Part shown: positions 1 through 64,000 of the stretch, in pieces
Position numbering within the stretch: the stretch's first letter is position 1
Layout: every line of letters starts with the position of its first letter
Source of the DNA: Thermodesulfobacteriota bacterium
GTDB taxonomy: Bacteria > Desulfobacterota > Desulfarculia > JACQYL01
Assembly (NCBI GenBank): GCA_963675595.2
Contig: CAXXLZ010000001.1
Location: forward strand, 576,001-640,000
Direction of reading: 5' to 3'
Length of the DNA: 64,000 nucleotides
Program-made: the position numbers and the translations under genes
The notes under the pieces: generated by a model
The model's database searches: none
What the model saw: the letters and a program-made list of their open reading frames with translations, nothing else
Told to the model about the DNA's origin: nothing

Positions 1-177
1 GCCGAGGACGACGGCATGGGCTTTGACCCTCTCACGATAGGAGAGGGAAAGGCCGGATTGGGTTTGCTGGGCATGAGGGAACGTGCGGCGCTGGTGAACG
101 GGAAGTTTCAGCTCAAGGCGGTCCCGGGCAAGGGTACACGTATACGTATCGAGATCCCCATCGAAGAAATGAACTGA
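1..177 (+). CDS. C-terminal fragment of NarX/UhpB-type sensor histidine kinase (HATPase_c), truncated by window edge
   Basis: Frame 1 reads AEDDGMGFD...GLGLLGMRERAALVNG...PGKGTRI (G1/G2 boxes). Stop at 175-177, directly before the response regulator. Confidence 0.9.
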   Translation, partial: AEDDGMGFDPLTIGEGKAGLGLLGMRERAALVNGKFQLKAVPGKGTRIRIEIPIEEMN

Positions 178-178
178 A

Positions 179-853
179 ATGGACAGGAAAATAAAGATAC
201 TTCTGGCGGATGATCACACGATCGTCAGGCAGGGTTTGGAGAAACTGCTGGAGGTGGAACCCGACTTTCTGATCGCCGGACAGGCGCGTACCGGCAGGGA
301 GGCGGTGGATATGATTCAGGAACTCCACCCCGATGTGGTCCTTATGGACATTGCCATGCCGGTGTTGAACGGCATTGAAGCAACGCGTCAGATCAAAAGG
401 AACCATCCCGAAGTCAAGGTCGTCATCCTCTCCATGCACTCCCATGCGCATTATATTAGTGAGCTTTTCGAGGCCGGGATTTCCGGCTACCTCGTCAAGG
501 ATTCCACGGGGAAAGAAATCGTGGATGCGATCCATGCGGCGGTGCGCGGGGAGACCTTTCTGAGCCCCTCCATCTCCAAGAAGCTGGTGGACGACTACGT
601 GGCTCTGAAGCGAAGCACGCGCAAGGAAGACCTTTACAACACGTTGTCCAACCGTGAGCGAGAAGTCTTTCAGATGATCGCCGAGGGGCTGTCGACTAAA
701 GAGATCGCCGAAACGCTGTATATCAGCCCGAGCACGGTAAAGACGCATCGTGCCAACATCATGGAAAAACTACAACTCGAGAATCTTTCGAAGCTGGTTC
801 AGTTCGCCGCCAAGTTGGGGTTGACGGATATGGATGCGAACCCGGCGGCCTAG
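179..853 (+). CDS. NarL/FixJ-family response regulator (REC + LuxR HTH)
   Basis: LADDH, VLMDIAMP, GYLVK and the C-terminal LSNREREV...TVKTHRANIMEKL HTH. Confidence 0.95.
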   Translation: MDRKIKILLADDHTIVRQGLEKLLEVEPDFLIAGQARTGREAVDMIQELHPDVVLMDIAMPVLNGIEATRQIKRNHPEVKVVILSMHSHAHYISELFEAGISGYLVKDSTGKEIVDAIHAAVRGETFLSPSISKKLVDDYVALKRSTRKEDLYNTLSNREREVFQMIAEGLSTKEIAETLYISPSTVKTHRANIMEKLQLENLSKLVQFAAKLGLTDMDANPAA

Positions 854-1516
854 CCGCCACTCCCTTCCCGCAGGACCTCCTTCCCAACGAGCTCTACCCT
901 TAGGGTGTAGCGCACTTCAGGATTCCTCATTGTTTTGTTCAGAGTGTCCGGCTGTTCCGCAGTAGGTTTTGAACTGCGGAAACATCAACCCGGAGACGAT
1001 TCGACTCGTCGGCCCGAAGTCCGAGGAGCTGTCCGTTTGGAAAAAGTCCATTGTGACTTCAGTTAGTTATCATCGGGCTATGTTGGGCCGCGTGTTTTCG
1101 ATGGACGGTCACAAGAGTCATTGGAAGAAAAAATGGACCGTGGATAAGAAAAAAATCGTCTTTTGGACGATGGTAACCCGAAACCACTTTTCGATATACG
1201 GACTATTAGCGTGGCGCATAGCCATCCAGTGCGTCTGCGTTCCCCGATCACCCTGGCAGCAGGACGGGTCCGGCCTCCCCCGGGCCCGTGAAAGGGAAAG
1301 AACCTGAATACCCTGTCTTACAACAAATCAGGGCTCCATTGTGCGATTCGACTCGCGTCGGATAGCGCTCTCCATTTTCTATCCCATCCAACTCGAAGGT
1401 TTGTCGGAGCTTTTCGCCGCAGCCGTTTTCCCGCGCGGCAGCCCTGGGCTTGGGTTGCGGGGTGAAGCGCGCGACCGTGAGATAACCTTGAGCATTTATT
1501 CAGAAAAGGAGGAAAT

Positions 1517-2473
1517 ATGTTTAAGTTCGCTACTGAGCAGAAAGTCGCCGAAGTCGGAGGGGTGAAGTTTGGGGGTCAGCCGGGCGAGTATCCCTGTGTG
1601 TGCTGCGCTTCGATCTTCCAGAAGGGTGACAAGGTATTCGAAGGCAAGAAGAGGAAAGAAGGATTCAACGAGGAATACGGACTCGAGCTGTTACAGTCCG
1701 CGGAGAAGATGTGGGATGAAACCGGGGTTCCCATTATGGCGGACATTGTGGCGAATACCGGAGCGGAGTTTCAGCAGTTTATCGATTTTGTGACCAATAA
1801 TTCGAAGCTCCCCTTCTGCGTGGATGCCTGGGTCATGAAGCCCAAACTCGAAGGCGCCGCATATTGCGCTGAGAAGGGTCTTTTGGACCGCATGTTCTAC
1901 AACAGCTTGACGGTGTGGGAACAGGACCTGGAAACGGAGATCAAGGAAATCGCCGACATCGGCGTCAAGCACGTGCTTCTGGTTGCTTTCGATCAGGAAG
2001 ACCAAATGCCTTCCGGACGAATCACAGGGACCCAGAAACTACTGGATGTCATTGACAAGGTGGGCGCCAAATTTGAAACGATTTTCGTGGACACGTCGGT
2101 CATGAATGCTCCCGCGACGGCCATGTGCTCCATCGCCAACCGGATGGTCAAAGAGAAATGGGGATTCCCCGCATCGAGCGCTCCCAGCAACGGCTCCTAC
2201 ATGTGGAAAAAAGCCGCCCAGGACAAATGGGGATTCAAGGGCTGGTCCGCAACGGACGCTTCCCTCGAAGGGCTGTCCGCCTTCATGTATCACGACATGA
2301 TTTTCAGCGGTCCCATGGCGGGCTGCTCGCGCATTGCACCCGCGGTGGCGTTGGCGGAAGCTTTCCTGGCCACATGGGTGTTCGCCGAAACGAAGAAACT
2401 TCCCGAGTTGGCAACCCACCCGCTGTACAAGGTGTTCCCGGATTTCGCCGAGCAGATGAAGGGTATGATGTAG
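1517..2473 (+). CDS. MtrH/MtgA-like methylcorrinoid:tetrahydrofolate (pterin) methyltransferase
   Basis: N-terminus MFKF..EQKV..VGGVKFGGQPGEYP is typical of the MtrH family, and the end is HPLYKVF. SD AAGGAGG upstream. Confidence 0.88.
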   Translation: MFKFATEQKVAEVGGVKFGGQPGEYPCVCCASIFQKGDKVFEGKKRKEGFNEEYGLELLQSAEKMWDETGVPIMADIVANTGAEFQQFIDFVTNNSKLPFCVDAWVMKPKLEGAAYCAEKGLLDRMFYNSLTVWEQDLETEIKEIADIGVKHVLLVAFDQEDQMPSGRITGTQKLLDVIDKVGAKFETIFVDTSVMNAPATAMCSIANRMVKEKWGFPASSAPSNGSYMWKKAAQDKWGFKGWSATDASLEGLSAFMYHDMIFSGPMAGCSRIAPAVALAEAFLATWVFAETKKLPELATHPLYKVFPDFAEQMKGMM

Positions 2474-2536
2474 AGCGGAAGAGAATCCTGAAGCAGAAAA
2501 ACCATGTCCACAGGGGGACGAAAGGAGCGAGTAAGA

Positions 2537-3589
2537 ATGGCTGAAATGACGCCGAAGGAAAGAGTGCTTAGCCTGTTGAAGAGAGAACCCATCGATACCA
2601 TGCCCTTCTTCAGCGGTATGGGTATGGTGGTCATGCCGGGGATCAAGAAAGCCGGATTGAAGTTTCCTCAGGTGCACACGGACCCGAACAAAATGGCCCA
2701 GTCGGCGATCTGGTCCGCCAAGCTGATGGACTTTGATTGCGTGGTCATTCCTTACGACATGTGTATGGAATCCGAGGCCATGGGAAACAAGATCAGCTTG
2801 TACGAGGATTCCGAAGACATCCTCTATCCGACCATCCCCAATAAGCAATGGAAAACCATGGACGAGGTAGTGGTGCCCAAGAACATTATGGAATTGGGTC
2901 GCATGCCGCTGGTTCCCAAAGCTATTGAAATCATCAAGAAGGAAGCGCCGGAGTATCCCGTGGGGTGCTGGGTGCTCGGACCGTTCACCCAGACCGGCCA
3001 AGTTCTGGAACTGGACATGATCCTCAAGGCCGTTTTCAAGCAGAAGAGCCAGGTTGAAGCGCAGCTGGACAAGATGACCGAAATGGCGATCATTGAAGGA
3101 CAGGCCTTCCAGGCCGCCGGATGCGACTACATTACGCTCCGGGAGCCGGGGGTGGCCGCCGACCTGCTCAGCCCGAAAACGTTCAAGGAAATGATCAAGC
3201 CCAGACTGACCCGAATTCTCGAGGCTTGGAAGTCCCCGAAGATCCTCCATATCTGTGGTTCCTGCGACCCATTGGTGGAAATGATGGCCGATTGCGGCGC
3301 CGACGCCATCACGGTGGACATCAAGACCAGCATCGCCGACGCTCGAAAGAAGCTGGGCGACGATGTGTTGATCTTCGGGAACCTGGACACCTACAATATG
3401 ACGTGCAAGCCGGAAACGCCCAAAGAGATGGTGGTGGAAGAAATCAAGAAGACCATCGACAACGGCGTGGACGCGGTCATGCCCGGCTGCGACTTGTGGC
3501 CCGACATCAAGGAAGAGAATATGCTGGCTTGTGTCCAAACGACACACGAGTACGGCAAAAAACCCAGTCCGGCCGGCAAACGTTTATAG
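2537..3589 (+). CDS. MtaA/CmuA-family (UroD fold) Zn methyltransferase
   Basis: MTPKERV start, LGPFT, LHICG (HxC Zn ligands) and MPGCDL (third Zn ligand). Start moved to ATG 2537 behind AAGGAG. Confidence 0.92.
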   Translation: MAEMTPKERVLSLLKREPIDTMPFFSGMGMVVMPGIKKAGLKFPQVHTDPNKMAQSAIWSAKLMDFDCVVIPYDMCMESEAMGNKISLYEDSEDILYPTIPNKQWKTMDEVVVPKNIMELGRMPLVPKAIEIIKKEAPEYPVGCWVLGPFTQTGQVLELDMILKAVFKQKSQVEAQLDKMTEMAIIEGQAFQAAGCDYITLREPGVAADLLSPKTFKEMIKPRLTRILEAWKSPKILHICGSCDPLVEMMADCGADAITVDIKTSIADARKKLGDDVLIFGNLDTYNMTCKPETPKEMVVEEIKKTIDNGVDAVMPGCDLWPDIKEENMLACVQTTHEYGKKPSPAGKRL

Positions 3590-3628
3590 CAGTTGAAAGA
3601 CCTATAATCACGAAAAGGAGTTTGAGAC

Positions 3629-4300
3629 ATGGCGACGAAAGAAGAGATTTTGAAGGGACTTAGTGATTCCGTAGTGGAGTACAATGAAGACGGCGTTAAG
3701 GAATGGTCCAACAAAGCGTTGGAAGAAAAAGTGGACCCCCTTGAGGCGATCATGGACGGTTTGGCTCACGGCATGCAGATCGTGGGCGATCTCTATGAAC
3801 GTAATGAATACTTTGTGCCGGAAGTTCTGATGTGCGCCGATGCGCTTTACGCCGGTCTGGACATTCTTCGACCCCACGTGCCCCAAGAGCAAAGCGGCAA
3901 GATGAAGGGCCAGGTCGTCATCGGTTCCATCCAGGGCGACGTGCACGATATCGGTAAGAACTTGGTGAAGATGATGTTCGACGTAGCGGGCTTCGAGGTT
4001 TACGACCTGGGCCGCGACGTGCCTCTGGAGAACTTCGTGAAGGAGCAGCTCCGCACGGATTCGGAAATCGTGGCCATGAGCGCCATGATGACCACCACCA
4101 TGCTGGGCATGAAGAAGGTCATCAAGATGATCAAAGAAAAGAACCCCAACGTGATGATCATGTTGGGCGGGGCCCCCGTGACCCGTGACGTATCCACGCT
4201 GTTCGGCGCCGACGGCTACGCGGAAAGTGCCGGAAACGCGGTTACCGAAGGAATCAAGATGATTGGGCGCCTCAGGGAAGTGGAAGGCAAGAACAGATAA
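3629..4300 (+). CDS. Corrinoid (B12-binding) methyltransferase protein, MtaC/MtbC type
   Basis: Helical cap (EYFVPEVL), GDVHDIGKNLV (DxHxxG), SAMMTTT, MLGGAP. Confidence 0.95.
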   Translation: MATKEEILKGLSDSVVEYNEDGVKEWSNKALEEKVDPLEAIMDGLAHGMQIVGDLYERNEYFVPEVLMCADALYAGLDILRPHVPQEQSGKMKGQVVIGSIQGDVHDIGKNLVKMMFDVAGFEVYDLGRDVPLENFVKEQLRTDSEIVAMSAMMTTTMLGMKKVIKMIKEKNPNVMIMLGGAPVTRDVSTLFGADGYAESAGNAVTEGIKMIGRLREVEGKNR

Positions 4301-4477
4301 TGTGCGATCCGCCGTGGCCTTTTGGGGCACGGCGGGTTATGAAGGGTCCGGATTCCGTTGCCGGGACTGGTCTGGACGCGGGTCCGGATTCACCGCATAC
4401 GTGTTGGACGAACCGTGCGCGGGAACAAAGACGTTTCGCCGGAGAGGCGGAAGAGAACGACTGGAGGAAAGGCGTTA

Positions 4478-6535
4478 ATGGCAAACGACGATACTGTGAT
4501 GGTGATATTCCAACCTTCCGCTCGCCGGGGGCGTGTAAAAAAAGGCTTGAACATTATCGAAGCCTCGCGTGACATCGGTGTGGATATTGAGGCCCTGTGC
4601 GGGGAGAAGAAAGTCTGCGGAAAATGCAAGGTCCGCATCGAGGAAGGGTACTTCGAAAAATATAATATAACGTCCAACATGTCCCATGTTTCTGAATGGC
4701 AGGAAGAGGAAGCCAAGTTCATCAAGGGCAAGGAAAAGGAAGAAGGCTTTCGCCTCGGCTGCGTGGCCAAGATAATGGACGACGTCCTGATTTTCGTGCC
4801 CGAGGAATCCCGCGCCGGTAAGCAGGTGGTGAGCAAGGCGGCCCGCGACATCCATATCGACAACAACCCCGCGGTGAAAACCTACTATGTGGAAATGGAT
4901 CCGCCGACCTTTGAAGAGCCGAGAGGCGACTTTGAGCGCATCGAGGACGAACTGGAAAGAGAGTTCGGTCTCAAGAATCTCCGGCCGGACATCCAGTGCC
5001 TCAGAGACATTCCGGCTGCGGTACGAGACGGCGACTGGAAGGTTACCGCGTGGGTGTGGAACGACCGCGAGGTCATTCGGGTCATGCCCGGAAAAGTGGA
5101 AGACTCCTACGGGATCGCCATCGATATCGGTACCACGACGGTTGCCGGGTATTTCTGCAACCTTCGCACCATGGAGGTGATCAACACCCGTTCCATGATG
5201 AATCCCCAGTGTAAGTACGGTGAGGACGTCATGGCCCGGATCACCTACCATATGATGAACGAGGGCGGCCTTAAACGAATGAGCGATGAGATCATCGCCG
5301 GCTTGAATACCATCATCGACGACCTCGTCGCGGGAACTCATCCGCCCAAGGATCGCAAGAAAAAGAAGAAGGCGGAGGAGGAAGAGCTGGAGGACTTGCC
5401 GGAAAAAGAAGATGAGAGCAAGTACCTGTGCCTGGATCGTGAGGACATCGTTGACCTTACCCTGGTGTTCAACACGGCCATGCATCACATCTGCCTTCAG
5501 CTCGACCCGCAGTACGTCGGACTGGCTCCCTTTCCGCCGGTAATCCATAAGGGGCTCGACGTCAAAGCACGCGATTTGGGACTGAACCTCAACAAGTGCG
5601 CCTTCGTGCACGTGCTCCCCAATGAAGCCGGTTTCGTGGGCGCGGACAACGTGGGCGTGCTCATCGCCGAGGAGCCGTACAAGAAGGATGAGATGGCGCT
5701 GCTCATCGACATCGGCACCAACGGTGAATTGGTTTTGGGCAACAAACACAAGATGGTTTCCTCCTCCTGTGCCACCGGTCCGGCCTTGGAAGGCGCTCAG
5801 CTCAGCTACGGCATGCGGGCGGCCCCGGGTGCCATCGAGCGTATCGAGATCGATCCGGAAACACACGAGGTCAGTTACAAGACCATCGGTTGTGATGCGT
5901 GGTCCAAGTTCGCGGATAAGAAGGACCTTAAGACCAAGGGCATCTGCGGGTCAGGTATTCTGGACGTGCTGGCCGAACTGTACAAGTCCGGCGTCATCAA
6001 CAAGGCCGGGCGGTTCAGCAAGGACCAGAAGTCCAATCGGTACCGGATCAATCCCGAAACCAAGCAGCCTGAATTCGTCATCGCGTGGTCCGACGAAACT
6101 TCCATTAAGAAGGACGTGGTGATTTCGCAGAAGGACATCCGGCAGATTCAGTTGGCCAAGGGTGCCTTGTATTGCGGGTGCAAGCTCATGATGCGCCGCA
6201 TGGGCGTGGATAAGGTGGACACCATCAAGATCGCCGGTGCGTTCGGTACGCATGTGGACCGGGCCAAGGCGTTGATCATGGGGCTGTTCCCCGACTGTGA
6301 AATCGAAAAGATTCATTCCGTGGGCAATGCCGCCGGTGACGGCGCGCGCTGCGCACTGCTGAACAAGGAGAAGCGGACTGAGGCCAACTGGGTGGCCAGA
6401 AACGTGGAATACATCGAACTGACGGTGGAAGAGGATTTCCAGAAGCAGTTCATGGAAGCCATGCAGATTCCGCACATGACCGATCCTTTCCCGCATCTGA
6501 GAGGCGTGGTGAAAGACGAGATTCTGGACCAGTAG
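4478..6535 (+). CDS. ASKHA-family reductive activator of corrinoid proteins (RACo/RACE) with N-terminal 2Fe-2S domain
   Basis: CGEKKVCGKC...RLGC ferredoxin motif, IDIGTTT, YGEDVMARI, GFVGAD, IDIGTNGE, CATGPALEG, GICGSG, GNAAGDGA. Likely start is ATG 4478 behind GGAGG. Confidence 0.95.
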   Translation: MANDDTVMVIFQPSARRGRVKKGLNIIEASRDIGVDIEALCGEKKVCGKCKVRIEEGYFEKYNITSNMSHVSEWQEEEAKFIKGKEKEEGFRLGCVAKIMDDVLIFVPEESRAGKQVVSKAARDIHIDNNPAVKTYYVEMDPPTFEEPRGDFERIEDELEREFGLKNLRPDIQCLRDIPAAVRDGDWKVTAWVWNDREVIRVMPGKVEDSYGIAIDIGTTTVAGYFCNLRTMEVINTRSMMNPQCKYGEDVMARITYHMMNEGGLKRMSDEIIAGLNTIIDDLVAGTHPPKDRKKKKKAEEEELEDLPEKEDESKYLCLDREDIVDLTLVFNTAMHHICLQLDPQYVGLAPFPPVIHKGLDVKARDLGLNLNKCAFVHVLPNEAGFVGADNVGVLIAEEPYKKDEMALLIDIGTNGELVLGNKHKMVSSSCATGPALEGAQLSYGMRAAPGAIERIEIDPETHEVSYKTIGCDAWSKFADKKDLKTKGICGSGILDVLAELYKSGVINKAGRFSKDQKSNRYRINPETKQPEFVIAWSDETSIKKDVVISQKDIRQIQLAKGALYCGCKLMMRRMGVDKVDTIKIAGAFGTHVDRAKALIMGLFPDCEIEKIHSVGNAAGDGARCALLNKEKRTEANWVARNVEYIELTVEEDFQKQFMEAMQIPHMTDPFPHLRGVVKDEILDQ

Positions 6536-6586
6536 GGGAAGACATCCTCGGAGGGCTCAGTGCCCTCCGGGGGATTTCGAGGTTGT

Positions 6587-6913
6587 ATGAAAGTTCGAGT
6601 GGATCCTGGAATTTGTGGATTTCATTGTAAGATTGAAGCGGTAAAACAAGAGAAGTATCGAGTTAAGTTGAGCATCGAGAGCGAATGCAAACTTATTCGG
6701 CATTTGGCTGATGAAGTCGTGGAAATGGACATGAGAGACGTGGTGGGAAAACCGCACGGCACGAGCGTGTTGGTCCAAAACGCGGGTCGCTGCCGTCTTC
6801 ACGCGGCATGTCCCATACCCATGGCGTGTATCAAGGCTGTCGAGGCGGAACTAGGTTTGGCGTTGCCGCGACCGGTTCGAATCGACTTCGAGGAGGAAGA
6901 CGGGCAAAGTTAA
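6587..6913 (+). CDS. Small Cys-rich conserved protein (DUF6951-like)
   Basis: PGICGF...SEC...CRLHAACPIP..IKAVEAELGLALP pattern. Follows the activator gene. Confidence 0.7.
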   Translation: MKVRVDPGICGFHCKIEAVKQEKYRVKLSIESECKLIRHLADEVVEMDMRDVVGKPHGTSVLVQNAGRCRLHAACPIPMACIKAVEAELGLALPRPVRIDFEEEDGQS

Positions 6914-7525
6914 GGAGGCCTTTCGCGCACCATGCTTGGCGAGTCGACAAGGTGGCCCCTATAGCGCTATAATTTTGTTTAAACGGTATAAATAAGCTGT
7001 GAGAGACCGATGACGGTTGTTGCACCTGCGAACAGATCTCTGCCGCGGTTCCCCTCGGGCGGGAGGTGACGTTACCCTTCCGGCGCCGGGATGCGTTCGG
7101 TGGTGTTCGACCGAAACCTCGCAGGTTCGCCGTGGGGTCTTGCGCGGAAGTCCGGCCCCGTCTCACGCCGCCGAAGAGTTCTTTCCGGCGGGAAACGCCC
7201 TGTAGATCAAAGACGTTCGTCTCAGATCATCCATCACTTTCCCAACGCATTCATTGAAGCATCGATCGTAGATAGGTTCTGCCAGGGTTCCCCGGTGACT
7301 CGATCCGGAGCTTTACTCGAGGCTCTCGAGAAGAGTGACCGCGATCCTGAACGTCCAACCGGTTCACATTGGAGACCAACGGACGCCCCCATTAGGCGTC
7401 TCAAGGCTTACCCTCGGACACTTTTGTTACTCCCGTTGGGGGGCGGGAACAACCAAGGTTCCGGCAGGGTGAAGTGTGAAGTAAGGTGAAGGTAAGAAGG
7501 ACCGAAACCAAGTAAGGAGGTACAC

Positions 7526-8587
7526 ATGGCGAAACAGCTACTCATTGATGCGTACCACGGAAAGAAGACCAAGGGTGTTCCGTGGGTGCCCTATGCCGGG
7601 GTTCATTGCGCATTCGTCATCGGGGAACCCGGTGACAAGTACATGCAGGACCCCGAGCTCCTGGCCAAGGGCGTGGTGGAGACGGCCAAGCTGTACAAGG
7701 CGGACGGAATTCCGTTGGTCTTCGACCTTTCCGTTGAGGCCACTTCCATGGGTTGCGGCATCAAATGGTGGCCGGATAACGTGCCCAGCGTAACGACGCA
7801 CCCCGCCGCCGGCTGCAGCGTAGCGGAAGCCGGACTGAAGATTCCCGGTCCCACCGACGGTCGCTGGCCCGTCCTCATCGAAGCGGCCAAGATCGCCAAA
7901 CCTCAACTGGACGAACTGGATTGCGCACTGATGGGCCTGCTTTGCGGGCCTCTCACCTTGGCCGCCCATCTCAAAGGCGTCAAAGTGTTTACGGATGTCT
8001 ACAAAGACAAAGCGGCCGCGCATGACGTAATCTCGTTCTCAGGCAAGGTGGCAGCCAAATCCGCCGAGATCTACGCCGACATGGGATGCGACATCATCGC
8101 CATCGTCGATCCCGTGGCTTCGCAGATCAAAGATGAAACCTTCCAAGAATTCGTAACCCCCAATTGCCAAGAAGCCATCAAAGTGATCCACGAACACGGA
8201 AAGACCTCCTCTTTCTTCATTTGTGGAGACGCCACCAAGGTGATGAAGTCCGTGGCTACCCTCGGGACCCATGGATTCGCCATCGACGAGCAGTTAAACA
8301 TGAACTTTGTCCGCGACATCGCTCTGAAATACGGCGTTGGATTCGGCGGCAACTTGAAGCTCACCCTGGCTCTTTCCCTGGGTCTGCTTTCTCCTCGTGA
8401 AGACGCCATTGTGAGTCTGGCCGCGGGAGGGTGCCACGGCTACACCTTCGCCCCTGGGTGAGACATGCCTTACGATGTTCCGGTGGAACATATGCAGCAG
8501 GCCATGGAGGCGAGAGACTGGTACTACGAATACTACGCCGCCTATCCCGATGATCCCGATATCGCGAAGACCTTCAAGGTCGCGTAA
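7526..8587 (+). CDS. Putative selenocysteine-containing MtaA/UroD-fold methyltransferase (353 aa, Sec312)
   Basis: TGA at 8459-8461 falls in FAPG-U-DMPYDVP, equivalent to PG-C-DL of the paralogue. The frame stays open for 41 more codons to TAA at 8585-8587, which overlaps the SD of the next gene. Confidence 0.88.
8475..8491 (+). promoter_or_regulatory. Bacterial SECIS-like hairpin
   Basis: ATGTTCC-GGT-GGAACAT, a perfect 7-bp stem with a G-containing loop starting 20 nt after the UGA. Confidence 0.75.
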
Positions 8588-8598
8588 GGAGGTTGGAT

Positions 8599-8985
8599 AT
8601 GGCAACCATCAACATCGATATCCTCACACTGGACAGCGTTCAATGCGCGGCGTGCGGATATATGACGGAGGCCATCGCGGCCCTGCCGGATGACGTCCAG
8701 CAGCTGATTCAGTACAAGGAATGGTCGATCAAGCAGAAGGAGGGCATCGGTAAGTTCCTCGAGCTGAAGGGGAAGGTGCTTCCCACCATCTGTATCCAGG
8801 GTGACCTGGTATTTGAGAGTATCATTCCCCAATACGAGGAATTGATCGACGAAATGGCCAAAAGGGCTCCCAGCCCGGAGGTCGCCGATCGGCTCAAATC
8901 TCTCAGAGAGAAGGGCTTCGACTTCGAAAAAATCCAGGAGAACCTGGCGAAAGCCGGTGCGGGGCAGAACACCAGAGCGAATTAG
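8599..8985 (+). CDS. Thioredoxin-fold protein (CxxC), methyltransferase-associated
   Basis: IDILTLDSVQCAACGYM and cis-Pro motif LPTICI. SD AAGGAGG at 8586-8592. Confidence 0.85.
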   Translation: MATINIDILTLDSVQCAACGYMTEAIAALPDDVQQLIQYKEWSIKQKEGIGKFLELKGKVLPTICIQGDLVFESIIPQYEELIDEMAKRAPSPEVADRLKSLREKGFDFEKIQENLAKAGAGQNTRAN

Positions 8986-9018
8986 CCCCGCTCCCCCGGC
9001 TTCTAGCCGAAACGATTT

Positions 9019-9051
9019 CCATAACCGCCGGGTGCTTCCCGGCGGTTATGG
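9019..9051 (+). terminator. Strong hairpin (terminator or mRNA-stabilising stem)
   Basis: CCATAACCGCCGGG-TGCTT-CCCGGCGGTTATGG, a 14-bp stem with only a weak U-tract. Confidence 0.55.
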
Positions 9052-9246
9052 GATTTCGCCCCTCCGATCCTCGATAAGCGTTTTATTCGCCGAGAACGGG
9101 AACCCGGATTTTTGAACAGATGAGTTCCCGCGAGGTTGGGGGCGAGGGAATTGTCTGCGTGAAGCAGGGGAGACGAAACGCGCATCAAACGGGGATCTTT
9201 TCCCGGCAACTATTTAAGATGAGTCAGGAAAGGGGTGTTCTTCAGG

Positions 9247-9585
9247 TTGCCTAAAATCCATTTGGAGATCATCTATCAGGGAGAGCATTGCCCACAGTGT
9301 TTTTACATGCTCGAGGCCGTTGAGACGGTGGCGCCCAAGTTTGGGGACCGTATCAGCTATGAACTCATCGAGTACACCAAAAACAAAGCTCACGCCCGTC
9401 GTTTCTATGAACTTTCCGTTTCCCTCCATGGCGAAAAAGCGGTTCGAGGGCTGGTCAGGGTAGCGCCGATACCCTCCATATTCATCGGCGGCAAACTGGT
9501 TTTCGATTGTATTCCGCCCTTGGATGAACTCGAAGAGACTCTCGCCGGGCATCTGGCCTTGGCCGAGGGGCAGGCTTCGGAGTGA
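9247..9585 (+). CDS. Thioredoxin-fold protein (CPQC)
   Basis: IIYQGEHCPQCFYM...PIPSIFIGG. Start is either TTG 9247 or GTG 9235. Confidence 0.82.
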   Translation: MPKIHLEIIYQGEHCPQCFYMLEAVETVAPKFGDRISYELIEYTKNKAHARRFYELSVSLHGEKAVRGLVRVAPIPSIFIGGKLVFDCIPPLDELEETLAGHLALAEGQASE

Positions 9586-9591
9586 ATTCCC

Positions 9592-9876
9592 ATGGCCAAA
9601 GTTCGATTGGAGGTCGTTTACGAGGGGGACCATTGTATTCCGTGCGTCTACATGGCGAGACTCGTAGAGGAAGTGGTCCCGCGTTTCGGTGAAAAGGTGA
9701 CTTGGGAGAAAATCGTGCTGCGGGACAAGGCAGGCGCCAAACGGTTTCATGAGCTGTCCGTTGCCATGGGCAGACCGGCTCCCATACCCTCCATCTTTAT
9801 TGACGGAGAACTACGATTTTCCATAACACCGGCGGCCGAGGACCTGGAAGCCGCCTTACGTGAGTGCTTGGACTGA
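9592..9876 (+). CDS. Thioredoxin-fold protein (CIPC)
   Basis: VVYEGDHCIPCVYM...PIPSIFIDG. Clear paralogue of the previous gene. Confidence 0.85.
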   Translation: MAKVRLEVVYEGDHCIPCVYMARLVEEVVPRFGEKVTWEKIVLRDKAGAKRFHELSVAMGRPAPIPSIFIDGELRFSITPAAEDLEAALRECLD

Positions 9877-9900
9877 GTTGCGTGTCCATGGTTCGGATGC

Positions 9901-10830
9901 ATGTACATTTTTAAGACTACATCCGTATGTGCGCGGGAGATTCACTTCGAACTTGATGGAGAAGTGATCCGATGGGTCCGCTTTGTGGGTGGCGGGTGTC
10001 CGGGAAACGCGGATGCGGTGGCGCGACTGCTGGAGGGCAAGACCCTTGATAGCGTGATCCCGATGCTTCGGGGGATCCCCTGCAGGGAAGGCACCTCGTG
10101 CCCAGATCAGCTGGTGCGTGCTTTTGAGTCGGTCCGGGCCGGGACAATGGCTCCCGCTCCCGCGATTCCCGTGGAGTCGGAGACCGAACCGTTGTGCCGG
10201 GTCGCCGTTGTGGCCGACGTCAATGGGAACCTCCGCGCGTTGGAGCGCTTCGCGGGTGTTTTTGAAACCGAAGATGTGCAGGCCGTGTATTGTTTGGGAA
10301 ATCTTGTTGCTCGCGGTATGGATAACGACTCTGTGGTCGGGTGGGTCCGGAAAAGCGGGTGGAGGTGTCTTCAAGGTTCTCTGGACCGGGCGTCCGCTCA
10401 CTTGTGCTCCGGAAACGCGAACGACGATAACGTACCTGTTCTCGAACCCAGAAACCGGGACTTCCTGGTAACCCTCCCACTGATGCGAACCTTTTTGATG
10501 GACACTCGAAAGGTTTTGGCATTTTACGATGGATTCATTCAGGATCTCGAAGGGTTCTCGGACTATGCGCCTTTTTCCACCGAGATCATTCAGGTCTGTG
10601 ATCTCAGTGAATACTTGAGCGACGAAAGCGTGTTTCCCGCTTTGGAGGCTATGACCGGGCAGTTTTCCTCGGATGTGGTGCTTTTCGGACACACCGGGAA
10701 AAACAAACACGTACGGTTGGGAGAGGTGGACTTCGTCAATGTAGGAGCGCTTTCGCTCAGCTCGTCCGGCACCTATACCTTGTTGACCCTCGATAATGGA
10801 AAACTCGTAGTGGAATTCAAACGCATTTGA
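9901..10830 (+). CDS. TSCPD/TIGR03905-like 4-Cys domain fused to a degenerate calcineurin-like metallophosphoesterase domain
   Basis: N-terminus VCAREI...GGCPGN...GIPC..GTSCPDQL. C-terminus ADVNGN, CLGNLV, LQGSLD, FGHT, NVG. Confidence 0.8.
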   Translation: MYIFKTTSVCAREIHFELDGEVIRWVRFVGGGCPGNADAVARLLEGKTLDSVIPMLRGIPCREGTSCPDQLVRAFESVRAGTMAPAPAIPVESETEPLCRVAVVADVNGNLRALERFAGVFETEDVQAVYCLGNLVARGMDNDSVVGWVRKSGWRCLQGSLDRASAHLCSGNANDDNVPVLEPRNRDFLVTLPLMRTFLMDTRKVLAFYDGFIQDLEGFSDYAPFSTEIIQVCDLSEYLSDESVFPALEAMTGQFSSDVVLFGHTGKNKHVRLGEVDFVNVGALSLSSSGTYTLLTLDNGKLVVEFKRI

Positions 10831-10871
10831 GTTGAGAGGTCGCCAAGAGCGGGTTGTATTAGGAGGATCAG

Positions 10872-11150
10872 ATGGCAAGAGTGACAGTGGACGTGCTGCT
10901 GACGGATTTCAGGCAGTGACTGGCCTGCGTCTACATGGCGGAATCGGTAAAGGCTTTACCGAATGAGATACAAGACCTGATCGAAGTAAGAGAGTGGGAC
11001 ATGCGCACAAGGGAGGGAGTGGTCAGGTTCAAGCAATTGAAGGCGAAATCTCTTCCCAGCGTTGCCCTCAACGACGAACTCGTGTTCGAAGCCAATATCC
11101 CTCCTCAGGAAGACCTGATTCAGGCAATTAGGGACCGATACGTCGGATGA
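10872..11150 (+). CDS. Putative selenoprotein, thioredoxin-fold UxxC protein (92 aa, Sec16)
   Basis: SD AGGAGG at 10861 and ATG 10872 give MARVTVDVLLTDFRQ-U-LACVYMAES, in frame with the track ORF at 10935. It aligns with DSVQ-C-AACGYMTEA of 8599..8985. Confidence 0.9.
10944..10962 (+). promoter_or_regulatory. Bacterial SECIS-like hairpin
   Basis: TCGGTAAA-GGC-TTTACCGA, a perfect 8-bp stem with a GG loop 32 nt after the UGA at 10917-10919. Confidence 0.65.
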
Positions 11151-11515
11151 AAGGGGGAAGGTGCGCGGGCATGCGCGCTGCTTTTCACAAGTGTCTTTGC
11201 GTTTCATCACGGAAGGAAGGCGTCGCGAACGGTGCTCTGCCGTACCGGCGATGCCGGAGACGGTTTCTGGAAGGCGGACGACACCCGTGAGGCTTGAGAA
11301 TGCTCTTTGGTGCGGTCGTACCGGCCCGGTCGGCTTTTACGCTGCGGGTGGTTGGAACGGCCCGGAGAGGACGGTGGGGGCTCTTGGCGAATCCTCCGCA
11401 TGCCGAATTCGTCGATTCGGAGTCAAACGAAATTTCGTAACCGGACTTTAGCTTGAAATACAGGGAGTGCCGGGGGAATCCATACGACGGCTGTTTTCCC
11501 CTCGCGAAGGTCTAC

Positions 11516-12499
11516 ATGCTTTTTCTAGAAGAATTCAAAGCGCATGGATTCAAGTCTTATGCGGAGGAAGTCACCGCTTCATTCAATCCCGGGATCGGAG
11601 TGATCATCGGGAACAACGGGGTGGGAAAATCCAACATTCTTGACGCCATCACTTGGGCGTTGGGAGAGGACGATCTTGGGAAACTCAGATGCTACTCCAC
11701 GGAGGACTTGTTCTACACGGGGGGGAAGGACCATCCACGTGCGGAAGAAGTCCGGGTGGAACTGCGTTTCAAAAAGGGACCCGATAAGAACGATGAAAGT
11801 TTCGTGACCTCGCGTTGTCTGGACCGATCCGGAATCGAATCCTATTTCATCGAGGGAGATCGACTTTCCAAGGACGCCTACCGAGAGCGCCTTTTTGAGT
11901 TTGGGCTCGGGGATGCCCTCAAGTCCCTGGTGAGGCAGGAGGAACTCAACGACTTCCTGCAACTGCACCCCTGTGATCGTCTGGAGTACTTTCGGTTCTT
12001 TGTTGAATCATCGGCGGAAGAATCGGACAATGGCGCGGGGATTGAGGCCTTCGACGCCGAGTTTCGCAGACTTTACAGGGGCATGATGGCACGAGGTGAT
12101 GGGCGTGTTTTCATTGATCGGTTCAACGGTCGCTCAGGACTCGAAATAGAGGTGACTTTTCCCGACAAAGGGACCAAGAAGGCACGGTTCCTCTCGGGAG
12201 GTGAGAAAACCGTGGCGTCGCTTGCGGCGAAGCTTGCGCTGTTCGGCAGGCTGCAGTCTCCCTTCTACCTGCTCGACGAGGTGGAACCCTCTCTGGATTG
12301 GACGAACCATCGGAACATGTCCAATTTACTGAAGGACTTGGCAAAACGACGGCAACTGATCATGATCACCCATCTCAGGAGCACCATCGAGGTGGCCGAC
12401 ACGGTTCACGGGGTAAGAACCCAGTTTGACGGCAGCTCGTTTATGAAGTTCCATTTCGTCATGGATAAGAGGTTACTCCGCCTCTACAAATGCTGTTGA
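11516..12499 (+). CDS. Mini SMC-type ABC ATPase (head only, about 327 aa) ending in Cys-Cys
   Basis: GFKSY, Walker A GNNGVGKSN, Q-loop VRQEE, signature LSGGEK, Walker B LLDEVE, H-loop ITH. No long coiled coil or hinge. Confidence 0.85.
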   Translation: MLFLEEFKAHGFKSYAEEVTASFNPGIGVIIGNNGVGKSNILDAITWALGEDDLGKLRCYSTEDLFYTGGKDHPRAEEVRVELRFKKGPDKNDESFVTSRCLDRSGIESYFIEGDRLSKDAYRERLFEFGLGDALKSLVRQEELNDFLQLHPCDRLEYFRFFVESSAEESDNGAGIEAFDAEFRRLYRGMMARGDGRVFIDRFNGRSGLEIEVTFPDKGTKKARFLSGGEKTVASLAAKLALFGRLQSPFYLLDEVEPSLDWTNHRNMSNLLKDLAKRRQLIMITHLRSTIEVADTVHGVRTQFDGSSFMKFHFVMDKRLLRLYKCC

Positions 12500-12538
12500 T
12501 AATCCTTGGGCATTGACTTTGTGGTGCGTAGGAAGGTT

Positions 12539-12844
12539 ATGATGGATTCGGAGAAGGCACTGGACGTCCTGAGTAACATTATTTTCGACAATGCGCTTCC
12601 TCATACGGTCTACATGTTGGTGGGCGTCCGGTGTCCTTATTGTGGAAAGTCCGATCGAATACGACCATTGGAGTCGCCCGGCGAGGTATCCGGCCTGTCC
12701 GAATCGGAGTTCAGGCTTTACCGGGACGCATGGGACGCTTTGACGACGGATGACGGAACGTTGGGGGTCTGCTTTTTCTGTCGTCAGGTGATCGGCCTGG
12801 ACGTCGACTTGTCCCGTGCGGGTGCACTCACGGAACTGGAGTGA
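12539..12844 (+). CDS. Small Zn-ribbon-like protein
   Basis: CPYC and CFFC pairs. Lies within the operon. Confidence 0.65.
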   Translation: MMDSEKALDVLSNIIFDNALPHTVYMLVGVRCPYCGKSDRIRPLESPGEVSGLSESEFRLYRDAWDALTTDDGTLGVCFFCRQVIGLDVDLSRAGALTELE

Positions 12845-12857
12845 GGAGTAGGAATTC

Positions 12858-13931
12858 ATGACGCAACCATCGTCGATTGCAGGCTCGGCCAAAGCCAAGG
12901 TGGTACTGCTGGCGGGGTTTCTGGGGGCGGGAAAGACCACGCTGTTGAAGCGAATCTTATCCTGGGAGGGCGACCTTTCGGACACCGTTGTGCTGGTGAA
13001 TGAGTTCGGCGACGTGGGCATCGACGGAGCTCTGCTTCAGCAAGCGGGTTCCGACGTGATCGAACTGACCAGCGGCTGCATTTGCTGCACGCTGGCGGCC
13101 GACTTAATCCAGAGTCTGAAAGGCATCGCGGAGCGTTTCAATCCGAAACGAATCATGATCGAAGCCACGGGTGTTGCAGATCCCACTTCCATTACGGCCG
13201 TGCTGGATCAGCCTTTCATCAGGGATGTAATGGAGCATCAATCCACGCTGACCGTTCTTGACGCCGATTTCTGGGAGGCGAGGGAAAACTTCGGGCCGCT
13301 GTTTTATCGTCAGTTGAGCGAGGGGGATCTGATTCTTCTCAACAAGATCGACTTGCTCGAACCGGAACAGGTCCCCGTGTTCCTAAAGGAGATTCATCAA
13401 GAGTTTCCCGGTAGTAGGGTAGTGCCTACGGTGCACTGCGCAGTGGACCCGGACACTTTGTGGAATGTGCGATCCAAACGACACGGCGGAACCGAGTTGG
13501 CTCCTTTTTTCCCCACGCTCTCCGTCGAGCAAGGCGATGAGCAGGGAACCGCCGAACACCACCCACATCATCATAGTGATCATCATCACCATGGGCACGA
13601 TCACCACCATGGGCACGATCACCACCATGACTGCGAGTCCCATGCGGGGATTCAGGCCCCGGAGGCGGGATATGTCAGCTTCTATTTTCGGGACGACCGG
13701 CCCTTGGACGAAAGCCTTTTCGCGAGTTTCCTGGCGGAATTACCTTGGGAGGTGTTTCGGGTGAAAGGTCCGGTACGTTTCCCCGACAAGACCTTGTTGG
13801 TGAATTTCGTCGGAGGCAAGGCCGAATGGATCGACTGGGAGGACGTGGGCACAAGCCTTGCCTTTGTCGCTTGGAAAGTGGACTCCCGGGAGATTCTTTC
13901 AAAGCTGGAACGGTGTTTTGCCCCTTCTTGA
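12858..13931 (+). CDS. COG0523/CobW-family G3E GTPase metallochaperone with His-rich insert
   Basis: GFLGAGKTT, VNEFG, GCICC, EATG, LNKID, a His-rich stretch and C-terminal RVKG. Confidence 0.93.
   Translation: MTQPSSIAGSAKAKVVLLAGFLGAGKTTLLKRILSWEGDLSDTVVLVNEFGDVGIDGALLQQAGSDVIELTSGCICCTLAADLIQSLKGIAERFNPKRIMIEATGVADPTSITAVLDQPFIRDVMEHQSTLTVLDADFWEARENFGPLFYRQLSEGDLILLNKIDLLEPEQVPVFLKEIHQEFPGSRVVPTVHCAVDPDTLWNVRSKRHGGTELAPFFPTLSVEQGDEQGTAEHHPHHHSDHHHHGHDHHHGHDHHHDCESHAGIQAPEAGYVSFYFRDDRPLDESLFASFLAELPWEVFRVKGPVRFPDKTLLVNFVGGKAEWIDWEDVGTSLAFVAWKVDSREILSKLERCFAPS
13582..13629 (+). repeat. Tandem 18-bp repeat encoding (HHHGHD)n
   Basis: ATCACCATGGGCACG/ATCACCACCATGGGCACG units, about 2.5 copies. 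Confidence 0.75.
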
Positions 13932-13973
13932 AGGACTGAGGACCGACAATTACCGTCCAGGGAGGAAGAGAAG

Positions 13974-14219
13974 ATGAAAATCCAGGTATTAGGCCCAGGC
14001 TGCAAGAGATGCAATCAACTTTACGACAATGTCGTTGAAGCGGTGAAGAGCCTGAATCTCGCCGACCGGGCAGAGATTGTCAAAGTGGGAGACTTGGACG
14101 TTTTTGCAAAATACGGCGTGTTCACCACGCCCGGTCTGGTCATCGACGAGCAGGTCATATCCGTGGGTAAGCTATTGACCGTTCAGGAAATTGAAAAAGA
14201 GATCAAAGCGAGGATCTAA
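13974..14219 (+). CDS. Small redox-active disulfide protein (MTH895/TM0996 thioredoxin family)
   Basis: MKIQVLGPGCKRC...YGVFTTPGLVID. Confidence 0.9.
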   Translation: MKIQVLGPGCKRCNQLYDNVVEAVKSLNLADRAEIVKVGDLDVFAKYGVFTTPGLVIDEQVISVGKLLTVQEIEKEIKARI

Positions 14220-14221
14220 TC

Positions 14222-15229
14222 ATGGCGGGAAAGACGTTCGTCTTTCTGATCACCGGCTTTTTGGGATCGGGGAAGACCACATTTCTCAACCGGGTTATCC
14301 GCCAATTCCCGGGAGATCGCAAGCTGATGATCCTGATGAATGAATTCGGCGAGGTCGACGTGGACGGTACGCTGGTCGAGGGTGAGGACCTCGATATGGT
14401 GGAGATCAGCAAAGGTTCCATCTTCTGTGCCTGTGTTAAGACCGATTTCGTCAAGGCGCTGAATTCCATCGCCCAGACCATCCGTCCCGACGTGCTGCTC
14501 ATCGAATCCACGGGCGTGGCCAACCCATCCGACTTGAAGAGAGATCTGAGACTATCGATTTTTAAGGATCGATTCCAATTTCAAGAGCAGTTCTGCATGA
14601 TCGACGCCGGTCACTTCCTGGACGCCTACGGTGCCTACCAGTCCATTGAGAAGCAGTTGGCTTCGTCCACGGTTTTCTTGATCAACAAGACGGATACCGC
14701 CGATGGGGGAACCATCGCTCGGATCAAAGAGGTGGTTCGGGAGCACCATCCGGACCCCGTGTTTCACGAAACGACTTTCGCCGAAGTCGATGTAAGTCAT
14801 CTTCTCTTGCCCGGAGAAACCGAGGAAGCGTTCTCGGAAGAGGGACCGGATACACCCATGACTCCGGAAGAACTGGACAGCTACTGTGAAAAATTGTTAG
14901 AAGATCCTGAAGCGCAGGTGACCCCTCCGGACCGTCTTCTTTCCGCGGTGTACCGGTGGGAAGGCGAAAGTATTGATGCCTTCAAGAAAACGGCCGGCAA
15001 TCTTCCTAAAGGGATTGTGCGTTCCAAGGGGTTCCTGGTGGATGGCGAGGAAACGGTCCTGTTCAGTTATGTTCTGGGGGACTGGAAGTTGATGCCGCGA
15101 CAGGTTCCCGACGGAAGGGCGGGGCAGAAAAACCTGATCGTGTTTATCGGTTCCCCGGAGTCCATGGCGGAGCTTGCCGAAAGAGCCTCGGAGGCGAATC
15201 TTTCGCCGGCGCCCAAGAACGAAGCATGA
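14222..15229 (+). CDS. Second COG0523/CobW-family GTPase
   Basis: GFLGSGKTT, MNEFG, variant metal motif GSIFCAC, ESTG, INKTD, RSKG. Confidence 0.9.
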   Translation: MAGKTFVFLITGFLGSGKTTFLNRVIRQFPGDRKLMILMNEFGEVDVDGTLVEGEDLDMVEISKGSIFCACVKTDFVKALNSIAQTIRPDVLLIESTGVANPSDLKRDLRLSIFKDRFQFQEQFCMIDAGHFLDAYGAYQSIEKQLASSTVFLINKTDTADGGTIARIKEVVREHHPDPVFHETTFAEVDVSHLLLPGETEEAFSEEGPDTPMTPEELDSYCEKLLEDPEAQVTPPDRLLSAVYRWEGESIDAFKKTAGNLPKGIVRSKGFLVDGEETVLFSYVLGDWKLMPRQVPDGRAGQKNLIVFIGSPESMAELAERASEANLSPAPKNEA

Positions 15230-15266
15230 CCACTCAAAGCGTCCCAAAACGGAACTGGAGAACGGA

Positions 15267-15566
15267 ATGATTACGGTGATTGCTACGCTGGAAGCCAAAG
15301 AAGGAAAGGAAGAAGCTCTGGAGAAGGCCCTGTCGCAGATCATTGAGCCCACGAGAAAAGAGGGCGGTTGCATCAACTACGATTTGCACCGCACATTGGA
15401 CAACCCGAAGGTGTTCGTGTTCTATGAAAATTGGACGGGTCGCGCCGAGCTGGACGCCCATTTGAGCGCCCCTCATATGGTGGATTTCATCGGCAAGGCG
15501 AAGGAGCTTCTCGCGCGGCCTTTGGATGTCTCTTTGCTCGAAATGCTCTCCGAACCCGCCTCATAA
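15267..15566 (+). CDS. Antibiotic biosynthesis monooxygenase (putative quinol monooxygenase) family protein
   Basis: TRKEGGCINYDLH...FVFYENW...LDAHL..PH. Start behind GGAG. Confidence 0.85.
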   Translation: MITVIATLEAKEGKEEALEKALSQIIEPTRKEGGCINYDLHRTLDNPKVFVFYENWTGRAELDAHLSAPHMVDFIGKAKELLARPLDVSLLEMLSEPAS

Positions 15567-15668
15567 TCACGCCGACTGATCCACGCCCTCGTCGCCTTCC
15601 GGTACACGCCGCGACGGGGGCCGAGTTTTTGTCCCGTATTTTGAGTTCACCGCATCAAGCGTAATAGA

Positions 15669-16562
15669 ATGGACCCCAAGGATAACCCTTCGCGACCGGA
15701 TCGGAAACCGCCGTGGCTCAAGCGACGGTTATCGGCGGGAGAGGTGCGGGACGAAGTTCGGGGGCTTCTTAAGGAGAGCTCCCTGCACACGGTCTGCGAG
15801 GCCGCTCGATGCCCCAACCTATCCGAGTGTTTCTCTCGGAGGACGGCCACCGTTCTGATTCTGGGCGACCGCTGCACGCGCAACTGTGCGTTTTGCGCTG
15901 TTGAACACGGCGCTGCGAATCCGCCGGATCCCGAAGAACCGAATCGCGTGGCCGACTTGAGCACGAAACTGGGGTTACGGTACATCGTGGTGACCTCCGT
16001 GACCCGAGACGACTTGGCGGACGGCGGAGCCCACCAATTCGCCGAAACCATCCGCGCGATCCGGACGCGGATGCCCTCGACCGGTGTGGAGGTTCTGGTG
16101 CCGGATTTTCAGGGGTCGGAAGGCTCATTGCGGGTTGTGCTCGAGGCGGGTCCCGACGTGCTGAACCACAACATGGAAACCGTTCCTCGACTCTATTCAG
16201 AGGTACGTCGCGGAGCGGACTACCGCCGGTCCTTGAGATTGCTTCGTTCAGCCTCCGATTTCTCCTCTTCGGCGACCAAGTCCGGTCTTATGTTGGGGCT
16301 CGGTGAGACGGCCGAAGAAGTCCGAGGAGCCATGGCGGATCTTGTTGAGGCGGGTTGTCGCATCCTGACCCTTGGCCAGTATCTCAGACCCTCACCGAGC
16401 CACTATCCGGTGAAACGGTATGTGCACCCCGAGGAGTTTGAAAAGTGGGAGGGGGAAGGGCGCGATATGGGGTTCGAGGCCGTGACCGCAGGGCCTTTCG
16501 TCCGGAGTTCCTATCGAGCGGGCGAAGTGTTTCAAACCCTGCTTTCGCGAAATCGGGATTGA
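15669..16562 (+). CDS. lipA: Lipoyl synthase
   Basis: KPPWLK, TVCEAARCPNLSEC, CTRNCAFC, TSVTRDDL, GQYLRP, VRSSY. Confidence 0.96.
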   Translation: MDPKDNPSRPDRKPPWLKRRLSAGEVRDEVRGLLKESSLHTVCEAARCPNLSECFSRRTATVLILGDRCTRNCAFCAVEHGAANPPDPEEPNRVADLSTKLGLRYIVVTSVTRDDLADGGAHQFAETIRAIRTRMPSTGVEVLVPDFQGSEGSLRVVLEAGPDVLNHNMETVPRLYSEVRRGADYRRSLRLLRSASDFSSSATKSGLMLGLGETAEEVRGAMADLVEAGCRILTLGQYLRPSPSHYPVKRYVHPEEFEKWEGEGRDMGFEAVTAGPFVRSSYRAGEVFQTLLSRNRD

Positions 16563-16654
16563 TGCGACCCTCGCGTGGAAGAGCGCGTCGGGTGACCGGT
16601 GCCGTTCCGCCTCGACAGTTTTAAATCGTCACATTCGGGAGTCCTATCCAAGCC

Positions 16655-17518
16655 ATGGGAAAGCCCAAGATTCCTCCGGCGCAAGTGAAGAAAGCCTATG
16701 TGGAAACGAGGCAAGGACAGGTCCACTTGCGATTTACGGAAGGCGGGGTGGGTACCCCGCTGGTCTTCCTTCATCGTATTCCTTCAACATCGGCCTCCTT
16801 CGAGGGGATGCTCGGATTGCTCGGGGGAAAGTACCGACTGACGGCGCCGGACCTGCCGGGCTTCGGCGGTTCCTTCGTCCCCAAATCTCCGTTTTCAGTG
16901 GACCAACATGCCGAAGTGCTTCTTGAGGCTTTGGCTGCAAGAGGCATTCAGCACTTCCATCTTTTGGGCGTTCAGGCCGGAGCCGGGGTTGCCGTGGGAA
17001 TGGCCGCCTCACGGCCGGATCGGGTGAAGAGCTTGATGTTGGCGGCGCCCGTTTGGAGAGTCGGCCAAACGGTTCCGGAAGCGTACCTGAAGCTCACCGA
17101 CTCGGTGCCGATCCTTGCCGACGGAGGGCACTTGGTTCGACTCTGGAGCCGGTGCTTGGATGCGGACCCGGGAGGCGATCCTCACACGACCCACAAGGTG
17201 ACCCTGGATTCCGCAGGTGGGTGCGAGCGAATCGGACAGGTGCGAGAGGCCCTGCTCGCCCATGATACGGAACGGGTTTTCACCGGCTTACGCTGCCCGG
17301 TTCTCTTGCTCTGCGGAACCCTCGACCCTCTGTTTCCCTTTTTCGAAGCCCTGTGTGCGCGATTCCCCGTGCTCCGATACTCGGCTATGACCCACTGCGG
17401 AGCCTATGCCGCGGAACTGTGCGCCGAACACATCGTAGTGGAGATTCAAGACTTCCTGAGCAGCTTGGCTTGCGGGGCCGCCCACGCTTGTCCGTCCGAG
17501 AAGGTGAAGTTCGGGTGA
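16655..17518 (+). CDS. Alpha/beta hydrolase fold protein, catalytic motifs degenerate
   Basis: PLVFLH, APDLPGFGGS, GVQAG in place of GxSxG, CPVLLLCGTLD. Confidence 0.8.
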   Translation: MGKPKIPPAQVKKAYVETRQGQVHLRFTEGGVGTPLVFLHRIPSTSASFEGMLGLLGGKYRLTAPDLPGFGGSFVPKSPFSVDQHAEVLLEALAARGIQHFHLLGVQAGAGVAVGMAASRPDRVKSLMLAAPVWRVGQTVPEAYLKLTDSVPILADGGHLVRLWSRCLDADPGGDPHTTHKVTLDSAGGCERIGQVREALLAHDTERVFTGLRCPVLLLCGTLDPLFPFFEALCARFPVLRYSAMTHCGAYAAELCAEHIVVEIQDFLSSLACGAAHACPSEKVKFG

Positions 17519-17595
17519 GCGGCTGTTCCGTGCTGTGCGGCTCGGGGCATCCGCGAAAATCTTCCTCGTGGATCAACGTCGATACAGGAGAAATC

Positions 17596-18168
17596 ATGAA
17601 AGCGGCACTACTGATCATCGACCTGGTTCAAGACACGTTTAAGGAGCTTGGACACCTACCGGTCACCTCCAACGCACGCGCCATGTTGCCCGTTCTCAAC
17701 CGGCTCATCAATCAATGTCGAGACCGGGGGCTTCCCATCGTGTTCTCCATGGACAGCTTTCTTCGCGAGGACTTCCTGTTCAAAGGCAGGATGAAACCCC
17801 ACTCCATTCGAGGGACGGAAGGGGCCGGAGTCTATGAAGGGCTGGACTTCCAGCCGGGCGACGTGTTCTTGCCCAAACGAAGGTTTTCCGCCTTTTACAA
17901 GACGGACCTGGACCAGACCCTGCGCACCTGGGGCGTGGATACCGTTGCCGTGACGGGCATCATGACCCAAGTATGCGTCTTGGCCACTGCTCTGGACGCT
18001 CTGGCCAATGATTTTCGGTCGGTGATCGTCGAAGACTGCTGTGCCTCGGCAACCGAGGAAATGCATCGGAACTGCCTGGATCTGTATCGCAAGACTCCGG
18101 TATTCCCTTTGCTCCAGGTGTTGACGGCCCAAGCCTTTCTTGATCTCGTGGACGGAAAGGATGCCTGA
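17596..18168 (+). CDS. Isochorismatase/cysteine hydrolase family protein
   Basis: ALLIID, KRRFSAF, TGIMTQVCV. Start behind AGGAG. Confidence 0.9.
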   Translation: MKAALLIIDLVQDTFKELGHLPVTSNARAMLPVLNRLINQCRDRGLPIVFSMDSFLREDFLFKGRMKPHSIRGTEGAGVYEGLDFQPGDVFLPKRRFSAFYKTDLDQTLRTWGVDTVAVTGIMTQVCVLATALDALANDFRSVIVEDCCASATEEMHRNCLDLYRKTPVFPLLQVLTAQAFLDLVDGKDA

Positions 18169-18439
18169 AGAGTAGAGGAGAAGAGAAGGGGTCGGTCGAT
18201 TCGTCCGTGTTCGCGGGGTGTTCGGGGAAACCTTCCCCATACTTGTTGAACGGCTTGCTCGCTGCGCCTCGCGGCCAGGGTCAAAGGCTCTCTCTGAACG
18301 AGCTTCCAGGGCCGAAATCATCCGATTCCTCGACGAAAGCATCGCGCTTTAAGAATGCCTTGATGTGCCTCGCTCCGCCGGTGCGCGACGAAGCCGTACT
18401 AAGACGCTGGAAATTAATGAGCAACTTTGTTTCCCCCTC

Positions 18440-18532
18440 AGGCCCTCCGCCGAAGGCGGTGAGGCCCGCTTGAAATGTCTAGGGGGGTGCACGGGGGGAA
18501 CTTTTGAAAAAGTTCCCCCCGTGAACGATTAC
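18440..18532. repeat. Intergenic palindromic repeat family B
   Basis: CCGCCGAAGGCGGTGAGGC plus CACGGGGGGAACTTTTGAAAAAGTTCCCCCCGTG. Related copies near 34110-34270, 39060-39130, 40050-40130, 40610-40750 and 43380-43560. Confidence 0.75.
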
Positions 18533-18539
18533 GTCGATT

Positions 18540-19661
18540 CTACCGGGAAAAGGGCTCCTCGTCCTCGGGGTCCAATGAGTCCGACTGTGCAAGCATGGCC
18601 TCTACGACCTTCTTCACGTCTTCCAGGCGGTCCTTACGAGCCACCAGGGTCCTGGATCCCGCCCGGACCACCACCACGTCGTCGACCCCTACGACGGCCA
18701 ATGTTTCCTTGGGATGCTCGCAGAACAGCAGATTTCCCCGAGCGTCCAACGTGTGGACGCGCCCCTTGACGTAATTTCCGTGGGCGTCGCATTCCAACGA
18801 ATCCTGCATGGCGGGCCATCCGCCCACGTCTTTCCAGGAAAATTCACCGACGACGCAGCGGACGTCGCGAGCCTTTTCCATGACGGCAAAGTCGATGGAA
18901 ATTCGTTCAATAAGGGCGAAACCCTTCTGTAGGGCGGTATCCCGATCTCGGGTCTCCATTTGCTCAACAGCCCGGCTGAGATGCTCGACGTGGTCGGGCA
19001 GATGGAGGGTCAGCTCCTCGAGGACCGCTTCCGCAGTCCAAACGAACATGCCCGAATTCCACAAATACCTGCCTGACTCCAGGTACCGGCTTGCGGTTGC
19101 CGCATCCGGTTTTTCCCTGAAGGACACAAGCCGAAAGTGTTCCGTCGATCCGTTTCCAGGGAGTCTTTCTCCGACCTCCAGGTAGCCGTAGCCTTGGGCC
19201 GGGTGAGTCGGCTTGATGCCGAAGGTGTAAAGAGCTCCGCTCCGTCTTGCCGCTTTTGCCGCGGAAATCATGGTTCGCTGAAACGAACCGACGGGTTCGA
19301 TCAAATGATCCGCCGTCAACACGACGATCACCGGGTTTCCGAAGCGTTTATTCGCCAGTAACGCGCCGAGGCACACCGCGGCGGCCGTATCCTTACGTTC
19401 GGGCTCCCCGAAGATGTTCTCCATCGGCAGCTCGGGAAGCTGTTCCTCAACCAGGTGGGTGTAGTCCGCATTGGTCAGGACCAAGATTCGATCGTCCGGC
19501 ACGATGCCGGCCACACGATCGTAGCTCATCCGGAGCAGACTCCGATCGTCGAAAAGCCGGGTGAACTGCTTGGGCCTTTCACGGGTGCTGAGGGGCCAGA
19601 AACGGGTGCCCATGCCCCCGGCCAGGATTACGGCCACCAGGTTGTTGTCCACTCCTTCCAT
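18540..19661 (-). CDS. manC: Mannose-1-phosphate guanylyltransferase
   Basis: ILAGGMGTRFWPLS...PKQF, EPERKDTAAA, GYGY, FREKP, WNSGMF, ISIDFAVMEK. Confidence 0.93.
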   Translation of the reverse strand: MEGVDNNLVAVILAGGMGTRFWPLSTRERPKQFTRLFDDRSLLRMSYDRVAGIVPDDRILVLTNADYTHLVEEQLPELPMENIFGEPERKDTAAAVCLGALLANKRFGNPVIVVLTADHLIEPVGSFQRTMISAAKAARRSGALYTFGIKPTHPAQGYGYLEVGERLPGNGSTEHFRLVSFREKPDAATASRYLESGRYLWNSGMFVWTAEAVLEELTLHLPDHVEHLSRAVEQMETRDRDTALQKGFALIERISIDFAVMEKARDVRCVVGEFSWKDVGGWPAMQDSLECDAHGNYVKGRVHTLDARGNLLFCEHPKETLAVVGVDDVVVVRAGSRTLVARKDRLEDVKKVVEAMLAQSDSLDPEDEEPFSR

Positions 19662-19690
19662 GGGATCTCCGCGCATGTTGAGTCGTGCCT

Positions 19691-19915
19691 ATTCACGGGG
19701 TGCGCCGCAGGGGAACGCCGTCCCCCTGCACCCCCTGCCGGGGGACTCATGGCCCCCCGGACCCCCGTTGCGCTTCTGCGAATCGCGTACGCGATTCGAA
19801 AAACGAGCGGCATCTTCCGTCCAACATATTGAAACGCCTAAAGTTGTTAGGAAGGAGCCCGAGGGAACCCCTTTTTTTGAAAAGGGTTCCCTCGGATATC
19901 CCTCTGAATACTCAC
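19691..19915 (+). repeat. MITE-like repeat family A, about 225 bp, copy 1
   Basis: Colinear similarity with 36122-36344 (inverted) and with 51761-53347 (IS-interrupted). Several internal hairpins. Confidence 0.85.
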
Positions 19916-19962
19916 GTTGAGTCTATGCCGATGGAGCCGTTCCGCTTTGACCCTCTCCGGCA

Positions 19963-20319
19963 TCAGGTCCGGCCATAGTCATCCTCGGACCTTTCGATAT
20001 CGTCCTCTCCGAAGTACTCGCCGGTCTGGACTTCAATGAACACCAGATCATCCGCGCCCGGGTTTCGGACCCGATGCCAGGTTTGTACGGGCAGGTCCAA
20101 AGATCGGCCTACGGTCAACTCGATTTCTTCGTGGTTCTTGGTGACCACCGCACTGCCGCTGATGACGTACCAGTGCTCGGAACGATGAAAATGACGTTGA
20201 TAGCTCAGCCTTTGGGCTGGATAAACGGTAATTCGTTTCACCTTGTGGTTTGGACGATCGGACAGAACTTCGAAAAAACCCCAGGGTCTATGGTCCTCTT
20301 GCCGGTTCTCTCGGGTCAT
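19963..20319 (-). CDS. Mannose-6-phosphate isomerase type II cupin domain protein
   Basis: RPWG, LSYQRHFHRSEHW, IEVQTGEYFGEDDIER..DDYGR. Confidence 0.92.
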   Translation of the reverse strand: MTRENRQEDHRPWGFFEVLSDRPNHKVKRITVYPAQRLSYQRHFHRSEHWYVISGSAVVTKNHEEIELTVGRSLDLPVQTWHRVRNPGADDLVFIEVQTGEYFGEDDIERSEDDYGRT

Positions 20320-20731
20320 CTATTGCTCCGTGTTCATGGAGGAGGCCCTGCTGATCCGTTCGTTCGAGGCGCTCGCCGCAGACGGGCTTCACGGCTTTCC
20401 ACCCATGACGCATTGGGAGGACTCGGTTCACGGGAGGATTGAAATGCAACGGGCGCTCCTGAAAAGCGCCTTCGCCGCGCCCTCGAGGACGGTCCGCGTT
20501 CGCATCGCGCCGTGCCTGCGTTTCTGCGGCCCGACAGGACTATACTTTACCCATATCGATTCTCTTGGCAACAAAGATCGACGAGAGGCGCCGATTGATT
20601 TGGGGGATTTCGCCGGAGAGGTGGGCGGATACTGGAAAGAGAAGGGGATGATACGAGGGTTCGTTTGGGGCGGCTCCAAAGCCGTGCCGTACGAACCCTC
20701 GCGTATGCATGTGCATGCATGGGTTCCAAGA

Positions 20732-21877
20732 TTACAGCAACGCGGCTGCTTCCGCCCGGATGCCTGCTTGTGAGGCGACGTCGAGAAATCTCTTGAGTCC
20801 TTCCTTGGACGAATCCGTTTGGATGGTAACCCATCGGGAGAGTTTGGCCAAGGCTTGGCCGGTCTCGATAATTTCACGGCTCATTTCCACGCCTTTTCCG
20901 ATATTCTCCGCTTTGCCCACCAAGTAGAGAACGGCGCCCGCATTGAGGCAGGTCATGTCGACGCACTCGGGATGTCCGGTTCCGGTGATGACCTTCATGA
21001 ATCGGACGAGTTCCTTGTGGATATCCCCCGTCGCCGCGATGGATGGGTAGTCGGCCCGCTCGAGCCCCACATCCTCGGGTGCCAGAAGGAAGGTCTGTTC
21101 GTCCCCGTCGGTGGTGAATTCGTGCACCAGAGTCTCGCCGAGAATCGACATCTCATCCATTCCCTTCTTTTTTTCGGCATCAAACCCGTGCACCACCATG
21201 GCACGCTGATACCCGATATCCTTCATCACATGGCTTACTTTGGGGACGAGCTCCTCCGCATAGACTCCTCGCAAGCCGTGTGTGGGGCGACAGGGACTTG
21301 CCAGAGATGCGGCGATATTGAGCGTGGATCCAAAACGAATCTGACTCAGGATCCGTCCCAGCGATTGGGGGTGGACCTTGGAACTCATGCCGTTGAACAG
21401 GCCGATGCCCTCTTTTCGGATGCTTTCCGCCACCTTATCCACTTCGCACTCGACGTCGATGCCGATGCCTTCAAGCAGGTCCACCGTGCCGCAGGAGGAA
21501 GTCAGGGCTCTGGCTCCGTGGCGTGCCATTCGTGCGCCGCCCGCGGCGGCGACCACGGATGCGGCGGTGCTTACGTTGAACGTCTTGAGCTGATCCATAC
21601 CGGTTCCCGAGTTCTCGACGATGGGGGCGTCCAGTTCGCCCTCAACGGCCGCCGTATCGAGTTCCACAATAGCCTGCCAGGCACCGGCGATTTCCTGGTA
21701 GGTCTCCCCCTTGGAAACGAGAGCCGAGAGAAACGCGCCCTGTTGCAGGTCCGGCTGTTGATTCAGCAGAATGCTGCGGAACATCTCGTAGCTCTCATTA
21801 CGGCTCAGGTCCTCTTTTCGGATGAGCTTCTGGATGTTCGCACCGAACGATTTCAATGATTCTTCCGACCAACTCAT
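20732..21877 (-). CDS. TrpD-like (glycosyltransferase family 3) phosphoribosyltransferase, divergent
   Basis: NSGTGMD..KTFNVST, RHGARALTSSCGTVDLLE, VVHG...GMDE, LNAGAVLY. Not located in a trp operon. Confidence 0.85.
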   Translation of the reverse strand: MSWSEESLKSFGANIQKLIRKEDLSRNESYEMFRSILLNQQPDLQQGAFLSALVSKGETYQEIAGAWQAIVELDTAAVEGELDAPIVENSGTGMDQLKTFNVSTAASVVAAAGGARMARHGARALTSSCGTVDLLEGIGIDVECEVDKVAESIRKEGIGLFNGMSSKVHPQSLGRILSQIRFGSTLNIAASLASPCRPTHGLRGVYAEELVPKVSHVMKDIGYQRAMVVHGFDAEKKKGMDEMSILGETLVHEFTTDGDEQTFLLAPEDVGLERADYPSIAATGDIHKELVRFMKVITGTGHPECVDMTCLNAGAVLYLVGKAENIGKGVEMSREIIETGQALAKLSRWVTIQTDSSKEGLKRFLDVASQAGIRAEAAALL

Positions 21878-21891
21878 TTCTCACGTCTCCT

Positions 21892-22875
21892 TTAACGATT
21901 TCTGCTCGGATAGAGGAGGACCTTCATGCCCAGGCGATTTTCGACGATTTTGAGCGCTTCCTCCAGCTCGCCCAGACCCATGCGATGCGAAATGAGGTCC
22001 TTGACGGGGACTTCTCCCTCGGCAATGGCACGCAAAGCCTCGATGCCGTGTCTGAAGCTGCAGCCATAGGCGCCTACAATTGTCTGCTCGTGGTAGTGCA
22101 ACTGGTTGAAGCTCACGGGAAGTTCATCCTCCGACGGATGCAGCCCGGAGAACACCACTAGGCGACCGCGCGGATTCATTGCCCCAAGCGCCTCCCGATA
22201 GGCTTGCACGGAACCTACCGCCACAATGCAGGCGTCGAATTTCTTCTTCCCGGGGCTCGCCATGCCGCCGGCGATTTCTCGACGACGCTCATCCGGTTCT
22301 ATGGGAAAAGGTTCGGCTCCCATGGAACGTGACGCTCTCGCCAACAAGGTTCCCGCGGGTCCGGCACCCCAGATTCCCACGGTGTCGCCCCGTTGGAGGC
22401 GCGCCAGTTCGAGCGCATTGAGGCAACAGGAAAGCGGTTCCGCAAATACGGCCTGCTCCGCGCTGAGACCCTCGTGAACGGGAATAACACTCCTTGCCGG
22501 GGCGATGACGTATTGAGCGAAGCCGCCATCTCGATGAAACCCCATGATCTGCATGCCGCGACAGAGGTTTTCCGCGCCTCTCAGACAAGCCGGGCATTCG
22601 CCGCACCAAACGCCCGGATACACATAAACCCGTTGACCCTCTTTCAGATCGGCGACATGATCACCCCTCTTGCGCACGATCCCAACGACTTCCTCACCGG
22701 GGACTCTCGGCAAGGTGAGATCGCGATGACCCACCCTGATGATCTTGAGGTCCGTGCGACAAAGGCCGGTTACTTCCACTTCTATGAGTACCTCGTCGTC
22801 CTCGATGTCCCGTACCGGCAGGTTCGCCTGTTCAAAATCCCCGATTGTTCTGACCAGAACGGCCGACATTTCCAT
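21892..22875 (-). CDS. Zn-dependent medium-chain alcohol dehydrogenase (Tdh/sorbitol dehydrogenase-like)
   Basis: GLCRTD, PGEE (in place of GHE), CGECPACLRGAENLC, EPLSC, GAGPAG. Confidence 0.9.
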   Translation of the reverse strand: MEMSAVLVRTIGDFEQANLPVRDIEDDEVLIEVEVTGLCRTDLKIIRVGHRDLTLPRVPGEEVVGIVRKRGDHVADLKEGQRVYVYPGVWCGECPACLRGAENLCRGMQIMGFHRDGGFAQYVIAPARSVIPVHEGLSAEQAVFAEPLSCCLNALELARLQRGDTVGIWGAGPAGTLLARASRSMGAEPFPIEPDERRREIAGGMASPGKKKFDACIVAVGSVQAYREALGAMNPRGRLVVFSGLHPSEDELPVSFNQLHYHEQTIVGAYGCSFRHGIEALRAIAEGEVPVKDLISHRMGLGELEEALKIVENRLGMKVLLYPSRNR

Positions 22876-22975
22876 GGTCCGATTCCTCTCGGCGAGACGT
22901 ATACTCTTGCAGTGACGGCCCCGAGGTATACGTCCCTGCGCGAAAATTTCTCGAGGCCCTGAACAAACAAGCACG

Positions 22976-23019
22976 AAAAAAAGGGTTCCGACAGCCGAAA
23001 CCGGCCATCGGAACCCTTT
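22976..23019 (-). terminator. Intrinsic terminator, riboswitch expression platform
   Basis: Minus strand AAGGGTTCCGATGGCCG-GTTT-CGGCTGTCGGAACCCTT followed by a T run, located in the leader between aptamer and start codon. Confidence 0.8.
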
Positions 23020-23049
23020 GCCATCGGATTCCTTACCTATCGAAGCGTC

Positions 23050-23215
23050 GGTCGTCTTCTGACTTCCAGGTCTTCCGCAAGATCGACGCCTTCCCATACC
23101 GGTACGTCTTGCGCCCGATACAGTGGCTTAACTCCGGATCTGCGTCCCCGGTTACAGCGGCGGGACCGTCACGGATTTACACCGTGTTCCGTTACCGAAC
23201 TTCTAGACTTTATGT
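23050..23215 (-). ncRNA. Cobalamin (AdoCbl) riboswitch
   Basis: Minus strand GGAACACGGTGTAAATCCGTGACGGTCCCGCCGCTGTAA...GCCACTG...GGGAAGGC...GAAGTCAGAAGAC, the canonical B12-element motifs in order. Confidence 0.92.
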
Positions 23216-23309
23216 CTATTAGGTGTAAACGAAGAAGTCAAGATATCTTTGGCGGAACGTCCCTTGTCACACACCGCCCACGATCGGCCGTGAGCGGGCC
23301 GGCTCAGAC

Positions 23310-26009
23310 TCAATCGGAGGCATCCAATACGTTGCGAATCGTCCTTATGAAATGACCGAGATCCAGAGGCTTCATCATGTATTCTTTAATCCCCGCCCGC
23401 TTCGCCCGGTCCGCGTCCAATCGATCATTATGGCCGGAACAGATGATAACGGGGATGTCGGGACGAATTTTCATGGCCTCCATCGCCAAGCGATCTCCCG
23501 GCATCTCCGGCATGGACATGTCCGTGATGATCAAATCGAATGCGTCGGATTCCGCCTGAAAGAAATTCAGCGCTTCCTTGCTGCTTGTCTTTCCCACCAC
23601 TGTGTATCCATGCCGTTCAAGCATCTGCGTAAGGAGACTGACGAGGGAGGGTTCATCATCCACCAGCAGGATATGCTCGTTCCCCTTGGGAGGATCGGAA
23701 CCTTCAACGGCTTGGGTATCGGCCCGGAGATCGGTTTTGGGAAGCCATACTTCGGCCGTCGTCCCTTTCCCGATTTCGCTCGTCAGTGTGATCAAGCCAT
23801 TGTGTTTTTCCACGATACCGAACACCACGGCCAGCCCCATGCCCAAACCTTTGTCCACGTCCTTGGTGGTGAAATAGGGATCGAATACACGATCCATGAT
23901 ATCAGGATCGATACCGCTGCCGGAATCCTTCACGGATAGTCTCACGTATTCACCCGCAGTCAAGCGGTCATAGTGAGAAGCGGCTTGTTCATCGAGGACA
24001 ACGGGTTCCAGCATCACTTCCAAAACGCCGGTTTCGTCTCCCATGGCATGCACCGAGTTGCTGCACAGATTCATGAGGATCTGGTTGATTTCCGTGGGAT
24101 TGGCCAGAACGATCTCGGATTCACAGGAAATCCTCTGCCGGATTTCGATGGTGGAAGGGATCGTCGAACGAATCAATTTCATAGATTCTTTGACCGTCTC
24201 GCAGATATCGATGGGCTTTCTTGTATCCGGCGTCTTGCGGGCGAACGTCATAATTTGTCGTACGACCTCTTTTGCGCGGAAAGAGGCGGTCAGTATTTCC
24301 TGCAAACATTCTCCGGCGGGATCGGATTTGGGTACGTCGAGCATGGAGAGTTCGGCATTTCCCAAGATAATTCCCACGATGTTGTTGATTTCATGAGCGA
24401 TACCGCCCACAAGTGTGCCGATGGCCTCCATTTTGTGGGCCTGACGCAGCTGCGCTTCGAGTTCCTCCTTTTCAGCTTCCGCCCGCTTGCGCTCGGTGAT
24501 GTCGCGGAAACTCCACACCCTTCCAATGGTCTCATTGCCCAGGATCTGGGGTCGCGAATAGCGTTCGAAGATGCGCCCGTCCCTGAACTCGATCGTGTCG
24601 AAGCTCTTGGCTTCAGGGTGCCCGTGTAATTCCCCGATGGTCCCAAATGAAAGCTCGGGGGCCCGCAATTCGTCGAGCACATAGGCCAGGGCCCGATCGT
24701 CGTCCCCGGAACGAAGGCCGGCATCCGGTATCTTCCACATTTCCAGGAAGCGTTGATTGAACAGCCGGATCTCTCCATTGCGATCCACCACCAGAATTCC
24801 ATCGGCGGTCGCTTCGAGCGTTGCCTGAAGCTGCGAAAGAAACTCGTCCCTTTGCTCTTCCGCCCGCCTTCGATCCTCCTCGATCTCAATGTTGTGGAGT
24901 GCAAAGGCGATGTCGTCGACCACTTCTCGAATCAAGGCTTGCTCTTCCTCGTCCTCGGCTAGGTGCGAAGGGATGGATGCGCACAACCATCCGTAAAGCT
25001 GGTCTTCGTACTGCAGCCGAAGAGTCATTCCCGCTCTGCCGTCGTACTCCGAGGCCAAAGAACAATCAGTGCAGGTCGAAGTGGGATACTGGGTGACGAT
25101 CGGGTCCACCTCTCGAAGTACTCGGCGAGTGCAATCGGGAAACTCTCCCTGTTCCATTCGTTCAATCAACGGAAGAAACGCATCACCCAGTCCTGCCTCG
25201 GCGGTCGCCTTCAGGCCGCCCGCCTCGTCCTTCAGGGCAATCCAGGTATTGAAATAACCGCGACTTTCCACGAGCAGATCGCAGGCCCCTTGAAGCAAAC
25301 GGTCTCGGTGATTTTCCCTGACGATGAGCTTATCGACGCGGCTTACGGCCCGCAGCACACGATTGAGGTGCGCCACTTTTTCTTCCGCCTGCCTGCGTTG
25401 GATGATTTCTCGTCGAAGGTGTTCGTTGGTCTTTCTGAGCTCCGCCGTGCGTTCCTCCACCAACGCTTCCAAGTGACGGCGATGTTGCGTCAGCTCTCTT
25501 TCCGACGCCAGGCGTGAGGCCGTGGTTCCCACCAAACCGGCCACGGCCAGATAAACATCGAGCAGGTCTTTGGAGAACGGCTTCGTGGTCTTTTGGCCAA
25601 CGAGCATGACTTCCGTAACCTGATTCTCGCGGAGCACGGGTAGAAAAGCACCGGCAAGCGGATCGGCTGCGGAAATGGTCCTCGTTGTGAGGAAGCCGCT
25701 GTCCATGGTTTCCACGGCCGCCTCCACGATTTCCGATTCACTCTTTTTTCGATCGGACTCTGAGAATCCGAGCACGTTCACAAGGCTGGGGAGATCTTTT
25801 CCCACCCCTTGACGCGAGACATCCCAATGCCGAACACTAATGATCCCGTCGGAGCGCCGAGCCCAGAAAGCAACCAGGTGTGCGCCAAAAAAACTGCGCA
25901 GGGCTTTTCCCGCTTCGGTCCACACATCCTGTTGTGTCGTCAGTCCCCCTAAATACTGCGCCAACCGGATGACCGGGTAATTCTCTTGACCGCCATAGGC
26001 GTTCCCCAT
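23310..26009 (-). CDS. Hybrid sensor histidine kinase (GAF-like, GAF, PAS, HisKA, HATPase, REC)
   Basis: KMEAIGTLVGGIAHEINN, NLCSN, DSGSG, FDPYFTTK, GLGMGL, LVDDE...ITDMSMP. Confidence 0.93.
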   Translation of the reverse strand: MGNAYGGQENYPVIRLAQYLGGLTTQQDVWTEAGKALRSFFGAHLVAFWARRSDGIISVRHWDVSRQGVGKDLPSLVNVLGFSESDRKKSESEIVEAAVETMDSGFLTTRTISAADPLAGAFLPVLRENQVTEVMLVGQKTTKPFSKDLLDVYLAVAGLVGTTASRLASERELTQHRRHLEALVEERTAELRKTNEHLRREIIQRRQAEEKVAHLNRVLRAVSRVDKLIVRENHRDRLLQGACDLLVESRGYFNTWIALKDEAGGLKATAEAGLGDAFLPLIERMEQGEFPDCTRRVLREVDPIVTQYPTSTCTDCSLASEYDGRAGMTLRLQYEDQLYGWLCASIPSHLAEDEEEQALIREVVDDIAFALHNIEIEEDRRRAEEQRDEFLSQLQATLEATADGILVVDRNGEIRLFNQRFLEMWKIPDAGLRSGDDDRALAYVLDELRAPELSFGTIGELHGHPEAKSFDTIEFRDGRIFERYSRPQILGNETIGRVWSFRDITERKRAEAEKEELEAQLRQAHKMEAIGTLVGGIAHEINNIVGIILGNAELSMLDVPKSDPAGECLQEILTASFRAKEVVRQIMTFARKTPDTRKPIDICETVKESMKLIRSTIPSTIEIRQRISCESEIVLANPTEINQILMNLCSNSVHAMGDETGVLEVMLEPVVLDEQAASHYDRLTAGEYVRLSVKDSGSGIDPDIMDRVFDPYFTTKDVDKGLGMGLAVVFGIVEKHNGLITLTSEIGKGTTAEVWLPKTDLRADTQAVEGSDPPKGNEHILLVDDEPSLVSLLTQMLERHGYTVVGKTSSKEALNFFQAESDAFDLIITDMSMPEMPGDRLAMEAMKIRPDIPVIICSGHNDRLDADRAKRAGIKEYMMKPLDLGHFIRTIRNVLDASD

Positions 26010-26019
26010 GATTCGCCCC

Positions 26020-27525
26020 TTACACAGGTCCCAGATACAGGTTTTCCACAAAGAAATCGTCGAACTCAGGGCAGTTCGTCAGATGAATCAATTCGGCTCG
26101 TTCCCCCACGTCTTTCAGACGTTGGACGGAAGAGGGGCACAGCAGTGCCTCCTCGCATCCCAACAAGGCCGTATTTCCGCACAGTTCGATCCGATCGGAT
26201 GGAATGCACGGCAACAGCCCAATGGCCTGTGCGCCGGCGACATTGAGCCGGCGGCTGAAAGTCCCCGAAACACAGATGCGTTGCAGGTCTTCGTTTCCCA
26301 AACCGGCCTTTGCTTCCAAGACCCTTACGGCCCCGCAGACGGCGGCTTTGGTCTCTTGGAACTCCGTCACGTCTTCTTGCGTGAGGACAATGGTCCGTTC
26401 GTCATGCACCAGAGAGAACCCCTCTTGTGGAACGGTCGATGTGAAGCGACCCGTGGGGCTCAAGACGCGGGAGCCCACAAGGCGGGCTATCACATCGATG
26501 AGTTGGGCGCCTTCGACGGCGAAACCTGACCCTTCCGATCCCGATGCCGTCTGCCGAACTCGGTTGATCGCCGATCCCGCAAACGGAGGGTTCTTGGCGG
26601 GTGATGTGACTCTCAGCACTCGTCCGTCCCACAAGGCGATGCCCGAAGCGAAGTCCAGGTCCATGAAGAGGCCGGGGCTTTCGTCCTCAAGGAGACCTGA
26701 GGCCATGACGCCTGCAAGCAGGTGAGAGCCTCCCTGTTCTTTCAAAGGCGGCACGATCTCGACTTCGGCTTCCGGATGAATGGCCCACTGGCCCGCCCAG
26801 TCTCGTGCAGGTTCCGGACGGCCGCGAGCCCGATCCGACGACGAGGTCTCCGCCGCGGCATTCCCCACCAGCGCGACCCGCACCACTCGGCCGAGATCGA
26901 TTCCTTCCCGAACGGCGATGTCCCAAAGCCCCTCTTTCACGGCTTCCAAGGTGCGGCGGCCTAAGGCTATGCCGCCCAAAAGGGATTCGGGATCGTTGGT
27001 TGACCCCGCTGCATCATCCGGATCCGGGTCGTCGGGCGCATATGGGCCGTAACGTCCTGCCAGGCGTTTGCCGTCGCCGAGATCACACAAAGAAAGACCG
27101 ATGTCGATGGGACCGACGTCCACAGCGGCACCGCAGGGCCTTTGGACCCCCTGGGGCAGGTCTTGTCTCAAATCCTCCTCGGGAAGTCTCTTGCACCGCT
27201 CACGATTGATGTCCAAGGGCCTCCACACGGACTCCGGCGTCGGTGCCGGGATCGTCACCCACAGGTCTTCTTCGGGTATTACCTGGCACGCCAGTCGGAT
27301 GCCCCGGGCCAGTTCCTCGGTGTTCAGGTGCAGGCGTTCTGCGGTATTGGGCGCTCCCACATTCCCCTTTTCGATAGATACCCGGCAGAGCCCGCATCCG
27401 CCGATTCCGCTGCATCCCGAGCGGACTCCGGCGCCTGCGGCATCCAGTATCCGACGCAAAGAGGGCCCGGAGACAAAGGATATCCTTCGTTCTCCATCTG
27501 CCCGCCTGACGGTTAATATGGGCAC
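26020..27525 (-). CDS. Degenerate ASKHA/RACo-like protein with 2Fe-2S domain
   Basis: CSGIGGCGLC...RLACQ is intact and GNTALLG is present, but the ATPase motifs are altered (VDVGPID, MDLDFASG). Confidence 0.8.
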   Translation of the reverse strand: MPILTVRRADGERRISFVSGPSLRRILDAAGAGVRSGCSGIGGCGLCRVSIEKGNVGAPNTAERLHLNTEELARGIRLACQVIPEEDLWVTIPAPTPESVWRPLDINRERCKRLPEEDLRQDLPQGVQRPCGAAVDVGPIDIGLSLCDLGDGKRLAGRYGPYAPDDPDPDDAAGSTNDPESLLGGIALGRRTLEAVKEGLWDIAVREGIDLGRVVRVALVGNAAAETSSSDRARGRPEPARDWAGQWAIHPEAEVEIVPPLKEQGGSHLLAGVMASGLLEDESPGLFMDLDFASGIALWDGRVLRVTSPAKNPPFAGSAINRVRQTASGSEGSGFAVEGAQLIDVIARLVGSRVLSPTGRFTSTVPQEGFSLVHDERTIVLTQEDVTEFQETKAAVCGAVRVLEAKAGLGNEDLQRICVSGTFSRRLNVAGAQAIGLLPCIPSDRIELCGNTALLGCEEALLCPSSVQRLKDVGERAELIHLTNCPEFDDFFVENLYLGPV

Positions 27526-27528
27526 GGA

Positions 27529-28542
27529 TTACCTTTCCCCGCAAGCGGCCGAAACCATGGCGGCGATGTTCTCGGGCGCGGCTTCCGGAGGAATTTCGCA
27601 GCCCGAAGAGAGAATGAACCCACCACGCCGGGCAAATATACGTAACAAACGGTGTGATTCATCCGAAATTTGCTCGGGAGTGCCTTCCACAAAGGAGAGC
27701 GGCTTGATATTGCCGTTGAAACAGGTATGGGGGAGCGCCTCCATGGCCTGTTGCGGGTCCACGCAGAAATCGAGGTTGGCGAGGTTCACGTGGGCTTGGG
27801 GATAGAAGCGGAGAATCGGCGCCACGGGACCTGCCGTGTGCAGCCAGTTTACAGCCGACCCCGCCTGTTTGAAGGCGGCGAAGATGCGTTGAAGCCGGGG
27901 CAGCAGGAATTCTCGGTAAAACCCGGGGGGGACCACGTCCGGTGATGCGGAAGGATCGAAAACGATGGGCAAGTGGGCGCCCGCCTCCAACTGTGCCGTA
28001 CCGAAACGGATGATTACTTCGGAGGCGAAGTCCAGGAGACGCTCAAAAAGCTCCGGGGCGTCAATGGCCAAGTAAAGGCTCGTCTCCGCACCGGCCAACT
28101 GCATGGCCAAAGTCATGGGGCCCACCACGCAGCCCACCACCAGAACGTCGTTCCCCACTTCCCGCCGCAGGATGCCCGCAGCCTTCAACAGCTCGGGCAT
28201 ACGGCCCTCGGTGCGTGGGTCGGGCACGAGAAGCGTGTCAATATCCATGCCTGCAGAAAAGACGTAGGACGACACCACCGGATACCGACCGGTTCCATAG
28301 CTCAAAACCGAACCCACGGCTTCCGTTTCCACGCCCACGTCCATTAACGCGAAAACCGCGTCGTAGCCGTAGCGGTTGAGCGCCTTTGCCTGGCAGCGAG
28401 CCAGAAGCTCGCCGTCCCGGACGTAATGGTTCAAGTCCACTCCGCTCAGCACTGCGGCATGGCCGAACACCTGGGCGATCACCGGCACACGGTCCGTCCC
28501 CCGAAAGCTCACAGCCGCCTGAATGCGTTCCAGGCTATTCAA
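27529..28542 (-). CDS. MtaA/UroD-family methyltransferase-like protein
   Basis: MNSLERI..DRVPV, VGPMT, LHTAG (HxC Cys lost), GNIKP, ILSSGCEIP. Confidence 0.9.
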   Translation of the reverse strand: MNSLERIQAAVSFRGTDRVPVIAQVFGHAAVLSGVDLNHYVRDGELLARCQAKALNRYGYDAVFALMDVGVETEAVGSVLSYGTGRYPVVSSYVFSAGMDIDTLLVPDPRTEGRMPELLKAAGILRREVGNDVLVVGCVVGPMTLAMQLAGAETSLYLAIDAPELFERLLDFASEVIIRFGTAQLEAGAHLPIVFDPSASPDVVPPGFYREFLLPRLQRIFAAFKQAGSAVNWLHTAGPVAPILRFYPQAHVNLANLDFCVDPQQAMEALPHTCFNGNIKPLSFVEGTPEQISDESHRLLRIFARRGGFILSSGCEIPPEAAPENIAAMVSAACGER

Positions 28543-28848
28543 CGTTCCCGATCCATTTCACAAGCGACCGGGACCGGTTCGCCGGGGACCGTCCTTCGCG
28601 CCCTCCCTCCTCAATGTGTCCCATATAAGGACGGGCGGGAGTCCCGGTTCGGCTCAAGAGAAACATTCCTTGCTCCTATTCACGGGGGCATTGAAGCCTT
28701 GTAAGCGTTTCTGCTCCGCCCCGTTTCGGGATATACCCCGTCCGCAATGCCTTATGCTCCCGCTCAGCCGAAGATGTGGAAGACCTCTCAATCGGCGTTG
28801 AAAAGGGCGGCGTGGATTTTTCCAAGGAGCCCCGAGTCACCATAATCA

Positions 28849-29487
28849 TCAGCCGGTCTCCTGCAACGCTTCGAGGTGGTGCAGGCCGTCGAAAGCGGTC
28901 TGAGCCACATAGTCCACGTTGAGGCTCTCCGGGGAAGATTGCTTGAGGGCGGCCCCTCCCGCCATGAGGTGCATGTGTCCCAGGCCACGTTCGACCATCT
29001 TCTCCTTCACTCCCCGGACTTGAGGCAGCACGGTGGAAATGAGCCCGCTGATGCCCACAACGAAGGTTCTCTCCGCTTCGGCGGTATCGAGCAACCTTTC
29101 CACGGGACAATCTTTGCCGCAGTCCACCACCCGGTACCCTGAAGCGGTCAGGACCATCTTGAGAATATTCTTACCCAAATCATGGACATCCCCTTCCAGG
29201 GTCGCGACCACGGCGGCGCCTTTGCTTTTCCGGAGGGGTTTATCGGGGGGGAAAATTTCTTTCATCACGCCCGTGGCGGCGCGCCCGCAAAGCATGATTT
29301 CCAGGAGATTGAATTCATCCACCGTGCACTTGGCGTTCAATCTCGCCATGGCTCCTTCCAGGCCTTCCGTGATGATTCGTTCACGCGGGACGCCCGAATC
29401 CAGAAGCTTTCGAGCCTCCCCCACGGATCGTTCCTGATCGCCTTCAAGCAACGCCTCAATGAGTGGATCCATGATGGTATAGTACAT
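28849..29487 (-). CDS. Corrinoid-binding protein
   Basis: EGDVHDLGKNIL, ISGLIS, MAGGAA. Confidence 0.92.
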   Translation of the reverse strand: MYYTIMDPLIEALLEGDQERSVGEARKLLDSGVPRERIITEGLEGAMARLNAKCTVDEFNLLEIMLCGRAATGVMKEIFPPDKPLRKSKGAAVVATLEGDVHDLGKNILKMVLTASGYRVVDCGKDCPVERLLDTAEAERTFVVGISGLISTVLPQVRGVKEKMVERGLGHMHLMAGGAALKQSSPESLNVDYVAQTAFDGLHHLEALQETG

Positions 29488-29580
29488 GATCGACCTTGTT
29501 CCCGCTTTTTCGTTTGGACTTACTCCGACTTCTCGGCGGTGGAAGAGTTTCGAGAAAGGAACGACTGAAAAAAAAAGTAT

Positions 29581-29619
29581 TTCGTTAGTTAAGCTAACGA
29601 ATTCCGTGTTAACGGAATT
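29581..29619. promoter_or_regulatory. Two abutting inverted repeats, candidate operator
   Basis: TTCGTTAG-TTAAG-CTAACGAA and AATTCCGT-GTTA-ACGGAATT, about 100 bp upstream of the corrinoid gene. Confidence 0.5.
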
Positions 29620-30394
29620 TTGTTGATCTGTTCTCCAGCCCCCTTATGATTACAGGATCGGTTGCTGAAGTCAAAGGCATTACTTTTTCCGATTGAAGGC
29701 GCTTGTTGGGCGTTCGCGATGAGTCTCGAGGGCTTTCTCCTCTCCCCAAACAGCATGAGCGAAAAATGTTACGGAATTGTGAAGCCGTTCCGGTGGGATC
29801 CTCGAACGAACTCAGGAGAAGAGAAGCGCCCGGGGCATCCAAACCCGACCGCCCCTTACATCGGCTCCGTTTCTTGTCGCGCCGGAGGCTCACCTCAGCG
29901 GTAAGTCACCGGCCTTTTTCTGCGAGCCGTTGAAGGATAACCGCAAAGGGGCATTTCCGGAATTACAATTGTCCCTCGGGAGGGTCTCTGGTATTCTTAA
30001 TATATCTTCACAATACCGCAGCTTCGCCACAGCTTGTTGCCTTATGGGGTAGGGCCGCGCCGGAGCAGGACTCGAATCTTTCACAAACCGTCGGAAGCGG
30101 CCCGCTTCGGAATCCGCCTTTGACCGGGCCCGCCAATGAGCTTGAGCGAGGGAGAGGCAGGATGCCGCATCGCGCTCTGGAGCAAAACCGTATTTCCTCC
30201 TATTTGCAGGTTCCTTCAAGACTTACACTCCAGACTTTTCGGCTTCGGAACCTCCCGTGTCCGAACTGCATTTCAGTTCCCTCTCCGTCGAAGGCGGAGA
30301 CGGCCGCTTAAACAGCTTTGAAAAGGGGTATGGAGGAAAACTTGCTCGAAAGTTTTCCTGCGAAGAACCCGTTCGAAAAATGATGGAGGCGGCG

Positions 30395-33300
30395 ATGCGC
30401 ATCAAGGCAACGGTGGTTTTCCTTGTCGGTTTGTTGGCTTTCAACTTCGGGCCGGTGGGTATGCGTACGGCATTCTCGGCCGAGGCGCGCCTCAAATCCC
30501 TGAGTCCGAGGACCCTCGCCGCCACGGCGGAGAATGTGATTACCAACGGCGTGCCCTACGAGACGTCTTTAGGATCCAACAGCTATGGTAATGCCTATAT
30601 CGACGTGCCGGAAGGCGCGACCCGGCTCACCATCACGGTATCCGACGGAAGCGGGGACCTGGACCTCTACGTGAAGTACGGGGCCCCGTTGCAGGGAAGC
30701 ACCGTGGCGGAACTGGATTCGGAAACCGATTTCATGTCCGACGGGCCCACCGCTTCGGAACAGGTGGTGGTGACCCCGTCCGACGATCCGCCGTTGCAGG
30801 CGGGCAAATGGTACGCGGCGGTGTTGAACTACAACGCCTACCAGACTTCCTTCACCATCACGGCCACCTACGAGGTGCCGGGAACCGGTCTGGAAAACGG
30901 AATTCCGCTGAACTATGCTCTCAACGGCGGCCGCTTCCTGCAAAACCTGTACATCGACGTGCCGGCGGAAGCCAAGAAGCTCACCATCAAGCTGACGGAC
31001 GGGCAGGGCGATTTGGCCCTGTATGTGAAACGCGGGTCCGACGTGAGCGGCGCCACTCTGGAAGAGCTTCGAGAGGACGCGGACTTCTTTTCGAGCACTT
31101 CCGGAGCGGATGAAACCGTTATAGTGGAAACAACCACTTCACCGCCCATCGCCCCGGGCAAGTGGTACGCGGCCGTGGGCAACCCCAACGACGATTCCGT
31201 CAACCTGACCCTCACGGCGTCCTATGAAACCGTGCCGGACGCGACGCCGCACCAACTCACCGTGGAAGCGACCCCTCAACGCATCGTGCCTGGGGACCCC
31301 CTCGATTGGACCTACTCCGTGACACCGGGCACCGTGGAGGGGCGAGTGGACTTGGCCGCGGCCATCATGCTTCCCTGGGGCGACCTCATGTTTCTGACGG
31401 AAAACGGCCTGTCCTATGAGCCGGACGTGTTCCGTTGGGGACTGGACGTCGAGGACCTGAGCACGGGTGTCCTCTTTCATGAGCTGCCTTTTCCCTCCAG
31501 TGTGCCCGAAGGCCAATACGGGTTCTATGCGGTGTTGCTGAGGGAGGGCAATCCGGTTCCGGACGCCTCGAACTGGGTGAGCAACGTGGGGGGCTCTTTG
31601 GTGCAATTCAATTACCGTTCACCGGACCATGACTGGTTTCTGAGCCAAGAGGGCTTTCCCAACGGGTTTGTGAAATCCTTCAGCGAACACGATGGTCTCG
31701 TACGCGTGGACGAAACCTGGGTTTATGCCGCCAATGGACTCACGGTGTCCTTTGTGAACGGCAACTTCGCCGGGGACGAACCCATGGCGGATTCCGTCAC
31801 CGGCACGGCGACTCCCTTCAGACCGGAAAACTACCCATTCGACACCGGCCGAGGGGGGATCGAGTCCAGGCACGGTCCGGCCCCGATATCCGGGCAATAT
31901 TCCGTTTGGGACGGCACGTTGGAGGTCCTGGTGTACGACGGTATTGTGTTTGGACTGCACAACGGCCGTTTGGTCGCTGTGGTGGCGGGACCATCCACAG
32001 GGACCTCGGCGGACCCTGCCGACTCGGCTTGCGGCGAATCCGGACCCCTGCCGAAGCTTTCCAAGCAAGGGCCCCCGACCTCCGGCCGAATGTCCGCCGA
32101 GGAGCTTAACCGTTTATTCTCCGCAAACCTTCAAGTGCAATCCTTGCCTTCGGAGGACACGGCCTATCTGTTTTCCCTGGCTTCCACCCTGGCCGCGGCC
32201 GCCTTGAGCGGCATGCCCGGCGCCGAAACCGCATGGAACGCTTGTCTCGCGGGGTTCGCTTCTCAAGAACCTTCGGAAGGCGACGTTCAATGCTTGAAGA
32301 CGGCTCTGTCGAGTCTGGTGAATGCCGCCGCTTCCCATGCCTCAATGGGGTCCGAGAGCACTTCCCCGCAAAGGCGGGCCGGGGCCTACAATAATAACTT
32401 TGAAGGCGAGGAAGAGGGGGAGGACTTCTCCAATAGTCTCTCCCCTGCGGGCGCCTTGGACTGGCTTTCGGCCGCGTGGGCCGGCCTCACCGGTCATGAG
32501 ACCACCACGGGAAAGAGTGTGAACCGAAGCGCGACACGAGACGGAAAAACGGGCTGTGTGGGTTCGGTGAGCCCGATTTCCGTTCCGGCCGGAGGCACGG
32601 CGAACTTTCGCATGGACCTGTATTCCCGTCTGCGTCAACAAGTGGGGCAGGCCCCCATCCGGGGCTACGGCCCATCCTGGGACGCCTATTGGGAGGACCG
32701 AATGAGCTTCATCGGTCAGGGGGAGGACCTGCACTGGGAGTATGGAAAAAATGTGGCCCGGGACGAGTCGACCGGTCCCAAGGAAGCGATGATGTACGCT
32801 TCGACCTTTGTGTCGTCCGGCGCTGCGGACCCCGTGCTTGAACCCGCCGACCAAGGCGACCTCTGCACGGCCGCGGCCCTGTTCTATCTGCAATCCGATT
32901 CACCCACGGTGACCGTCACCTCGGACGCCGCCGCAATACGGGTGTTCAACGCCGGTTCCTTCGAAGCCTGCGTCCATGGAGGCGTTCCTCCCTTCACTTT
33001 GGAATGGGACCTGGCCGGCTCGAAACGCACCGAGGTCTTCGGGGTGAGAGACATCCATTCCCTCGTCAAGGTGTGTCGTCGCGCGGATCGTATCTTCACG
33101 GAAACCGGGACCTACACCGTGGGGGTAAGCCTCACCGACGCCGACGGGCACTACGATTACGCGTCCGTGGACGTGGTGGTGACCGATCCGGAATTGCGCC
33201 TCAAATTCCTGCAAACCACGTCGGAGGCCTATCCCGGCGTGGGGGCCACGTGGGTGGTGGCGGCTTCGGGCGGCGCCGTTCCGTATTCCTATGCCTACAC

Positions 33301-34036
33301 CTTCAGCGACGGGGTATCCGGTGCTGCAAGCACCTTCACCCGCGTCTTTAATACGCCCGGTACGCGAACCGTCACCGTCACGGCCACGGATTCGGGCAGT
33401 GTAACGCAAACGTCCTCGGTGAGTTCCTCCATCTGGGTGCGGGCTTGCGAACCTCCGGAATGCTGTCCTCAGAATCCGGTGCCCTGCGGCACCGTGTGTC
33501 TGACTTCGGGCGCGACCTGTTGCGACTCAAGCACCGGGGTATGGTGCTTTGGCGCGGACTGCTGTCCCAAACCCTGCGTGCCTCCCGATTGTTGCGCGGA
33601 ATATCCCCAGGTGTGCGGTCCTTTGTGCATTCCCGGAGGAGCGAAATGCTGCAATCCGGGAACGGGGGGTTGGTGCCTTTCTACGGAAGAATGCTGCGGC
33701 GCGGGCTGTTGCGAACCCGACTGGTACTGCTGCCCGGACCAAGCCGGCTGTTGCAGGAATGGCGACGTGTGCTGCAAAGGAGGGGGCTGCTGTCCGGCAC
33801 AAGCGCCCCAATGCTGCTTTCCGGGGTGCTGCCCCGAAGAATCCCAATGCTGCGGCAGCGGCTGCTGCCCCACCGGATACTTCTGCTGCCCGGATAAAAG
33901 CGGCTGCTGCCCGGACGGATATCAGTGCGCCGAAGGCGGTAAATGTATACCTGGTTCAGGCGGGTCCGTGTCCCGGGTCTTCAGCGCGAACCAGTTCCCC
34001 AAGACCAAGTCGGGGTGCTTGGGAGAGATGGAGTAG
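30395..34036 (+). CDS. Large secreted multidomain protein: 2x PPC-like, 2x PKD-like, Cys-rich C-terminal repeats
   Basis: Signal peptide, repeated YIDVP..A..LTI...DG.GDL.LYVK.G, GTYTVGVSLTD/GTRTVTVTATD, and about 44 Cys in the last 170 or so residues. Confidence 0.8.
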   Translation: MRIKATVVFLVGLLAFNFGPVGMRTAFSAEARLKSLSPRTLAATAENVITNGVPYETSLGSNSYGNAYIDVPEGATRLTITVSDGSGDLDLYVKYGAPLQGSTVAELDSETDFMSDGPTASEQVVVTPSDDPPLQAGKWYAAVLNYNAYQTSFTITATYEVPGTGLENGIPLNYALNGGRFLQNLYIDVPAEAKKLTIKLTDGQGDLALYVKRGSDVSGATLEELREDADFFSSTSGADETVIVETTTSPPIAPGKWYAAVGNPNDDSVNLTLTASYETVPDATPHQLTVEATPQRIVPGDPLDWTYSVTPGTVEGRVDLAAAIMLPWGDLMFLTENGLSYEPDVFRWGLDVEDLSTGVLFHELPFPSSVPEGQYGFYAVLLREGNPVPDASNWVSNVGGSLVQFNYRSPDHDWFLSQEGFPNGFVKSFSEHDGLVRVDETWVYAANGLTVSFVNGNFAGDEPMADSVTGTATPFRPENYPFDTGRGGIESRHGPAPISGQYSVWDGTLEVLVYDGIVFGLHNGRLVAVVAGPSTGTSADPADSACGESGPLPKLSKQGPPTSGRMSAEELNRLFSANLQVQSLPSEDTAYLFSLASTLAAAALSGMPGAETAWNACLAGFASQEPSEGDVQCLKTALSSLVNAAASHASMGSESTSPQRRAGAYNNNFEGEEEGEDFSNSLSPAGALDWLSAAWAGLTGHETTTGKSVNRSATRDGKTGCVGSVSPISVPAGGTANFRMDLYSRLRQQVGQAPIRGYGPSWDAYWEDRMSFIGQGEDLHWEYGKNVARDESTGPKEAMMYASTFVSSGAADPVLEPADQGDLCTAAALFYLQSDSPTVTVTSDAAAIRVFNAGSFEACVHGGVPPFTLEWDLAGSKRTEVFGVRDIHSLVKVCRRADRIFTETGTYTVGVSLTDADGHYDYASVDVVVTDPELRLKFLQTTSEAYPGVGATWVVAASGGAVPYSYAYTFSDGVSGAASTFTRVFNTPGTRTVTVTATDSGSVTQTSSVSSSIWVRACEPPECCPQNPVPCGTVCLTSGATCCDSSTGVWCFGADCCPKPCVPPDCCAEYPQVCGPLCIPGGAKCCNPGTGGWCLSTEECCGAGCCEPDWYCCPDQAGCCRNGDVCCKGGGCCPAQAPQCCFPGCCPEESQCCGSGCCPTGYFCCPDKSGCCPDGYQCAEGGKCIPGSGGSVSRVFSANQFPKTKSGCLGEME

Positions 34037-34109
34037 GGGAGTTGGGGAGTTGGGGAGGGATGAGGGTGTGAATTTCTCCGTACTCGAAATTGATTTTCGC
34101 CGTGAGCTT

Positions 34110-34270
34110 CTCCGCCCAAGGCGGTGAAGCACGCCTGGAATGCTTTGAAAAGGGGGTGCGGGAGAAGACTTTCTCGAGAGGTATGCATTCACGGGGGGAA
34201 CTTTGAAAAAGTTCCCCCCCGGTCCCCCCCTCAAAGGCTTCAAGCAGGCCTCACCGCCTCCGGCGGAGAG
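34110..34270. repeat. Intergenic repeat family B copy
   Basis: TTCACGGGGGGAACTTTGAAAAAGTTCCCCCCC and GGCCTCACCGCCTCCGGCGGAG. Confidence 0.7.
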
Positions 34271-34528
34271 GCTCTAATGCGTCCGGCGGTCGGTCTCGTA
34301 AGGGCCCCTGATCCCGGTTGCGACGCGGAAGCGAGCAACCCGCTCAAAAAGTTTTGGATGGGGTCCGGGGAAACCTTTTGCAAAAGGTTTCCCCGCCTAC
34401 CCTGTGAACAGATACCTCGAGAGTCTTCTCCCTTGAATACCTACGGGTAATCTACCGGCTGAGCGCACCGAGCCTGAAACGGATGCAATCCCTGAAAAGC
34501 ATGAATAGTACCCCATGGGAGTCGGCGT

Positions 34529-35401
34529 CTATTGCTTCCTGGTCCCGTCGGGGTTGTATTCATACCAACCACGGCCCGTCTTTCGGCCCAAATGGCCCAT
34601 TTGGACTTTTCGTCTCAAAATGGCGGGAGGGTAGAAGGAAGGGTCCTTGGTCTCTTCGTAGATGGCCGTCAGGGCTCCGCAGGTGACGTCCAGGCCCACC
34701 AGGTCGCCCGTTTCAAAGGGTCCCATCTTTCTCCCCCCGGCCAGACGAAGTCCCTTGTCGATGTCTTCCACCGTGGCGATCCCCTGTTCGACGAGGCGCA
34801 TGGCTTCAATATTAGCCCGGAAGTTGATGCGGTTGATCACGAAGCCGGGGATGTCTCGCCGCACCAGAACGGGCTCTTTGCCCAACCCGACGACGAAGTC
34901 TACGCCCAGAGCGAAGGCCTCCTCGCTGGTGAACATCCCTCGGATCACCTCGGCGGCCGGCATCATGGGCACGGGTGAAAAGAAATGCAGCCCGAGTACG
35001 GATTCCGGCCGTGTGGTGACTCCCGCCAGGTCGGATATGGAAATCGCGCTGGTGTTGCTCGCCAGGAGCGCATCGGGTCGAGCGACTTTGTCGATCATGC
35101 GGAAGATATTCCGTTTGAGTTCCAGGTTCTCGAACACCGCCTCGATGATCAGGTCCGAACTTCCCGCAGCCTCGATTTCGGTGGATGTGGTGATCCGGGA
35201 CATGATCTCTTCCGCGCTCCCTTTCACGGTCCCTTTTTCCACCAACTTTGTCACGGACCAGGCAATGGTTTCCTTTGCCTTAATGAGGGCGTCGTGCTGA
35301 ACATCGTTCAGCACGACCTGGAATCCCGATTGTGCGCACACCTGTGCAATGCCGCCGCCCATCAATCCGCTTCCCACAATAAAGACTTTTTCAAGGCTCA
35401 T
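34529..35401 (-). CDS. hbd: 3-hydroxybutyryl/3-hydroxyacyl-CoA dehydrogenase
   Basis: GSGLMGGGIA, EAVFE, ASNTS, GLHFFSP, PGFVINR, GRKTGRGWY. Confidence 0.9.
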   Translation of the reverse strand: MSLEKVFIVGSGLMGGGIAQVCAQSGFQVVLNDVQHDALIKAKETIAWSVTKLVEKGTVKGSAEEIMSRITTSTEIEAAGSSDLIIEAVFENLELKRNIFRMIDKVARPDALLASNTSAISISDLAGVTTRPESVLGLHFFSPVPMMPAAEVIRGMFTSEEAFALGVDFVVGLGKEPVLVRRDIPGFVINRINFRANIEAMRLVEQGIATVEDIDKGLRLAGGRKMGPFETGDLVGLDVTCGALTAIYEETKDPSFYPPAILRRKVQMGHLGRKTGRGWYEYNPDGTRKQ

Positions 35402-35476
35402 GGTATCTCCCACTGATTCGTCCGGCGCCGCCCCGCGAACCTACCGACATCCGGCAAGGGTGAGGCGTCGGATTTG

Positions 35477-35615
35477 TAATCATTCACGGGGGAAACTCGT
35501 CTATCGTAGGGGCAGGCCACAGTGCCTGCCCGAAAGACGGCCGAAGGCCCACCTTTTTCCCTGTATCCTCACGTGCCGGCGGTCCCCCGGTGGCCCTGTG
35601 AACGTGCACGGTTAT
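35477..35615 (+). repeat. Repeat family C with GTAG-REP-like hairpin
   Basis: ATCATTCACGGG..AACTCGTCTAT.GTAGGGGCAGGCCACAGTGCCTGCCC..AAGACGGCCGAAGGCCCACC. A second copy lies at about 40208-40320. Confidence 0.75.
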
Positions 35616-35616
35616 C

Positions 35617-36105
35617 TTATTCTTCCAAAAATTTCTTCGGCAGGTTGCCTGAACCGAGAAAATTTACGGCATCATGAAGGGGTTGCCGGTTGGGGCCGGC
35701 CATCAGTTTGGACGTTCCGTGCGCCAGTAGTCTGTCGTTACCGTCGAACATCCTGGCTTCGGTGAGATAGAGGGTCTTCCCCGATTTGATTGTGTGGCCC
35801 TCGACCATAATCCGGCCTTCAGAAACGGGCGCCAGAAAATCCACCTTGAGATCGATGGAGACCAATCCACTATCTTCCGGCAAATCGCAGTAAGCGGACC
35901 AATAGGCGGCCGTGTCGATGACCGACGAGTAAGCGCCTCCGTGGAGGCCGCCGAAGGGATTCATGTGTTCTCGCCGAATCTCGGCCGTAACCATGGAATA
36001 GCCGCTGCGGATTTCAATGACTTCCATCGACATGTGTTGAAAAAACGGGCAGGCATTGATGGCGCTGATGATCGCTTTAACATGCTCAGGGTTCAGCGAG
36101 GGCAT
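35617..36105 (-). CDS. PaaI-family thioesterase
   Basis: NPFGGLHGG...VIDTA, SIDLKVDFL. Confidence 0.9.
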   Translation of the reverse strand: MPSLNPEHVKAIISAINACPFFQHMSMEVIEIRSGYSMVTAEIRREHMNPFGGLHGGAYSSVIDTAAYWSAYCDLPEDSGLVSIDLKVDFLAPVSEGRIMVEGHTIKSGKTLYLTEARMFDGNDRLLAHGTSKLMAGPNRQPLHDAVNFLGSGNLPKKFLEE

Positions 36106-36121
36106 CGGTCTTTCTCCAATT

Positions 36122-36344
36122 GTGAGCATTCAGAGGGGTATCCGAGGGAACCCTTTTTGAAAAAGGGTTCCCTCGGGGCTCCTTCCTAAAACTTCAAGTA
36201 TTTTGCTACGTTGGACGGAACATGCTCCTCGTTTTGTGAATCGCGTACGCGATTCACAAAAGCGGAATGGGGGTCCGGGGGGCCATTGGTCCCCCGGCAG
36301 GGGGTGGAGGGGGACGGTGTCCCCCTGCGGCACACCCCGTGAGT
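36122..36344 (-). repeat. MITE-like repeat family A, copy 2
   Basis: Reverse-complement match to 19691-19915. Confidence 0.85.
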
Positions 36345-36357
36345 GGGTACCTCCAAT

Positions 36358-36855
36358 TCATGCTCGATGTCGTTGTTCGGCATCCTTCGGCAGCATCTTT
36401 AACATCCTGACACACTCAAGCTTTGATCCATCCGGCAAACGGTGAAAGGTCGGTTCCTGCTCCAAGTATCCGTGAGTCCTATAGAATCCTTTTGCATTGA
36501 GTGTGGAATGAACCGTGATTCGAGCGATATGGCTGTTTTCCGCAATCTTCTCAAGTTCGTTGAGAAGCCCTGATCCAACGCCCTTTCCGACGGCATCGGG
36601 ATGCACATAAATCGCGCTGACCTCCGCGTTTTCAACGTCCAACATTCCCAGTCCCAACAAATCTTCCTGCCAATTTTGTGCAACGAGGAACACCTTTTCT
36701 CTCAAGGCCTGATCGTAAACCGAAGGGACAAGAACACCGGTCCAGGCATCCAACTGGCTCCGGGTATAATGGTCGGCGCACAGTTTCCTGATTGAAGCAA
36801 TATGCATCCTGGAGATGTTCTCTTTATCTGCAAAAGATGCTTATCCTATTTTCAT
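36358..36855 (-). pseudogene. GNAT acetyltransferase with early nonsense codon
   Basis: MKIG*ASFADKENISRMHIASIR, with TAA at 36841-36843. Downstream YVHPDAVGKGVGSGLL and STLNAKGFY. Confidence 0.7.
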
Positions 36856-37043
36856 AGGCTCGTCCACGACGGAAGGATGATTACCATCTGAGTGCGGATC
36901 AAAAGCGGCCTCCAAAAGTCATTGGGCACCCAACGGCTCGATGCCGTTCGATAAGTGTTTCAAAGTCGGCGGGAACCATTCCCTCCGCGATGTAACGGGT
37001 GCCTTGATATGATGCCAAGTCCGCTCTTGAGTCTGTGACATCC

Positions 37044-37191
37044 GGCTGTTGAAAAGCCCGAACTGCGGCGTTGTGCTTCATCCCTCGTCACTGTGATGTA
37101 CTCCTATGTATGTCTCATTCCTTGGGATTTGCGCGCCTTGCATTTCAGTATTTCTTAATGGCCTGCAATCATCCGACTTTTTCAGCGGGCC
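37044..37191. repeat. Putative MITE/REP-like element with imperfect terminal inverted repeats
   Basis: GGCTGTTGAAAAG ... CTTTTTCAGCGGGCC ends with an internally self-complementary core. Single copy in this window. Confidence 0.45.
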
Positions 37192-37204
37192 ATTATAGTC
37201 AATC

Positions 37205-38230
37205 TCAATCTCGGCTGTTTCGTGCGACTATCCCGCAAAACGTACTCCCCGGCATGAACCTATGGACTTCAATGGTGCTGAAGCCGCATTGCTTTAAAAG
37301 GGATGTCACCTCATCCAGTTCCGGAAGGGGCGTGATCCCTTTGAGAGAACTGCCGACCAGATTCAGGTTTGCCGTTGCTATGTCCTTTCCTCGGCTGTGA
37401 AAACCCATTGCCACGGCCAGCACGCCTTGAGGGGAGAGCATTCCACGGAGTGTTTGCAGCAGACCGGGACGTTCGGTCTTCTGGAAGTAATAGAGGAGAT
37501 TGTAGAGTGTAATGATATCGAAAGAATCGGTAAGCTCCTTGGAAACGGTGCGGACGTCTCCGCAGAGAATCTTGAATCGATCGGAAAGACCCCAGGCCGA
37601 CATGTTGTGCCGAGCTTGCTCGACCACCGCTTGGTCAATGTCCAAGCCGATACCGGATGCAAAGGGATTTGCATCAAAGGCGCTCTTGAGCAGCACGCCC
37701 GATCCGCATCCGACGTCCAATATCCGTAAGGGGTTCTTGCCTATCACGATTTTGGAGATGAAGGCATTGAGGATCGGCTCGGAAATCTTGGAATACCGGG
37801 CGACCAGATCTCCGATTTTTGGCAAATCGTCGCCGAGCTCACATCCACGAATTCGCTCGGCGACATTACGATAGGCATCGTTGTAGTAGGTGACGTTCGC
37901 CTGGATCATTGCCGCCAACATGTCTCCATTGGGTCCCATGAGCGCTTTTGATCGTTTCCCGCGAACGCGGAACCTGCTGTTGCCGAGCACCAATTCTTCT
38001 GAAGCAAGGCCGACTTCCAAGAGAGCATCAAGCAGTTCCGTACGCTGAACATCCAGCTCCTTGATCAACTCGTCCCTGGTGCGCGGAGCGGAAAGCGTCT
38101 GCAGCAGTCCGGATTCATAAGCGGCGTAGATGAAATGCATCCTGATGAACCCCTGCCAGTCCTTCATGATCGCATACAAACCAGGGGTTTTCATAATCCT
38201 GAGAAATGAAAACAGGTATCTTAAATTCAT
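37205..38230 (-). CDS. Class I SAM-dependent methyltransferase
   Basis: ILDVGCGSG, GLDID, FDIITL. N-terminal winged-helix-like region. Confidence 0.9.
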   Translation of the reverse strand: MNLRYLFSFLRIMKTPGLYAIMKDWQGFIRMHFIYAAYESGLLQTLSAPRTRDELIKELDVQRTELLDALLEVGLASEELVLGNSRFRVRGKRSKALMGPNGDMLAAMIQANVTYYNDAYRNVAERIRGCELGDDLPKIGDLVARYSKISEPILNAFISKIVIGKNPLRILDVGCGSGVLLKSAFDANPFASGIGLDIDQAVVEQARHNMSAWGLSDRFKILCGDVRTVSKELTDSFDIITLYNLLYYFQKTERPGLLQTLRGMLSPQGVLAVAMGFHSRGKDIATANLNLVGSSLKGITPLPELDEVTSLLKQCGFSTIEVHRFMPGSTFCGIVARNSRD

Positions 38231-39157
38231 GTTCCAATCTCTGAGCGGCTGATCTCTTGACCAACACGGTTTGCATGCTTTCCGCTTTGTCTTGTGCCCC
38301 GGCAGCAATTGGGAACAAAACGGGCCACTGTCAACTCCCCACACCGGTCTGTATTCCTTTCATACCCGCTGCGGCGATGACGCGATTTACCTTCAAACGA
38401 CGCGTCATTGCTTCCGGAGATGGACGGGCGCGGACATGGACCAACACCGTCGAAACCCAGCAGGGAAATGATCCTGCCGATCGGCCCGCGGCGATGATCC
38501 GACGCATAGTCCCAAAATTTTGTGCAGAGGTGATCTTGGGTCGAATTCAGACAATTCTTCATACTACACCGCCTCTATCGTTCTGCACAATAAGCGGATC
38601 CATGGTTTTTTCCCATGGAAATCGTGGGTTTCTCTCTTGGATTTCAATGCCGGGGATTCACTTCAATGAAGGTAGGTCAGGGCGGATTCTATTGCAGCCG
38701 TTCACGAAGAAGGCGAGATCGATTTCGGCGTGTCTTTTCCCGATTCCCCGGCTGTACGACGGCCGGAGTGGGCATGGAAGAGGGTCGGGTTGACGATCCC
38801 GTCCGGGCCGAAGTCGTCATGGACGATTCGAGTTTTGGGAATGCGGTCTACTGGCCGGCCGTTTGGGCGCAGGCATTCACGGGGGAGGACTGTCCGGAAA
38901 GCCCTTCCCCGCACCCCATCACCAATCGCGTTGGTCGGGCCCTGTCACCTCCGGCGGAGAGGATGCGGAAGAAATCAGGTTTCCCCGGCAATTCCCATGT
39001 TCCTTACGCCTGCCGAGCCGGCTGAGATGCTCTCAAGATCGGCTTCGTCCCGAACCGCCTCAAGAGGGTCCGGGGGAACGGCGTTCACCCTGGGGAATCC
39101 ATAAGAAAAACGTCCCCCCGTGAATGATTTCGTTTTTTCCCGTCCCCCTCGTTAGCC

Positions 39158-40012
39158 TTAAAGGTTGAGCGGCTGATCGTGGGGCACGTTTTCCCAGAGG
39201 TCCGTTTCTTCAAAGTGATCCAGGTCCATGGCCTTGGCTTCCTCCTTACGTGAGAACATCACCTGAGCGAGGCCGTCCAGAAGGGCGGCCAAATCCGTTT
39301 TGCGGGGAAGTTCCTCGGCGATGCGGTGACCCAGCAACGGCATGATCTCGATGGTCACAGGAAGCACGTGTTCCGTCAGGTCCTTGAAACCCGTCATCAG
39401 CTCCTGGTCGTGCCGTTGTTCGTCCCAATGGGAAAGCCGGGTTCCCGGGCCGTAGTCGGTTTCCACGCGCATATCCTTCAAGGCGCCGAGGGCGTTTACG
39501 GCGTCTTGGGTGAACACGCCGTCGGCATCGAACAAGGTCATCCACTTGTCCCACCCGATGCCCAGAGTGTGTCCGATCTCGTGAACGACGGTGCCCGCCG
39601 TCTCGCTTCCGGAGAACATGGAGAGGTATTTGGTGTTGAACTCGATCCTGCCGTACACCACACCGTCCTTGTCGTAGGGTTGGTATGCCCTGGCAATGGT
39701 CGTGCTTTCGGAAGTGAAGACACTCAGCCTGATGACGATGGAGTAATCGGGGATGACGAACCGGTTCCAGAAGTTGCAGGCGGTCCTGGCCGCGCTCTTG
39801 AGCTTGCCGTCCACATCCGAGACGATCTTGTAGGTGATCAATGTGGAAGAAACCTCGGTGGTGAGAATACCGAGGGCCTGATTGAGATGGGGCAGTGCCT
39901 GATAAATCGCCTGGACACGGGCCATTTCATCGGGCCGGAGCGCTCGGCCCTGAATCTGGATTCGCGCGGCCTCCTGGATGAGCTCTTCGATGATTTGTTT
40001 CAATGCTTCCAT
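39158..40012 (-). CDS. Zincin metalloprotease (leishmanolysin/M8-like)
   Basis: VHEIGHTLG...GPGT..SHWDE...ELMTG. Confidence 0.8.
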   Translation of the reverse strand: MEALKQIIEELIQEAARIQIQGRALRPDEMARVQAIYQALPHLNQALGILTTEVSSTLITYKIVSDVDGKLKSAARTACNFWNRFVIPDYSIVIRLSVFTSESTTIARAYQPYDKDGVVYGRIEFNTKYLSMFSGSETAGTVVHEIGHTLGIGWDKWMTLFDADGVFTQDAVNALGALKDMRVETDYGPGTRLSHWDEQRHDQELMTGFKDLTEHVLPVTIEIMPLLGHRIAEELPRKTDLAALLDGLAQVMFSRKEEAKAMDLDHFEETDLWENVPHDQPLNL

Positions 40013-40207
40013 GGGATGCTCCTCTTCTGTTAAGCTGGAGTATTCACTCACGTGAGGCCGCCTTTCGAGAAGGTTTCCTCCCGTCCCGTCAAAGCTTTTC
40101 ACGCATGCCTCACCGCCTCCTGCGGAGAGGCCCGAAGGAATCTCTCCGGTTCGGCTTCGTCGGTCCGTCGTGGTCGAACTCGTTCAACGGACCGGTGGAA
40201 CTCGCAT

Positions 40208-40320
40208 GCAGATCATTCACGGGAGCAACTCGTCTATTGCAGGGGCAGGCCACGGTGCCCGCCCGGAAGACGGCCGAAGGCCCACCATCTCCGATGTACC
40301 ACCGTGCCTGCGGACCCATG
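40208..40320 (+). repeat. Repeat family C, copy 2
   Basis: Matches 35477-35580. Confidence 0.7.
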
Positions 40321-40730
40321 TCCGGTCCCCCTCATAATAGCCCGGTAACCTGTTCAGAGGAATCTCTCGATCCGGGCTGCGCCGCGCAGTCGAGTATCGC
40401 TGTTGCAGCGAATCGCTTGGGCGGCGGCTGGAAGCATTCCACGGGATGACTCGTGGGAAGTACCGGGAGGAGCCGTAGGAGAGTTGGGAAATTCAGAGCG
40501 TCCGGAGGACGATTGGAGAACAGCGCGTGTATGACACTATCGGAGGATACTTCAACTCTGCACTAAGAATTATATGAAATTCGGTCGCCTGCTGCAATCG
40601 TGGGGTTCATTAGCCGGGGGAACCTCAAAAAAGTCCCCCACTTCGTCCGTCAAGGCATTCCAGGAATGCCTCACCGCCTTCGGCGGAGCGTTGCCCGCCG
40701 AAATAGATTGGGGGACCGGGAAAACCTATT

Positions 40731-43283
40731 TCAAGAGGTTTTCCCCAATATCCCGTGCGCGGCTCTGTTTTCGTCCAGCGTTTGCCGCACGGCTTCCATG
40801 ATCTCACGGGCGGTGAGGGGCTTCATAAGGACGCGCTTGATGCCCGCCTCCCGGACTATTTCCGGTGAAATGCGTGAGCTGTACCCCGTGCAGATGATGA
40901 CCGGCAGGTCCGGCCGAATTCGGTGGATTTCTTTGGTGAGGTCAAGGCCGGTCATTCTCGGCATGGTCTGGTCGGTAACGACGAGGTCAAAGGCGTCCGG
41001 ATCCGCCTTGAACGCTTCCAATGCTTCCACGCTCGAGGTCCGGGCGGTCACCCGGTAGCCGAACAGGGTGAGGGTCTGTTCCCCGAGGTGCACGAGATTT
41101 CTTTCGTCGTCCACCAAAAGGATGTGCTCGGTGCCCCGGGGAGCGGAGCCCATGTCGACCCCATCGTCTTTTTCCGGCTTGGTGCCCATCACGGGCAAGT
41201 ACACACGAAACTCGGAGCCCTCGCCCGGCACGCTGGTCACCGTAATGGCGCCCCCATGGGCTTTGACGATACCGTGAGCCACGGCGAGTCCCATGCCCGT
41301 GCCCCGGCCGGTCTCCTTGGTGGTGAAGAACGGATCGAATATGCGATCCATGGTTTCCCGGCCCATTCCTTGGCCGGTGTCCGAGACGGTCAATTCGAAG
41401 TAGGCCCCGAGATTCAGTTCCGCATGCCCCGCGATCGACTGCCCATCCAGGTCCACTCTCCTGAGGCCGATCTTCAGCGTTCCGCCGCGGTCTTCCATGG
41501 CGTGAGCCGCATTGGTGCACAGGTTCATCAGCAACTGGTGAAGCTGGGTGGCATCGGCCAATACGTTGTCAGATCCCTCTTCGAGGTCTTGGATGATCTC
41601 AATGGTCGCGGGGAGCGTAGCTTTCAGCAGCTTGAGCGTTTCCGCGACGACCTGGGCCGGGTTGATGCTCTTCTTCTCCGGTTCGCTGTGTCTGCTGAAG
41701 TTCAATATCTGTTGGACCAGGTCCTTGGCCCTGAGTCCTGATTTCACGATCTGTTCCAGACATTCCTTGTTGGTCGGCCCGCGGGCGACATCCATCAGGG
41801 CGAGTTCGGCATATCCCATGATAGCTGCTAAGATGTTATTGAAATCATGGGCAATTCCTCCTGCCAACGTGCCTATCGCTTCCATCTTCTGCGCCTGACG
41901 AAGTTGGGCCTCCAACCGGGTTTTCTCCTCCTCGGCCCGCCTGCGTTCGGTAATGTCTTCAGAGATGCCGAGCAGGGACGTGACCTCGCCCGAGTCGTTC
42001 CTCACCGGAATCTTGATGGTGCGAGCCAGGTAATATACTCCGTCGACAACGAACGATTCCTCGAACTCCATCTCGCGTCCCGACTCCATGACCGTCGAGT
42101 CGTCCCTTCGGTATTTCTCGGCGAAGTCTTTGGGGAAGAATGCGAAGTCGTTCATGCCCAAAAAGGCTTCGGGTTTCAGATGTAGACTGGACGCGTAGGA
42201 CTCGTTGACGAAAAGGTAGACGGAATTACGGTCCTTCAAGAACAGTCTCTGAGAAATGTTCTCAACAATGGCGCTGTTGAGGGCTTCGCTTTTCCGCAGC
42301 GATTCTTCCGCTTTTTTCCGCTCCTCCGCTTCCTTGACAATACCCCACGCCTTCATCCCGTAGTAGGAAAAGAACAAGCTGGTCAAAAAGATCAGGACAA
42401 TAACGGCAAGAATCTTGTTCTTGAAACCCACTAGATTGGACAGTATTTCGTCTTCGCTCGAAGCGACAACGATGGTCCAAAAGCTGTCGGCTATTTTGAT
42501 GGGCAGATAGACGGCGCGTTTCTTGGTTCCTTCCGTCCTCAGGCCTCGGATTCGATCGAACAGGTAGGTGGCGGTCCCGGCTTTTCCCTTTACCATCTTG
42601 TTGGCCATGGCAATGACATCGGGAAAATCCCTGCACGTTTCGAAAATGGAAGCGCCCGTATGCTCCGGAACAGGACAGTAAAGCTCTGTCCCGTTTCTGC
42701 TGATCATCCAAGCATAACCCGTTTCCCCCACTTTAATTTCATGCAGAAAACGCTCCGAAAGAGTCGGAAAATCGATCAGCACGGCGAGCGTCCCTCTGAA
42801 TTCCTTCCTTTCGAATACCGGAACGTGTAAAGCCACGGCCCGATAGCCCTGAACCGCATCGAAGACGTCGCTCACCACGGGGAGACGGGACTCCAGAATC
42901 TTGTGGACATGTTCTTGCCGTGAGATGTCCTTACCCACGGCCGCCGGATCGTTTGGAGTGGTGTAGACAATCCTTCCGCGGGCATCCACACGAGTGATGG
43001 CCCTGATCGCTTCCGGAGAGACGCTTAAGGCGAAGTCCAGTTCCTTCCTGCCGGAAGGGTCCAAGTTTATGACATGATCCGATTTGGAAAGAGTGGTTAA
43101 AAAGTCGGTGACATTGATGAAATAGGATTCAATCTCCGTCTTTGCCTGTCTGGCGTGAATCATCTGCCGAGCGGTCAGATCGTAAAGGGCTTGGTTCTTC
43201 GCATCCAAATAGATCAGATGGAATAAGAACAGGGAACTGCACAGAATCAACAAAACAACGGAAATCAACGCCTTGTGTTTCAT
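40731..43283 (-). CDS. Membrane hybrid histidine kinase (dCache, PAS, HisKA, HATPase, REC)
   Basis: Two TM segments, IAHDFNN, NLCTNA, FDPFFTTK, GTGMGL, LVDDE, TDQTMP. Confidence 0.93.
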   Translation of the reverse strand: MKHKALISVVLLILCSSLFLFHLIYLDAKNQALYDLTARQMIHARQAKTEIESYFINVTDFLTTLSKSDHVINLDPSGRKELDFALSVSPEAIRAITRVDARGRIVYTTPNDPAAVGKDISRQEHVHKILESRLPVVSDVFDAVQGYRAVALHVPVFERKEFRGTLAVLIDFPTLSERFLHEIKVGETGYAWMISRNGTELYCPVPEHTGASIFETCRDFPDVIAMANKMVKGKAGTATYLFDRIRGLRTEGTKKRAVYLPIKIADSFWTIVVASSEDEILSNLVGFKNKILAVIVLIFLTSLFFSYYGMKAWGIVKEAEERKKAEESLRKSEALNSAIVENISQRLFLKDRNSVYLFVNESYASSLHLKPEAFLGMNDFAFFPKDFAEKYRRDDSTVMESGREMEFEESFVVDGVYYLARTIKIPVRNDSGEVTSLLGISEDITERRRAEEEKTRLEAQLRQAQKMEAIGTLAGGIAHDFNNILAAIMGYAELALMDVARGPTNKECLEQIVKSGLRAKDLVQQILNFSRHSEPEKKSINPAQVVAETLKLLKATLPATIEIIQDLEEGSDNVLADATQLHQLLMNLCTNAAHAMEDRGGTLKIGLRRVDLDGQSIAGHAELNLGAYFELTVSDTGQGMGRETMDRIFDPFFTTKETGRGTGMGLAVAHGIVKAHGGAITVTSVPGEGSEFRVYLPVMGTKPEKDDGVDMGSAPRGTEHILLVDDERNLVHLGEQTLTLFGYRVTARTSSVEALEAFKADPDAFDLVVTDQTMPRMTGLDLTKEIHRIRPDLPVIICTGYSSRISPEIVREAGIKRVLMKPLTAREIMEAVRQTLDENRAAHGILGKTS

Positions 43284-43785
43284 TGTTGCATCCAGGGATA
43301 TTGCGGTATCTGCTGAAATGCCGGAGACGGATATGGTCGCCCGGCTGAAAGGATTCAGGTGAAATGTTAAGGGTTATCGAGTAACAGGGGAGACTTTTTC
43401 GACAGAGTCTCCCCCTGTTCTCTCCAAAGTCTTTCAAGGATGCCTCACCGCCTCCGGCGAAGAGGAGGTCAAGAAATGGACTTGGACGTCCCGTGAGACT
43501 CTCCGGCAACCTAACGGGAGGGTATATGTTCACGGGGCATTCGGGAAAACCTCTCCAAACTTGTTGACCGGGCTGTCTTCTGCGCGTCGCGACCGCGGTC
43601 CGGGATTCCTTCCGCATAGGTTTCCGGGTCCGCAGTCTTCGAATTTTTCGACGAAAGCGTGCCGGCTTGCATACCCGAAGCGGCGGGGCCGGGAAAGCGA
43701 CCTTTCCCCGGAGACGGCATGAACAAAGACGGAAGTTCCCTCCCCCGTGAAGGCTTCCACGGAGGGTTCCCGTTGCACGGCCGTC

Positions 43786-44625
43786 TTAATGAGCCGCCTG
43801 CGGCTCACTCGCTTGGGCCGTGTCCCCTTCGGGTACGTCCGGCGTTTCATGGCCCGTCTCAGCCATGGGGTTTATCGCCCTTTCGGGGTTCGACTCCACC
43901 GCTTGCAATATCTGTGTGACCTTGGATTCGGGGAGCCATTCCACTGCGCCCGTGCCAACGTCGTAAACGGCGCCCACTACTTTGACCTTGCCGCTCTTGA
44001 CGAGTTCGCGGGAGGCCGGGCTCTTCATGAAGAGGTCTTCCACGCCTTGCCACACGTTTTCAACGATGGCGGCCGGGATGATGTCGTCCCCGTGCACTTC
44101 CGGGTGGGCGGCCATGGCTCGTTGGACCGCGGGGATAATGTTGTCGACCAGTGCCGGGATATTACGCTCGAGAGCATGACCCTTGCCTTGGATTGCATGT
44201 GTGACCGCGGTCACCGCGCCGCACTGTGTGTGACCCAGAACTACCAGCACCGGTGTATGCACGTGGGCCAAGCCGTATTCGATGGAGCCCACTTCATCCG
44301 TGTCCGCCACGTTGCCGGCGACGCGAATGACAAAGATGTCCATAATGCCCGCGTCGAAGATTCTTTCCACAGGTACCCGCGAATCCGAGCACGCAATGAC
44401 CGTTGCGTAGGCATAATCAGCTTGGTTTTGGGTGCCCGCCAGACGTAACCGGTCGGACGATGTATGGGGATGCGTGCACTTGCCTTCGACAAAGCGGGCG
44501 TTTCCTTCCTTCAGCATGGTGACGACCGCATCGGGAGACGGCTTCGAGGCCGCCGTGATTCCTTGCGAAGCAAGAAAGAGGGACAAAAAACCTAAAATAC
44601 TTACGGTGATTCTCGATGATTTCAC
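43786..44625 (-). CDS. Exported beta-class carbonic anhydrase
   Basis: ACSDSRV, RVAGN, LGHTQCGA. Signal peptide from GTG 44625 behind AAGGA. Confidence 0.92.
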   Translation of the reverse strand: MKSSRITVSILGFLSLFLASQGITAASKPSPDAVVTMLKEGNARFVEGKCTHPHTSSDRLRLAGTQNQADYAYATVIACSDSRVPVERIFDAGIMDIFVIRVAGNVADTDEVGSIEYGLAHVHTPVLVVLGHTQCGAVTAVTHAIQGKGHALERNIPALVDNIIPAVQRAMAAHPEVHGDDIIPAAIVENVWQGVEDLFMKSPASRELVKSGKVKVVGAVYDVGTGAVEWLPESKVTQILQAVESNPERAINPMAETGHETPDVPEGDTAQASEPQAAH

Positions 44626-45257
44626 GGCAATTCCTTTCTTTAGGCGGCTGATCTTAATTATCGAACAGTGTGTGCCCTGTCCATGTTCAAACAGGATTGT
44701 CATGGAAAGGAAGCACCCTCATTCCAAGTGAACAGGCCAAGCTTCATCTCCGGGCGTGATGACGGATGTGCGGGGCACCCACTCCGAAAGGGCGCTCCGA
44801 CACGCCGTGGGCCGGTAACCGCCGCGCGCCTTCTCATTTCCTCGATCATGTCGTGGTTTCAGGAACGATGTCAAAATAATCCCTTGTTCCGTGGAGAAGT
44901 CGGGAGGAAAAGGACTTTGAGTCTCTCTGAACGGGAACATTGCTTTCAGAGGGAGGCGATCTTCTCCTGAGCCCCGCCCGAAGTTCTTTCGTGTTCCGGC
45001 GCTTCTTATTCCAGATCAGTGGAATGATTATAGTCCGGTTTCCGGCCATAAGTCCACTTCGCATATGAGCCATCGCGTTCCTTTGCCGCGCGGGACCGGC
45101 AAAGCCCGACCGAGCGCTCTCCTGATCTTTGATCTTGATGGGGTAAGGACTTCGTTGAAGGTTTTTCACCGTCAACGGCACACCACGGGGATCACCTCCG
45201 CGGATTTCATTTTGGATTCCGCATCATTGTTTCGAGCCGGGAGAGCGTGAATTCCGA

Positions 45258-45536
45258 TCAAATATTCTTAAGCAAATCCTCCAACACCAGCACCGGCTGG
45301 ATATCGATGGCGGCGTCCAACTTCGTGAAGAGAGGCTCATTGATCGTTGCCATCCGCGTCTGGTCCGTCTCCTCGAAGACCACCATTCCGCTGCGCTTGC
45401 CGTCCTGCAAATAGAAATAGGCGGATTCGGGCCGCACTTGGTCGATGAGTTCTTTGATCGCCTTTGCCAAGGAGCCGTCGGCGCCGGCTTGGTTGCCTTT
45501 TTCAACGGGGATGGTGAATCTCAACATCAAACGCAT
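45258..45536 (-). CDS. Small conserved hypothetical protein (DUF3303/GYD-like)
   Basis: MRLMLRF...PESAYF...GKR...INEPLF. SD AGGAGG. Confidence 0.7.
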   Translation of the reverse strand: MRLMLRFTIPVEKGNQAGADGSLAKAIKELIDQVRPESAYFYLQDGKRSGMVVFEETDQTRMATINEPLFTKLDAAIDIQPVLVLEDLLKNI

Positions 45537-45669
45537 GGAATCCTCCTGAATTCGTTGGATCATGGCGGATCGAGAAGGTGTGAACGGAAAATATTTGAGA
45601 GAAACCTTAGGGGCAAGGCCTCCCTCGACCTCTCTTCCACCGTCACGCGGCCGTTGGATCACTCTCTCA

Positions 45670-46134
45670 TTACTTACGTTTCAGGGAGAAACGGATCACC
45701 AAGGCATTGGGACCGCTTTCCGTGTAAACCGCCTTCATGGTGTCGGGTCCCTCCAGGTAGGCGTGGATATAGCCCGTATCCCCATGTTCTGCGATGTAGA
45801 GGGTCTTTCCGTCCCACCCGATCACTCCGACGAAAGGTTCTTCGGCGCTGGCGATGCGTTTTCCCTCGAATTCCGTGAGGGCTTCTTTCGCGTCGGTATG
45901 CTCCCACGCGTTGACTCCCCGGAAATAGGCGCCGTCCTGCTCGGTAATCCGGAGCTCGATTCCTCCCACTCGATGGCCCTCATGGAAGAAAGCCTTCAGG
46001 TAGGCTTTGCCCTCAACGCCGGACCACGTGCCGACCAGGTTCGGCAGAGAGTCGGTCCCTTCATCCGCAAAGGCATTGGAAAAACCCAGGGTACAGCACA
46101 AAACGATCAGAAAACCTGCGAAACAACCTTTCAT
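45670..46134 (-). CDS. Secreted hypothetical protein
   Basis: Signal peptide ending AFA, PNLVGTWSG, SD GGAGG. Confidence 0.7.
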   Translation of the reverse strand: MKGCFAGFLIVLCCTLGFSNAFADEGTDSLPNLVGTWSGVEGKAYLKAFFHEGHRVGGIELRITEQDGAYFRGVNAWEHTDAKEALTEFEGKRIASAEEPFVGVIGWDGKTLYIAEHGDTGYIHAYLEGPDTMKAVYTESGPNALVIRFSLKRK

Positions 46135-46690
46135 GTTGTCCTCCTTTATTGGGTTCACTGCGGAACTGCAGAGTCGTCATCAGAAGTCCGGGGCGCTTCC
46201 CGGACCTGGCCGGTGAGCGATTCTTCCGGTTCGTCGAGGCTCCCAAGTTTCCCAGATGAGTTGCCGAATGAAGAAGACAGGCGGGCCGCCCGGTGTCCGG
46301 GCTGATCCGATGGAAACCAAGTGAAAATAAAACGTAACATATAGAATGCAAAAATTATATCGGGAATTGTGTTTATATACAACGTTTCCCTGCTTGAAGA
46401 AGTCGGCCCGCTTCCGCTCCTTCCCGGCAATGACTAGCCCAAGTCTTCATAAGAGTTCCCACGGTTTGCCCTTTCGCCGCCATTTCCCAGTTCGTAGTCG
46501 TGCACAGAGCTGCCGGTGAGCACATGTTCTTCCCTCCCACGAATGGTTACTCCTCCTCAGTCGTCGCTTCGACGCAGAGAGTCCGCAACGGTGTTCGCCT
46601 GCTGAAAAAAATGGGAACTTTTCTCGACGCCGATTGTATGTTGGGTATGGAAGCGGTTGCGGAACGCCTCGGAAGGAGATTGTGGGATCG

Positions 46691-47230
46691 ATGACGGATG
46701 ATCTGGGGGAAAAGGAGCTGATTGCGCGCGTTCGGGAGGGACGAATCGATGAGTTCGGGCGTTTGGTTTCCCTTTACGAAGGCGCTTTGTTCCGCATCGT
46801 GGGCAACATCGTGCCCTCGGCCCTGGTGGAGGACGTGGTGCAGGAAGCCTTTCTCTCGGCCTTCCGGAATCTTCGGCGCTTCGATCCGGCGCTGGGCGCC
46901 TTCCGGACCTGGCTCTTTCGCATCGCCCGCAACCATGCTCTGAACGCCTGCAAGAAGAAACGGGAACTGCCCATGGAGGAGCCGCCGGTGGTCGTGGACC
47001 CTCATACCCCCATGGACGACCTGCTGCGCCGGGAAGCTTTTCAGCAACTGGACCGGGCGCTTGCGGAACTGAGCTTTCATGAACGGGTGATTTTCGTTCT
47101 GGCGGAGCTGGAAGGTCTGCCCTATGCGGAAATCGCGCAAATTGAGGGGCTCAGATTGGGGACGGTCAAATCCAGGCTCGCGCGGGCCCGCGCCCGACTG
47201 CGGGCCTCATTGCGAACCTACAGGAGTTGA
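46691..47230 (+). CDS. ECF sigma-70 factor
   Basis: EDVVQEAF, FRTWLFRIARN, YAEIA...GTVKSRLARAR. Confidence 0.93.
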   Translation: MTDDLGEKELIARVREGRIDEFGRLVSLYEGALFRIVGNIVPSALVEDVVQEAFLSAFRNLRRFDPALGAFRTWLFRIARNHALNACKKKRELPMEEPPVVVDPHTPMDDLLRREAFQQLDRALAELSFHERVIFVLAELEGLPYAEIAQIEGLRLGTVKSRLARARARLRASLRTYRS

Positions 47231-47233
47231 ACC

Positions 47234-47467
47234 ATGGATGACGAACTTCTGTATCGGGAATGGAAGGAACGGCGTCAAAACGTACCGGTTCCGCAAGATT
47301 TCAGCCGCCGCGTGACGACTCGTCTGTTTTCCGAAACCGAACGCCGACGAATGCGCTCATCGCTCGGCGCAAGGAGTGTTGCGGTGCGCTGGGCCGTGTC
47401 CGCGGGTCTGGCTTTGGTGGGGCTTTTGCGGCTGTCGCTGGTCACTTATAACCTGCTGGTGCCGTGA
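47234..47467 (+). CDS. Small membrane protein, putative anti-sigma factor
   Basis: Directly follows the ECF gene. VPQDFSRRV motif and a C-terminal hydrophobic helix. Confidence 0.65.
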   Translation: MDDELLYREWKERRQNVPVPQDFSRRVTTRLFSETERRRMRSSLGARSVAVRWAVSAGLALVGLLRLSLVTYNLLVP

Positions 47468-47621
47468 TTGTTTTGAATGACAGGGCCACCGGGGAAACAC
47501 GGTTCCCTCGGACCCCCCCTATGCGGGCTCCGTCCCGCCGGCGCGTGGCGAAGCCGAATCGGGGAGCTTGTCCGCTCTCCCTCGGCCTCGAAACAATATG
47601 ATTAATCATGAGGAGTCACTG

Positions 47622-48539
47622 ATGGATCCCACTCACAGCGGGACATGCAGCCGCAAACCCTGGCAGGCCGTGTTGCTTTCCGTGGCCGCCACCGGCCTGG
47701 GGCACATCTATTGTGGACGTTTGAGCAAAGGGCTGATCCTTTTTTTTGTGAGCTTCGCCTTTGCTCCCATCATCGTGGCGGCGGCAAACAGTGCGGCTTC
47801 CACCTTCATGCTGGCTTTGGTGATCACTTCCATCGCGGCCATGTTCTTTGTCTTCGTGTACGCGGCCGTGGACGCGGGTCTTTTGGCTCGGCGCATCAAC
47901 GGCCGGTACGAGCTCAAGGAGTATAACCGCTGGTTCATCTACCTTCTGTTCGTCGTGGTGGCGTTGGGATACCCCAGCAACCTGTCCTTCAGTATACGGG
48001 ACCACGTGCTGCAGGCCTTCAAAATCCCTTCCACAAGCATGGCTCCGAGCATTCTGCCCGGGGACCGCATCTTCCTCAACAAGGCGGTGTACGGCCTGGA
48101 ACCGATTAGACACGGCGACGCGGTGGTGTTCGTGTACCCCAACGATCGACGTCTCGACTATATCAAGCGCATCGTTGCGTTGCCCGGCGACACCATCGAG
48201 ATTCGCGACAATGTGGTGCTGATGAACGGGCGGGAGTGGGAATACCGAGAGCCCGGCATGCAACCGAACCTCAACTTTGAACTCGAACCGGCTTCCCGCG
48301 TGCTCATGGAGGATAACGGAGAGCGAGCCTATCCGGTGATCGTGGATGAGGAGCATCCGGTGAACATGCGGCGGTTGGTCGTACCCAATGGATACTGCTT
48401 CGTGCTGGGGGACCATCGAAACCGAAGCAAGGACAGCCGCGTGTTCGGTCCCGTTCCTCTGGCGGACGTGAAAGGGCGGGTGGACTACATTTACTGGCCC
48501 GCATTGTCCTGGGACCGATTGGGACGGTACGGCGGTTAA
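47622..48539 (+). CDS. lepB: Signal peptidase I with N-terminal multi-TM extension
   Basis: IPSTSMAP, YIKRIVALPGD, LGDHRNRSKDSR. Confidence 0.9.
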   Translation: MDPTHSGTCSRKPWQAVLLSVAATGLGHIYCGRLSKGLILFFVSFAFAPIIVAAANSAASTFMLALVITSIAAMFFVFVYAAVDAGLLARRINGRYELKEYNRWFIYLLFVVVALGYPSNLSFSIRDHVLQAFKIPSTSMAPSILPGDRIFLNKAVYGLEPIRHGDAVVFVYPNDRRLDYIKRIVALPGDTIEIRDNVVLMNGREWEYREPGMQPNLNFELEPASRVLMEDNGERAYPVIVDEEHPVNMRRLVVPNGYCFVLGDHRNRSKDSRVFGPVPLADVKGRVDYIYWPALSWDRLGRYGG

Positions 48540-49264
48540 GGGTACATGGATCCGGATCGTCTGCAAGGCGGCAGGTCGTTCCATTGGAAATCGTCCTCTC
48601 CGAGGTCGTGGGAAGGGAGGTCCTGAACACTCTTGAGATATTGCTCGACGGCTTCTTCCCGGTCTTTCTCCATCGTCTCGAATTGGAGCCCGAATTCCGT
48701 GAAATCGCCGTTCACGGAGGAGTTCCGGCAGGTTGCCCGCAGTTCTTGTCGGTCGGCGATTCCTGGGAAAGAACAGGACAATCGGACCTCTTCGCCGAGT
48801 CGGAGGCCGTCAAGGATTCTCTGCTTGGACCGGAACCGGCAGCCCGCCTCGCTGATGTCGGTGATGATCCCTTGATATCGATCCATCCCCACCGTCAGTT
48901 CGGCCGGAAGACGGCAGTCCATGCGGGTCGAGGTTCTCAGGTTCAAGTTTTCAACCACTTCCGGGCACTTGACGAAAACCAGCTTGAACGGCCGCTGGAA
49001 ATGATGGCCCACAACAGTGCTCTTAAATCCATACACCTTGCCGGAATGCATATATCGGCAAACCACGCGCTGGTCTTCAAACAGCAGGCGCTTGATGTCG
49101 GCGATTTGGCGGCTATGGAAAATCAGATACTCCTGCGGGAATTGACCGAGCAGGTAGCCCTTGACGCGACCGGGTACGCCTTCCAGCTCCAACTGCACCT
49201 GGGTGCCCGCTTCGAAGAAGAGGTTCCCCGTTTGCTCCGACGTGATTGAGTTGCATGCGTCCAT
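48536..49264 (-). CDS. PilZ-domain (YcgR/flagellar brake-like) c-di-GMP receptor
   Basis: RTSTR (RxxxR), DISEAG (DxSxxG), N-terminal PilZN-like region. Confidence 0.85.
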   Translation of the reverse strand: MDACNSITSEQTGNLFFEAGTQVQLELEGVPGRVKGYLLGQFPQEYLIFHSRQIADIKRLLFEDQRVVCRYMHSGKVYGFKSTVVGHHFQRPFKLVFVKCPEVVENLNLRTSTRMDCRLPAELTVGMDRYQGIITDISEAGCRFRSKQRILDGLRLGEEVRLSCSFPGIADRQELRATCRNSSVNGDFTEFGLQFETMEKDREEAVEQYLKSVQDLPSHDLGEDDFQWNDLPPCRRSGSMYP

Positions 49265-49526
49265 GCCTAACCGCCTTCTTCCGGCTTGTGGCCGGCTACG
49301 GGAGAAAAAGTGAAAATCCACCGTCCACGTGACTTCAGGCGCTTCCAACAAGACCGAGTAAGCCATTATCGCGCGTGAATCTCGCGGCTTTCTACAGGAG
49401 AACATCGTCAAAATTGTGAAGAAAGGAGTCTCAGGGGAGGGCGACGCCCTCGGCTTCGGAAGGGGAACCGAAACCGTCCAATGCCGGGAGACCTTCACGG
49501 CGGAGGCTCCCGGCGTTTTCGCTTTC

Positions 49527-50675
49527 TCAAAATCCCATCGTTTTGCCGATAATCTGCTTCATGATTTCCGTGGTGCCCGCGAATATGGACATGACGCGCA
49601 CGTCCCGATACCATCTGGAAATGGGGTATTCGTCCATGTAACCATACCCGCCGTGCAGTTGGACGCACTGGTAGGCCACGCGGTTGACCATCTCCGCCAG
49701 CCACCATTTGGCCATGGACACGCGTTTGACGATGTCCTTGCCCGACAGATGTTCCGCCAGGAGCGAGTTCAGGAAGTTTCTGCCGATTTCGATTTCCGTG
49801 GCCATTTCGGCGAGTTTGAAAGTGTTGTGTTGCAGACTGCCGATGGCTTGCCCGAAGGCCTTTCTCTCCCTGCAATACCGAGCGGTCATTTCCAGCATGG
49901 TTTCCGCGGAGGCCTGGGCCATTACGGCACAGACCAGCCGCTCCTGCTGGAGGTTCCTCATCATGTGCTGAAACCCTCTGTTCTCCTCCCCCAGCAGGTT
50001 CTCCAGAGGCACTCTGCAGTCCTCGAAAACGAGCTCGCAGGTATCGGACATGCGTAGGCCCATTTTTTCCAGCTTCTTACTCTTGGTGAAACCCGGGGTG
50101 CCGTTCTCCACCACGATGAGGCTGATCCCTTGGTGAGGCGCCTCCGCTTCGGGGTCCGTCACGCAGGCGACAATGGCCAGATCGCAGGAGGCGCCCAGAG
50201 AAATGAAGGTTTTCACTCCGTTGACGACCCAATGGTCGTCCTGTTTCTTCGCCCGGGTGGTAATGGCCTGCAGGTCCGAACCCGCGTTGGGTTCCGTCAT
50301 GGCCACGGCCATGATCGTGTCCCCGGTCACTGCTCCCGGCAACCAACGGGTCTTCTGTGCCTCAGTGCCGAAGTCCTGAATGTAGGGCGCCACAATGTCC
50401 GAATGGATGCACACGAAAAATCCCAAAGCGCCGACGTTGACCAGCACCTCGGTGATGACGGCCGAATATAGGAAGTCGGTGGCGAGCCCTCCATATTCCT
50501 CTTCCACCCAGGGGCACAAGAACCCCTGTTCGCCCATGCTCTTCCAGGCGTCTTTGGGGATGAATCCCTGTCGTTCCCAGGCTTCGAGGAAGGGAACAAT
50601 TTCCTTTTCCGCGTATTTTCGGAAAGATTCCCTGAAAATCCGATGCTCTTGCGTGTAGATCGAGTCTTCGGTCAT
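49527..50675 (-). CDS. Acyl-CoA dehydrogenase
   Basis: AMTEPNAGSD, NGVKTFIS, RKAFG, QLHGGYGY, IFAGTTEIMK. Confidence 0.95.
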   Translation of the reverse strand: MTEDSIYTQEHRIFRESFRKYAEKEIVPFLEAWERQGFIPKDAWKSMGEQGFLCPWVEEEYGGLATDFLYSAVITEVLVNVGALGFFVCIHSDIVAPYIQDFGTEAQKTRWLPGAVTGDTIMAVAMTEPNAGSDLQAITTRAKKQDDHWVVNGVKTFISLGASCDLAIVACVTDPEAEAPHQGISLIVVENGTPGFTKSKKLEKMGLRMSDTCELVFEDCRVPLENLLGEENRGFQHMMRNLQQERLVCAVMAQASAETMLEMTARYCRERKAFGQAIGSLQHNTFKLAEMATEIEIGRNFLNSLLAEHLSGKDIVKRVSMAKWWLAEMVNRVAYQCVQLHGGYGYMDEYPISRWYRDVRVMSIFAGTTEIMKQIIGKTMGF

Positions 50676-50707
50676 TTCGACCTCCTTCGGGACCTGGAAG
50701 GAGAAGA

Positions 50708-51544
50708 TCAGGCGGTTTCCAGAAGCGCGTTCCCCAAAACGACCCGTCCGTTTTCAGTTCGGGTTTGTACGATGTAGCGGCCGGCATCTTGCTTCCAGGC
50801 CTCCGTAATCAGTGCGTCTCCGGGAAAAACCACTCCGGTGAAACGGACGGAGAAGGATTTGAACCTTGACGGATCGCCCTGGCAGACACCCTCCAGCAAG
50901 GCCCGACCGGCAAACCCGTAGGTGCACAATCCATGAAGGATGGGACGGTCGAATCCGCCTTTTTTGGCGAAATCCGGTTCGATGTGCAGGGGATTCTTGT
51001 CGCCGGACAAACGATACAACGCGGCCTGGTCGGGAGAGGTGACCTGACGGATGCTCATGACGGGATCCGTGTCTGCCGGAGGTACGAGCTTCTCCGATTT
51101 GGGACCGGGGTCTCCCCCGAAATTGCCCGCGCTCCGGTCGAACAGGGCGGCCAGATTCTCGAACAATACCTCTCCGGTTTCATCCACCGTGGTCACCTGA
51201 AGATTCAGGACGGCCCCTTTTTCCCCTTTGTCGAAGATCGACGTGCATTCGTAGGTGGTCTTCAGCACGCCGGACGTGGGGATTCTCTTGTGCAGGATGA
51301 TTTTCTGTTCGCCGTGAAGCAAGTATTCAAGACGTATGCCCGCTTCCTCCACAAAACGGAAGACACAGTCCATAAGCGGCGCCGCGGCGAATGTGGGAAG
51401 CACTTTCAGATTCTTCTCGTATACGTAGTCGAGCTCGTTTACTCCCGCGCCGATACCCAGCGCGTAAAGAATGACCTTGTCGCGATCATAGGTGAACGTC
51501 ATCGGACCGAACTGCCTGCCGAGCACCTTGAGATTCAGAGACAT
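50708..51544 (-). CDS. MaoC-type (R)-specific enoyl-CoA hydratase, double hotdog
   Basis: LYALGIG, LHGEQ, YRLSGDKNPLH, PILHGLCTYG. Confidence 0.92.
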   Translation of the reverse strand: MSLNLKVLGRQFGPMTFTYDRDKVILYALGIGAGVNELDYVYEKNLKVLPTFAAAPLMDCVFRFVEEAGIRLEYLLHGEQKIILHKRIPTSGVLKTTYECTSIFDKGEKGAVLNLQVTTVDETGEVLFENLAALFDRSAGNFGGDPGPKSEKLVPPADTDPVMSIRQVTSPDQAALYRLSGDKNPLHIEPDFAKKGGFDRPILHGLCTYGFAGRALLEGVCQGDPSRFKSFSVRFTGVVFPGDALITEAWKQDAGRYIVQTRTENGRVVLGNALLETA

Positions 51545-51804
51545 AGAGACCTCCAGCATGAAGCGGATTAAGAGTTACATGCGAGAAACCCCGTCGCCGA
51601 GCGGTTGCCTGGAGGACGGTCGGACGATGGGGAAAAGATGAAGGGTCTGGTACGTGAGTCGCCGGCGTAGTTGCAGCAAAAGAAGGAGAAGCTCCACACC
51701 CAAACCCGCCGGACCGGATTCCCGTTGGGTCGATGCCGGACAATCACGTTACTGATAACTATTCACGGGGCGTGCCGCAGAGGGACGCCGTCCCCCCGGA
51801 CCCC

Positions 51805-53189
51805 CATAAGCGCTAACTTAAGCATTGTTTGCTATGCTTCTTTCCGTCTGAGGAATCAGCCGCTGAAGTGCTCGTTTCCTTGGCGGTTCTCGCAAATAAA
51901 AAGATATGTTATCCCAGCCGGCAATGCATTCGGCCAAGCCGAGTTTAGGGTTCACGGCTTGTTTCAGCAGGTGTAACATAAACATGGTCTCTCTCCAGAA
52001 GCATCGATTTCTACGGTGGTTCTTTTTGGAGTGGGTATCCCCAGGGAAAAAAAGATTCGCCTGCGGCGATCATGGCCTCCACTAAGAAAGCCACCAGTAG
52101 TTTCCCATGGATCCAGGCCTTGGCTCCTTCGATGTCGGTCTTTCTAAGATGGCCTAAACCGAGAATGGACTTTAGACGCTTGAAAGCGAGTTCAATTTGC
52201 CATCGACCTCGGTACATCTCGAGGACCTGAGAGGGCGAGATTTCACGGCCCAATGTTGTGAAAACAAATATGTAGGCCGCCGCTTCGAGGGTGTCCGGAG
52301 TAACTTGGCGACCTTTTTTCCTCGCCTCTTTTTCTATCGCTTTACGAGCTTTTTCAGTGGCGTCTTTGCTCTTCTTGATGGCACAGATTCTACCTGGAAC
52401 CAAGCGTTGTTCAAATGGAACGAATGCATCCCACTCGCCAAGCTTATTTACACGTAACGTCCTTAGATGAGGGAGTAATTGGAATCGTTCCCCTTGCTTG
52501 TCCACCATGGCGACACGGTGTTTCATTCGAACCAGGACGTCGCCGCCGTTGTCTATGACATGGTGAATTCCTCTTGGTGTGCAATAGGCTCTATCCGCTA
52601 CAAGAAGTTCACCGCCATGGACTTTGAAATTGGTGAAGGATTCTCCGATCTTGGGGTCTGTTACATAGACTTCGTCGCAGCGCAGCGAAGGCAATTGTAT
52701 GGAATAATGGACCCTCCAAGTCGTTCCGGTACTTCCAGGTTCTTGAATGGTGGAGGCATCGATCAACCTGATGCGTGAATTCTCTCCAAAAACAACGGCG
52801 GGCAGCTTTCGAAACCATTTCTCCATGACCCCTAAGGCCATCCACCGAAACCACTCTCCGCATTTATTCAGTCGTTTTAGGAGAGCTACGTCGGAAATCG
52901 ACGTAATGTTGCCGAACCTGGCTTTGGCCGCCGTCAGCCGAAGTGAGCAACCTTCCGCCAGATGGATCAGAAGCGTTCGCAACAGACCTTCGGCGTCCAC
53001 GAACTTACGGTATCTGACAACGGCACCAAGTTCCCTTGCTTTGGATTGCCAGCCATCGGGAAGAAAACCCTGGAGAACTTCCCAGTCTTCCATTTCCTCG
53101 GAAAAAACGAGACGCTCCATTGCCACCTCCTTTGGCGGCAACGGTACCATAAACCTCACCAAAACAAAAGGCTTAAGTTAGCGCTTATG
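51805..53189 (-). mobile_element. Complete IS4-family insertion sequence
   Basis: Perfect 19-bp terminal inverted repeats CATAAGCGCTAACTTAAGC, 11-bp direct repeat CCCCGGACCCC (51794-51804 and 53190-53200), and lower GC than the flanks. Confidence 0.93.
52011..53120 (-). CDS. IS4-family DDE transposase
   Basis: IDAST, ADRAY, YRGRWQIELAFKRLK (YREK motif). Confidence 0.93.
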   Translation of the reverse strand: MERLVFSEEMEDWEVLQGFLPDGWQSKARELGAVVRYRKFVDAEGLLRTLLIHLAEGCSLRLTAAKARFGNITSISDVALLKRLNKCGEWFRWMALGVMEKWFRKLPAVVFGENSRIRLIDASTIQEPGSTGTTWRVHYSIQLPSLRCDEVYVTDPKIGESFTNFKVHGGELLVADRAYCTPRGIHHVIDNGGDVLVRMKHRVAMVDKQGERFQLLPHLRTLRVNKLGEWDAFVPFEQRLVPGRICAIKKSKDATEKARKAIEKEARKKGRQVTPDTLEAAAYIFVFTTLGREISPSQVLEMYRGRWQIELAFKRLKSILGLGHLRKTDIEGAKAWIHGKLLVAFLVEAMIAAGESFFPWGYPLQKEPP

Positions 53190-53367
53190 CCCCGGACCCC
53201 CGTTGCGCTTTTGCAGATCGCGCGCGCGATTCACAAGACGAGCAGCATGTGCCGTCCAACGTATCAAAGCACTTGAAATTTGGGAAGGAGCCGGAGGGAA
53301 CCCTTTTTTCAAAATGGGTTCCCTCGGATACCCCTCTGAATGCTCACCGTTATTGCACTGAACAGAC

Positions 53368-54618
53368 TCAACGGAAGTACTTCCCGACGAAGTTGTTGAG
53401 CTTATCTTGGGGCAGCTCCGAGGCTTCGATGCGCTCGGCGACTTCGGACCGTACCCTGTCGGCGTCATGGTAGCTCAGCATGCGGAGGAGCTTGTCCTCG
53501 TGCCGGATCCCCAACGACTCCCCCATCAAGGTGATGATGGATTCCACTCTTATGGGCAGGTTGGGACGTTCCGTGGCAAAGACCGATTGGCAACCGGGGC
53601 AGTAAAGGGCCAGGATATCCGCTCCGGTTTGCAGCCCCTGCTCGAGACGCGCGGTCCGGAAATCGACGCCCGGCTTGCCCACCGCGGCCATGGCGGACCC
53701 TCCGCAGCACAGGCCTTTCTCTAAAGAGTCCTTCATCTCAATGATCTTGACCCCGGGAATGGCCTTCAGAAGCGCTCGGGGAGATTCGAGGTCCGGCTTC
53801 TCACCTCGGACCAGATGACAGGCGTCGTGAACCGTGACCGTAGCGTCCACGGGAGCGAAGGGGCCGAACTTGTCGAGATGTTCCGCCAGAAATCCGGTGA
53901 CGAATTTTCCCGTCCATTTCGTGCCGGGGTTGTGCAGGTCGAAAAACGCCTTGCAAGTGGGACACAAAAAGACCACGTTTTCGGGTGAAAAGGCATTAAG
54001 GCCCTCCACCAAATGAGCGAAACGGTCGCTGCTCGCCCGGGGATCGCCCGCGCGAAGGTCGGTATCTCCACAGCAGTAGTCCACGCCACCCAAAGCCTGG
54101 ACCGTGGGGTCCGCCCTCCGCATCAAATCCAATGTGGTCATGACCAGATCGGGTTGCATGATGCCGGTGCAGCCCGTGAACAGCACCGTTTTCGAAGGTT
54201 TCGGAGGCTGTCGGGTCACATTGGTCGTCCAAGGCCTTTCCGAAGGCGCCTGTTGCACCGCCTCCACGGCTTTCATGAAGTTGAAGGCATTGGAGGGCAA
54301 CAAGAAGGCAAGACCTCGAGGCACGGGCTCTCCGGCTTGGCGGAGAATGCCGCGCGCCAAGGACAAACCGAGCCCGGGATCAAGGCCTTCGGGACAGTGG
54401 GAGCGACACGTGGCGCAGCTCATGCACGAATAGATGCGCATTCCGGCTTGAGTGGTTGCGGCTTCACCGCGAAACACATCGAGGACGGAACTCATGATTT
54501 CACCCGGTTCCATTCCCTTCAGATCCGTCATGGGCACGATGGGACAAACATCCACGCAAATACCACAAGCGGTGCATTTTTCCGCGAAGTTCCTTCCTTC
54601 CCCGTTGAAGTCGAACAT
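53368..54618 (-). CDS. Fe-S oxidoreductase (HdrD/GlpC-like, 2x4Fe-4S plus two CCG domains)
   Basis: CTACGICVDVCP, CMSCATCRSHCP, CCG..CPTC, HDAC, CCGG..CPGC. Confidence 0.9.
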   Translation of the reverse strand: MFDFNGEGRNFAEKCTACGICVDVCPIVPMTDLKGMEPGEIMSSVLDVFRGEAATTQAGMRIYSCMSCATCRSHCPEGLDPGLGLSLARGILRQAGEPVPRGLAFLLPSNAFNFMKAVEAVQQAPSERPWTTNVTRQPPKPSKTVLFTGCTGIMQPDLVMTTLDLMRRADPTVQALGGVDYCCGDTDLRAGDPRASSDRFAHLVEGLNAFSPENVVFLCPTCKAFFDLHNPGTKWTGKFVTGFLAEHLDKFGPFAPVDATVTVHDACHLVRGEKPDLESPRALLKAIPGVKIIEMKDSLEKGLCCGGSAMAAVGKPGVDFRTARLEQGLQTGADILALYCPGCQSVFATERPNLPIRVESIITLMGESLGIRHEDKLLRMLSYHDADRVRSEVAERIEASELPQDKLNNFVGKYFR

Positions 54619-54673
54619 TGGACACCTTTCTTGAATGGATTATTGGGAATGCCGTTGTTGCCGTCGGAGTGGG

Positions 54674-56263
54674 TCAACCCTTAGGAAGCATGACCGTGAA
54701 AACCGAACCCACGCCGGTTTCGCTCGATACGAAAACACGTCCCCCGTGGCCTCTGACAACCGCCTCCACCCCGGCCAGGCCGAGGCCGTATCCTTCCGGC
54801 GTCTCCGGAGCGTCTCCACGGTAAAACATGTCGAACACGTAATTCAGGTCTTCCGGCGCGATACCCACGCCTTGGTCGGCGACCCGGACCACCACCTCCT
54901 TCTCGGTTTCCAAAGCCTCGAGGACTACTCGGGTACCCGGAGGAGAATACTTGAGGGCGTTGTCCAGAAGATTGTTGAACACTCGTCTGAGCCGGTTCAC
55001 GTCGGCTTTGATGGTGGGTAGAGGTTTCGGATTCCTGAGCTCCAGGTCGATTCCCGAATCCAGGAAACGAGGATGATAGGTTTCCACCAGCTCGACAAAC
55101 TCTTTGTGCAGGTCGGCGACTCCGAAGTTCAGCCGCAGGCTTCCGATCTGCAGCCTGGAGAAGTCCAGAAAATCGTTGATCAACGCTTCGAGCTTGGCGG
55201 ACTCTCTTCGGATGATTTCCAGGTACTGCCTGCGCTGTTCCGGGGACAGCTCGTCGTAACGGGTAACGAGACGAACGGCGAATCCCTGAATTCCAACCAG
55301 AGGGGATTTCATATCGTGAGCGAACATGGAGACCATATTCGCCCTCTCCCGTTCCAGAGTTCTGAGGCGGCTGATATCCTGGAAGACCTCAACTACGCCG
55401 ATGAGTTCACCCGAGGCGTTCACCAGCCTCGCAGTGCTCAATCTCACGGGGATTCGGCCCCGGCCTTTGGAGTGCACGGTGGTTTCTATGGGGCGCAGCC
55501 GCTCGTGTCCTTCAGGCGCGTACCTGATGGGGCATCCGGACTCGCAAATTCCGGCTCCCAAAGCCTGGTCGCAGGTTTGTCCCAAGAGCTCCTCCACAGT
55601 GACACCCGTGATGCGTTCTCCTTCGGCGTTCAACCCCGTGACTCGCAGATCGGCGTCCAGGGTCAGGACCCCCACGGGAAGGCTGTGAAGCACGGTTTGG
55701 TATTTTTCCGCCGATTCCCGAAGTTCGATTTCCAGTTTCTTCTGCGGGGTGATGTCCCGAATGGATTCGATGGCCCCGACGACATTGCCCTTGGAATCGA
55801 ACAAGGGAGAGGCTTTGGCCCACACGTAGGTTCCTTCGGGCCCCAGGCTCGGGATGTACACTTCGGTGGTCAAAGTGAAGCCGTTGCGGCTGATGTAGGG
55901 GTAACGCAATGCCGCCTCGTCGCTCCATGCAATGGCCAAGTCCACCAGAACCGGCCTTCTTCGTCCCCAAAAAGGCAGCGCGTATTCGTGGTCTCCTTTG
56001 CCCACTATGAGATGAGCCGGAACACCTGAGAAATCTTCCATGGCTCGATTCCAGATGATGACTTCGCCGCGCGGGTTGACGGCGAAAGTGGGGTCGGGGA
56101 GGAAGTCGATGATGTCGAGTAAGCGGGTTTCGGAATCTCTCAAAGCGGTTTCCACCTGTTCAAGACGGTGAATCCGCGCCTCGAGCTCTTCGGTCTTTTC
56201 CGCAGACGTGTCGGTCACACGGTCGTGAACGGTCCGATATTCGTCCTTCTTGTCGCCCCTCAT
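54674..56263 (-). CDS. Cytoplasmic PAS-PAS histidine kinase
   Basis: AHDMKSPL, NLLDNALKY, DQGVG, GYGLGL. Confidence 0.92.
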   Translation of the reverse strand: MRGDKKDEYRTVHDRVTDTSAEKTEELEARIHRLEQVETALRDSETRLLDIIDFLPDPTFAVNPRGEVIIWNRAMEDFSGVPAHLIVGKGDHEYALPFWGRRRPVLVDLAIAWSDEAALRYPYISRNGFTLTTEVYIPSLGPEGTYVWAKASPLFDSKGNVVGAIESIRDITPQKKLEIELRESAEKYQTVLHSLPVGVLTLDADLRVTGLNAEGERITGVTVEELLGQTCDQALGAGICESGCPIRYAPEGHERLRPIETTVHSKGRGRIPVRLSTARLVNASGELIGVVEVFQDISRLRTLERERANMVSMFAHDMKSPLVGIQGFAVRLVTRYDELSPEQRRQYLEIIRRESAKLEALINDFLDFSRLQIGSLRLNFGVADLHKEFVELVETYHPRFLDSGIDLELRNPKPLPTIKADVNRLRRVFNNLLDNALKYSPPGTRVVLEALETEKEVVVRVADQGVGIAPEDLNYVFDMFYRGDAPETPEGYGLGLAGVEAVVRGHGGRVFVSSETGVGSVFTVMLPKG

Positions 56264-56466
56264 TTGGGTACTCCCAGGATGCCCGTCCCGAACCCTCGAT
56301 GCTCTCAACGGCGCACGCCGGTTGAGGGCGTCTTTTCAACGCCCGCCATGGAGCCTTTCGGTATTCCAGCCTCTAACGCGTCTGCTTGGACGGTGTTCAC
56401 ATCCACTCGTAGGAGCCGATGTTTCGCTACACCGGGAGACCGCTTCCTTGAAACGAGTCCGTGCGG

Positions 56467-57786
56467 TCACTCGGTTGAAATTCCGTCCCTCTCCAGGTCC
56501 TCCGTTTCGGCTGGTCTGGAAACGCTGCCTTCGGGAAATTCGTACCATCCCGGATCTTCATAGCCGGATACGGTCTGTCTCACCTTGAGAACCGAGGTCA
56601 TGCCCCCCATGTCGATATATCCGAATTGGCCGGGCATGCCAAGCATGGGAATGGCGTTTTCAGGCAATCTCATGCGCATTCCCGCCATCTCTCCCATACC
56701 GGCCTTACCCATAGGCATATACTCGGGCAAGAGACGGCGGATGCGTTCGTCGAGCCCGGCGGTGTCGACCCCGATCATGTTCGGCAGCCCGTGACCCATC
56801 TGATTCATCATATGATGCGTCATGTGGCAGTGCATCAGCCAGTCTCCGGGATTGTCCGCAAGGAATTCGACGACCCGCACGCTGCCCACGGGAACCAATA
56901 CCGTGGTCTCGGGCCATTGGGCCGACTCGGGGATCTGACCGCCGTCGGTTTCCACAACCTTGAATGCATATCCATGGAGGTGAATGGGATGGTGGCTCAT
57001 GGCGCTCAGATTTCCGATACGGATACGCACTCGATCGCCGATTTGGGCCACCAGGGGATGGGTGCCCGGGAAAGCCTTGCCGTTGATGGTGAGTACGTTG
57101 AAATCGACCATTTCAAGAGTGTACGGTGTGCTGGTGCCGGGAACGATCTTCCACTCGTGAAGCATCAGGGAAAAATCACGCTCCGGTCGCGCGGTCCCGG
57201 CGTCCCTCGGATGAACCACAATCATGCCGGTAAGCCCCATGGCCTCCTGGGTCATGGAATCGAAGTGGGGGTGGTACATGAAAGTGCCGTGGTGCGGAAA
57301 AATGAAATCGTAGAGGAAGGTTTCTCCGGGTTTGATGGGAGGCTGAGTGAGCCCGGTCACTCCGTCCATGCCGCTGGGTAGGAGAACTCCGTGCCAGTGG
57401 ACGGTTGTGGGCGCGGGAAGCTTGTTGGTGACGTAAATGCGTACCCGATCTCCTTCCACCAACTCGATAACGGGTCCGGGAACGCTTCCGTTATAGGCCC
57501 AGGTTTTGACCACAAGACCCGGAGCGATTTCATGCCGGACGGGCTTCGCAGTCAAATGAAACACCTTGACGCCCTCGGAGATTCGATAGGGAAGGGTGGT
57601 TCCGTTCGGCACGAAGACCGGTGCGTAATCGCGCCCGATTGCGCCCGGCGGATAGACGTTCCGCTCAGCCTCCGCCCAGGGAACTTCGGGTTGGCCGGTT
57701 TGACCGGCCGTTGGCGGATCGCTTATGAGGACGGTGGCGAAGAGGATGGAAACGGTACAAATGATCTTTCGGAAAACAGGGGGCAT
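56467..57786 (-). CDS. Two-domain multicopper oxidase
   Basis: VHWHG, MYHPH, HPIHLHG, HCHMTHH, Met-rich C-terminus. Confidence 0.93.
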   Translation of the reverse strand: MPPVFRKIICTVSILFATVLISDPPTAGQTGQPEVPWAEAERNVYPPGAIGRDYAPVFVPNGTTLPYRISEGVKVFHLTAKPVRHEIAPGLVVKTWAYNGSVPGPVIELVEGDRVRIYVTNKLPAPTTVHWHGVLLPSGMDGVTGLTQPPIKPGETFLYDFIFPHHGTFMYHPHFDSMTQEAMGLTGMIVVHPRDAGTARPERDFSLMLHEWKIVPGTSTPYTLEMVDFNVLTINGKAFPGTHPLVAQIGDRVRIRIGNLSAMSHHPIHLHGYAFKVVETDGGQIPESAQWPETTVLVPVGSVRVVEFLADNPGDWLMHCHMTHHMMNQMGHGLPNMIGVDTAGLDERIRRLLPEYMPMGKAGMGEMAGMRMRLPENAIPMLGMPGQFGYIDMGGMTSVLKVRQTVSGYEDPGWYEFPEGSVSRPAETEDLERDGISTE

Positions 57787-57861
57787 GGGCAGCCTCCGGC
57801 AGTTGTCGGTTAAGGCGTCGGAATCGCCGACGGCCGGTCGTCTACTCAGCGATCCGGCGGG

Positions 57862-59277
57862 TCAATGGCCGTCGCCCGCTGAGATCATGGCGGGGGAATC
57901 CATGGGAGCGCCGGACACGGCCATGGGCGCCGTGTCCGCTCTTCCACCGTTGAGTATCTGGTCCAGTTCCGTCCGTGCGGCCCAATAAAGGAACAACTCG
58001 TCCACGGCTTTCCTCCGGGCGTCGATTTCACGCCGCTTGGCTTCCAGAAGCTGAAATACGCCCACGAGCATGCCGTTGTACCGAATCTGAGTTCGATCAC
58101 GTATTCGTCGACTGAGGGGTACGATGACCTGTGTTGCGTACAGGACCCGGTCCCTAGCGGCTCGAGTACGGAAATAGGCTGCGCGCAGAGCGCTCCGGAT
58201 CCGACCTGCCAAGGCTTCATATTCTTTGACACGCTTCCGGAGCTCGAAACGAGCGGCCGCCCTGCCGGCTTGACCTTGATTGAACAGGGGGATGGGTAGG
58301 GAAACCGCCGGTCCCACGGCCCATTCGCCGTCGGGCTACCGTTCGGCGGCCACGCCGATCTCCAGATGGGGCAGAATGGAAGTCACATCCGCGATGCCCA
58401 GGCGTCGGGATGCGATTTCCACCTGTTTTCGAGCAACGGCCAGTTGAAGACTGCCCGTCAGTGCCTTCTCGTACAAGCCTTGGCTCTCGGGCTCGGACTC
58501 GGGAAGTTCGGGGAGAGTACCGGCCGCCTGCCAGGTGACCTCCTCACCCCACAGCCCCATGAGGCGGTTTAATCGTTCACGGCTCTCGTAGGTGATGATC
58601 TCGCGCGCGTGAACCGCCATTTTCAGTTCCTCATAGACCGCACGCTGCTCCAAGAAATCGAGTTCGGTCATATTGCCGGCTCGGCGGATGCGTGCGGCCA
58701 TTTCATAGGAAATTTCAACCGCTTCCAGCTCCGTTTTCAGCATCTCAAGAATTTGCAGGTCCGCCTGATGTCGAAAAAAGGCGGTTCTCACCCGCAAAGC
58801 GAGGTCCATGATTTTGGAGGAAACGACGGCTCCGGCGACATTGAGTTCAGTCCGTGCAAGGTCCGTCTTTCTCCCGATCATGAGCAGCCCCACCACATCT
58901 TCCAACAGGGCCATCTCCACAATTTCGCCCTCACCGGCTTCCACGAACTTCACGTCCGCCTCGAATTGGGGATTGGGAGGCAACATGGCCTGAACCAACG
59001 AGGCTCTGGAAATACCCAGATCGTAGTACGATGCCTGGAGATCGGGATTGTTCAACAGCGCGATGCGTACCGCGGAATCCGGGGTGAGAGGCTGTGACAA
59101 CAGTGAAGTGAGTTTTTCGGCGGTTTGGTCGCCTTCATTCCATGCGACGTCGTACCCCGCGCGATCATGCACGTCCCGACGGACTTCCTCGAAGTCGGCA
59201 CGATCGTTTAGGGGCGCGCAGGCCGGAAACAAGGGAAGGCAAAGCCAGACGATGAGGATCCGCATTCCATACTTCAT
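57862..59277 (-). pseudogene. TolC-family outer membrane lipoprotein with in-frame TAG
   Basis: The two track ORFs share one frame: GVAAER*PDGEWAVGPAVSLPIPLFNQG, with TAG at 58336-58338. Confidence 0.8.
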
Positions 59278-59445
59278 TCCGATTCCTTTCGCGCCGATTG
59301 TTCATGAAGAAAAGGAGGCATCCGGCACGGGACCCACGCGCCGGCGACTCCCGAAATCTTATCGGACGGTTCTCGAGTGAAGAATCGGGCGGCGGACTTC
59401 TCTGCGAGTGGTGCCGACGGGGCCGACAACGGCCTCTTATCGACA

Positions 59446-59778
59446 TCAGTGTTCATGATGCATGTGCCCGGGGACCGATTCCTGTTGCTTTTCCAGCGGG
59501 CCTTCCGAGGACGGCTCCATAGGCGAACGGTGTTCTCCGCGGTGAGAGCCTGCGGCCGGCGAGCCGTGATCGCCGTGAGACATGCCGGGCTCGTGTTCTT
59601 GAAATAGGACCGGCTCGCTTATGGCAAGGGTGTCCGGAGGAGCGGGAAGAGGAAACGAGAGACCGGGATTCGCCGGATGGTGGGCCGACGTATCCGCCGG
59701 TGTAGAGGGCGTGGTGCAGGCCGCCGGAAAGCAAATCAGGAGGGAGAAAGCCAAGGCTTTGAACAAGACCGAAACCAT
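59446..59778 (-). CDS. His-rich lipoprotein of the copper operon
   Basis: Lipobox PAAC, HHPANP, C-terminal HMHHEH. Confidence 0.7.
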   Translation of the reverse strand: MVSVLFKALAFSLLICFPAACTTPSTPADTSAHHPANPGLSFPLPAPPDTLAISEPVLFQEHEPGMSHGDHGSPAAGSHRGEHRSPMEPSSEGPLEKQQESVPGHMHHEH

Positions 59779-60150
59779 GGGGTCCTCACTGTTCCCTTGG
59801 AGAAATATGTAAATGTCCTTTCGTTTGTGGAACCAGTATATCCCAAAAGGCGGCCGCCCTCAAAACGGAATTCCCGCCGGCATGGGCGAGGTTGAGGCCG
59901 GCATGCCTCCAGGACAAGAGTTTGGATTTACACAAACCGATGGAGAGAAGTGCATTCGGCTGAGTGGACCGGAAACCCGTAGGGTGGTTTTATTCCTCGT
60001 CCGGGGAGCGGAAGGGGAAAAATGACGGAATCTCCCTATTGTACGAGACTGGAGGGTGTTGTAGGGTAAGGGAGTTTTCTGTTCCAACAGGCGGTCCCCT
60101 TTTTTCCCAAGGGCGCGATTCTTCCACAAAGCATTGAACTGCGGGATGTC

Positions 60151-61086
60151 ATGGCGAACATATTGATTACGGGCGGCTGCGGTTTCATCGGTTCACATCT
60201 AGCGGAGCATCTGCTGGAAGCAGGCCACACCATACGTGTCTTCGACGATCTTTCCTCCGGTCGCATGGAGAATCTCCCACAAGGACCCGGGCGGCCCTAC
60301 GTTGTCATCGGAGACGTGAGGGACCGAGATCGCCTGGCCGAAAACATGGAGAATGTAGAATATGTATGCCATCTGGCGGCCATGGTCTTCGTTCCCGAAA
60401 CCATTGAGCGTCCACTGGAAGCTCACGATATCAACATGAGAGGCACTTTGAACGTATTGGAGACCGCGCGGGAAAAGGGGGTCAAGCGAGTGGTGCTGGC
60501 AGGCTCCGCCGCTGTGTATGGTTCCGATCCGGAATTGCCCAAAGTCGAAAGCATGCCGCCCAAAGCGGAGTCCCCCTATGCGGTGACCAAACTGGGCGGA
60601 GAAATCTACGCGAGACTGTATTCCGAGCTGTACCACCTGGAAACCGTATCTTTAAGGTTTTTCAATGTATTCGGACCTCGCCAGAATCCGCATTCCGTGT
60701 ATTCCGGGGTCATCTCCCGGTTCGTCCATCAGTTGACCGCGGGGGAGGCGTCGACCATATTCGGCGACGGTCTTCAGACTCGTGATTTCGTCTACGTAAA
60801 AGACGTGGTTCGGGCTGTTGAGCTGGCCATGACCTCTCCCAATGTGGGAGCGGGCGAAGTCGTCAACGTGGCCCGAGGAAGCTCGATCAGCGTTCTGGAA
60901 CTGTTTCGGATGCTGGCGGGCCTCATGGGCGGCTCCGTCGAACCCCGGTTCGCACCGGGCCGTCAGGGCGAAGTTCGTCATTCCATGGCCGACATCGGCC
61001 TTGCCCGACGCCTGCTTGCCTACGAACCGGAATTCGGGCTCAAACAGGGACTAGAGGCCTTGCTGGCGGGCGAGAAAGGAGTTTGA
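60151..61086 (+). CDS. NAD-dependent epimerase/dehydratase (extended SDR)
   Basis: TGGCGFIG, YAVTK, RFFNVFGPRQ, GDGLQTRDF. Confidence 0.93.
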   Translation: MANILITGGCGFIGSHLAEHLLEAGHTIRVFDDLSSGRMENLPQGPGRPYVVIGDVRDRDRLAENMENVEYVCHLAAMVFVPETIERPLEAHDINMRGTLNVLETAREKGVKRVVLAGSAAVYGSDPELPKVESMPPKAESPYAVTKLGGEIYARLYSELYHLETVSLRFFNVFGPRQNPHSVYSGVISRFVHQLTAGEASTIFGDGLQTRDFVYVKDVVRAVELAMTSPNVGAGEVVNVARGSSISVLELFRMLAGLMGGSVEPRFAPGRQGEVRHSMADIGLARRLLAYEPEFGLKQGLEALLAGEKGV

Positions 61087-61508
61087 AAAACGGTGCGAGG
61101 GAGCAAATCATGAGACCGGCTGCGATCGGAACCATACTCGTTCAAAGTACGGATCCGGACACCTCGGATTGCCGGACGGGAGGAACCCAGCAGTGTGATT
61201 GCATCGAACTTTTCAATTTATATTTACAGTATAGATAGATTCTTTAAATAGAAGTGCCCCCGAACGCCCCTATCTCATAAAATCCATGATGCTTTCTGGC
61301 GATTTCCCCAAATCAAACTCATGGATTTCATGATAAAAAATCATGATAATCACGATTGCCTAAAGGTAGTGCTTCTCATATAATCCTGTTAGCTGAATTC
61401 ATCGCATAATCTGCTGATAAACCCCGGCAGACCGGGTACATCCTCCATAAGGGGGTGCGGCGCGGGACAAGGGGATCCCCTTTGTTGATCCGAAGAGAAA
61501 GCGGAGCG

Positions 61509-62168
61509 ATGGAGAAAAACCGGATTCTGCTGGTGGACAACCACAGAATGGTCCTGGCGGGGCTCAAGCAGATGCTTGATCGGGTCCCGGATTTCGAGGT
61601 TTCCGGGGAAGCCTTGGATGGGCGGCAGGCTCTTCACCTCATGAGCCAAGCCCCTTCGGACGTCGTTATGATGGACGTCGCCATGAAGGGTCTGAACGGC
61701 ATTGAAGCCACAAGGCGGATCAAGCGATGCTTTCCTCAAAGCAGAGTGATCGGCCTTTCGTATTATGGTCATCGAGAGATCATCGATAGAATGTTTCACG
61801 CCGGAGCCGACGGTTACGTCATCAAAGAATGCGCCGCTTGCGAACTGATCGAGGCCGTTCGCTCCGTGCTTTCGGGCCGGATTCACCTTTGCCCCAGGGC
61901 GGCCGCGGTAATGGCCCAGAAGCGTAAGCCCTTGTCGGACAAACGTTGCGGAATCTCTTCGCCTCCACCCTTGACGTCCAGGGAGAGGGAGGTCCTTCAA
62001 TGCGTGGCGGAAGGGAAAAGCACCAAAGAAATTTCTGGAATTCTCTATTTGAGTGAATATACGGTGGAGAATCATCGTAGGAACATCGTAAGGAAACTGA
62101 AACTTAGAAATCTTGCTGAATTAACGAGGTACGCCCTTCTTCAGGGACTTACTCCTCTGATGTATTGA
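61509..62168 (+). CDS. NarL-family response regulator
   Basis: LVDNH, MMDVAM, LTSREREV...TVENHR. Confidence 0.9.
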   Translation: MEKNRILLVDNHRMVLAGLKQMLDRVPDFEVSGEALDGRQALHLMSQAPSDVVMMDVAMKGLNGIEATRRIKRCFPQSRVIGLSYYGHREIIDRMFHAGADGYVIKECAACELIEAVRSVLSGRIHLCPRAAAVMAQKRKPLSDKRCGISSPPPLTSREREVLQCVAEGKSTKEISGILYLSEYTVENHRRNIVRKLKLRNLAELTRYALLQGLTPLMY

Positions 62169-62346
62169 CCCGCGGGACCGAGAGAAGAATTCGGCCCATG
62201 CAAAGGAATTCCCCGAACCGTCCATTTCCGGCGTTCGTTCATGGAATGGCACGGCTCTCCTCATCACACCATCCCTTTACGCCTCGAACCTCTGTCGTCA
62301 AACGCGGTCCTCGGGAGAGCAAAATTCCCGGACGCGCACGATGGGC

Positions 62347-63003
62347 TCACAATTCGAGCTTGGTCAGGCCGTGTCTTATGGCGTATTTGGTCAGTTCCGG
62401 CACGGTATGCAGGTTCAGTTTATTCATGATTTTACGGCGGTGGGCGTCCACGGTCTTGGTGCTCAGGTCCAGAGTGTCCGCCATTTGCTTGGTGGTGAAA
62501 CCCTCGGAGATCATCTTGAGAACTTCCCGTTCCCGTTGAGTAAGGGTGCTCCGGTGGAGCCCTTTAAGGATTTCCTGCTCGTCGTGGCACTTGAAGATGC
62601 GTTTAACGCCACTGCAGAAATAGGGCCGATTGTCCCGGACGGCATGGATCGCATCCACCAGTTCGTCGAAGCTCGACTCTTTGAGCACGTACCCCAAAGC
62701 GCCGGAATCCACGGCCCGCGCAACGATGCTGCGATCCGCGTAGGCCGAGAGGGCGATGACCGACGTAGCCGGGTTTTTTCGGCGTATTCGTTGCGTCGCC
62801 TCGAAGCCGTCGAGTACGGGCATGAATACATCCATGATCACCACGTCGGGTCTGCAGGTTTCCGCCAGCATGGCGGCCTCTCCGCCGTCACGTGCTTCTC
62901 CCACGATTTCGAAATTTTCCTGTCTGCTCAAGAGCCCGTTGAGGCTGGTGAGAAGGATAAAGTGATCTTCCGCCAACAGGATTCTGGTCCGTCGCCGACT
63001 CAT
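62347..63003 (-). CDS. NarL-family response regulator
   Basis: LAEDH, IMDVFMP, LTQREREV...TVDAHR. Confidence 0.92.
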   Translation of the reverse strand: MSRRRTRILLAEDHFILLTSLNGLLSRQENFEIVGEARDGGEAAMLAETCRPDVVIMDVFMPVLDGFEATQRIRRKNPATSVIALSAYADRSIVARAVDSGALGYVLKESSFDELVDAIHAVRDNRPYFCSGVKRIFKCHDEQEILKGLHRSTLTQREREVLKMISEGFTTKQMADTLDLSTKTVDAHRRKIMNKLNLHTVPELTKYAIRHGLTKLEL

Positions 63004-63462
63004 TTTTCCGTTTCTTTGTGGTGATTCAGGTGAGATCCCGCCTGCGGCGAGCCCACCCGTACCCTCTCAGGAACCCTTCGGGCGGGCGGCGCCCGGGATT
63101 GGGGCAGCTCACCTCAAAATAAGGGGGAAGACTTGGTGCCGGTTTAGGTTGAGTTGTGGGAAAAGCCCTTGGACATCCGGATTTGAAGCTACGCGCTCAA
63201 GGAGGAAAAAAGGCCGCACGACTCCCTCTGTTGGGGAAATCGTCTCCCTCATCGGATCTCCAGATACGGCGACTCGCGGTTCTCGCCGGCCGGATCTTAC
63301 CCAGGTGCCGCCCCCGAAGTCTCTTAAGGAAGGCTATGCCTTCGGGGTAATCGCAGACGGCCCGCTCAAAGCGGAAGCCGACACACGGATCGGCAGTCTT
63401 TCCGGAAAACTATGGCCGGTCGAAGGCGGGTTCCGAAAAGCTTCTTGATTATAGATATCCCC

Positions 63463-63999
63463 TCATCCCTTCCGTGCCTTTTCTTCGGCCAGATGGTTGG
63501 CGAGATAGGAGCGGAGGTTGACGTGGGCATTGTTGAGTTTGAGTTTCTTCCGGATGTTGCGTCTGTGGGTTTTCACCGTGAAGGTGGACACATTGAGGTG
63601 TTCCGCGATTTCTTCATTGGTCATGCCGTTGCGCACCAGAGCGGCTACGCGTAGTTCGCTGCGCGAAAGCGTGGTGATGATCTTGTTGTCCTGACCCACG
63701 TTGGCCGTTAGGTCCCGAATGTGTTGGGAAAGAAGTTCGAGGTCCCCGTCGCATCCTGCCAAGGCGGCGTTGTTGCGGAGGCGCTGCACGATGGGCAGCA
63801 GTAGGGATTTGGCCATCAGTGCGGTGCGGCGCTCGGACTCCACTCGAGCGGTGTCCAGGTTTCGTGCCAGCACCGAAAGGGCCTCGTTGGTTTCGATGAG
63901 TTGAAGCTTCATCTGTTCGAGAGCGCTTTTCTGGTGTCGCAGCTCCAGGTTCGTGCGCTCGAGTTCGTTGCGTGCTCTTCTGAGTTCAAGGTCCTTTTC
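63463..63999 (-). CDS. LuxR-HTH transcriptional regulator, 5' truncated by window edge
   Basis: Open frame to the window end, coiled coil, then LSRSELRVA...TVKTHRRNIRKKL. Confidence 0.88.
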   Translation of the reverse strand, partial: EKDLELRRARNELERTNLELRHQKSALEQMKLQLIETNEALSVLARNLDTARVESERRTALMAKSLLLPIVQRLRNNAALAGCDGDLELLSQHIRDLTANVGQDNKIITTLSRSELRVAALVRNGMTNEEIAEHLNVSTFTVKTHRRNIRKKLKLNNAHVNLRSYLANHLAEEKARKG

Positions 64000-64000
64000 C

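Follow-up and report, generated by a model that had tools for sequence, protein, structure and literature searches.

A conserved gene cluster combining corrinoid methyl transfer, a selenocysteine-containing methyltransferase and thioredoxin-fold proteins in sulfate-reducer-type bacteria

Pfam and NCBIfam profile searches and a check of the open-reading frames placed the genes of the cluster on the plus strand between 1517 and 15566 of the window, the 64-kb stretch of DNA analysed here, where they had originally been predicted. Every element named in that prediction was present in this co-oriented arrangement: Pfam domain matches confirmed the three-component methyl-transfer core (MtrH-like, MtaA/CmuA-like and corrinoid proteins) and its RACo activator, and the five thioredoxin-fold proteins, one of them with selenocysteine (Sec), the TSCPD-phosphoesterase fusion, the mini-SMC ATPase, the zinc-ribbon protein and the two COG0523 GTPases were each located by profile or by reading of the sequence. 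The features are as follows.

179–853, plus strand: LuxR/NarL-type response regulator (Pfam Response_reg and GerE)
1517–2473, plus strand: MtrH-like methyl-corrinoid:tetrahydrofolate methyltransferase, MtgA-like (PF02007, 144.8 bits)
2504–3589, plus strand: UROD1, MtaA/CmuA-family methyltransferase (PF01208, 198.5 bits)
3629–4300, plus strand: corrinoid (B12-binding) methyl-carrier protein (B12-binding and B12-binding_2; TIGR02370, 206 bits)
4358–6535, plus strand: RACo-type ATP-dependent reductive activator of the corrinoid protein (RACo_C_ter, 322 bits; Raco_middle, RACo_linker, Fer2)
6560–6913, plus strand: DUF6951, small Cys-rich protein, CGFxC ... C ... GCHxSC (PF22263, 100.5 bits)
6914–7525, plus strand: non-coding spacer/leader of 612 nt upstream of UROD_Sec
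7526–8587, plus strand: UROD_Sec, MtaA-like Sec methyltransferase, TGA at 8459–8461 (PF01208, 155 bits)
8599–8985, plus strand: TrxA, 128-aa thioredoxin-fold protein, SVQCAAC motif (AF2 thioredoxin fold; no Pfam family assigned)
9271–9585, plus strand: TrxB, HUIPC-related thioredoxin-fold protein, HCPQC (NF047660, 74 bits, under the cut-off of 105)
9592–9876, plus strand: TrxC, HUIPC-motif thioredoxin-like (seleno)protein family, Cys form HCIPC (NF047660, 132 bits against a cut-off of 105)
9901–10830, plus strand: fusion of TSCPD (4-Cys) and YfcE-type metallophosphoesterase (PF12637, 63 bits; Metallophos_2, 29 bits)
10872–11150, plus strand: TrxU, thioredoxin-fold selenoprotein, QULAC, TGA at 10917–10919 (42% identity to TrxA)
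11453–12499, plus strand: mini-SMC, head-only SMC/Rad50-type ABC ATPase, start codon probably at 11528 (SMC_N, 158.5 bits)
12506–12844, plus strand: small CxxC...CxxC zinc-ribbon-like protein, 112 aa (weak Pfam zinc-ribbon matches)
12858–13931, plus strand: COG0523a GTPase, GCICC motif and long His-rich stretch (cobW, 146 bits, and CobW_C)
13974–14219, plus strand: Trx3, MTH895/ArsE-family thioredoxin-like protein, CKRC (TIGR00412, 85.5 bits against a cut-off of 62)
14222–15229, plus strand: COG0523b GTPase, metal motif changed to FCAC (cobW, 130 bits)
15267–15566, plus strand: ABM-domain protein (PF03992, 75.7 bits)

The two-component system expected upstream consists of the response regulator, an orthologue of which is found at 14 of 49 UROD_Sec loci, and a histidine kinase (PAS-PAS-GAF-HisKA_3) encoded just beyond the window edge together with a V4R-domain protein (G000:C1:573096-576177), the latter having an orthologue at 58% identity. 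The first part of the cluster (1517–6913, module 1) would represent an ordinary bacterial corrinoid methyl-transfer set. The MtrH-like protein, found at 20/49 loci, scores 259 bits against NCBIfam PRK00979.1-1 and 156 bits against MtgA, each under its cut-off, and the corrinoid protein is found at 31/49. UROD1 has a canonical zinc triad (His-x-Cys ... Cys), with LHICG and PGC kept relative to MtaA 4AY7 (E 6e-50). In the available text of Kountz & Balskus (PMC10418091), a His-Cys-Cys triad is associated with S/Se-methyltransferases and not with O-demethylases, so the UROD1 triad is consistent with the thiophilic substrate that had been proposed; the S/Se nature itself, like the direction of transfer, we infer. 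UROD1 may move a methyl group between a small S/Se compound and the corrinoid protein in its Co(I)/CH3-Co(III) states, while the MtrH-like enzyme would connect this carrier to tetrahydrofolate and oxidised cobalt would be re-reduced by RACo, whose N-terminus is a 2Fe-2S domain. Routing of methyl groups to tetrahydrofolate, known from comparable gene sets, is in keeping with the MtrH-like gene at this locus, but the Sec-containing part of the cluster is separable from the tetrahydrofolate core. At 8 of 28 well-flanked loci (those with at least 4 kb either side of UROD_Sec) it is accompanied by an MtmB-like enzyme and a corrinoid protein but lacks MtrH, and searches of five whole genomes found no MtrH-family gene in three of them, indicating that the tetrahydrofolate link is not general. 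The last gene of module 1, DUF6951, is found at 23/49 loci and accompanies UROD_Sec even at those without RACo and MtrH; its Cys columns are invariant in the alignment, and its AF2 model (pLDDT 82.8) gave IscU/NifU/SufU as top fold matches at Z scores of 6.0–4.2, which are in the noise range.

The set of two-component system, MtrH-like protein, MtaA/CmuA-like protein, corrinoid protein, RACo, DUF protein and further methyltransferase is similar in composition to the mec cassette, with which it had been compared, and on a halomethane (mec/CmuA-like) reading the URO-Ds would load the (chloro)methyl group of CH3Cl/CH2Cl2 on corrinoid, with the Sec and thioredoxin-fold proteins handling reactive halomethyl-thioethers. 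The likeness, however, is one of gene composition only. The kinase has PAS/GAF domains and no PocR domain, the cluster has no MecJ-like antiporter, and the triad of UROD1 is of the thiol type. The words thioredoxin and selenocysteine have 0 and 0 occurrences in the mec preprint, which also counts against this reading; the preprint reported no close homologues (>35% identity) outside Dehalobacter genomes at that time. We consider halomethane metabolism highly unlikely here. No characterised operon was found to match the cluster, and no published description of it was found in the accessible literature.

The second part of the cluster (7526–15229, module 2) would be centred on a distinct MtaA-like subfamily represented by UROD_Sec. 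When aligned with MtaA 4AY7, LHICG corresponds to FFICG and APGCG to APGUD, so that Sec stands where MtaA-type enzymes have their distal zinc-ligand Cys, and Phe replaces the His ligand (FFICGD ... APGUD). The TGA codon at 8459, which is in frame, almost certainly encodes selenocysteine. The reading frame is still conserved beyond it, a 6-bp hairpin is kept 17–32 nt past the UGA (RNAalifold, 37 sequences), and tRNA-Sec and SelB are encoded in the genome. The active-site pattern is fixed in 49/49 orthologues, 46 with Sec and 3 with Cys, and F230, F231, C233, E255 and U/C312 are invariant across 39 sequences; a Cys paralogue with 72% identity is present within the same genome. Given the retention of Cys233 and Glu255, the proximal Cys and carboxylate positions, a metal site could still be in place, and redox activity of the Cys/Sec pair does not necessarily follow.

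TrxA is predicted to adopt a thioredoxin fold (AF2, pLDDT 83.8) in which a cis-Pro is present and the C-terminal tail is helical, its top PDB matches being thioredoxins and ArsD at a weak E of ~0.01, and its CAAC is invariant in 35/35 sequences. The database holds 1824 relatives; the 120 matches listed are all annotated 'hypothetical protein' save one 'antirestriction protein'. TrxU, a paralogue of TrxA, has Sec in 13/13 orthologues read, a hairpin 3′ of its UGA, and nearly always the mini-SMC gene after it. TrxB and Trx3 are each found at 24/49 loci, Trx3 almost always directly 5′ of COG0523b, and TrxC occurs as the Sec form at 9/40 related loci examined. Dedicated thiol/selenol recycling, as originally suggested, gains support from a TrxR-like gene (Pyr_redox_2 with a CSLCDG motif) that lies downstream of the Sec module at 13/49 loci. 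No such gene is present in the 64-kb window; the orthologue in this genome lies at C2:2338284-2339243.

The remaining accessory genes are more varied in distribution. COG0523b is found at 33/49 loci and the zinc-ribbon protein at 15/49, mostly between TrxA and the Trx3–COG0523b pair. These proteins fit the metal-insertion machinery that had been predicted, and COG0523 genes beside three other URO-D genes of the same genome lend this some support. Both COG0523 and DUF2284, either or both of which occupy the position of the 6914–7525 spacer in other genomes, are general URO-D neighbours in this genome and thus not special to the cluster. The TSCPD-phosphoesterase (TIGR03905, 81.7 bits, over cut-off) is found at 4/49 UROD_Sec-centred loci plus further TrxU-centred loci, and mini-SMC, which matches the SMC head 1E69 (E 6e-39) and the PADLOC model mad3 (3.1e-42), at 8/49.

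The arrangement was found again in 48 further genomes, and within this 6.8-Mb genome TrxA, TrxU, the TSCPD-phosphoesterase, the zinc-ribbon protein and DUF6951 have no other copies except each other, indicating that the clustering exceeds chance. TrxA lies directly 3′ of UROD_Sec at 44 of 48 loci with downstream sequence, the four most divergent UROD_Sec orthologues having no TrxA, and in the reverse direction UROD_Sec is upstream of TrxA in 10/10 TrxA-bearing genomes among 401 sampled from the phylum. At the 28 well-flanked loci we found TrxA at 26, a COG0523 gene at 24, the corrinoid protein at 24, Trx3 at 17, DUF6951 at 17, the TrxR-like gene at 10, mini-SMC at 6 and the TSCPD-phosphoesterase at 4. 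Even where order is shuffled, the companions of UROD_Sec are COG0523, other thioredoxin-fold proteins (including two selenoprotein families), the zinc-ribbon protein, DUF6951 and often the TrxR-like gene. The accessory genes co-occur with the methyltransferases across genomes, also across rearrangements, and the lack of co-occurrence that was to have refuted the original prediction is not what was found. The cluster is real and widely conserved in sulfate-reducer-type bacteria, and combines corrinoid methyl transfer with a Sec methyltransferase and its own thiol/selenol redox proteins.

The linkage was weighed against mere juxtaposition, in which a methyltransferase operon, general thiol/metal housekeeping genes and a mini-SMC/phosphoesterase unit related to DNA repair or defence would be two or three neighbours with no functional relation. 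Long gaps (6914–7525, 8986–9270 and 11151–11527), a terminator-like site at 11163–11178 and the mad3 match of mini-SMC would agree with such a juxtaposition, as would the position of the TSCPD-phosphoesterase/TrxU/mini-SMC unit, 13–14 kb away from UROD_Sec in genomes G204 and G388 and in G233 on different contigs. Against it stand the UROD_Sec–TrxA adjacency in both directions, the siting of the TrxA paralogue TrxU among other thioredoxin genes, and the order UROD_Sec-TrxA-TrxB-TrxC-TrxU-miniSMC-Znrib-Trx3, which is kept in G063, G103 and G138. Rearranged sets also remain within about 30 kb, G204 and G138 having the same genes in different order, and no other MADS gene was found by PADLOC save a weak mad8 match (3.9e-4). 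Juxtaposition is in our view very unlikely.

We lean, by a modest degree, towards the cluster forming one functionally linked system of two separable modules, in which corrinoid methyl transfer at an S/Se atom is joined to metal insertion and to redox upkeep of a Cys/Sec site. Gene content, Sec decoding signals, the active-site substitution and the conserved linkage are shown, whereas the redox role of the thioredoxin-fold proteins and the metal insertion are, like the substrate type, inferred. UROD_Sec would transfer a methyl group at a soft atom of the S/Se type, partnered by a corrinoid protein of the same kind, and its Cys/Sec pair may be prone to forming selenenylsulfide or substrate adducts or may form them during turnover. 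The reduced enzyme could be restored by a thioredoxin-fold CxxC/UxxC chain headed by TrxA and fed by the TrxR-like flavoprotein, whose gene is in the cluster elsewhere and outside it in this genome, while the active-site metal may be loaded by the zinc-ribbon protein and COG0523 GTPases in the manner of HypA/HypB. Counting against a linked system, the TSCPD-phosphoesterase and mini-SMC are not readily assigned a part in methyl transfer, and mini-SMC also matches mad3, a defence-system model; the loci without TrxA or MtrH, the window without a TrxR-like gene, the generic COG0523 and DUF2284 neighbours, the chance-level promoter and terminator counts and the noise-level DUF6951 fold match also weigh against it.

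With the His ligand gone, Cys and Sec remain as a soft site of two ligands, which could instead bind arsenite, antimonite, tellurite, selenite or organometals (methylmercury or a methylarsenical, for example). The methyl group of CH3-Co(III) would then pass to the metalloid, and the Cys/Sec pair together with the thioredoxin chain would reduce the oxidised product, or a methyl group would be removed from the organometal and handed to tetrahydrofolate. The many CxxC/UxxC proteins with the TrxR-like gene, the MTH895/ArsE family membership of Trx3 and the presence of ArsD among the weak TrxA fold matches agree with metal(loid) chemistry. ArsM works through a thioredoxin-coupled disulfide cascade and MtaA methylates metalloids in vitro, which also count for it. 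DUF2284, present at the spacer position in 12/49 loci, is fused to an arsenite methyltransferase in a selenoprotein family listed in the available text of PMC13188914; it also lies beside other corrinoid loci of this genome, however, and so is not arsenic-specific. Moreover, the gene families that recur at four or more of 40 loci include no ArsR, Acr3, ArsC, Mer or efflux genes. The regulatory genes encode a PAS/GAF kinase, V4R proteins and GntR or PadR, and some clusters adjoin NMT1-type and amino-acid-type ABC importers, which point to an organic substrate. Metal(loid) chemistry is judged unlikely.

The 6914–7525 spacer showed no DUF2284 remnant and no Rfam match, and its conservation with two relatives is limited to the last ~120 nt. 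Its best promoter-like site lies at 6944–6973 (11/12 positions), the promoter and terminator counts being those of shuffled sequence. Metatranscriptome contigs from one run were identical over 7221–7592 and 7892–8170 and matched 8143–8469, 8757–9066 and 13823–14091 with 1–3 differences, a weak hint that the cluster is expressed. Two genes had been absent from the first listing, DUF6951 (6560–6913) and the ABM-domain gene (15267–15566); the latter was found at 1/40 related loci examined and probably lies outside the conserved system.

Pfam and NCBIfam scans confirmed each gene of the original prediction, which had placed a candidate selenium-dependent methyl-transfer system at 1517-15566; these genes are co-oriented on the plus strand. 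Two genes absent from that list, DUF6951 and ABM, were added.

Features of the cluster in the window
179-853, response regulator
1517-2473, plus, MtrH-like (Pfam/NCBIfam)
2504-3589, plus, UROD1, MtaA/CmuA-like URO-D protein (Pfam/NCBIfam)
3629-4300, plus, corrinoid protein (Pfam/NCBIfam)
4358-6535, plus, RACo (Pfam/NCBIfam)
6560-6913, plus, DUF6951 gene (added)
7526-8587, plus, UROD_Sec, second URO-D protein, TGA at 8459 (Pfam/NCBIfam)
8599-8985, plus, TrxA, Trx fold
9271-9585, plus, TrxB, Trx fold
9592-9876, plus, TrxC, Trx fold
9901-10830, plus, TSCPD-metallophosphoesterase fusion
10872-11150, plus, TrxU, Trx fold, TGA at 10917
about 11528-12499, plus, SMC ATPase, head only (mini-SMC)
12506-12844, plus, small CxxC...CxxC (Zn-ribbon) protein
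12858-13931, plus, COG0523a GTPase
13974-14219, plus, Trx3, Trx fold
14222-15229, plus, COG0523b GTPase
15267-15566, plus, ABM gene (added)

A PAS-PAS-GAF kinase and a V4R-domain protein lie immediately before the window start. The reading frame orf112 (969-1307) is probably not a gene, since it matches no family and none of the related loci contains a homologue. The genes beyond 15566, a lipoyl synthase (15669-16562) and others, are separate from the cluster; a lipoyl synthase also lies a few kb downstream of the TrxA gene in a Bacillota-labelled MAG (L033, 15614 onward), which may be coincidence. The 612-nt leader before UROD_Sec is conserved with two relatives only in its last ~120 nt (window about 7400-7525), and a TCCCG..GGGGGCGGG element without an Rfam match was observed inside this stretch, about 90 nt before the start codon. 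An Rfam search of 1-17000 (E <= 1) returned only a sub-threshold ylbH at 16208-16348, leaving the leader blank; no DUF2284 remnant was found in the leader, and promoter and terminator scans gave the same number of sites as shuffled sequence. Metatranscriptome contigs from one run matched 7221-7592 and 7892-8170 without difference and 8143-8469, 8757-9066 and 13823-14091 with 1-3 differences, matches that are no proof of transcription, transcript ends or strand; the parts not covered in that run are uninformative.

UROD_Sec matches PF01208 over residues 2-331 at 155 bits (cut-off 23.9), and both URO-D proteins fall below the 235.4-bit cut-off of TIGR01463 (mtaA_cmuA), UROD1 at 207.4 bits and UROD_Sec at 126.4. 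The alignment of UROD1 with Methanosarcina mazei MtaA (4AY7; E 6e-50) spans the whole of UROD1, which retains the His-x-Cys and the distal Cys. In the corresponding alignment of UROD_Sec (E 8e-24), LHICG is matched by FFICG and APGCG by APGUD, which places Phe at the ligand His and selenocysteine (Sec312) at the distal ligand Cys. This Phe-Cys-Sec set was found in the window and in 46/49 orthologues, the remaining three having Phe-Cys-Cys, while the proximal Cys and an acidic residue 22 positions on (Glu255) are invariant among orthologues. According to Kountz & Balskus (PMC10418091), His-Cys-Cys marks the S/Se-methyltransferases of the URO-D superfamily and carboxylates mark the O-demethylases. 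By this rule UROD1 would be a thiol, thioether or selenoether enzyme, and UROD_Sec would belong to neither class. NCBIfam contains no specific model for UROD_Sec, TrxA or TrxU.

The TGA codons of UROD_Sec and TrxU are almost certainly selenocysteine codons. Among 49 distinct UROD_Sec orthologues, the column holds TGA in 46 and Cys in three, with the frame conserved past it, and a paralogue in the window's own genome (72% identity) reads APGCDMP where the window has APGUDMP. In TrxU the Sec was present in 13/13 orthologues read, at a position that aligns with the CAAC of TrxA. SECIS-like hairpins lie directly 3' of both UGAs, the one in UROD_Sec 17-32 nt downstream with a G-rich 3-nt loop that is kept in the RNAalifold consensus of 37 sequences. 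Support for the hairpins comes from conservation across 37 (UROD_Sec) and 14 (TrxU) sequences and not from the single-sequence z-scores, which are unremarkable (-0.56 and -0.50). The host genome encodes tRNA-Sec (contig C1:971408-971505), a SelB wing domain on contig C3 (79.5 bits) and tRNA-Pyl (contig C2:125847-125918), and has 18 PF01208 matches at about 16 loci; with both tRNAs and about 16 URO-D paralogues, this organism uses both expanded-code amino acids and many methyl-transfer systems. The Cys paralogue of UROD_Sec lies at C2:2857594-2858631, and none of the cluster partners is found up to 12 kb to its left or right. Two further in-frame TGAs were observed. One lies in the mini-SMC orthologue of a single MAG (L020, about 14709 onward; context CKKNUSLKFS) and may reflect either another selenoprotein form or an error in sequencing. 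The other lies in a URO-D match split over three frames at C1:16153-17007 of the host genome, near a COG0523 gene and a DUF2284 gene, which may be a broken paralogue or another recoded gene.

Orthologous loci were collected from a search among 41 relatives (6 genomes), from a pattern scan of species-representative genomes (35 more loci, mostly from MAGs whose titles are of Desulfobacterales type, with one labelled Bacillota, one Acidobacteriota and one Myxococcota), and from a TrxA search across 401 genomes sampled from the phylum, which gave further loci. The counting set consisted of 49 non-identical loci, window included; L046, in which the URO-D gene is split, the TrxU-centred loci L059-L068, and L049 (the window's own locus), L051, L055, L057 and L058, for which longer versions were used instead, were left out. 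To be counted as present, UROD1 and the response regulator each needed at least 45% identity, TrxR at least 40% and the corrinoid protein at least 30%.

Genes found at the 28 loci with at least 4 kb on each side of UROD_Sec
TrxA: 26/28
any COG0523 gene: 24/28
corrinoid protein: 24/28
Trx3: 17/28
DUF6951: 17/28
TrxB: 17/28
UROD1: 16/28
RACo: 16/28
MtrH: 13/28
TrxC: 12/28
TrxU: 12/28
TrxR-like: 10/28
Zn-ribbon: 10/28
DUF2284: 8/28
MtmB-like: 8/28
mini-SMC: 6/28
TSCPD-phosphoesterase: 4/28

The TrxA gene starts 15-205 nt past UROD_Sec in 44/48 loci having downstream sequence, and the four loci without an adjoining TrxA hold the most divergent UROD_Sec orthologues (61-64% identity). In the reverse direction, UROD_Sec lies directly upstream in 10/10 genomes with a true TrxA. 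The same gene set occurs in different orders in two related genomes (G204 and G138), for example as V4R-HK-RR-UROD_Sec-TrxA-MtrH-...-UROD1-CP-RACo-DUF6951-DUF2284-COG0523-...-TrxB-TrxC-TSCPD_PE-TrxU-miniSMC-Znrib-Trx3-COG0523. From these linkage counts and reordered loci, the accessory genes do co-occur with the methyltransferases in other genomes, an outcome that does not refute the original prediction, and it is very unlikely that they are unrelated neighbours. A corrinoid protein is encoded together with UROD_Sec in 24 of the 28 well-flanked loci. The genes confined to the UROD_Sec system are those for TrxA, TrxU, TrxB/C, DUF6951, the Zn-ribbon protein, the TSCPD-phosphoesterase and the mini-SMC. 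Genes of the COG0523 and DUF2284 families occur next to other URO-D loci of the host genome as well, indicating that these two are general helpers.

The Sec module is separable from the tetrahydrofolate core. In 8/28 loci it is preceded by a corrinoid protein and an MtmB-like gene without interruption of its frame, never with MtrH alongside, and a PF02007 gene was not found in three of five carrier genomes searched whole (99-100% complete). Genome G397 has only the URO-D gene in its Cys form, TrxA, the corrinoid protein, RACo and DUF6951, with NMT1-type binding proteins as neighbours. These arrangements fit a UROD_Sec that would serve the acceptor/donor side of the corrinoid protein without any need for folate, which is the way in which MtbA works with MtmB/MtmC in methanogens.

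The cluster encodes a corrinoid carrier, an activase, a folate-side methyltransferase, a thiol-type methyltransferase and a Sec-bearing sister enzyme, the last tightly linked to CxxC/UxxC Trx-fold proteins and GTPase metallochaperones. Among the Trx-fold proteins, TrxC belongs to the curated HUIPC-motif Trx-like (seleno)protein family NF047660 (132 bits, cut-off 105), with TrxB (74), TrxU (46) and TrxA (35 bits) below the cut-off; the TsoA model gave no match to TrxU. No Pfam family covers TrxA, whose structure model shows a thioredoxin fold with a helical tail (pLDDT 83.8), the best PDB matches being thioredoxins and ArsD, weak and all at E >= 0.01. The SVQCAAC motif of TrxA is invariant in 35/35 orthologues. 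A ~310-aa TrxR-like pyridine-nucleotide-disulfide oxidoreductase with a CSLCDG motif follows COG0523b in 13/49 loci and has an orthologue elsewhere in the host genome (52% identity), and with it the Trx-fold genes are most naturally read as a chain of disulfide/selenenylsulfide reductases. At one locus (L070 13010-14967, in G204), an NADH_4Fe-4S protein and an NfnB/GltD-like flavoprotein (Fer4_20 plus Pyr_redox_2) were observed between MtrH and UROD1, in one family, and are possibly another electron source.

On the metal side, COG0523a matched cobW at 146 bits and CobW_C at 42 bits, and COG0523b matched them at 130 and 22 bits. The metal motif of COG0523 GTPases is CxCC; the corresponding region reads GCICC in COG0523a and FCAC in COG0523b. 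A complex prediction for the Zn-ribbon protein and COG0523a returned "no answer" (score 0.00) and is evidence neither way. The small Zn-ribbon-type protein and His-rich SIMIBI-class GTPase beside a metalloenzyme gene resemble HypA/HypB and COG0523 pairs, although the window protein has no sequence relationship to HypA and the pairing comes from gene order only. The DUF6951 model (pLDDT 82.8) gave IscU/NifU/SufU as best fold matches at Z <= 6.0 (rmsd 3.5, 94 residues), under the tool's noise level of 7-8. The mini-SMC, encoded in the midst of the Trx genes, consists of an SMC head (1E69, E 6e-39) that lacks the coiled coil. It also matches PADLOC mad3 (3.1e-42), but the cluster does not fit a MADS defence system: the three other neighbours scanned gave no MADS gene beyond a weak mad8 hit (3.9e-4).

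Given these components, methyl groups would be exchanged between the corrinoid protein and a compound that contains sulfur or selenium and, in the window's own genome, would pass on to tetrahydrofolate. TrxA and its relatives would keep or return the Cys/Sec pair of UROD_Sec reduced, with electrons from the TrxR-like flavoprotein, and metal would be loaded by the Zn-ribbon and COG0523 proteins. Taken as a whole, we consider this mechanism modestly probable. Methylation or demethylation of a metal(loid) is unlikely, with no ars, mer or efflux families among the families recurring in at least 4/40 loci. Also improbable, in our judgement, is that UROD_Sec is no ordinary zinc thiol-methyltransferase and instead links methyl transfer through the corrinoid to a two-electron redox step at thiol/selenol groups, driven by its own thioredoxin chain. 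Such an enzyme could methylate arsenic, selenium or tellurium species by a corrinoid-dependent route that needs no SAM, or it could be an anaerobic demethylase of methylmercury, methylarsenicals or methylated Se/S species that passes through a covalent Se-S/Se-Se intermediate and delivers the methyl group to tetrahydrofolate. To our knowledge, no genes have so far been assigned to that demethylase activity in sulfate reducers. The cluster is a defined candidate for anaerobic transformations of methyl-chalcogens or methyl-metalloids that still lack an explanation.

Among described systems, the closest are MtaA/MtbA/MtsA, type 1 mlp clusters together with the Methanococcus voltae sdm genes, the mec cassette and the MtgABC-type systems, and the window cluster departs from each in defining features. 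MtaA/MtbA/MtsA, the soluble methylcobamide:coenzyme M methyltransferases of Methanosarcina (PDB 4AY7/4AY8), share the URO-D fold and genes beside a cognate corrinoid protein and activase. Unlike them, UROD_Sec carries Phe where they have the ligand His and Sec in place of the distal Cys, and it comes with a dedicated Trx-fold partner. We know of no coenzyme M use in its bacterial hosts, in contrast to Methanosarcina. MtgABC-type tetrahydrofolate-linked three-component systems follow the same logic as the first module (substrate methyltransferase, corrinoid protein, MtrH/MtgA-like protein, RACo), but the substrate methyltransferase of the window is of the MtaA and not the MttB type, and a second, Sec-containing methyltransferase and redox accessories are added.

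Type 1 mlp clusters and the sdm genes, as described in PMC10418091, likewise combine a number of MtaA-like URO-D paralogues, a corrinoid protein and a RACo/Ram activase. Their hosts, too, are anaerobes that use Sec, and a function in methyl-sulfur or methyl-selenium metabolism has been proposed for these clusters; one tested feature of a type 1 mlp gene cluster was found in the window cluster by Pfam scan. The same paper describes type 1 mlp clusters without a tetrahydrofolate methyltransferase, whereas the window has the MtrH-like gene at 1517-2473, and Mlps as almost invariably His-Cys-Cys, in contrast to the Phe-Cys-Sec of UROD_Sec; a term search of that text returned no mention of a Sec-containing Mlp, a Trx-fold partner or COG0523. 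The mec cassette of anaerobic dichloromethane degraders, as described in bioRxiv 10.1101/2021.08.30.458270, shares a two-component regulator, MtrH-like, MtaA/CmuA-like and corrinoid proteins, RACo, a protein of unknown function and an extra methyltransferase. Set against this likeness, the cassette has a PocR-domain sensor kinase (MecA) where the window kinase has PAS, GAF and HisKA_3 only, and a MecJ antiporter where window 1-17000 has no transporter; the preprint text mentions no Trx or Sec proteins, and the cassette's hosts belong to another phylum. Halomethane metabolism of the mec type is highly improbable for the window cluster.

Clustered selenoproteins have precedent. The HUIPC-motif Trx-like selenoprotein (NF047660), a CobW-related selenoprotein (NF041053) and the multi-selenoprotein SAO and Tso operons go back to Haft & Gwadz 2023 and Haft & Tolstoy 2025 (cited here after the review PMC13188914), the latter being the source of the HUIPC family. 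The UROD_Sec system resembles the SAO and Tso operons in that it has up to three selenoprotein genes in one cluster. Term searches of literature that included the 2022 and 2026 reviews, in their searchable text, found no description of a URO-D-type selenoprotein; part of the neighbourhood may have been described earlier, in Haft & Tolstoy 2025. The accessible text on the Olavius delta1 symbiont contains no MtaA-like "methylated-thiol-CoM methyltransferase" selenoprotein, none of its 12 "methyltransferase" passages being of the URO-D type.

Corrinoid methyltransferase systems govern the use of methylated sulfur, selenium, nitrogen and halogen compounds by anaerobes. Here a whole URO-D subfamily, present in at least 49 genomes, has Phe and selenocysteine where zinc ligands used to stand and has gained Trx-fold proteins of its own, among them two selenoprotein families, offering a natural case for the role of selenium at a position normally holding only zinc. 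Gene callers stopping at TGA would cut UROD_Sec off at residue 311. TrxA has 1824 database relatives (E <= 0.001), and the 120 listed are named "hypothetical protein", bar one "antirestriction protein"; the ESM Atlas gave only "hypothetical protein" or "putative Glutaredoxin" clusters of Thermodesulfobacteriota. With a truncated enzyme and a "hypothetical protein" partner, the pathway would go unnoticed when the metabolism of sulfate-reducing sediments, peat and rhizosphere communities is reconstructed.

Two neighbouring features were also observed. Several genomes have three genes grouped near the cluster, coding for a PadR-family regulator whose N-terminus bears a Cys motif, for a distant COG0523 GTPase and for an MTH895-type Trx protein (L013 2593-5400; L015 14472-16300; L016 3438-5300; L019 13897-15800; L072 5206-7046). 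The window itself holds a second, separate corrinoid methyltransferase locus at 23310-29487 on the minus strand.

Features of the second locus
28849-29487, minus, B12-binding protein
27529-28542, minus, URO-D protein
26020-27525, minus, short RACo-like activase
23310-26051, minus, hybrid PAS histidine kinase

Follow-up and report, generated by a model that had tools for sequence, protein, structure and literature searches.

The gene at 7526–8587 of the stretch analysed here (the window, 64,000 nucleotides of a Thermodesulfobacteriota genome) is very likely a real selenoprotein gene encoding a protein of the UroD/MtaA fold, although neither selenium nor the full-length protein has been demonstrated directly. 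Its UGA at 8459–8461 is with high confidence decoded as selenocysteine (Sec), aided by a hairpin at 8475–8491, a conclusion that rests on sequence comparison and not on selenium data. The complete proposal, which combines Sec decoding, MtaA-like methyl transfer and recycling by an adjacent thioredoxin-like protein (TrxL), is considered likely (probability about 0.8), with the substrate and the chemistry being inferred.

The reading frame continues across an in-frame TGA

7526..8587, + strand: coding sequence of the UroD/MtaA-family Sec protein, 353 codons including U312
8459..8461, + strand: in-frame TGA read as selenocysteine, U312

The gene starts with an ATG at 7526, preceded by the SD AAGGAGG (7514–7520). 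The apparent open reading frame (7526–8461) terminates with YTFAPG at the TGA, and the same frame remains open to a TAA at 8585–8587, which is adjoined by the next gene (AAGGAGG at 8586–8592, ATG at 8599). The original prediction that the frame runs through the TGA up to the SD of the following gene therefore held. DNA contigs from runs X1, X2 and X6 agree with the window at the TGA site. Contigs of RNA library X5 cover 8143–8469, 8555–8716 and other pieces of the region, but were not counted as evidence of expression because only contigs were available and the library might contain DNA; they are silent on translation, and the uncovered stretches carry no meaning.

Other genomes yielded 54 orthologous loci, spread over Thermodesulfobacteriota, Bacillota and MAGs labelled as Spirochaetia, SAR324 or Myxococcota; the aligned codon is TGA in 53 of them and TGC in a single locus (L058). 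The 31–35 codons 3′ of the TGA are conserved at the protein level, following the pattern DMPYDVPxEH...EA..W....YP, with D313, P315, Y316, H322, Q325 and E328 being fixed while synonymous sites vary. The second stop is found at codon 343–347 (358 in L054). Among the best 120 database proteins, 111 terminate at residue 311, and six long homologues (341–346 aa) carry Cys (five) or Trp (one, P0011) at the Sec site. Outside the window, at C2:2857594–2858622, the genome itself encodes a Cys paralogue that is 72% identical to the Sec protein. Within the window, the paralogue at 2504–3589 has Cys at the aligned site (MPGCDLWP), and the paralogue at 27529–28542 (− strand) has Cys at the corresponding place (SSGCEIPP), the latter being read from the translation without formal alignment. 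Accordingly, the predicted presence of Cys in these two paralogues held, and the alternation of TGA and Cys among homologues and the conservation past the TGA, both of which had been proposed as checks, were found.

The third proposed check, the Sec machinery, was likewise positive: the genome encodes selA (621 bits), selB (404 bits), selD (386 bits, with one in-frame TGA) and a tRNA-Sec (77 bits, anticodon TCA), each scoring above its curated cut-off.

A short hairpin downstream of the TGA is conserved at the nucleotide level

8475..8491, + strand: SECIS-like hairpin AUGUUCC-GGU-GGAACAU with the conserved core GUUCC/GGAAC

The hairpin begins 13 nt 3′ of the UGA, and its core arms are located at 8477–8481 and 8485–8489. 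The core GUUCC-GNN-GGAAC, 15 nt past the UGA, is present in 52 of the 53 aligned TGA sequences; the exception, L054, has a shifted, compensated hairpin (CGUUCCC-GUG-GGGAACG) that is retained through protein-altering changes. In L063, GAC pairs with CGT in the hairpin. The first triloop base is G in all 53 TGA sequences, and the triloop is CAU in both Cys genes for which DNA is available. A synonymous-site test on 52 sequences and 173 conserved degenerate codons revealed that only three of these codons never vary, namely GTT of V318, CCG of P319 and GAA of E321. Because all three build the hairpin, we conclude that it is under selection at the nucleotide level.

The hairpin by itself does not exceed what chance would give. 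Folding of 8455–8530 yields no more stability than that of shuffled sequences (z = 0.34; 125 of 200 shuffles were as good), and the window contains one copy of the core pattern GTTCCGNNGGAAC where 0.13 are expected, with at least one match in 12 of 100 shuffles. The predicted perfect hairpin at SECIS distance was thus confirmed, but we judge it to be above chance because of its conservation across genomes and not because of its stability or the match in a single window. RNAalifold reported no covarying pairs in the hairpin because the core is invariant, which is why the synonymous-site test was used in its place. The hairpin is short (5–7 bp, triloop), and an Rfam search of window positions 1–20000 with E up to 0.1 gave no matches. 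The two Cys genes with available DNA share the stem letters GUUCC/GGAAC, and part of the stem conservation may therefore be due to recent descent or to constraint on the encoded residues. In selD of the same genome, a hairpin is found at a comparable distance.

These data bear on the alternative that the TGA is a true stop yielding a 311-residue product, with the downstream conservation being caused by a separate small open reading frame, by read-through that inserts a standard amino acid, or by decay. In favour of this alternative, databases annotate all 111 of the 311-aa entries in this way, one homologue carries TGG/Trp, and direct proof of Sec is missing. Against it, the frame is continuous in all 53 TGA loci, a separate reading frame would have neither start codon nor SD, the Cys forms are continuous proteins, and the tail aligns with MtaA and is modelled as a barrel helix. 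In addition, the hairpin is selected at the nucleotide level, the Sec machinery is complete, and a nonsense mutation would not be expected to persist unchanged across phyla. We therefore regard a true stop as very unlikely.

The protein has the MtaA fold but an altered active site

8216..8224, + strand: codons of F231-I232-C233, replacing the H-x-C zinc motif of MtaA (alignment to 4ay7_A)

The protein encoded by 7526–8587 matches Pfam URO-D (PF01208) with an E-value of 3.4e-45 (155 versus a cut-off of 23.9). The cut-offs of the curated families TIGR01463 (126.4 versus 235.4 bits), NF004889 (114 versus 244) and NF040654 (106 versus 400) are not met. The protein thus belongs to the superfamily but falls outside the curated MtaA/CmuA family. 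The AF2 model (pLDDT 95.6, pTM 0.93) places the tail behind the TGA as a helix of the barrel domain, with pLDDT of about 95 up to residue 330. The top fold match of the model is 4ay8_A (TM 0.86/0.89, rmsd 2.2), and the only sequence match in the PDB is MtaA (4ay7/4ay8, E 8e-24), with the alignment extending to residue 334.

In the alignment with MtaA 4AY7 ("lhicgn" motif), F231, C233 and U312 are opposite to H, C and C, respectively, and D254/E255 align with "vee". C233 is invariant in alignment A1, and F230, F231 and I232 are nearly so. The prediction that the His of the HxC motif is replaced (FFICG) thus held, as did the positional part of the claim that Sec takes the place of a metal ligand, because U312 aligns with the distal Cys. 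Whether Sec acts as metal ligand, nucleophile or methyl carrier remains an inference, as had been stated from the start. The zinc ligand set of MT2-A (MtaA), His-x-Cys...Glu...Cys, is that of MetE (PMC539065). This set is incomplete in the Sec protein, with His replaced by Phe231 and the distal Cys by Sec312. Given the absent His ligand and the scores below the NCBIfam MtaA/CmuA cut-offs, zinc binding by the Sec protein is uncertain.

Thioredoxin-like neighbours and a probable second selenoprotein

8599..8985, + strand: TrxL, thioredoxin-like CxxC protein of 128 aa, adjoining the Sec gene downstream
9235–9585 (HCPQC) and 9592–9876 (HCIPC), + strand: tandem thioredoxin-like genes of the HUIPC family (NF047660), Cys forms
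10872..11150, + strand: probable second selenoprotein gene, thioredoxin-like UxxC, 92 codons, TGA-Sec at 10917–10919

An open reading frame with the CxxC motif of TrxL is located directly 3′ of the Sec gene in 50 of the 54 loci, while TrxL is absent from both Cys-form loci with available DNA. A domain homologous to TrxL is fused to the UroD-like relatives P0128, P0130, P0134, P0136 and P0159 (about 35% identity). TrxL itself matches NF047660 only weakly (35 bits, cut-off 105). We consider TrxL a probable redox partner of the Sec protein, an inference made from gene order only.

Of the tandem genes, 9592–9876 exceeds the NF047660 cut-off of 105 (132 bits), and 9235–9585 scores 84.8 bits. Sec forms with the motif H-U-[IV]-P-C are found in nine other loci, among them L029, L031, L035, L038, L039, L040, L052 and L056. 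The gene at 10872–11150 scores 46 bits against NF047660, which is under the cut-off, and has its own SECIS-like hairpin, UCGGUAAAG-GCU-UUUACCGA, about 25 nt past its TGA. This hairpin shows paired changes across 18 loci. From its sequence we infer that 10872–11150 is likely a second unannotated selenoprotein of the cluster. The original prediction had missed this gene as well as the tightly linked TrxL and the Cys paralogue encoded outside the window.

The gene cluster combines corrinoid methyl transfer with metallochaperone genes

1517–2473, + strand: MtrH-like
2504–3589, + strand: canonical H-x-C UroD/MtaA paralogue
3629–4300, + strand: corrinoid protein
4358–6535, + strand: RACo-type activase
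6560–6913, + strand: DUF6951
9901–10830, + strand: TSCPD/metallophosphoesterase
11453–12499, + strand: SMC_N ATPase
12858–13931 and 14222–15229, + strand: two COG0523/CobW-type GTPases
13974–14219, + strand: MTH895/ArsE-type thioredoxin

The first five genes form an upstream block of corrinoid methyl-transfer genes (1517..6913) whose order is repeated in many loci, and those from 9901 onwards are conserved neighbours. Over the 54 loci, CobW-type genes are found in 39, HUIPC-type genes in 35, corrinoid proteins in 30 and RACo in 23; many loci have short flanks. DUF2284 is located directly upstream in 17 loci, and 20 loci contain the MTH895/ArsE-type thioredoxin. Thioredoxin-reductase-like genes occur in four loci, a MIP channel with a fused thioredoxin domain occurs in six, and MtaB adjoins the Sec gene in two loci, with MtaB/MtaC present in two Bacillota loci. 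Fer4/CCG proteins are encoded near L048 and near the Cys paralogue of the genome. The 610-nt stretch at 6914–7525, where the 17 other loci hold DUF2284, contains no DUF2284 frame and gave no family match.

Genes of COG0523 subfamily 13 cluster with those of corrinoid methyltransferases (PMC2770081). The GTPase gene 12858–13931 ends with TGA in frame with the thioredoxin gene 13974–14219; a spacer of 14 codons precedes the ATG with which the thioredoxin gene begins, and the two are therefore provisionally read as separate genes. An identity of the cluster as mec (dichloromethane) cassette was dropped because the mec gene list contains neither thioredoxin nor CobW genes.

Proposed mechanism and alternative readings

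In the proposed mechanism, Sec312 would lie next to Cys233 at the barrel mouth (no distance was measured) and take the place that the distal Cys ligand has in the zinc/thiolate site of MtaA, in a site that has lost the His ligand (Phe231). As in MtaA, a methyl group would move between a methyl-corrinoid protein and a substrate with a soft atom (S or Se), the adjacent CxxC protein TrxL would keep the Sec/Cys pair reduced or recycle it in each turnover, and the metal would be loaded by the COG0523 GTPases. The module appears to join varied corrinoid systems, with MtrH, UroD, corrinoid protein and RACo here and MtaB/MtaC in the two Bacillota loci, and therefore a corrinoid-to-acceptor (MT2-like) role would fit better than that of a substrate-specific first methyltransferase. 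Gene order is the sole basis for the inferred substrate, transfer direction and role of TrxL.

It is possible that there is no zinc site and that Sec312 is instead a nucleophile or methyl carrier (Se-methyl intermediate), or alternatively that Sec312 and Cys233 form a selenenylsulfide in each turnover, which is reduced by TrxL or other thioredoxin-like proteins, so that methyl transfer would be redox-coupled. This reading is supported by the loss of the His ligand throughout the clade, which extends to the relatives with about 35% identity (FxC), by three to five thioredoxin-like genes in the cluster, some of them with Sec, by the distribution of TrxL (50 of 54 loci, neither Cys-form locus) and the fused thioredoxin domain of distant relatives, and by the thioredoxin-reductase-like genes in four loci and the Fer4/CCG proteins near L048 and the Cys paralogue. 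However, Cys233 and the acidic pair D254/E255 remain, so that three protein ligands could still form a metal site, and the COG0523 metallochaperone genes are conserved neighbours (39/54). Also speaking against it, no UroD-fold methyltransferase is, to our knowledge, known to work via a Sec nucleophile or a selenenylsulfide.

A second alternative assumes a metalloid substrate (As, Sb, Se, Te) held by the Sec/Cys pair, making the module a corrinoid-dependent metalloid methylase or demethylase whose oxidised intermediate would be reduced by thioredoxins as in the SAM-dependent ArsM. Consistent with this, DUF2284 is directly upstream in 17 of the 54 loci, and a DUF2284 domain fused to an arsenite methyltransferase is a listed selenoprotein family, while ArsM itself has Sec forms (PMC13188914). 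The ArsE-type thioredoxin (20 loci), the MIP–thioredoxin fusion (six loci) and an active site left with soft ligands only point in the same direction. ArsM depends on thioredoxin, and MtaA methylates metalloids with methylcobalamin. On the other hand, none of the cluster genes was identified as an ars gene (arsM, acr3 and arsC were outside the search), MIP is restricted to 6 of the 54 loci, the links all rest on an association of names, and ordinary corrinoid methyltransferases likewise have neighbours of the COG0523 and DUF types. We thus consider a metalloid substrate unlikely. Equally doubtful is a bolder reading, a corrinoid methyl transfer that requires an encoded Sec and a built-in thioredoxin relay, is redox-coupled and acts on Se/As species or an unusual thiol.

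Comparison with known systems

The preferred reading, MtaA-like transfer with TrxL recycling, has its closest counterpart in MtaA of Methanosarcina mazei (4AY7/4AY8), which shares the fold, has its two Cys aligned with Cys233 and residue 312, and is likewise connected to corrinoid protein and activase genes, both of which are found near the Sec gene. In contrast to MtaA, to which it is 25–26% identical, the Sec protein has Phe for His and Sec for the distal Cys, belongs to non-methanogenic sulfate reducers and Bacillota, and has a dedicated thioredoxin-like partner. MtaA homologues are also encoded by type 1 mlp clusters (Mlp) and among the dimethylselenide genes of Methanococcus voltae (Kountz and Balskus preprint, PMC10418091). 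Like the Sec protein, Mlps are found outside methylotrophic methanogenesis together with corrinoid protein and activase; 87% of the species carrying mlp have Sec machinery, and ClMlp2 moves a methyl group from methylcobalamin to selenide (PMC10418091). In contrast, Sec is not stated for Mlps in the relevant sections of that text, in which "thioredoxin" appears in a reference only and "CobW", "DUF" and "arsen" are absent. Whether the Sec protein belongs to the Mlp clade was left undetermined.

The HUIPC family NF047660 (Haft and Tolstoy 2025, per PMC13188914) includes 9592–9876 as a member and 9235–9585, 8599–8985 and 10872–11150 as weaker relatives, with Sec forms in the same cluster of other genomes, but covers these neighbours and not the UroD-fold protein. 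The pyrrolysine (Pyl) methyltransferases MttB, MtbB and MtmB are also corrinoid-dependent, use a recoded stop for an active-site residue and are found in marine Deltaproteobacteria too (PMC8318568), but have another fold, carry Pyl at UAG and act as first methyltransferases on amines. Selenoprotein forms of ArsM (PMC13188914) are methyltransferases with Sec in a soft-ligand substrate site, whereas ArsM is SAM-dependent, has another fold and uses no corrinoid.

No such selenoprotein family is listed in the text, including the family table, of a May 2026 review (PMC13188914; the supplements and Haft and Tolstoy 2025 were not covered), and NCBIfam 20.0 contains no selenoprotein family of the UroD/MtaA fold. 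The assumption that the family has no characterised selenoprotein is thus in agreement with the literature searched, where no listing was found. The Sec-containing MtaA relative therefore very likely represents a so far unlisted selenoprotein that is recorded in databases as a truncated protein.

Implications

More than 100 database clusters from sulfate reducers and anaerobic Bacillota of sediments, the subsurface and wastewater are stored 42 residues short. As these records lack the probable catalytic residue, gene callers, proteomics and metabolic models miss the product. In Desulfofundulus, the orthologue appears to be part of a described type of methanol methyltransferase operon, as judged by gene order without a locus-tag match; if so, published proteomes could be re-searched for C-terminal peptides. 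For enzymology, the protein would place selenium at the zinc-ligand position of a thiol-alkylating TIM barrel, of which we know no characterised case. With up to three kinds of Sec-containing thioredoxin-like proteins, the cluster is suited for asking why methyl transfer in these anaerobes would depend on selenium. Should the bolder reading, which we regard as improbable, be true, the protein would be a candidate for the unidentified enzymes of anaerobic metalloid methylation or demethylation, and a Sec counterpart of the pyrrolysine-dependent methylamine methyltransferases.

Reading frame and conservation of the UGA codon

The gene at 7526-8587 (+), which encodes a protein of the UroD/MtaA fold, starts at an ATG (7526) preceded by AAGGAGG and reaches a TGA (8459-8461) after ...YTFAPG. 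The original prediction, that this apparent stop is a selenocysteine (Sec) codon and that the frame runs on until it abuts the following gene's Shine-Dalgarno sequence, held for the reading frame: it stays open for 41 further codons up to a TAA (8585-8587) that overlaps the Shine-Dalgarno sequence before ATG 8599. Cys at the matching place of two paralogues in the window was likewise confirmed (MPGCDLWP, 2504-3589; SSGCEIPP, 27529-28542, minus strand).

Searching some 5.8 billion proteins retrieved 1068 relatives. Of the 120 top-ranking ones, 111 have a length of exactly 311 residues and therefore end at precisely this TGA site; three are 307 residues long and six are 341-346. Aligned to the window TGA, the six long proteins carry Cys (five proteins) or Trp (one, P0011). 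Across 54 loci obtained by a scan taking one genome per prokaryotic species, the aligned codon is TGA in 53 and TGC in one (L058, a Desulfomonilaceae MAG). In every locus long enough, the frame beyond the TGA encodes DMPYDVPxEH..Q..EA..W....YP and closes with a second stop at codon 343-347 (codon 358 in L054). Both checks proposed with the prediction, TGA/Cys alternation among homologues and conservation beyond the TGA, were thus positive, the latter up to the second stop. The locus titles name Desulfobacterales, other Thermodesulfobacteriota, Bacillota (by record title Desulfotomaculum copahuensis, Peptococcaceae and Desulfovirgula) and MAGs labelled Spirochaetia, SAR324 and Myxococcota. Positions 8459-8461 are identical in contigs from three DNA runs, one of which represents a strain carrying 41 differences in 1597 bases. 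A simple nonsense mutation or sequencing error, which would have refuted the prediction, is excluded as the cause of the TGA.

Recoding signal and Sec machinery

The predicted hairpin behind the TGA is present (AUGUUCC-GGU-GGAACAU, 8475-8491) and is unremarkable in isolation: judged on the window sequence alone it folds no better than shuffles (z = 0.34), and its 13-letter core, expected 0.13 times per window, is present in 12 of 100 shuffles. We also analysed synonymous sites in the window gene and the 51 TGA loci aligning without gaps, leaving out L026 (which ends 8 codons past the TGA), L054 (two-codon deletion) and L058 (Cys). Synonymous change is absent in only three of 173 conserved degenerate codons, V318 (GTT), P319 (CCG) and E321 (GAA), while the remaining conserved codons for Val, Pro and Glu all have a codon entropy of 0.69-1.97 bits. 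The three unchanging codons make up the GUUCC/GGAAC stem together with the opening base of the loop. In L054 the protein differs (VGN for xEH) and the hairpin is compensated (CGUUCCC-GUG-GGGAACG); in L063 GAC pairs with CGT. The first loop base is G in 53 of 53 TGA sequences, and the loop is CAU in both Cys genes with readable DNA (L058 and the paralogue in the window genome).

The genome (6.79 Mb, 98% complete) encodes selA, selB, selD and a tRNA-Sec with anticodon TCA, so that absence of the Sec machinery, a further ground for refutation, does not apply; its selD itself contains one in-frame TGA with a hairpin behind the UGA at similar spacing. With several lines of evidence agreeing, UGA 8459-8461 is very likely a Sec codon, although selenium has not been shown directly in the protein. 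The rival reading, a true stop codon at this TGA, is very unlikely.

Fold and active site

The Sec protein matches Pfam URO-D (E 3.4e-45) and scores 126 bits against the NCBIfam MtaA/CmuA model, well below the cut-off of 235; the NCBIfam search returned no more specific model. The sole solved relative found by sequence is MtaA, the methylcobalamin:coenzyme M methyltransferase of Methanosarcina mazei (4AY7/4AY8, E 8e-24), and a structure model built from 45 sequences (pLDDT 95.6) has 4AY8 as its best fold match (TM 0.86/0.89). The alignment sets 'sfficgd' against 'vlhicgn' and 'fapgUdmp' against 'lapgcgia'. Because of this alignment and fold match, and because the zinc ligands of MtaA (MT2-A) are those of MetE (PMC539065), Sec312 and Cys233 are placed where MtaA has its two Cys ligands. 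Phe replaces the His of H-x-C, and the acidic pair D254, E255 lies opposite 'vee' of MtaA. The predicted loss of the His and the location of Sec at the distal zinc-ligand Cys therefore held as aligned positions; metal binding is inferred.

The family stands apart: among 1.84 billion cluster representatives, one Cys relative at 55% identity is followed by a gap down to 31-39%. The distant relatives (31-39%) likewise have F-x-C in place of H-x-C. Five of them (P0128, P0130, P0134, P0136 and P0159, about 35% identity), with F-x-C ... C in the UroD-like part, carry a C-terminal thioredoxin-like CxxC domain.

Cys and Trp forms

A Cys paralogue in the same genome (2857594-2858622 of a second contig; L089 9595-10635) is 72% identical to the Sec protein, has TGC at the site and is adjoined by a Fer4 and CCG-domain protein and an MFS transporter; no thioredoxin-like neighbour lies beside it in this locus. 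In a quick maximum-likelihood tree it is sister to the window gene (support 92), seven Cys forms and one Trp form appear as isolated, long-branched lineages within a clade of 53 Sec forms, and the starred branches require at least five changes. Because the Cys and Trp forms are scattered singly inside the Sec clade, the pattern suggests that Sec is the older state here and was repeatedly substituted by Cys, although the root is not established. The Trp form, P0011, is a full-length homologue within the Desulfobulbaceae Sec clade (SPGWDMPYD). TGG is one base from TGA, and, with only the protein sequence and no DNA, either a genuine replacement or an assembly error is possible.

The probable thioredoxin-like partner and the gene neighbourhood

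Upstream of the Sec gene lie genes for an MtrH-like methyltransferase, a canonical H-x-C UroD paralogue, a corrinoid protein, a RACo-type activase and DUF6951. The downstream genes are:

8599-8985: TrxL, thioredoxin-like CxxC protein
9235-9585 and 9592-9876: two thioredoxin-like genes of the HUIPC family (NF047660), Cys forms
9901-10830: TSCPD/metallophosphoesterase
10872-11150, +: small UxxC thioredoxin-like selenoprotein gene, invisible under table 11 and unannotated
11453-12499: SMC_N ATPase
12858-13931 and 14222-15229: two COG0523 GTPases (CobW-type)
13974-14219: ArsE-type thioredoxin

TrxL (128 residues, strongly conserved ...LTLDSVQCAACGYM... motif) directly follows the Sec gene. A TrxL-type ORF stands immediately downstream in 50 of 54 loci; the exceptions are L026, where no sequence is available, L057, L068 and L058, the locus with Cys. 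TrxL shares homology with the domain that distant relatives carry as a fusion, and a direct functional link with the UroD-like protein is therefore favoured.

The HUIPC family was introduced by Haft and Tolstoy 2025; gene 9592-9876 scores 132 bits (cut-off 105). Sec forms of this type (TGA, H-U-[IV]-P-C) occur in the cluster of L029, L031, L035, L038, L039, L040, L052 and L056, and a motif scan of the window and the 54 loci counted TGA 27 times and TGC/TGT 22 times at the first CxxC position. The gene at 10872-11150 reaches only 46 bits against the same model. Its motif RQULACVYM includes the TGA at 10917-10919, followed after about 25 nt by a hairpin, UCGGUAAAG-GCU-UUUACCGA; in 18 other loci the TGA is kept and the hairpin shows paired changes. 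The CobW-type gene at 12858-13931 (+) has a His-rich stretch and ends in a TGA; 14 codons further on, the gene for the ArsE-type thioredoxin begins in the same frame. We read 12858-14219 as two genes; Sec read-through across this TGA is not excluded.

Neighbours of the Sec gene in 54 loci, many with short flanks

CobW-type GTPase: 39
HUIPC-type thioredoxin: 35
Corrinoid protein: 30
Canonical UroD paralogue: 26
RACo activase: 23
DUF6951: 21
ArsE-type thioredoxin: 20
DUF2284, directly upstream: 17
MIP channel fused to thioredoxin: 6
Thioredoxin-reductase-like: 4

The MIP (aquaporin/glycerol-facilitator family)-thioredoxin fusion lies inside the cluster (L015 7780-8907; also L017, L020, L023, L025 and L067). 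The 610-nt gap between DUF6951 and the Sec gene (6914-7525) contains no convincing ORF, family match or Rfam match; it sits where 17 other loci encode DUF2284. The window holds a third corrinoid set (26020-29487, -) with a RACo-like activase (26020-27525), a UroD paralogue lacking the H-x-C Cys (27529-28542) and a corrinoid protein (28849-29487).

In two Bacillota loci, mtaB, mtaC, CobW-type and ferredoxin-like genes precede the Sec gene, with MtaB, the methanol:corrinoid methyltransferase, 3.5 kb from it (L019 1060-2490 and L022 2840-4228, -). The same order appears in a figure legend for the Desulfofundulus methanol methyltransferase operon, whose products increase with methanol plus cobalt (Sousa et al.); the 'uroporphyrinogen decarboxylase' of that operon would, we infer, be this Sec protein.

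Relation to known selenoproteins and proposed role

The original prediction knew of no characterised selenoprotein in this family, consistent with the literature searched: no full text names a UroD, MtaA, corrinoid or O-demethylase selenoprotein, although an earlier mention is not ruled out, since supplements and Haft and Tolstoy 2025 lay outside the search. The terms uroporphyrinogen, MtaA, URO-D, PF01208, TIGR01463 and methylcobamide are all absent from the May 2026 prokaryotic selenoproteome review, family table included (PMC13188914), and from the main texts of the BSepDB paper, the deep-Sep paper and the Haft and Gwadz preprint. Sources naming the database proteins label them ordinary UroD-family or MtaA proteins. 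Within this literature, selenoproteins and MtaA-like enzymes are already known; Sec at a zinc-ligand position, the lost His and a dedicated thioredoxin module are not.

The recoding signals, fold, aligned positions and gene linkage are shown; the mechanism is inferred. The Sec protein would be a methyltransferase that depends on a corrinoid and has a soft nucleophile as its substrate; its Sec and Cys233 would form a reactive or metal-binding site, and TrxL would keep the Sec/Cys pair reduced or recycle it. The metal may be delivered by the COG0523 proteins, by analogy with a proposal for other corrinoid methyltransferase clusters (PMC2770081). Two rivals remain possible. In one, the site is zinc-free and Sec acts as nucleophile in a Se-S cycle; in the other, the substrate is a metalloid, as DUF2284, the MIP channel and the ArsE-type thioredoxin hint. 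Returning to the corrinoid methyltransferase reading, an acceptor-side role like that of MtaA appears more probable than that of a substrate-specific first methyltransferase, because the module attaches to differing upstream systems.

Follow-up and report, generated by a model that had tools for sequence, protein, structure and literature searches.

The closest described relative of one of the two proteins considered here is anthranilate phosphoribosyltransferase (TrpD). The D-E pair of its G-x-D-E motif holds Mg-PRPP, and the arginine of its G-I/V-R-T stretch presumably belongs to the anthranilate site. YbiB/TrpD2 and the class II nucleoside or AMP phosphorylases share the superfamily, and they may be without this D-E pair. 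The other protein belongs to the MDR superfamily and is comparable to polyol and threonine dehydrogenases. Among gene clusters, the pair can be compared with the bza operon (bzaF or bzaAB, bzaC, bzaD, bzaE, and cobT) for anaerobic benzimidazole synthesis, which is riboswitch-controlled, feeds CobT, and is patchy among anaerobes. The enzyme families of the pair are unrelated to the ThiC-like radical SAM enzymes and methyltransferases of bza. ArsAB is a specialised homologue of CobT.

Here, a two-gene operon preceded by a B12 riboswitch is described from a 64,000-nt stretch of the genome of a Thermodesulfobacteriota bacterium (contig CAXXLZ010000001.1, positions 576,001 to 640,000), which is called the window below. 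One gene encodes a dehydrogenase and the other a TrpD-like protein. The pair recurs in other genomes, at times beside or fused to CobT, the lower-ligand-activating enzyme, which points to an unrecognised step of B12 assembly or salvage.

Structure of the Operon

The features of the operon are listed in Table 1. The dehydrogenase gene is followed by the TrpD-like gene after a gap of 14 nt, and the span 20732-23215 given in the preliminary description fits the operon together with its riboswitch. The most likely start of the dehydrogenase, judged from the sequence, is the ATG at 22875, which lies 7 nt past a GAGAGGAA stretch. A longer open reading frame begins with an ATG at 23097, but this position falls within the aptamer and is the less likely start. 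The next gene on the same strand is 412 nt beyond the operon, past both terminator-like hairpins. A hairpin consensus scan of the region finds 5 sites against 2.9 expected from shuffles, which is weak evidence for terminators after the operon.

Table 1. Positions of the riboswitch, genes, and hairpins of the operon in the window.
Feature	Position	Strand	Basis
Cobalamin (B12) riboswitch aptamer	23054..23195	(-)	Rfam RF00174 and own covariance model R1
Intrinsic terminator, expression platform	22973..23019	(-)	Hairpin 23019..22980, then T-run
MDR-superfamily dehydrogenase gene ("ADH-like", GEE variant, 327 aa)	21892..22875	(-)	PF08240, PF00107
TrpD-like phosphoribosyltransferase-fold gene (381 aa, GTGMD/RHGA)	20732..21877	(-)	PF00591, PF02885, TIGR01245
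Two weak terminator-like hairpins after the operon	20452..20595 (20595..20577; 20470..20452)	(-)	Consensus scan only

No trp gene is present near the operon, in agreement with the preliminary description, which placed the TrpD-like gene outside any trp operon. The canonical trpD of this genome lies elsewhere, within a trpE-G-D-C-F operon. Two cobT genes are also present in this genome, as well as a bzaF-bzaC-bzaD-bzaE-cobT operon under riboswitch control. Genes for corrinoid methyltransferases flank the operon. It had been suggested that the operon serves these neighbouring corrinoid enzymes; the neighbours are indeed there, but the link is not specific, as the genes beside the pair vary between genomes.

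Riboswitch and Terminator

A canonical B12 aptamer with an attenuator upstream of the two genes had been proposed, along with a check against the Rfam Cobalamin model. In this check, RF00174 matches 23190..23054 on the reverse strand with 78.2 bits (E 1.4e-17), above the gathering score of 31.5, and it is the sole Rfam match across the whole window. The alignment spans only model positions 47-167 of 189, likewise in loci L034 and L037. Our own covariance model R1 gives 129.9 bits at 23195..23053; R1 was built from eight sequences including the window, so this match is obtained by construction.

The terminator has a stem of 18 pairs, 10 of them G-C, and a 4-nt loop, followed by TTTTTCG. It lies downstream of the aptamer and ahead of the first start codon, the arrangement of a predicted switch with its expression platform. 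When B12 is plentiful, the aptamer and the terminator together should halt transcription ahead of both genes.

TrpD-Like Protein

The TrpD-like protein retains both Pfam domains of TrpD (PF00591 with 181 bits and PF02885 with 57 bits). It scores 238.4 bits against TIGR01245, over the cut-off of 199.05, while the true trpD of this genome scores 406. The scores of YbiB/TrpD2 and class II nucleoside or AMP phosphorylase models are far lower, with weak NCBIfam matches of 28-57 bits. The AlphaFold2 model (pLDDT 93) has the two-domain fold seen in the TrpD structures 1zyk and 4hkm, and its best fold match is Sulfolobus TrpD 1zyk (TM 0.82/0.91). Unlike TrpD, it has extra N- and C-terminal helices. 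The acidic pair of G-x-D-E, the T-x-N-x-S stretch, and the G-T-G-x-D loop are all kept.

The motif changes noted in the preliminary description are confirmed. The protein has GTGMD and RHGA, whereas canonical TrpDs of this genome and 17 related genomes have GTGGD and KHGN. Neither GTGGD nor KHGN is seen in any of the 92 TrpD-like sequences, and both are typical of the canonical set, where GTGGD or KHGN occurs in 18/18. At the position of GTGGD, the 92 family members have GTGMD (87), GTGSD (4), or GTGAD (1), and the asparagine of KHGN is replaced by alanine or serine. The arginine of the canonical G-I/V-R-T stretch aligns with glycine in R-F-G-S-T, where an arginine is found two residues earlier. 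PDB titles list the variants R193L, R194A, and N138A of Mtb TrpD. The TrpD-like protein keeps the fold and the acidic pair but has other residues at the positions with which canonical TrpDs surround anthranilate.

In the phylogeny (FastTree, 111 sequences, midpoint root), the 92 TrpD-like sequences form a clade with a support of 0.951, separate from the canonical TrpD clade with a support of 0.902. The TrpD-like proteins are ~33-35% identical to the TrpDs that occur in the same genomes. Each of the 18 genomes of the phylum with the pair contains one canonical trpD (352-433 bits) in addition to the TrpD-like gene. The structure 1vqu, Nostoc "TrpD 2", has canonical motifs and was rejected as a member of the family.

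All databases name the TrpD-like protein anthranilate phosphoribosyltransferase, including the protein atlas, where only clusters of this name are found. A second ordinary TrpD would fit this naming and the TIGR01245 score. It is nevertheless extremely unlikely, given the separate clade, the glycine in place of the arginine, the loss of both motifs, the true trpD that always accompanies the gene, and control by B12 instead of tryptophan. The TrpD-like protein is a diverged paralogue, separate from the tryptophan enzyme.

Dehydrogenase

The dehydrogenase contains the ADH_N (PF08240, 99 bits) and ADH_zinc_N (PF00107, 36.9 bits) domains, as do MDR polyol and threonine dehydrogenases (PDB 4ej6, 2dfv; NF003808). 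It also shares with them the catalytic cysteine and glutamate, four structural-zinc cysteines, and the NAD-type Rossmann motif G-x-G-x-x-G. Across the family, Cys39 is present in 67/68 members and Glu146 in 68/68; the four cysteines are seen in 68/68, and both outer glycines of the Rossmann motif in 67-68/68. The difference is at the histidine ligand of the catalytic zinc. As the preliminary description stated, GEE is found in the window protein in place of GHE, which is usual among MDR enzymes. This position is glutamate in 52 of the 68 members and histidine in 15, with one row gapped. The motifs C-R-T-D-L-K, G-H-R-D-L, F-S-G-L, H-Y-x-E, and G-A-Y-G-C belong to this family itself.

No NCBIfam equivalog exceeds its cut-off. 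The best are L-threonine 3-dehydrogenase models, with 131.9 bits against a cut-off of 380 for NF003808 and 124 against 458 for TIGR00692. A role in making the aminopropanol linker, once proposed for this enzyme, was rejected because only this sub-threshold similarity backs it.

Distribution of the Pair

The pair is found in both bacteria and archaea, at 557 or more loci in contigs representing one genome per species. The best 80 of these at least 557 loci (genome_contigs) and 17 phylum loci were examined; 3 are common to both sets, leaving 94 distinct loci. In the phylum sample, 17 of 401 genomes hold the pair. Such rarity indicates that it is not a core step.

The dehydrogenase gene adjoins the TrpD-like gene in 74 of the best 80 loci and 15 of the 17 phylum loci. 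Adjacency was scored by tblastn because greedy ORF calling had covered the dehydrogenase with ORFs on the opposite strand in some loci (cluster 3). In one protein, P0122, the dehydrogenase (residues 12-354) and the TrpD-like protein (369-725) are fused. Another candidate, the 787-aa P0121 with a peptidase domain, has a long low-complexity middle and was set aside as an apparent read-through artefact. Complex prediction for the two proteins gives a score of 0.00, which carries no weight either way. No pair holder is among the 9 runs listed for RNA data.

In 52 of the best 80 loci and 11 of the 17 phylum loci, the TrpD-like gene is preceded on the same strand by a B12 riboswitch at a distance of 1.0-2.2 kb, typically ~1.1 kb in the best 80. 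Of 15 phylum loci compared with Rfam alone, 9 give a match. As a control, canonical trpD loci have none (0/18, E<=0.01), and the association exceeds chance. The 28 loci without a match among the best 80 include five with too little upstream sequence and six archaeal ones; rechecking ten of the 28 with Rfam revealed nothing new. Among the riboswitch-negative loci are Akkermansia and L048; in L048, znuA-C-B precedes the pair.

Association with CobT and Cobamide Genes

In many Desulfobulbales, the dehydrogenase is fused to CobT. The fusions at L033 and L038 match PF02277 with 407 and 413 bits. Open frames of 705-747 aa containing CobT are present in 4 of the 18 genomes, with the TrpD-like gene as the immediate neighbour in three of these four. 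Fusion homologues amount to 575 matches, and all 120 matches listed contain PF02277 and an ADH domain; cultured Desulfogranum, Desulforhopalus, and Desulfopila are among those listed. In all four copies, the fused CobT domain retains 48 of the 56 columns that are nearly invariant in CobT, and the remaining changes are conservative. The four domains form one clade in the CobT tree, given without support values, and other groupings in this tree are too weakly supported. Where a genome has multiple cobT genes, one copy is given over to the fusion with the dehydrogenase; in G162 there are 4 copies.

The genes beside the pair change from genome to genome. In L030 and L034, the pair is accompanied by cobT and cobS, and in L034 also by a cobD-like aminotransferase. 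The other cobamide genes seen beside it are cobT in L068, L108, and L099, cbiZ in L029, L106, and L118, btuB, btuF, and btuC in L118, and cobA-hemD in L089. In L092 and four related Thermoleophilia loci, a second riboswitch is followed by cobU and cobT. No cob gene is present in the examined stretch of ~80 of the 94 distinct loci.

The varying neighbours, and the stand-alone riboswitch-controlled operon in most loci, could be explained if the pair bypassed a B12-dependent reaction without B12, like metE or nrd under B12 riboswitches, and had nothing to do with cobamide assembly. A bypass enzyme is not expected to be fused to CobT or to share operons with cobS, cobU, and cbiZ. Nor is a B12-dependent reaction known to us for which the two enzymes could substitute. 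This explanation is highly improbable. Riboswitch control, together with synteny with cobT, cobS, cobU, or cbiZ or fusion to CobT, groups the pair with the genes for the lower ligand and the nucleotide loop. Such links of the homologues had been anticipated in the preliminary description.

Every one of the 18 holders in the phylum has CobT. The 17/17 among sample holders compares with a base rate of 281/401. At 70% of the phylum sample, CobT is widespread in any case, so the enrichment is only modest; the genomes are also related to one another and do not count as independent. Of 50 further pair genomes, 42 have CobT over the cut-off; in the other 8, which are MAGs whose completeness is unknown and archaea whose CobT is divergent, it is weak or not found. 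The preliminary description regarded the pair as a candidate non-orthologous route, in which PRPP drives nucleotide-loop assembly without CobT. Riboswitch control, the PRPP-type fold, and the altered acceptor-site residues suggested this route. It is very unlikely, with CobT in all phylum holders, often adjoining or fused to the dehydrogenase, and with fused CobT domains that look intact; PRPP transfer would also give the wrong anomer. The presence of CobT in all 18 holders indicates instead that the pair works alongside it. CobT is the probable functional partner of the pair. The TrpD-like protein itself, unlike CobT, is outside the DBI_PRT family.

Three Dehalococcoidales MAGs and one Akkermansia muciniphila MAG contain CobT and the pair, while CbiC was not found in them. 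Such a pattern would be expected of a loop or lower-ligand function rather than of corrin ring synthesis, which was rejected on this ground. The same genomes, along with the cbiZ genes that follow the pair in L029, L106, and L118 and the btuB-btuF-btuC genes of L118, could suggest a helper of salvage or remodelling. The pair would then recycle or convert lower-ligand nucleotides or bases freed when imported corrinoids are cut and rebuilt. However, a cbiZ gene behind the pair is limited to 2 of the 80 genome_contigs loci and to L029 among the phylum loci, and both CbiC and a full bza operon are present in many holders, among them this genome. There is also no evident chemistry for a PRPP enzyme on alpha-nucleotides. 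Salvage help is therefore quite unlikely.

Relation to Known Base Pathways

A BzaF-type ThiC paralogue, recognized as a second ThiC-family gene, is present in 9 of the 18 pair-holding genomes and absent in the other 9. BluB exceeds its cut-off in none of the 18. These facts indicate no clean complementarity between the pair and the known base pathways. With its complete bza operon and two cobT genes, this genome has no obvious need of the pair, which counts against an accessory module for the lower ligand.

PncB-family matches are seen in 7 of the 18 holders (2 strong and 5 weak), including this genome, and were not found in 11. No clean pattern of complementation emerges here either. The absence in the 11 could be considered a sign of donor supply, in which the TrpD-like enzyme remakes nicotinate mononucleotide from PRPP and the nicotinate released by CobT. 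The net reaction would convert base and PRPP to alpha-ribotide, and CobT would always have its ribosyl donor. This need would be common to all holders, whether de novo producers with bza, apparent salvagers without CbiC, or archaea. Based on chemical reasoning, nicotinate also resembles anthranilate, as both are aromatic carboxylates whose nitrogen lies two bonds away from the carbon that bears the carboxyl group. On the other side, nicotinate mononucleotide is a normal intermediate of NAD, and PncB is matched in the 7 holders. Donor supply also gives no role to the dehydrogenase, although it is the most constant partner (74/80) and the protein that is fused to CobT. A search for longer proteins found no fusion of the TrpD-like protein to CobT, which is weak evidence. 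Altogether, donor supply is unlikely.

Possible Function of the Pair

The riboswitch and two genes probably constitute a B12-repressed accessory module that works with CobT in the branch of cobamide synthesis and salvage in which the lower ligand is activated and the nucleotide loop assembled (probability about 0.6). Of the preliminary description, B12 control, the non-tryptophan paralogue, and the links to nucleotide-loop genes stand, while the replacement of CobT and the linker role do not. It was to be abandoned if the protein were the only TrpD of the genome or if homologues had no link to B12; a true trpD elsewhere and homologues linked to B12 riboswitches and genes mean that neither is the case.

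In the proposed chemistry, PRPP would serve the TrpD-like enzyme as the phosphoribose donor, and the acceptor would be a nitrogen nucleophile different from anthranilate; with its altered pocket residues, the enzyme might take an acceptor that is larger or less polar. The dehydrogenase may oxidise or reduce the adduct or its partner, and the product, which could be a lower-ligand base, a base precursor, or a ribosyl donor, would be handed to CobT. The order of TrpD-like enzyme, dehydrogenase, and CobT is suggested because the dehydrogenase is found fused to each of the other two. PRPP transferases yield beta-glycosides and cobamides need the alpha form, so a beta product is not directly usable. 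The substrate in this scheme is a guess. It can be tentatively supposed, as a possibility with the odds against it, that the pair represents an unrecognised route from PRPP and a common nitrogen compound to a cobamide lower ligand, made or matured, or to its activated form, which is given to a dedicated CobT.

No paper on the function of the pair was found in open full texts; the operon may have been listed earlier, in subscription papers, supplements, or regulon databases, as a member of a B12 regulon. Such genes were perhaps noted earlier in Dehalococcoides. The one relevant paper found is PMC8620254, of which a figure legend includes trpD and "DH, dehydrogenase" among the genes of low-coverage regions of Chlorobium, regions that also contain cobalamin genes, and the legend makes no functional statement on them. 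PMC12452182 deals with T-box trp operons. A term search of Shelton et al. (PMC6461909) finds none of the words "anthranilate", "fusion", and "fused".

Which microbes of guts, sediments, and dechlorinating consortia can share B12 depends on the lower ligand that each puts on its cobamide. The prediction of cobamide types from genomes rests on bluB, bza, and cobT alone. The pair is widespread, riboswitch-controlled, and tied to CobT through recurrent gene fusions, under the database names "anthranilate phosphoribosyltransferase" and "alcohol dehydrogenase". If it supplies or modifies the lower ligand or its donor, present cobamide predictions would be incomplete and hundreds of trpD annotations would be wrong. 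Missing anaerobic B12 chemistry would then be directly testable with two soluble enzymes. If the unrecognised route is true, it would be a third supply of lower ligands, independent of BluB and BzaF and shared by hundreds of anaerobic bacteria and archaea, with Akkermansia, Geobacter, Dehalococcoidales, and methanogens among them.

Distribution of the pair and its riboswitch

The TrpD-like gene is found at E ≤ 1e-60 in 17 of 401 genomes sampled from the phylum, and its nearest homologues carry the names Syntrophobacteraceae and Desulfobacterales. Pattern scanning of the prokaryotes, with each species represented by a single genome, gives at least 557 loci, of which the best 80 were analysed. 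These 80 loci belong to bacteria (Thermodesulfobacteriota, Myxococcota, Nitrospirota, Thermoleophilia, Verrucomicrobiota with Akkermansia muciniphila, Lentisphaerae, Dehalococcoidia, Geobacter, Peptococcaceae, and Spirochaetes) and archaea (Methanotrichaceae, Methanomassiliicoccales, and Methanophagales). The locus counts cover 97 records, or 94 distinct loci of the at least 557, and include related genomes, which are not independent.

The dehydrogenase gene adjoins the TrpD-like gene in 74 of the best 80 loci (upstream in 73, downstream in one); among the 17 phylum loci, it does so in 15. Of the two unpaired phylum loci, one has a contig end at the gene; the other belongs to genome G208, whose dehydrogenase is encoded elsewhere as a fusion with CobT. 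The majority of loci are bare two-gene operons. Neighbour clustering over the loci reveals no constant neighbour of the two genes besides each other.

Of 15 phylum loci scanned with Rfam, 9 show a Cobalamin riboswitch. A covariance model built from eight aptamers of the phylum loci detects it in 11 of the 17. Among the best 80 loci, 52 have a model match on the same strand as the TrpD-like gene and 1.0–2.2 kb ahead of it. The distance is mostly 1.1–1.25 kb, which corresponds to the length of the dehydrogenase gene. As three contigs are common to both sets, 60 of the 94 distinct loci have the riboswitch, and about a third of loci are without a detectable one. Among 28 riboswitch-negative loci, five have less than 1.1 kb of upstream sequence and six are archaeal; an Rfam recheck of ten riboswitch-negative loci found nothing further. 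The covariance model gives no match at E ≤ 0.01 in any of the 18 canonical trpD loci scanned.

In five Thermoleophilia loci (L084, L086, L092, L094, and L110) and one Geobacter locus (L118), the TrpD-like gene is immediately followed by a second B12 riboswitch, which precedes cobU-cobT in L092 and btuB-btuF-btuC in L118; two riboswitch units thus stand head to tail. In L048 (6206–12470), the pair has no riboswitch and lies behind same-strand znuA-like, ABC ATPase, and ABC-3 permease genes, with an M28 peptidase gene next. The gene order suggests a metal-uptake context at this one locus.

Organization of the unit in the window

Cobalamin is the sole Rfam family in the entire 64 kb. The hairpin with its T-run is a classical intrinsic terminator, and can act as the expression platform. 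The likely start of the dehydrogenase gene is the ATG at 22875, preceded by a GAGAGGAA stretch; this was preferred to a long ORF with its start within the aptamer, which was rejected. The TrpD-like gene starts 14 bases past the dehydrogenase stop, and 412 nt separate it from the next same-strand gene. Based on these distances and on the riboswitch and terminator ahead, the unit consists of a leader and two genes. The Rfam match, the ORFs, and the domains confirm the layout and coordinates in the preliminary description, a riboswitch leader followed by a two-gene operon.

Features of the window (strand as minus or plus)
Feature	Position	Strand	Remarks
Cobalamin riboswitch aptamer	23190..23054	minus	Rfam, 78.2 bits (gathering score 31.5), E 1.4e-17
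Terminator hairpin, 18 pairs, then T-run	23019..22980	minus	35 bases past aptamer
Dehydrogenase gene, 327 aa	start 22875	minus	both domains of the medium-chain dehydrogenase (MDR, "Zn-ADH") superfamily, PF08240 (99 bits), PF00107 (37 bits)
TrpD-like gene, 381 aa	21877..20732	minus	both TrpD-type domains, PF00591 (181 bits), PF02885 (57 bits)
RACo-type reductive activator, set 1	4358..6535	plus	
URO-D/MtaA-like methyltransferase, set 1	7526..8461	plus	
RACo-type reductive activator, set 2	27525..26020	minus	
URO-D/MtaA-like methyltransferase, set 2	28542..27529	minus	
B12-binding corrinoid protein, set 2	29487..28849	minus	
GAF-PAS hybrid histidine kinase	26051..23310	minus	after set 2
Two tandem CobW/HypB/UreG-family GTPase genes	12858-13931, 14222-15229	plus	
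Lipoyl-synthase-like radical SAM gene	15669-16562		after tandem GTPases
Mannose-6-phosphate-isomerase-type cupin gene	19963-20319	minus	
Nucleotidyl transferase with ManC beta-helix	18540-19676	minus	

The aptamers of the window, L034, and L037 are aligned by Rfam only to model positions 47–167 of 189; in most other loci the match covers positions 1–189. In this aptamer sub-type, the outer helix may have diverged or be missing.

The window also contains two separate corrinoid methyltransferase gene sets (4358–8461 and 26020–29487). Here, the mannose-6-phosphate-isomerase cupin and the nucleotidyl transferase are encoded by separate genes, the cupin first; the usual arrangement is a fusion with the nucleotidyl transferase ahead.

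A TrpD-like protein distinct from the tryptophan enzyme

The TrpD-like protein of the window scores 238 bits with the NCBIfam trpD model, above the cut-off of 199. A much better match in this genome, 406 bits, lies on another contig amid trpE, trpG, trpC, and trpF. The 17 further paralogue-bearing genomes each contain one canonical trpD (352–433 bits) and one TrpD-like gene (225–289 bits, or 136 bits for one broken copy).

In a tree of 111 sequences (92 TrpD-like, 18 canonical TrpD, and the L008 paralogue), the TrpD-like clade (n = 92) has a support of 0.951 and the canonical clade (n = 18) 0.902. GTGGD and KHGN are seen in 18/18 canonical and 0/92 TrpD-like proteins. The loop is GTGMD in 87, GTGSD in four, and GTGAD in one of the latter, and the Asn of KHGN is replaced by Ala or Ser in every one. 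Where canonical proteins have the Arg of G-I-R-T, the alignment shows a Gly. In TrpD, these positions line the PRPP and anthranilate sites. PDB titles name Mycobacterium TrpD variants N138A, P180A, R193L, and R194A, which accords with these positions being studied active-site residues. The D-E pair, which holds Mg-PRPP in TrpD, is retained across all aligned TrpD-like proteins.

The AlphaFold2 model (pLDDT 93, pTM 0.92) matches TrpD structures alone. The best match (TM 0.82/0.91) is the PRPP- and anthranilate-bound TrpD of Sulfolobus, and none of the solved structures matched falls in the TrpD-like clade. Nostoc "TrpD 2" (1vqu) was rejected as a member, since its motifs are canonical. The clade includes two sub-types, GTGMD/RHGA and GTGSD/KKGA, both with the same partner gene and with the riboswitch in several loci of each. 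The separate clade, the loss of motifs, and the true trpD in the trp operon bear out the earlier proposal that this protein has diverged from the tryptophan enzyme.

One related genome contains a third TrpD-family paralogue (L008, G002:C104:21293-22294), which belongs to neither clade and has MEHES at the GTGGD loop position and KSGM for KHGN. In L038 (9837–10921, G091), an in-frame TAG breaks the TrpD-like gene beside an intact dehydrogenase-CobT fusion. The gene may be a pseudogene, or the TAG may reflect a sequencing error or recoding.

Association with CobT

The recurring neighbours of the pair are cobamide genes.

Gene order at loci with cobamide genes beside the pair
Locus	Gene order
L030	riboswitch-dehydrogenase-TrpD-like-cobT-cobS
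L034	as L030, with a cobD-like aminotransferase added
L108	riboswitch-cobT-dehydrogenase-TrpD-like
L068	...-TrpD-like-cobT
L106	...-TrpD-like-cbiZ-cobT
L118 (Geobacter)	...-cbiZ-riboswitch-btuB-btuF-btuC
L092	...-TrpD-like-riboswitch-cobU-cobT
L084, L086, L094, L110 (Thermoleophilia)	second riboswitch and cobT after the pair
L099 (ANME-1)	cobT-TrpD-like-dehydrogenase
L089	cobA/hemD-dehydrogenase-TrpD-like beside divergent riboswitch-cobT-cobS

In L033 and L038, a protein of ~700 aa combines a dehydrogenase N-terminal half with a CobT C-terminal half (PF02277, 407 and 413 bits). Long CobT frames are present in 4 of the 18 holders (the 17 phylum genomes and the window genome), and in three of the four the TrpD-like gene is directly upstream. 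The L033 fusion as a query gives 575 matches; all 120 matches listed combine PF02277 with an ADH domain, and cultured species of Desulfogranum, Desulforhopalus, and Desulfopila are among them. Four fused CobT domains were analysed, and these form one clade in the CobT tree. They look functional, because 48 of 56 columns that are near-invariant in CobT are retained and the remaining changes are conservative. In one metagenomic protein (P0122), the dehydrogenase is fused directly to the TrpD-like protein.

CobT is encoded in 18/18 holders, versus 281/401 of the phylum sample. It is above the cut-off in 42 of 50 further genomes, and the misses are MAGs and archaea with divergent CobT. Three Dehalococcoidales MAGs and one A. 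muciniphila MAG have CobT and the pair but gave no CbiC match, absence from MAGs being uncertain. Such holders assign the pair to the lower-ligand, loop, or salvage branch, not to ring synthesis. The B12 link suggested in the preliminary description is upheld by riboswitch conservation, cob-gene neighbours, and CobT fusions. Its idea of a route that replaces CobT is not, as CobT is present in every phylum holder and, at several loci, adjacent to the pair or fused to the dehydrogenase.

CobT domains are also seen within unusually long frames (547–980 aa) in L089 (5384–7081, minus strand), G284:C144, G166:C18, G101:C12, G347:C291, and G332:C29. In the 565-aa protein of L089, the N-terminal 220 aa match no Pfam family. 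The long frames may be further CobT fusions, of other kinds.

The dehydrogenase

The dehydrogenase reaches no curated equivalog; the top model is threonine dehydrogenase (132 bits versus a cut-off of 380). Its nearest solved relative is 4ej6, a structural-genomics "putative zinc-binding dehydrogenase". Among 68 partner proteins, the Glu of E-P-L, the four structural-zinc cysteines, and the acidic residue ending the second Rossmann strand are seen in all 68, the catalytic Cys in 67, and the outer glycines of G-x-G-x-x-G in 67–68. The His position of GHE is Glu in 52 and His in 15. The replacement of GHE by GEE noticed earlier is therefore real, but it is a sub-clade trait and not family-wide. 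The family has shared motifs of its own, which are also present in the fused forms and in the dehydrogenases paired with the second TrpD-like sub-type. Judged from its residues, the protein looks like an active NAD-type enzyme of the polyol/threonine branch, and Arg-rich motifs indicate that its substrate is probably anionic.

Possible role in cobamide synthesis

A second ThiC-family gene is found in 9 of the 18 holders, mostly beside a cobT (BzaF or BzaAB type), and in none of the other nine. BluB is above the cut-off in 0/18. The pair as a simple stand-in for known base pathways was rejected on these counts. The window genome contains a riboswitch-bzaF-bzaC-bzaD-bzaE-cobT operon on another contig, where the bza names are a reading of Pfam domains and gene order, as well as cobU-cobT-cobS 12 kb before the window and CbiC. 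Based on these genes, it is predicted to be self-sufficient for a benzimidazole cobamide, and the pair is predicted to be an addition to this synthesis.

With a probability of roughly 0.6, the pair belongs to the lower-ligand or loop branch as a module coupled to CobT. That it supplies or matures a base is a more tentative idea. The main rival, that the TrpD-like enzyme regenerates nicotinate mononucleotide from the nicotinate released by CobT, would account for the broad host range; it gives the dehydrogenase no task, PncB-family genes show no pattern complementary to the pair, and we consider it improbable.

For a CobT-coupled module, the most likely steps would be the following. When B12 is scarce, transcription would read through the leader into the pair. 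The TrpD-like enzyme, which keeps the TrpD fold and the D-E pair with a rebuilt acceptor pocket, would transfer phosphoribose from PRPP to a nitrogen nucleophile that is not anthranilate. As the middle enzyme, the dehydrogenase, for which fusions with CobT recur and one with the TrpD-like protein is seen, would oxidise or reduce the adduct. The product would be passed to CobT, either as a base for activation or as a donor.

A search of open-access full texts found no paper on the function of the pair. A figure legend in a Chlorobium population study (PMC8620254) places trpD and a dehydrogenase in low-coverage regions, with cobalamin genes there too. The pair is a widespread, mis-named companion of CobT.
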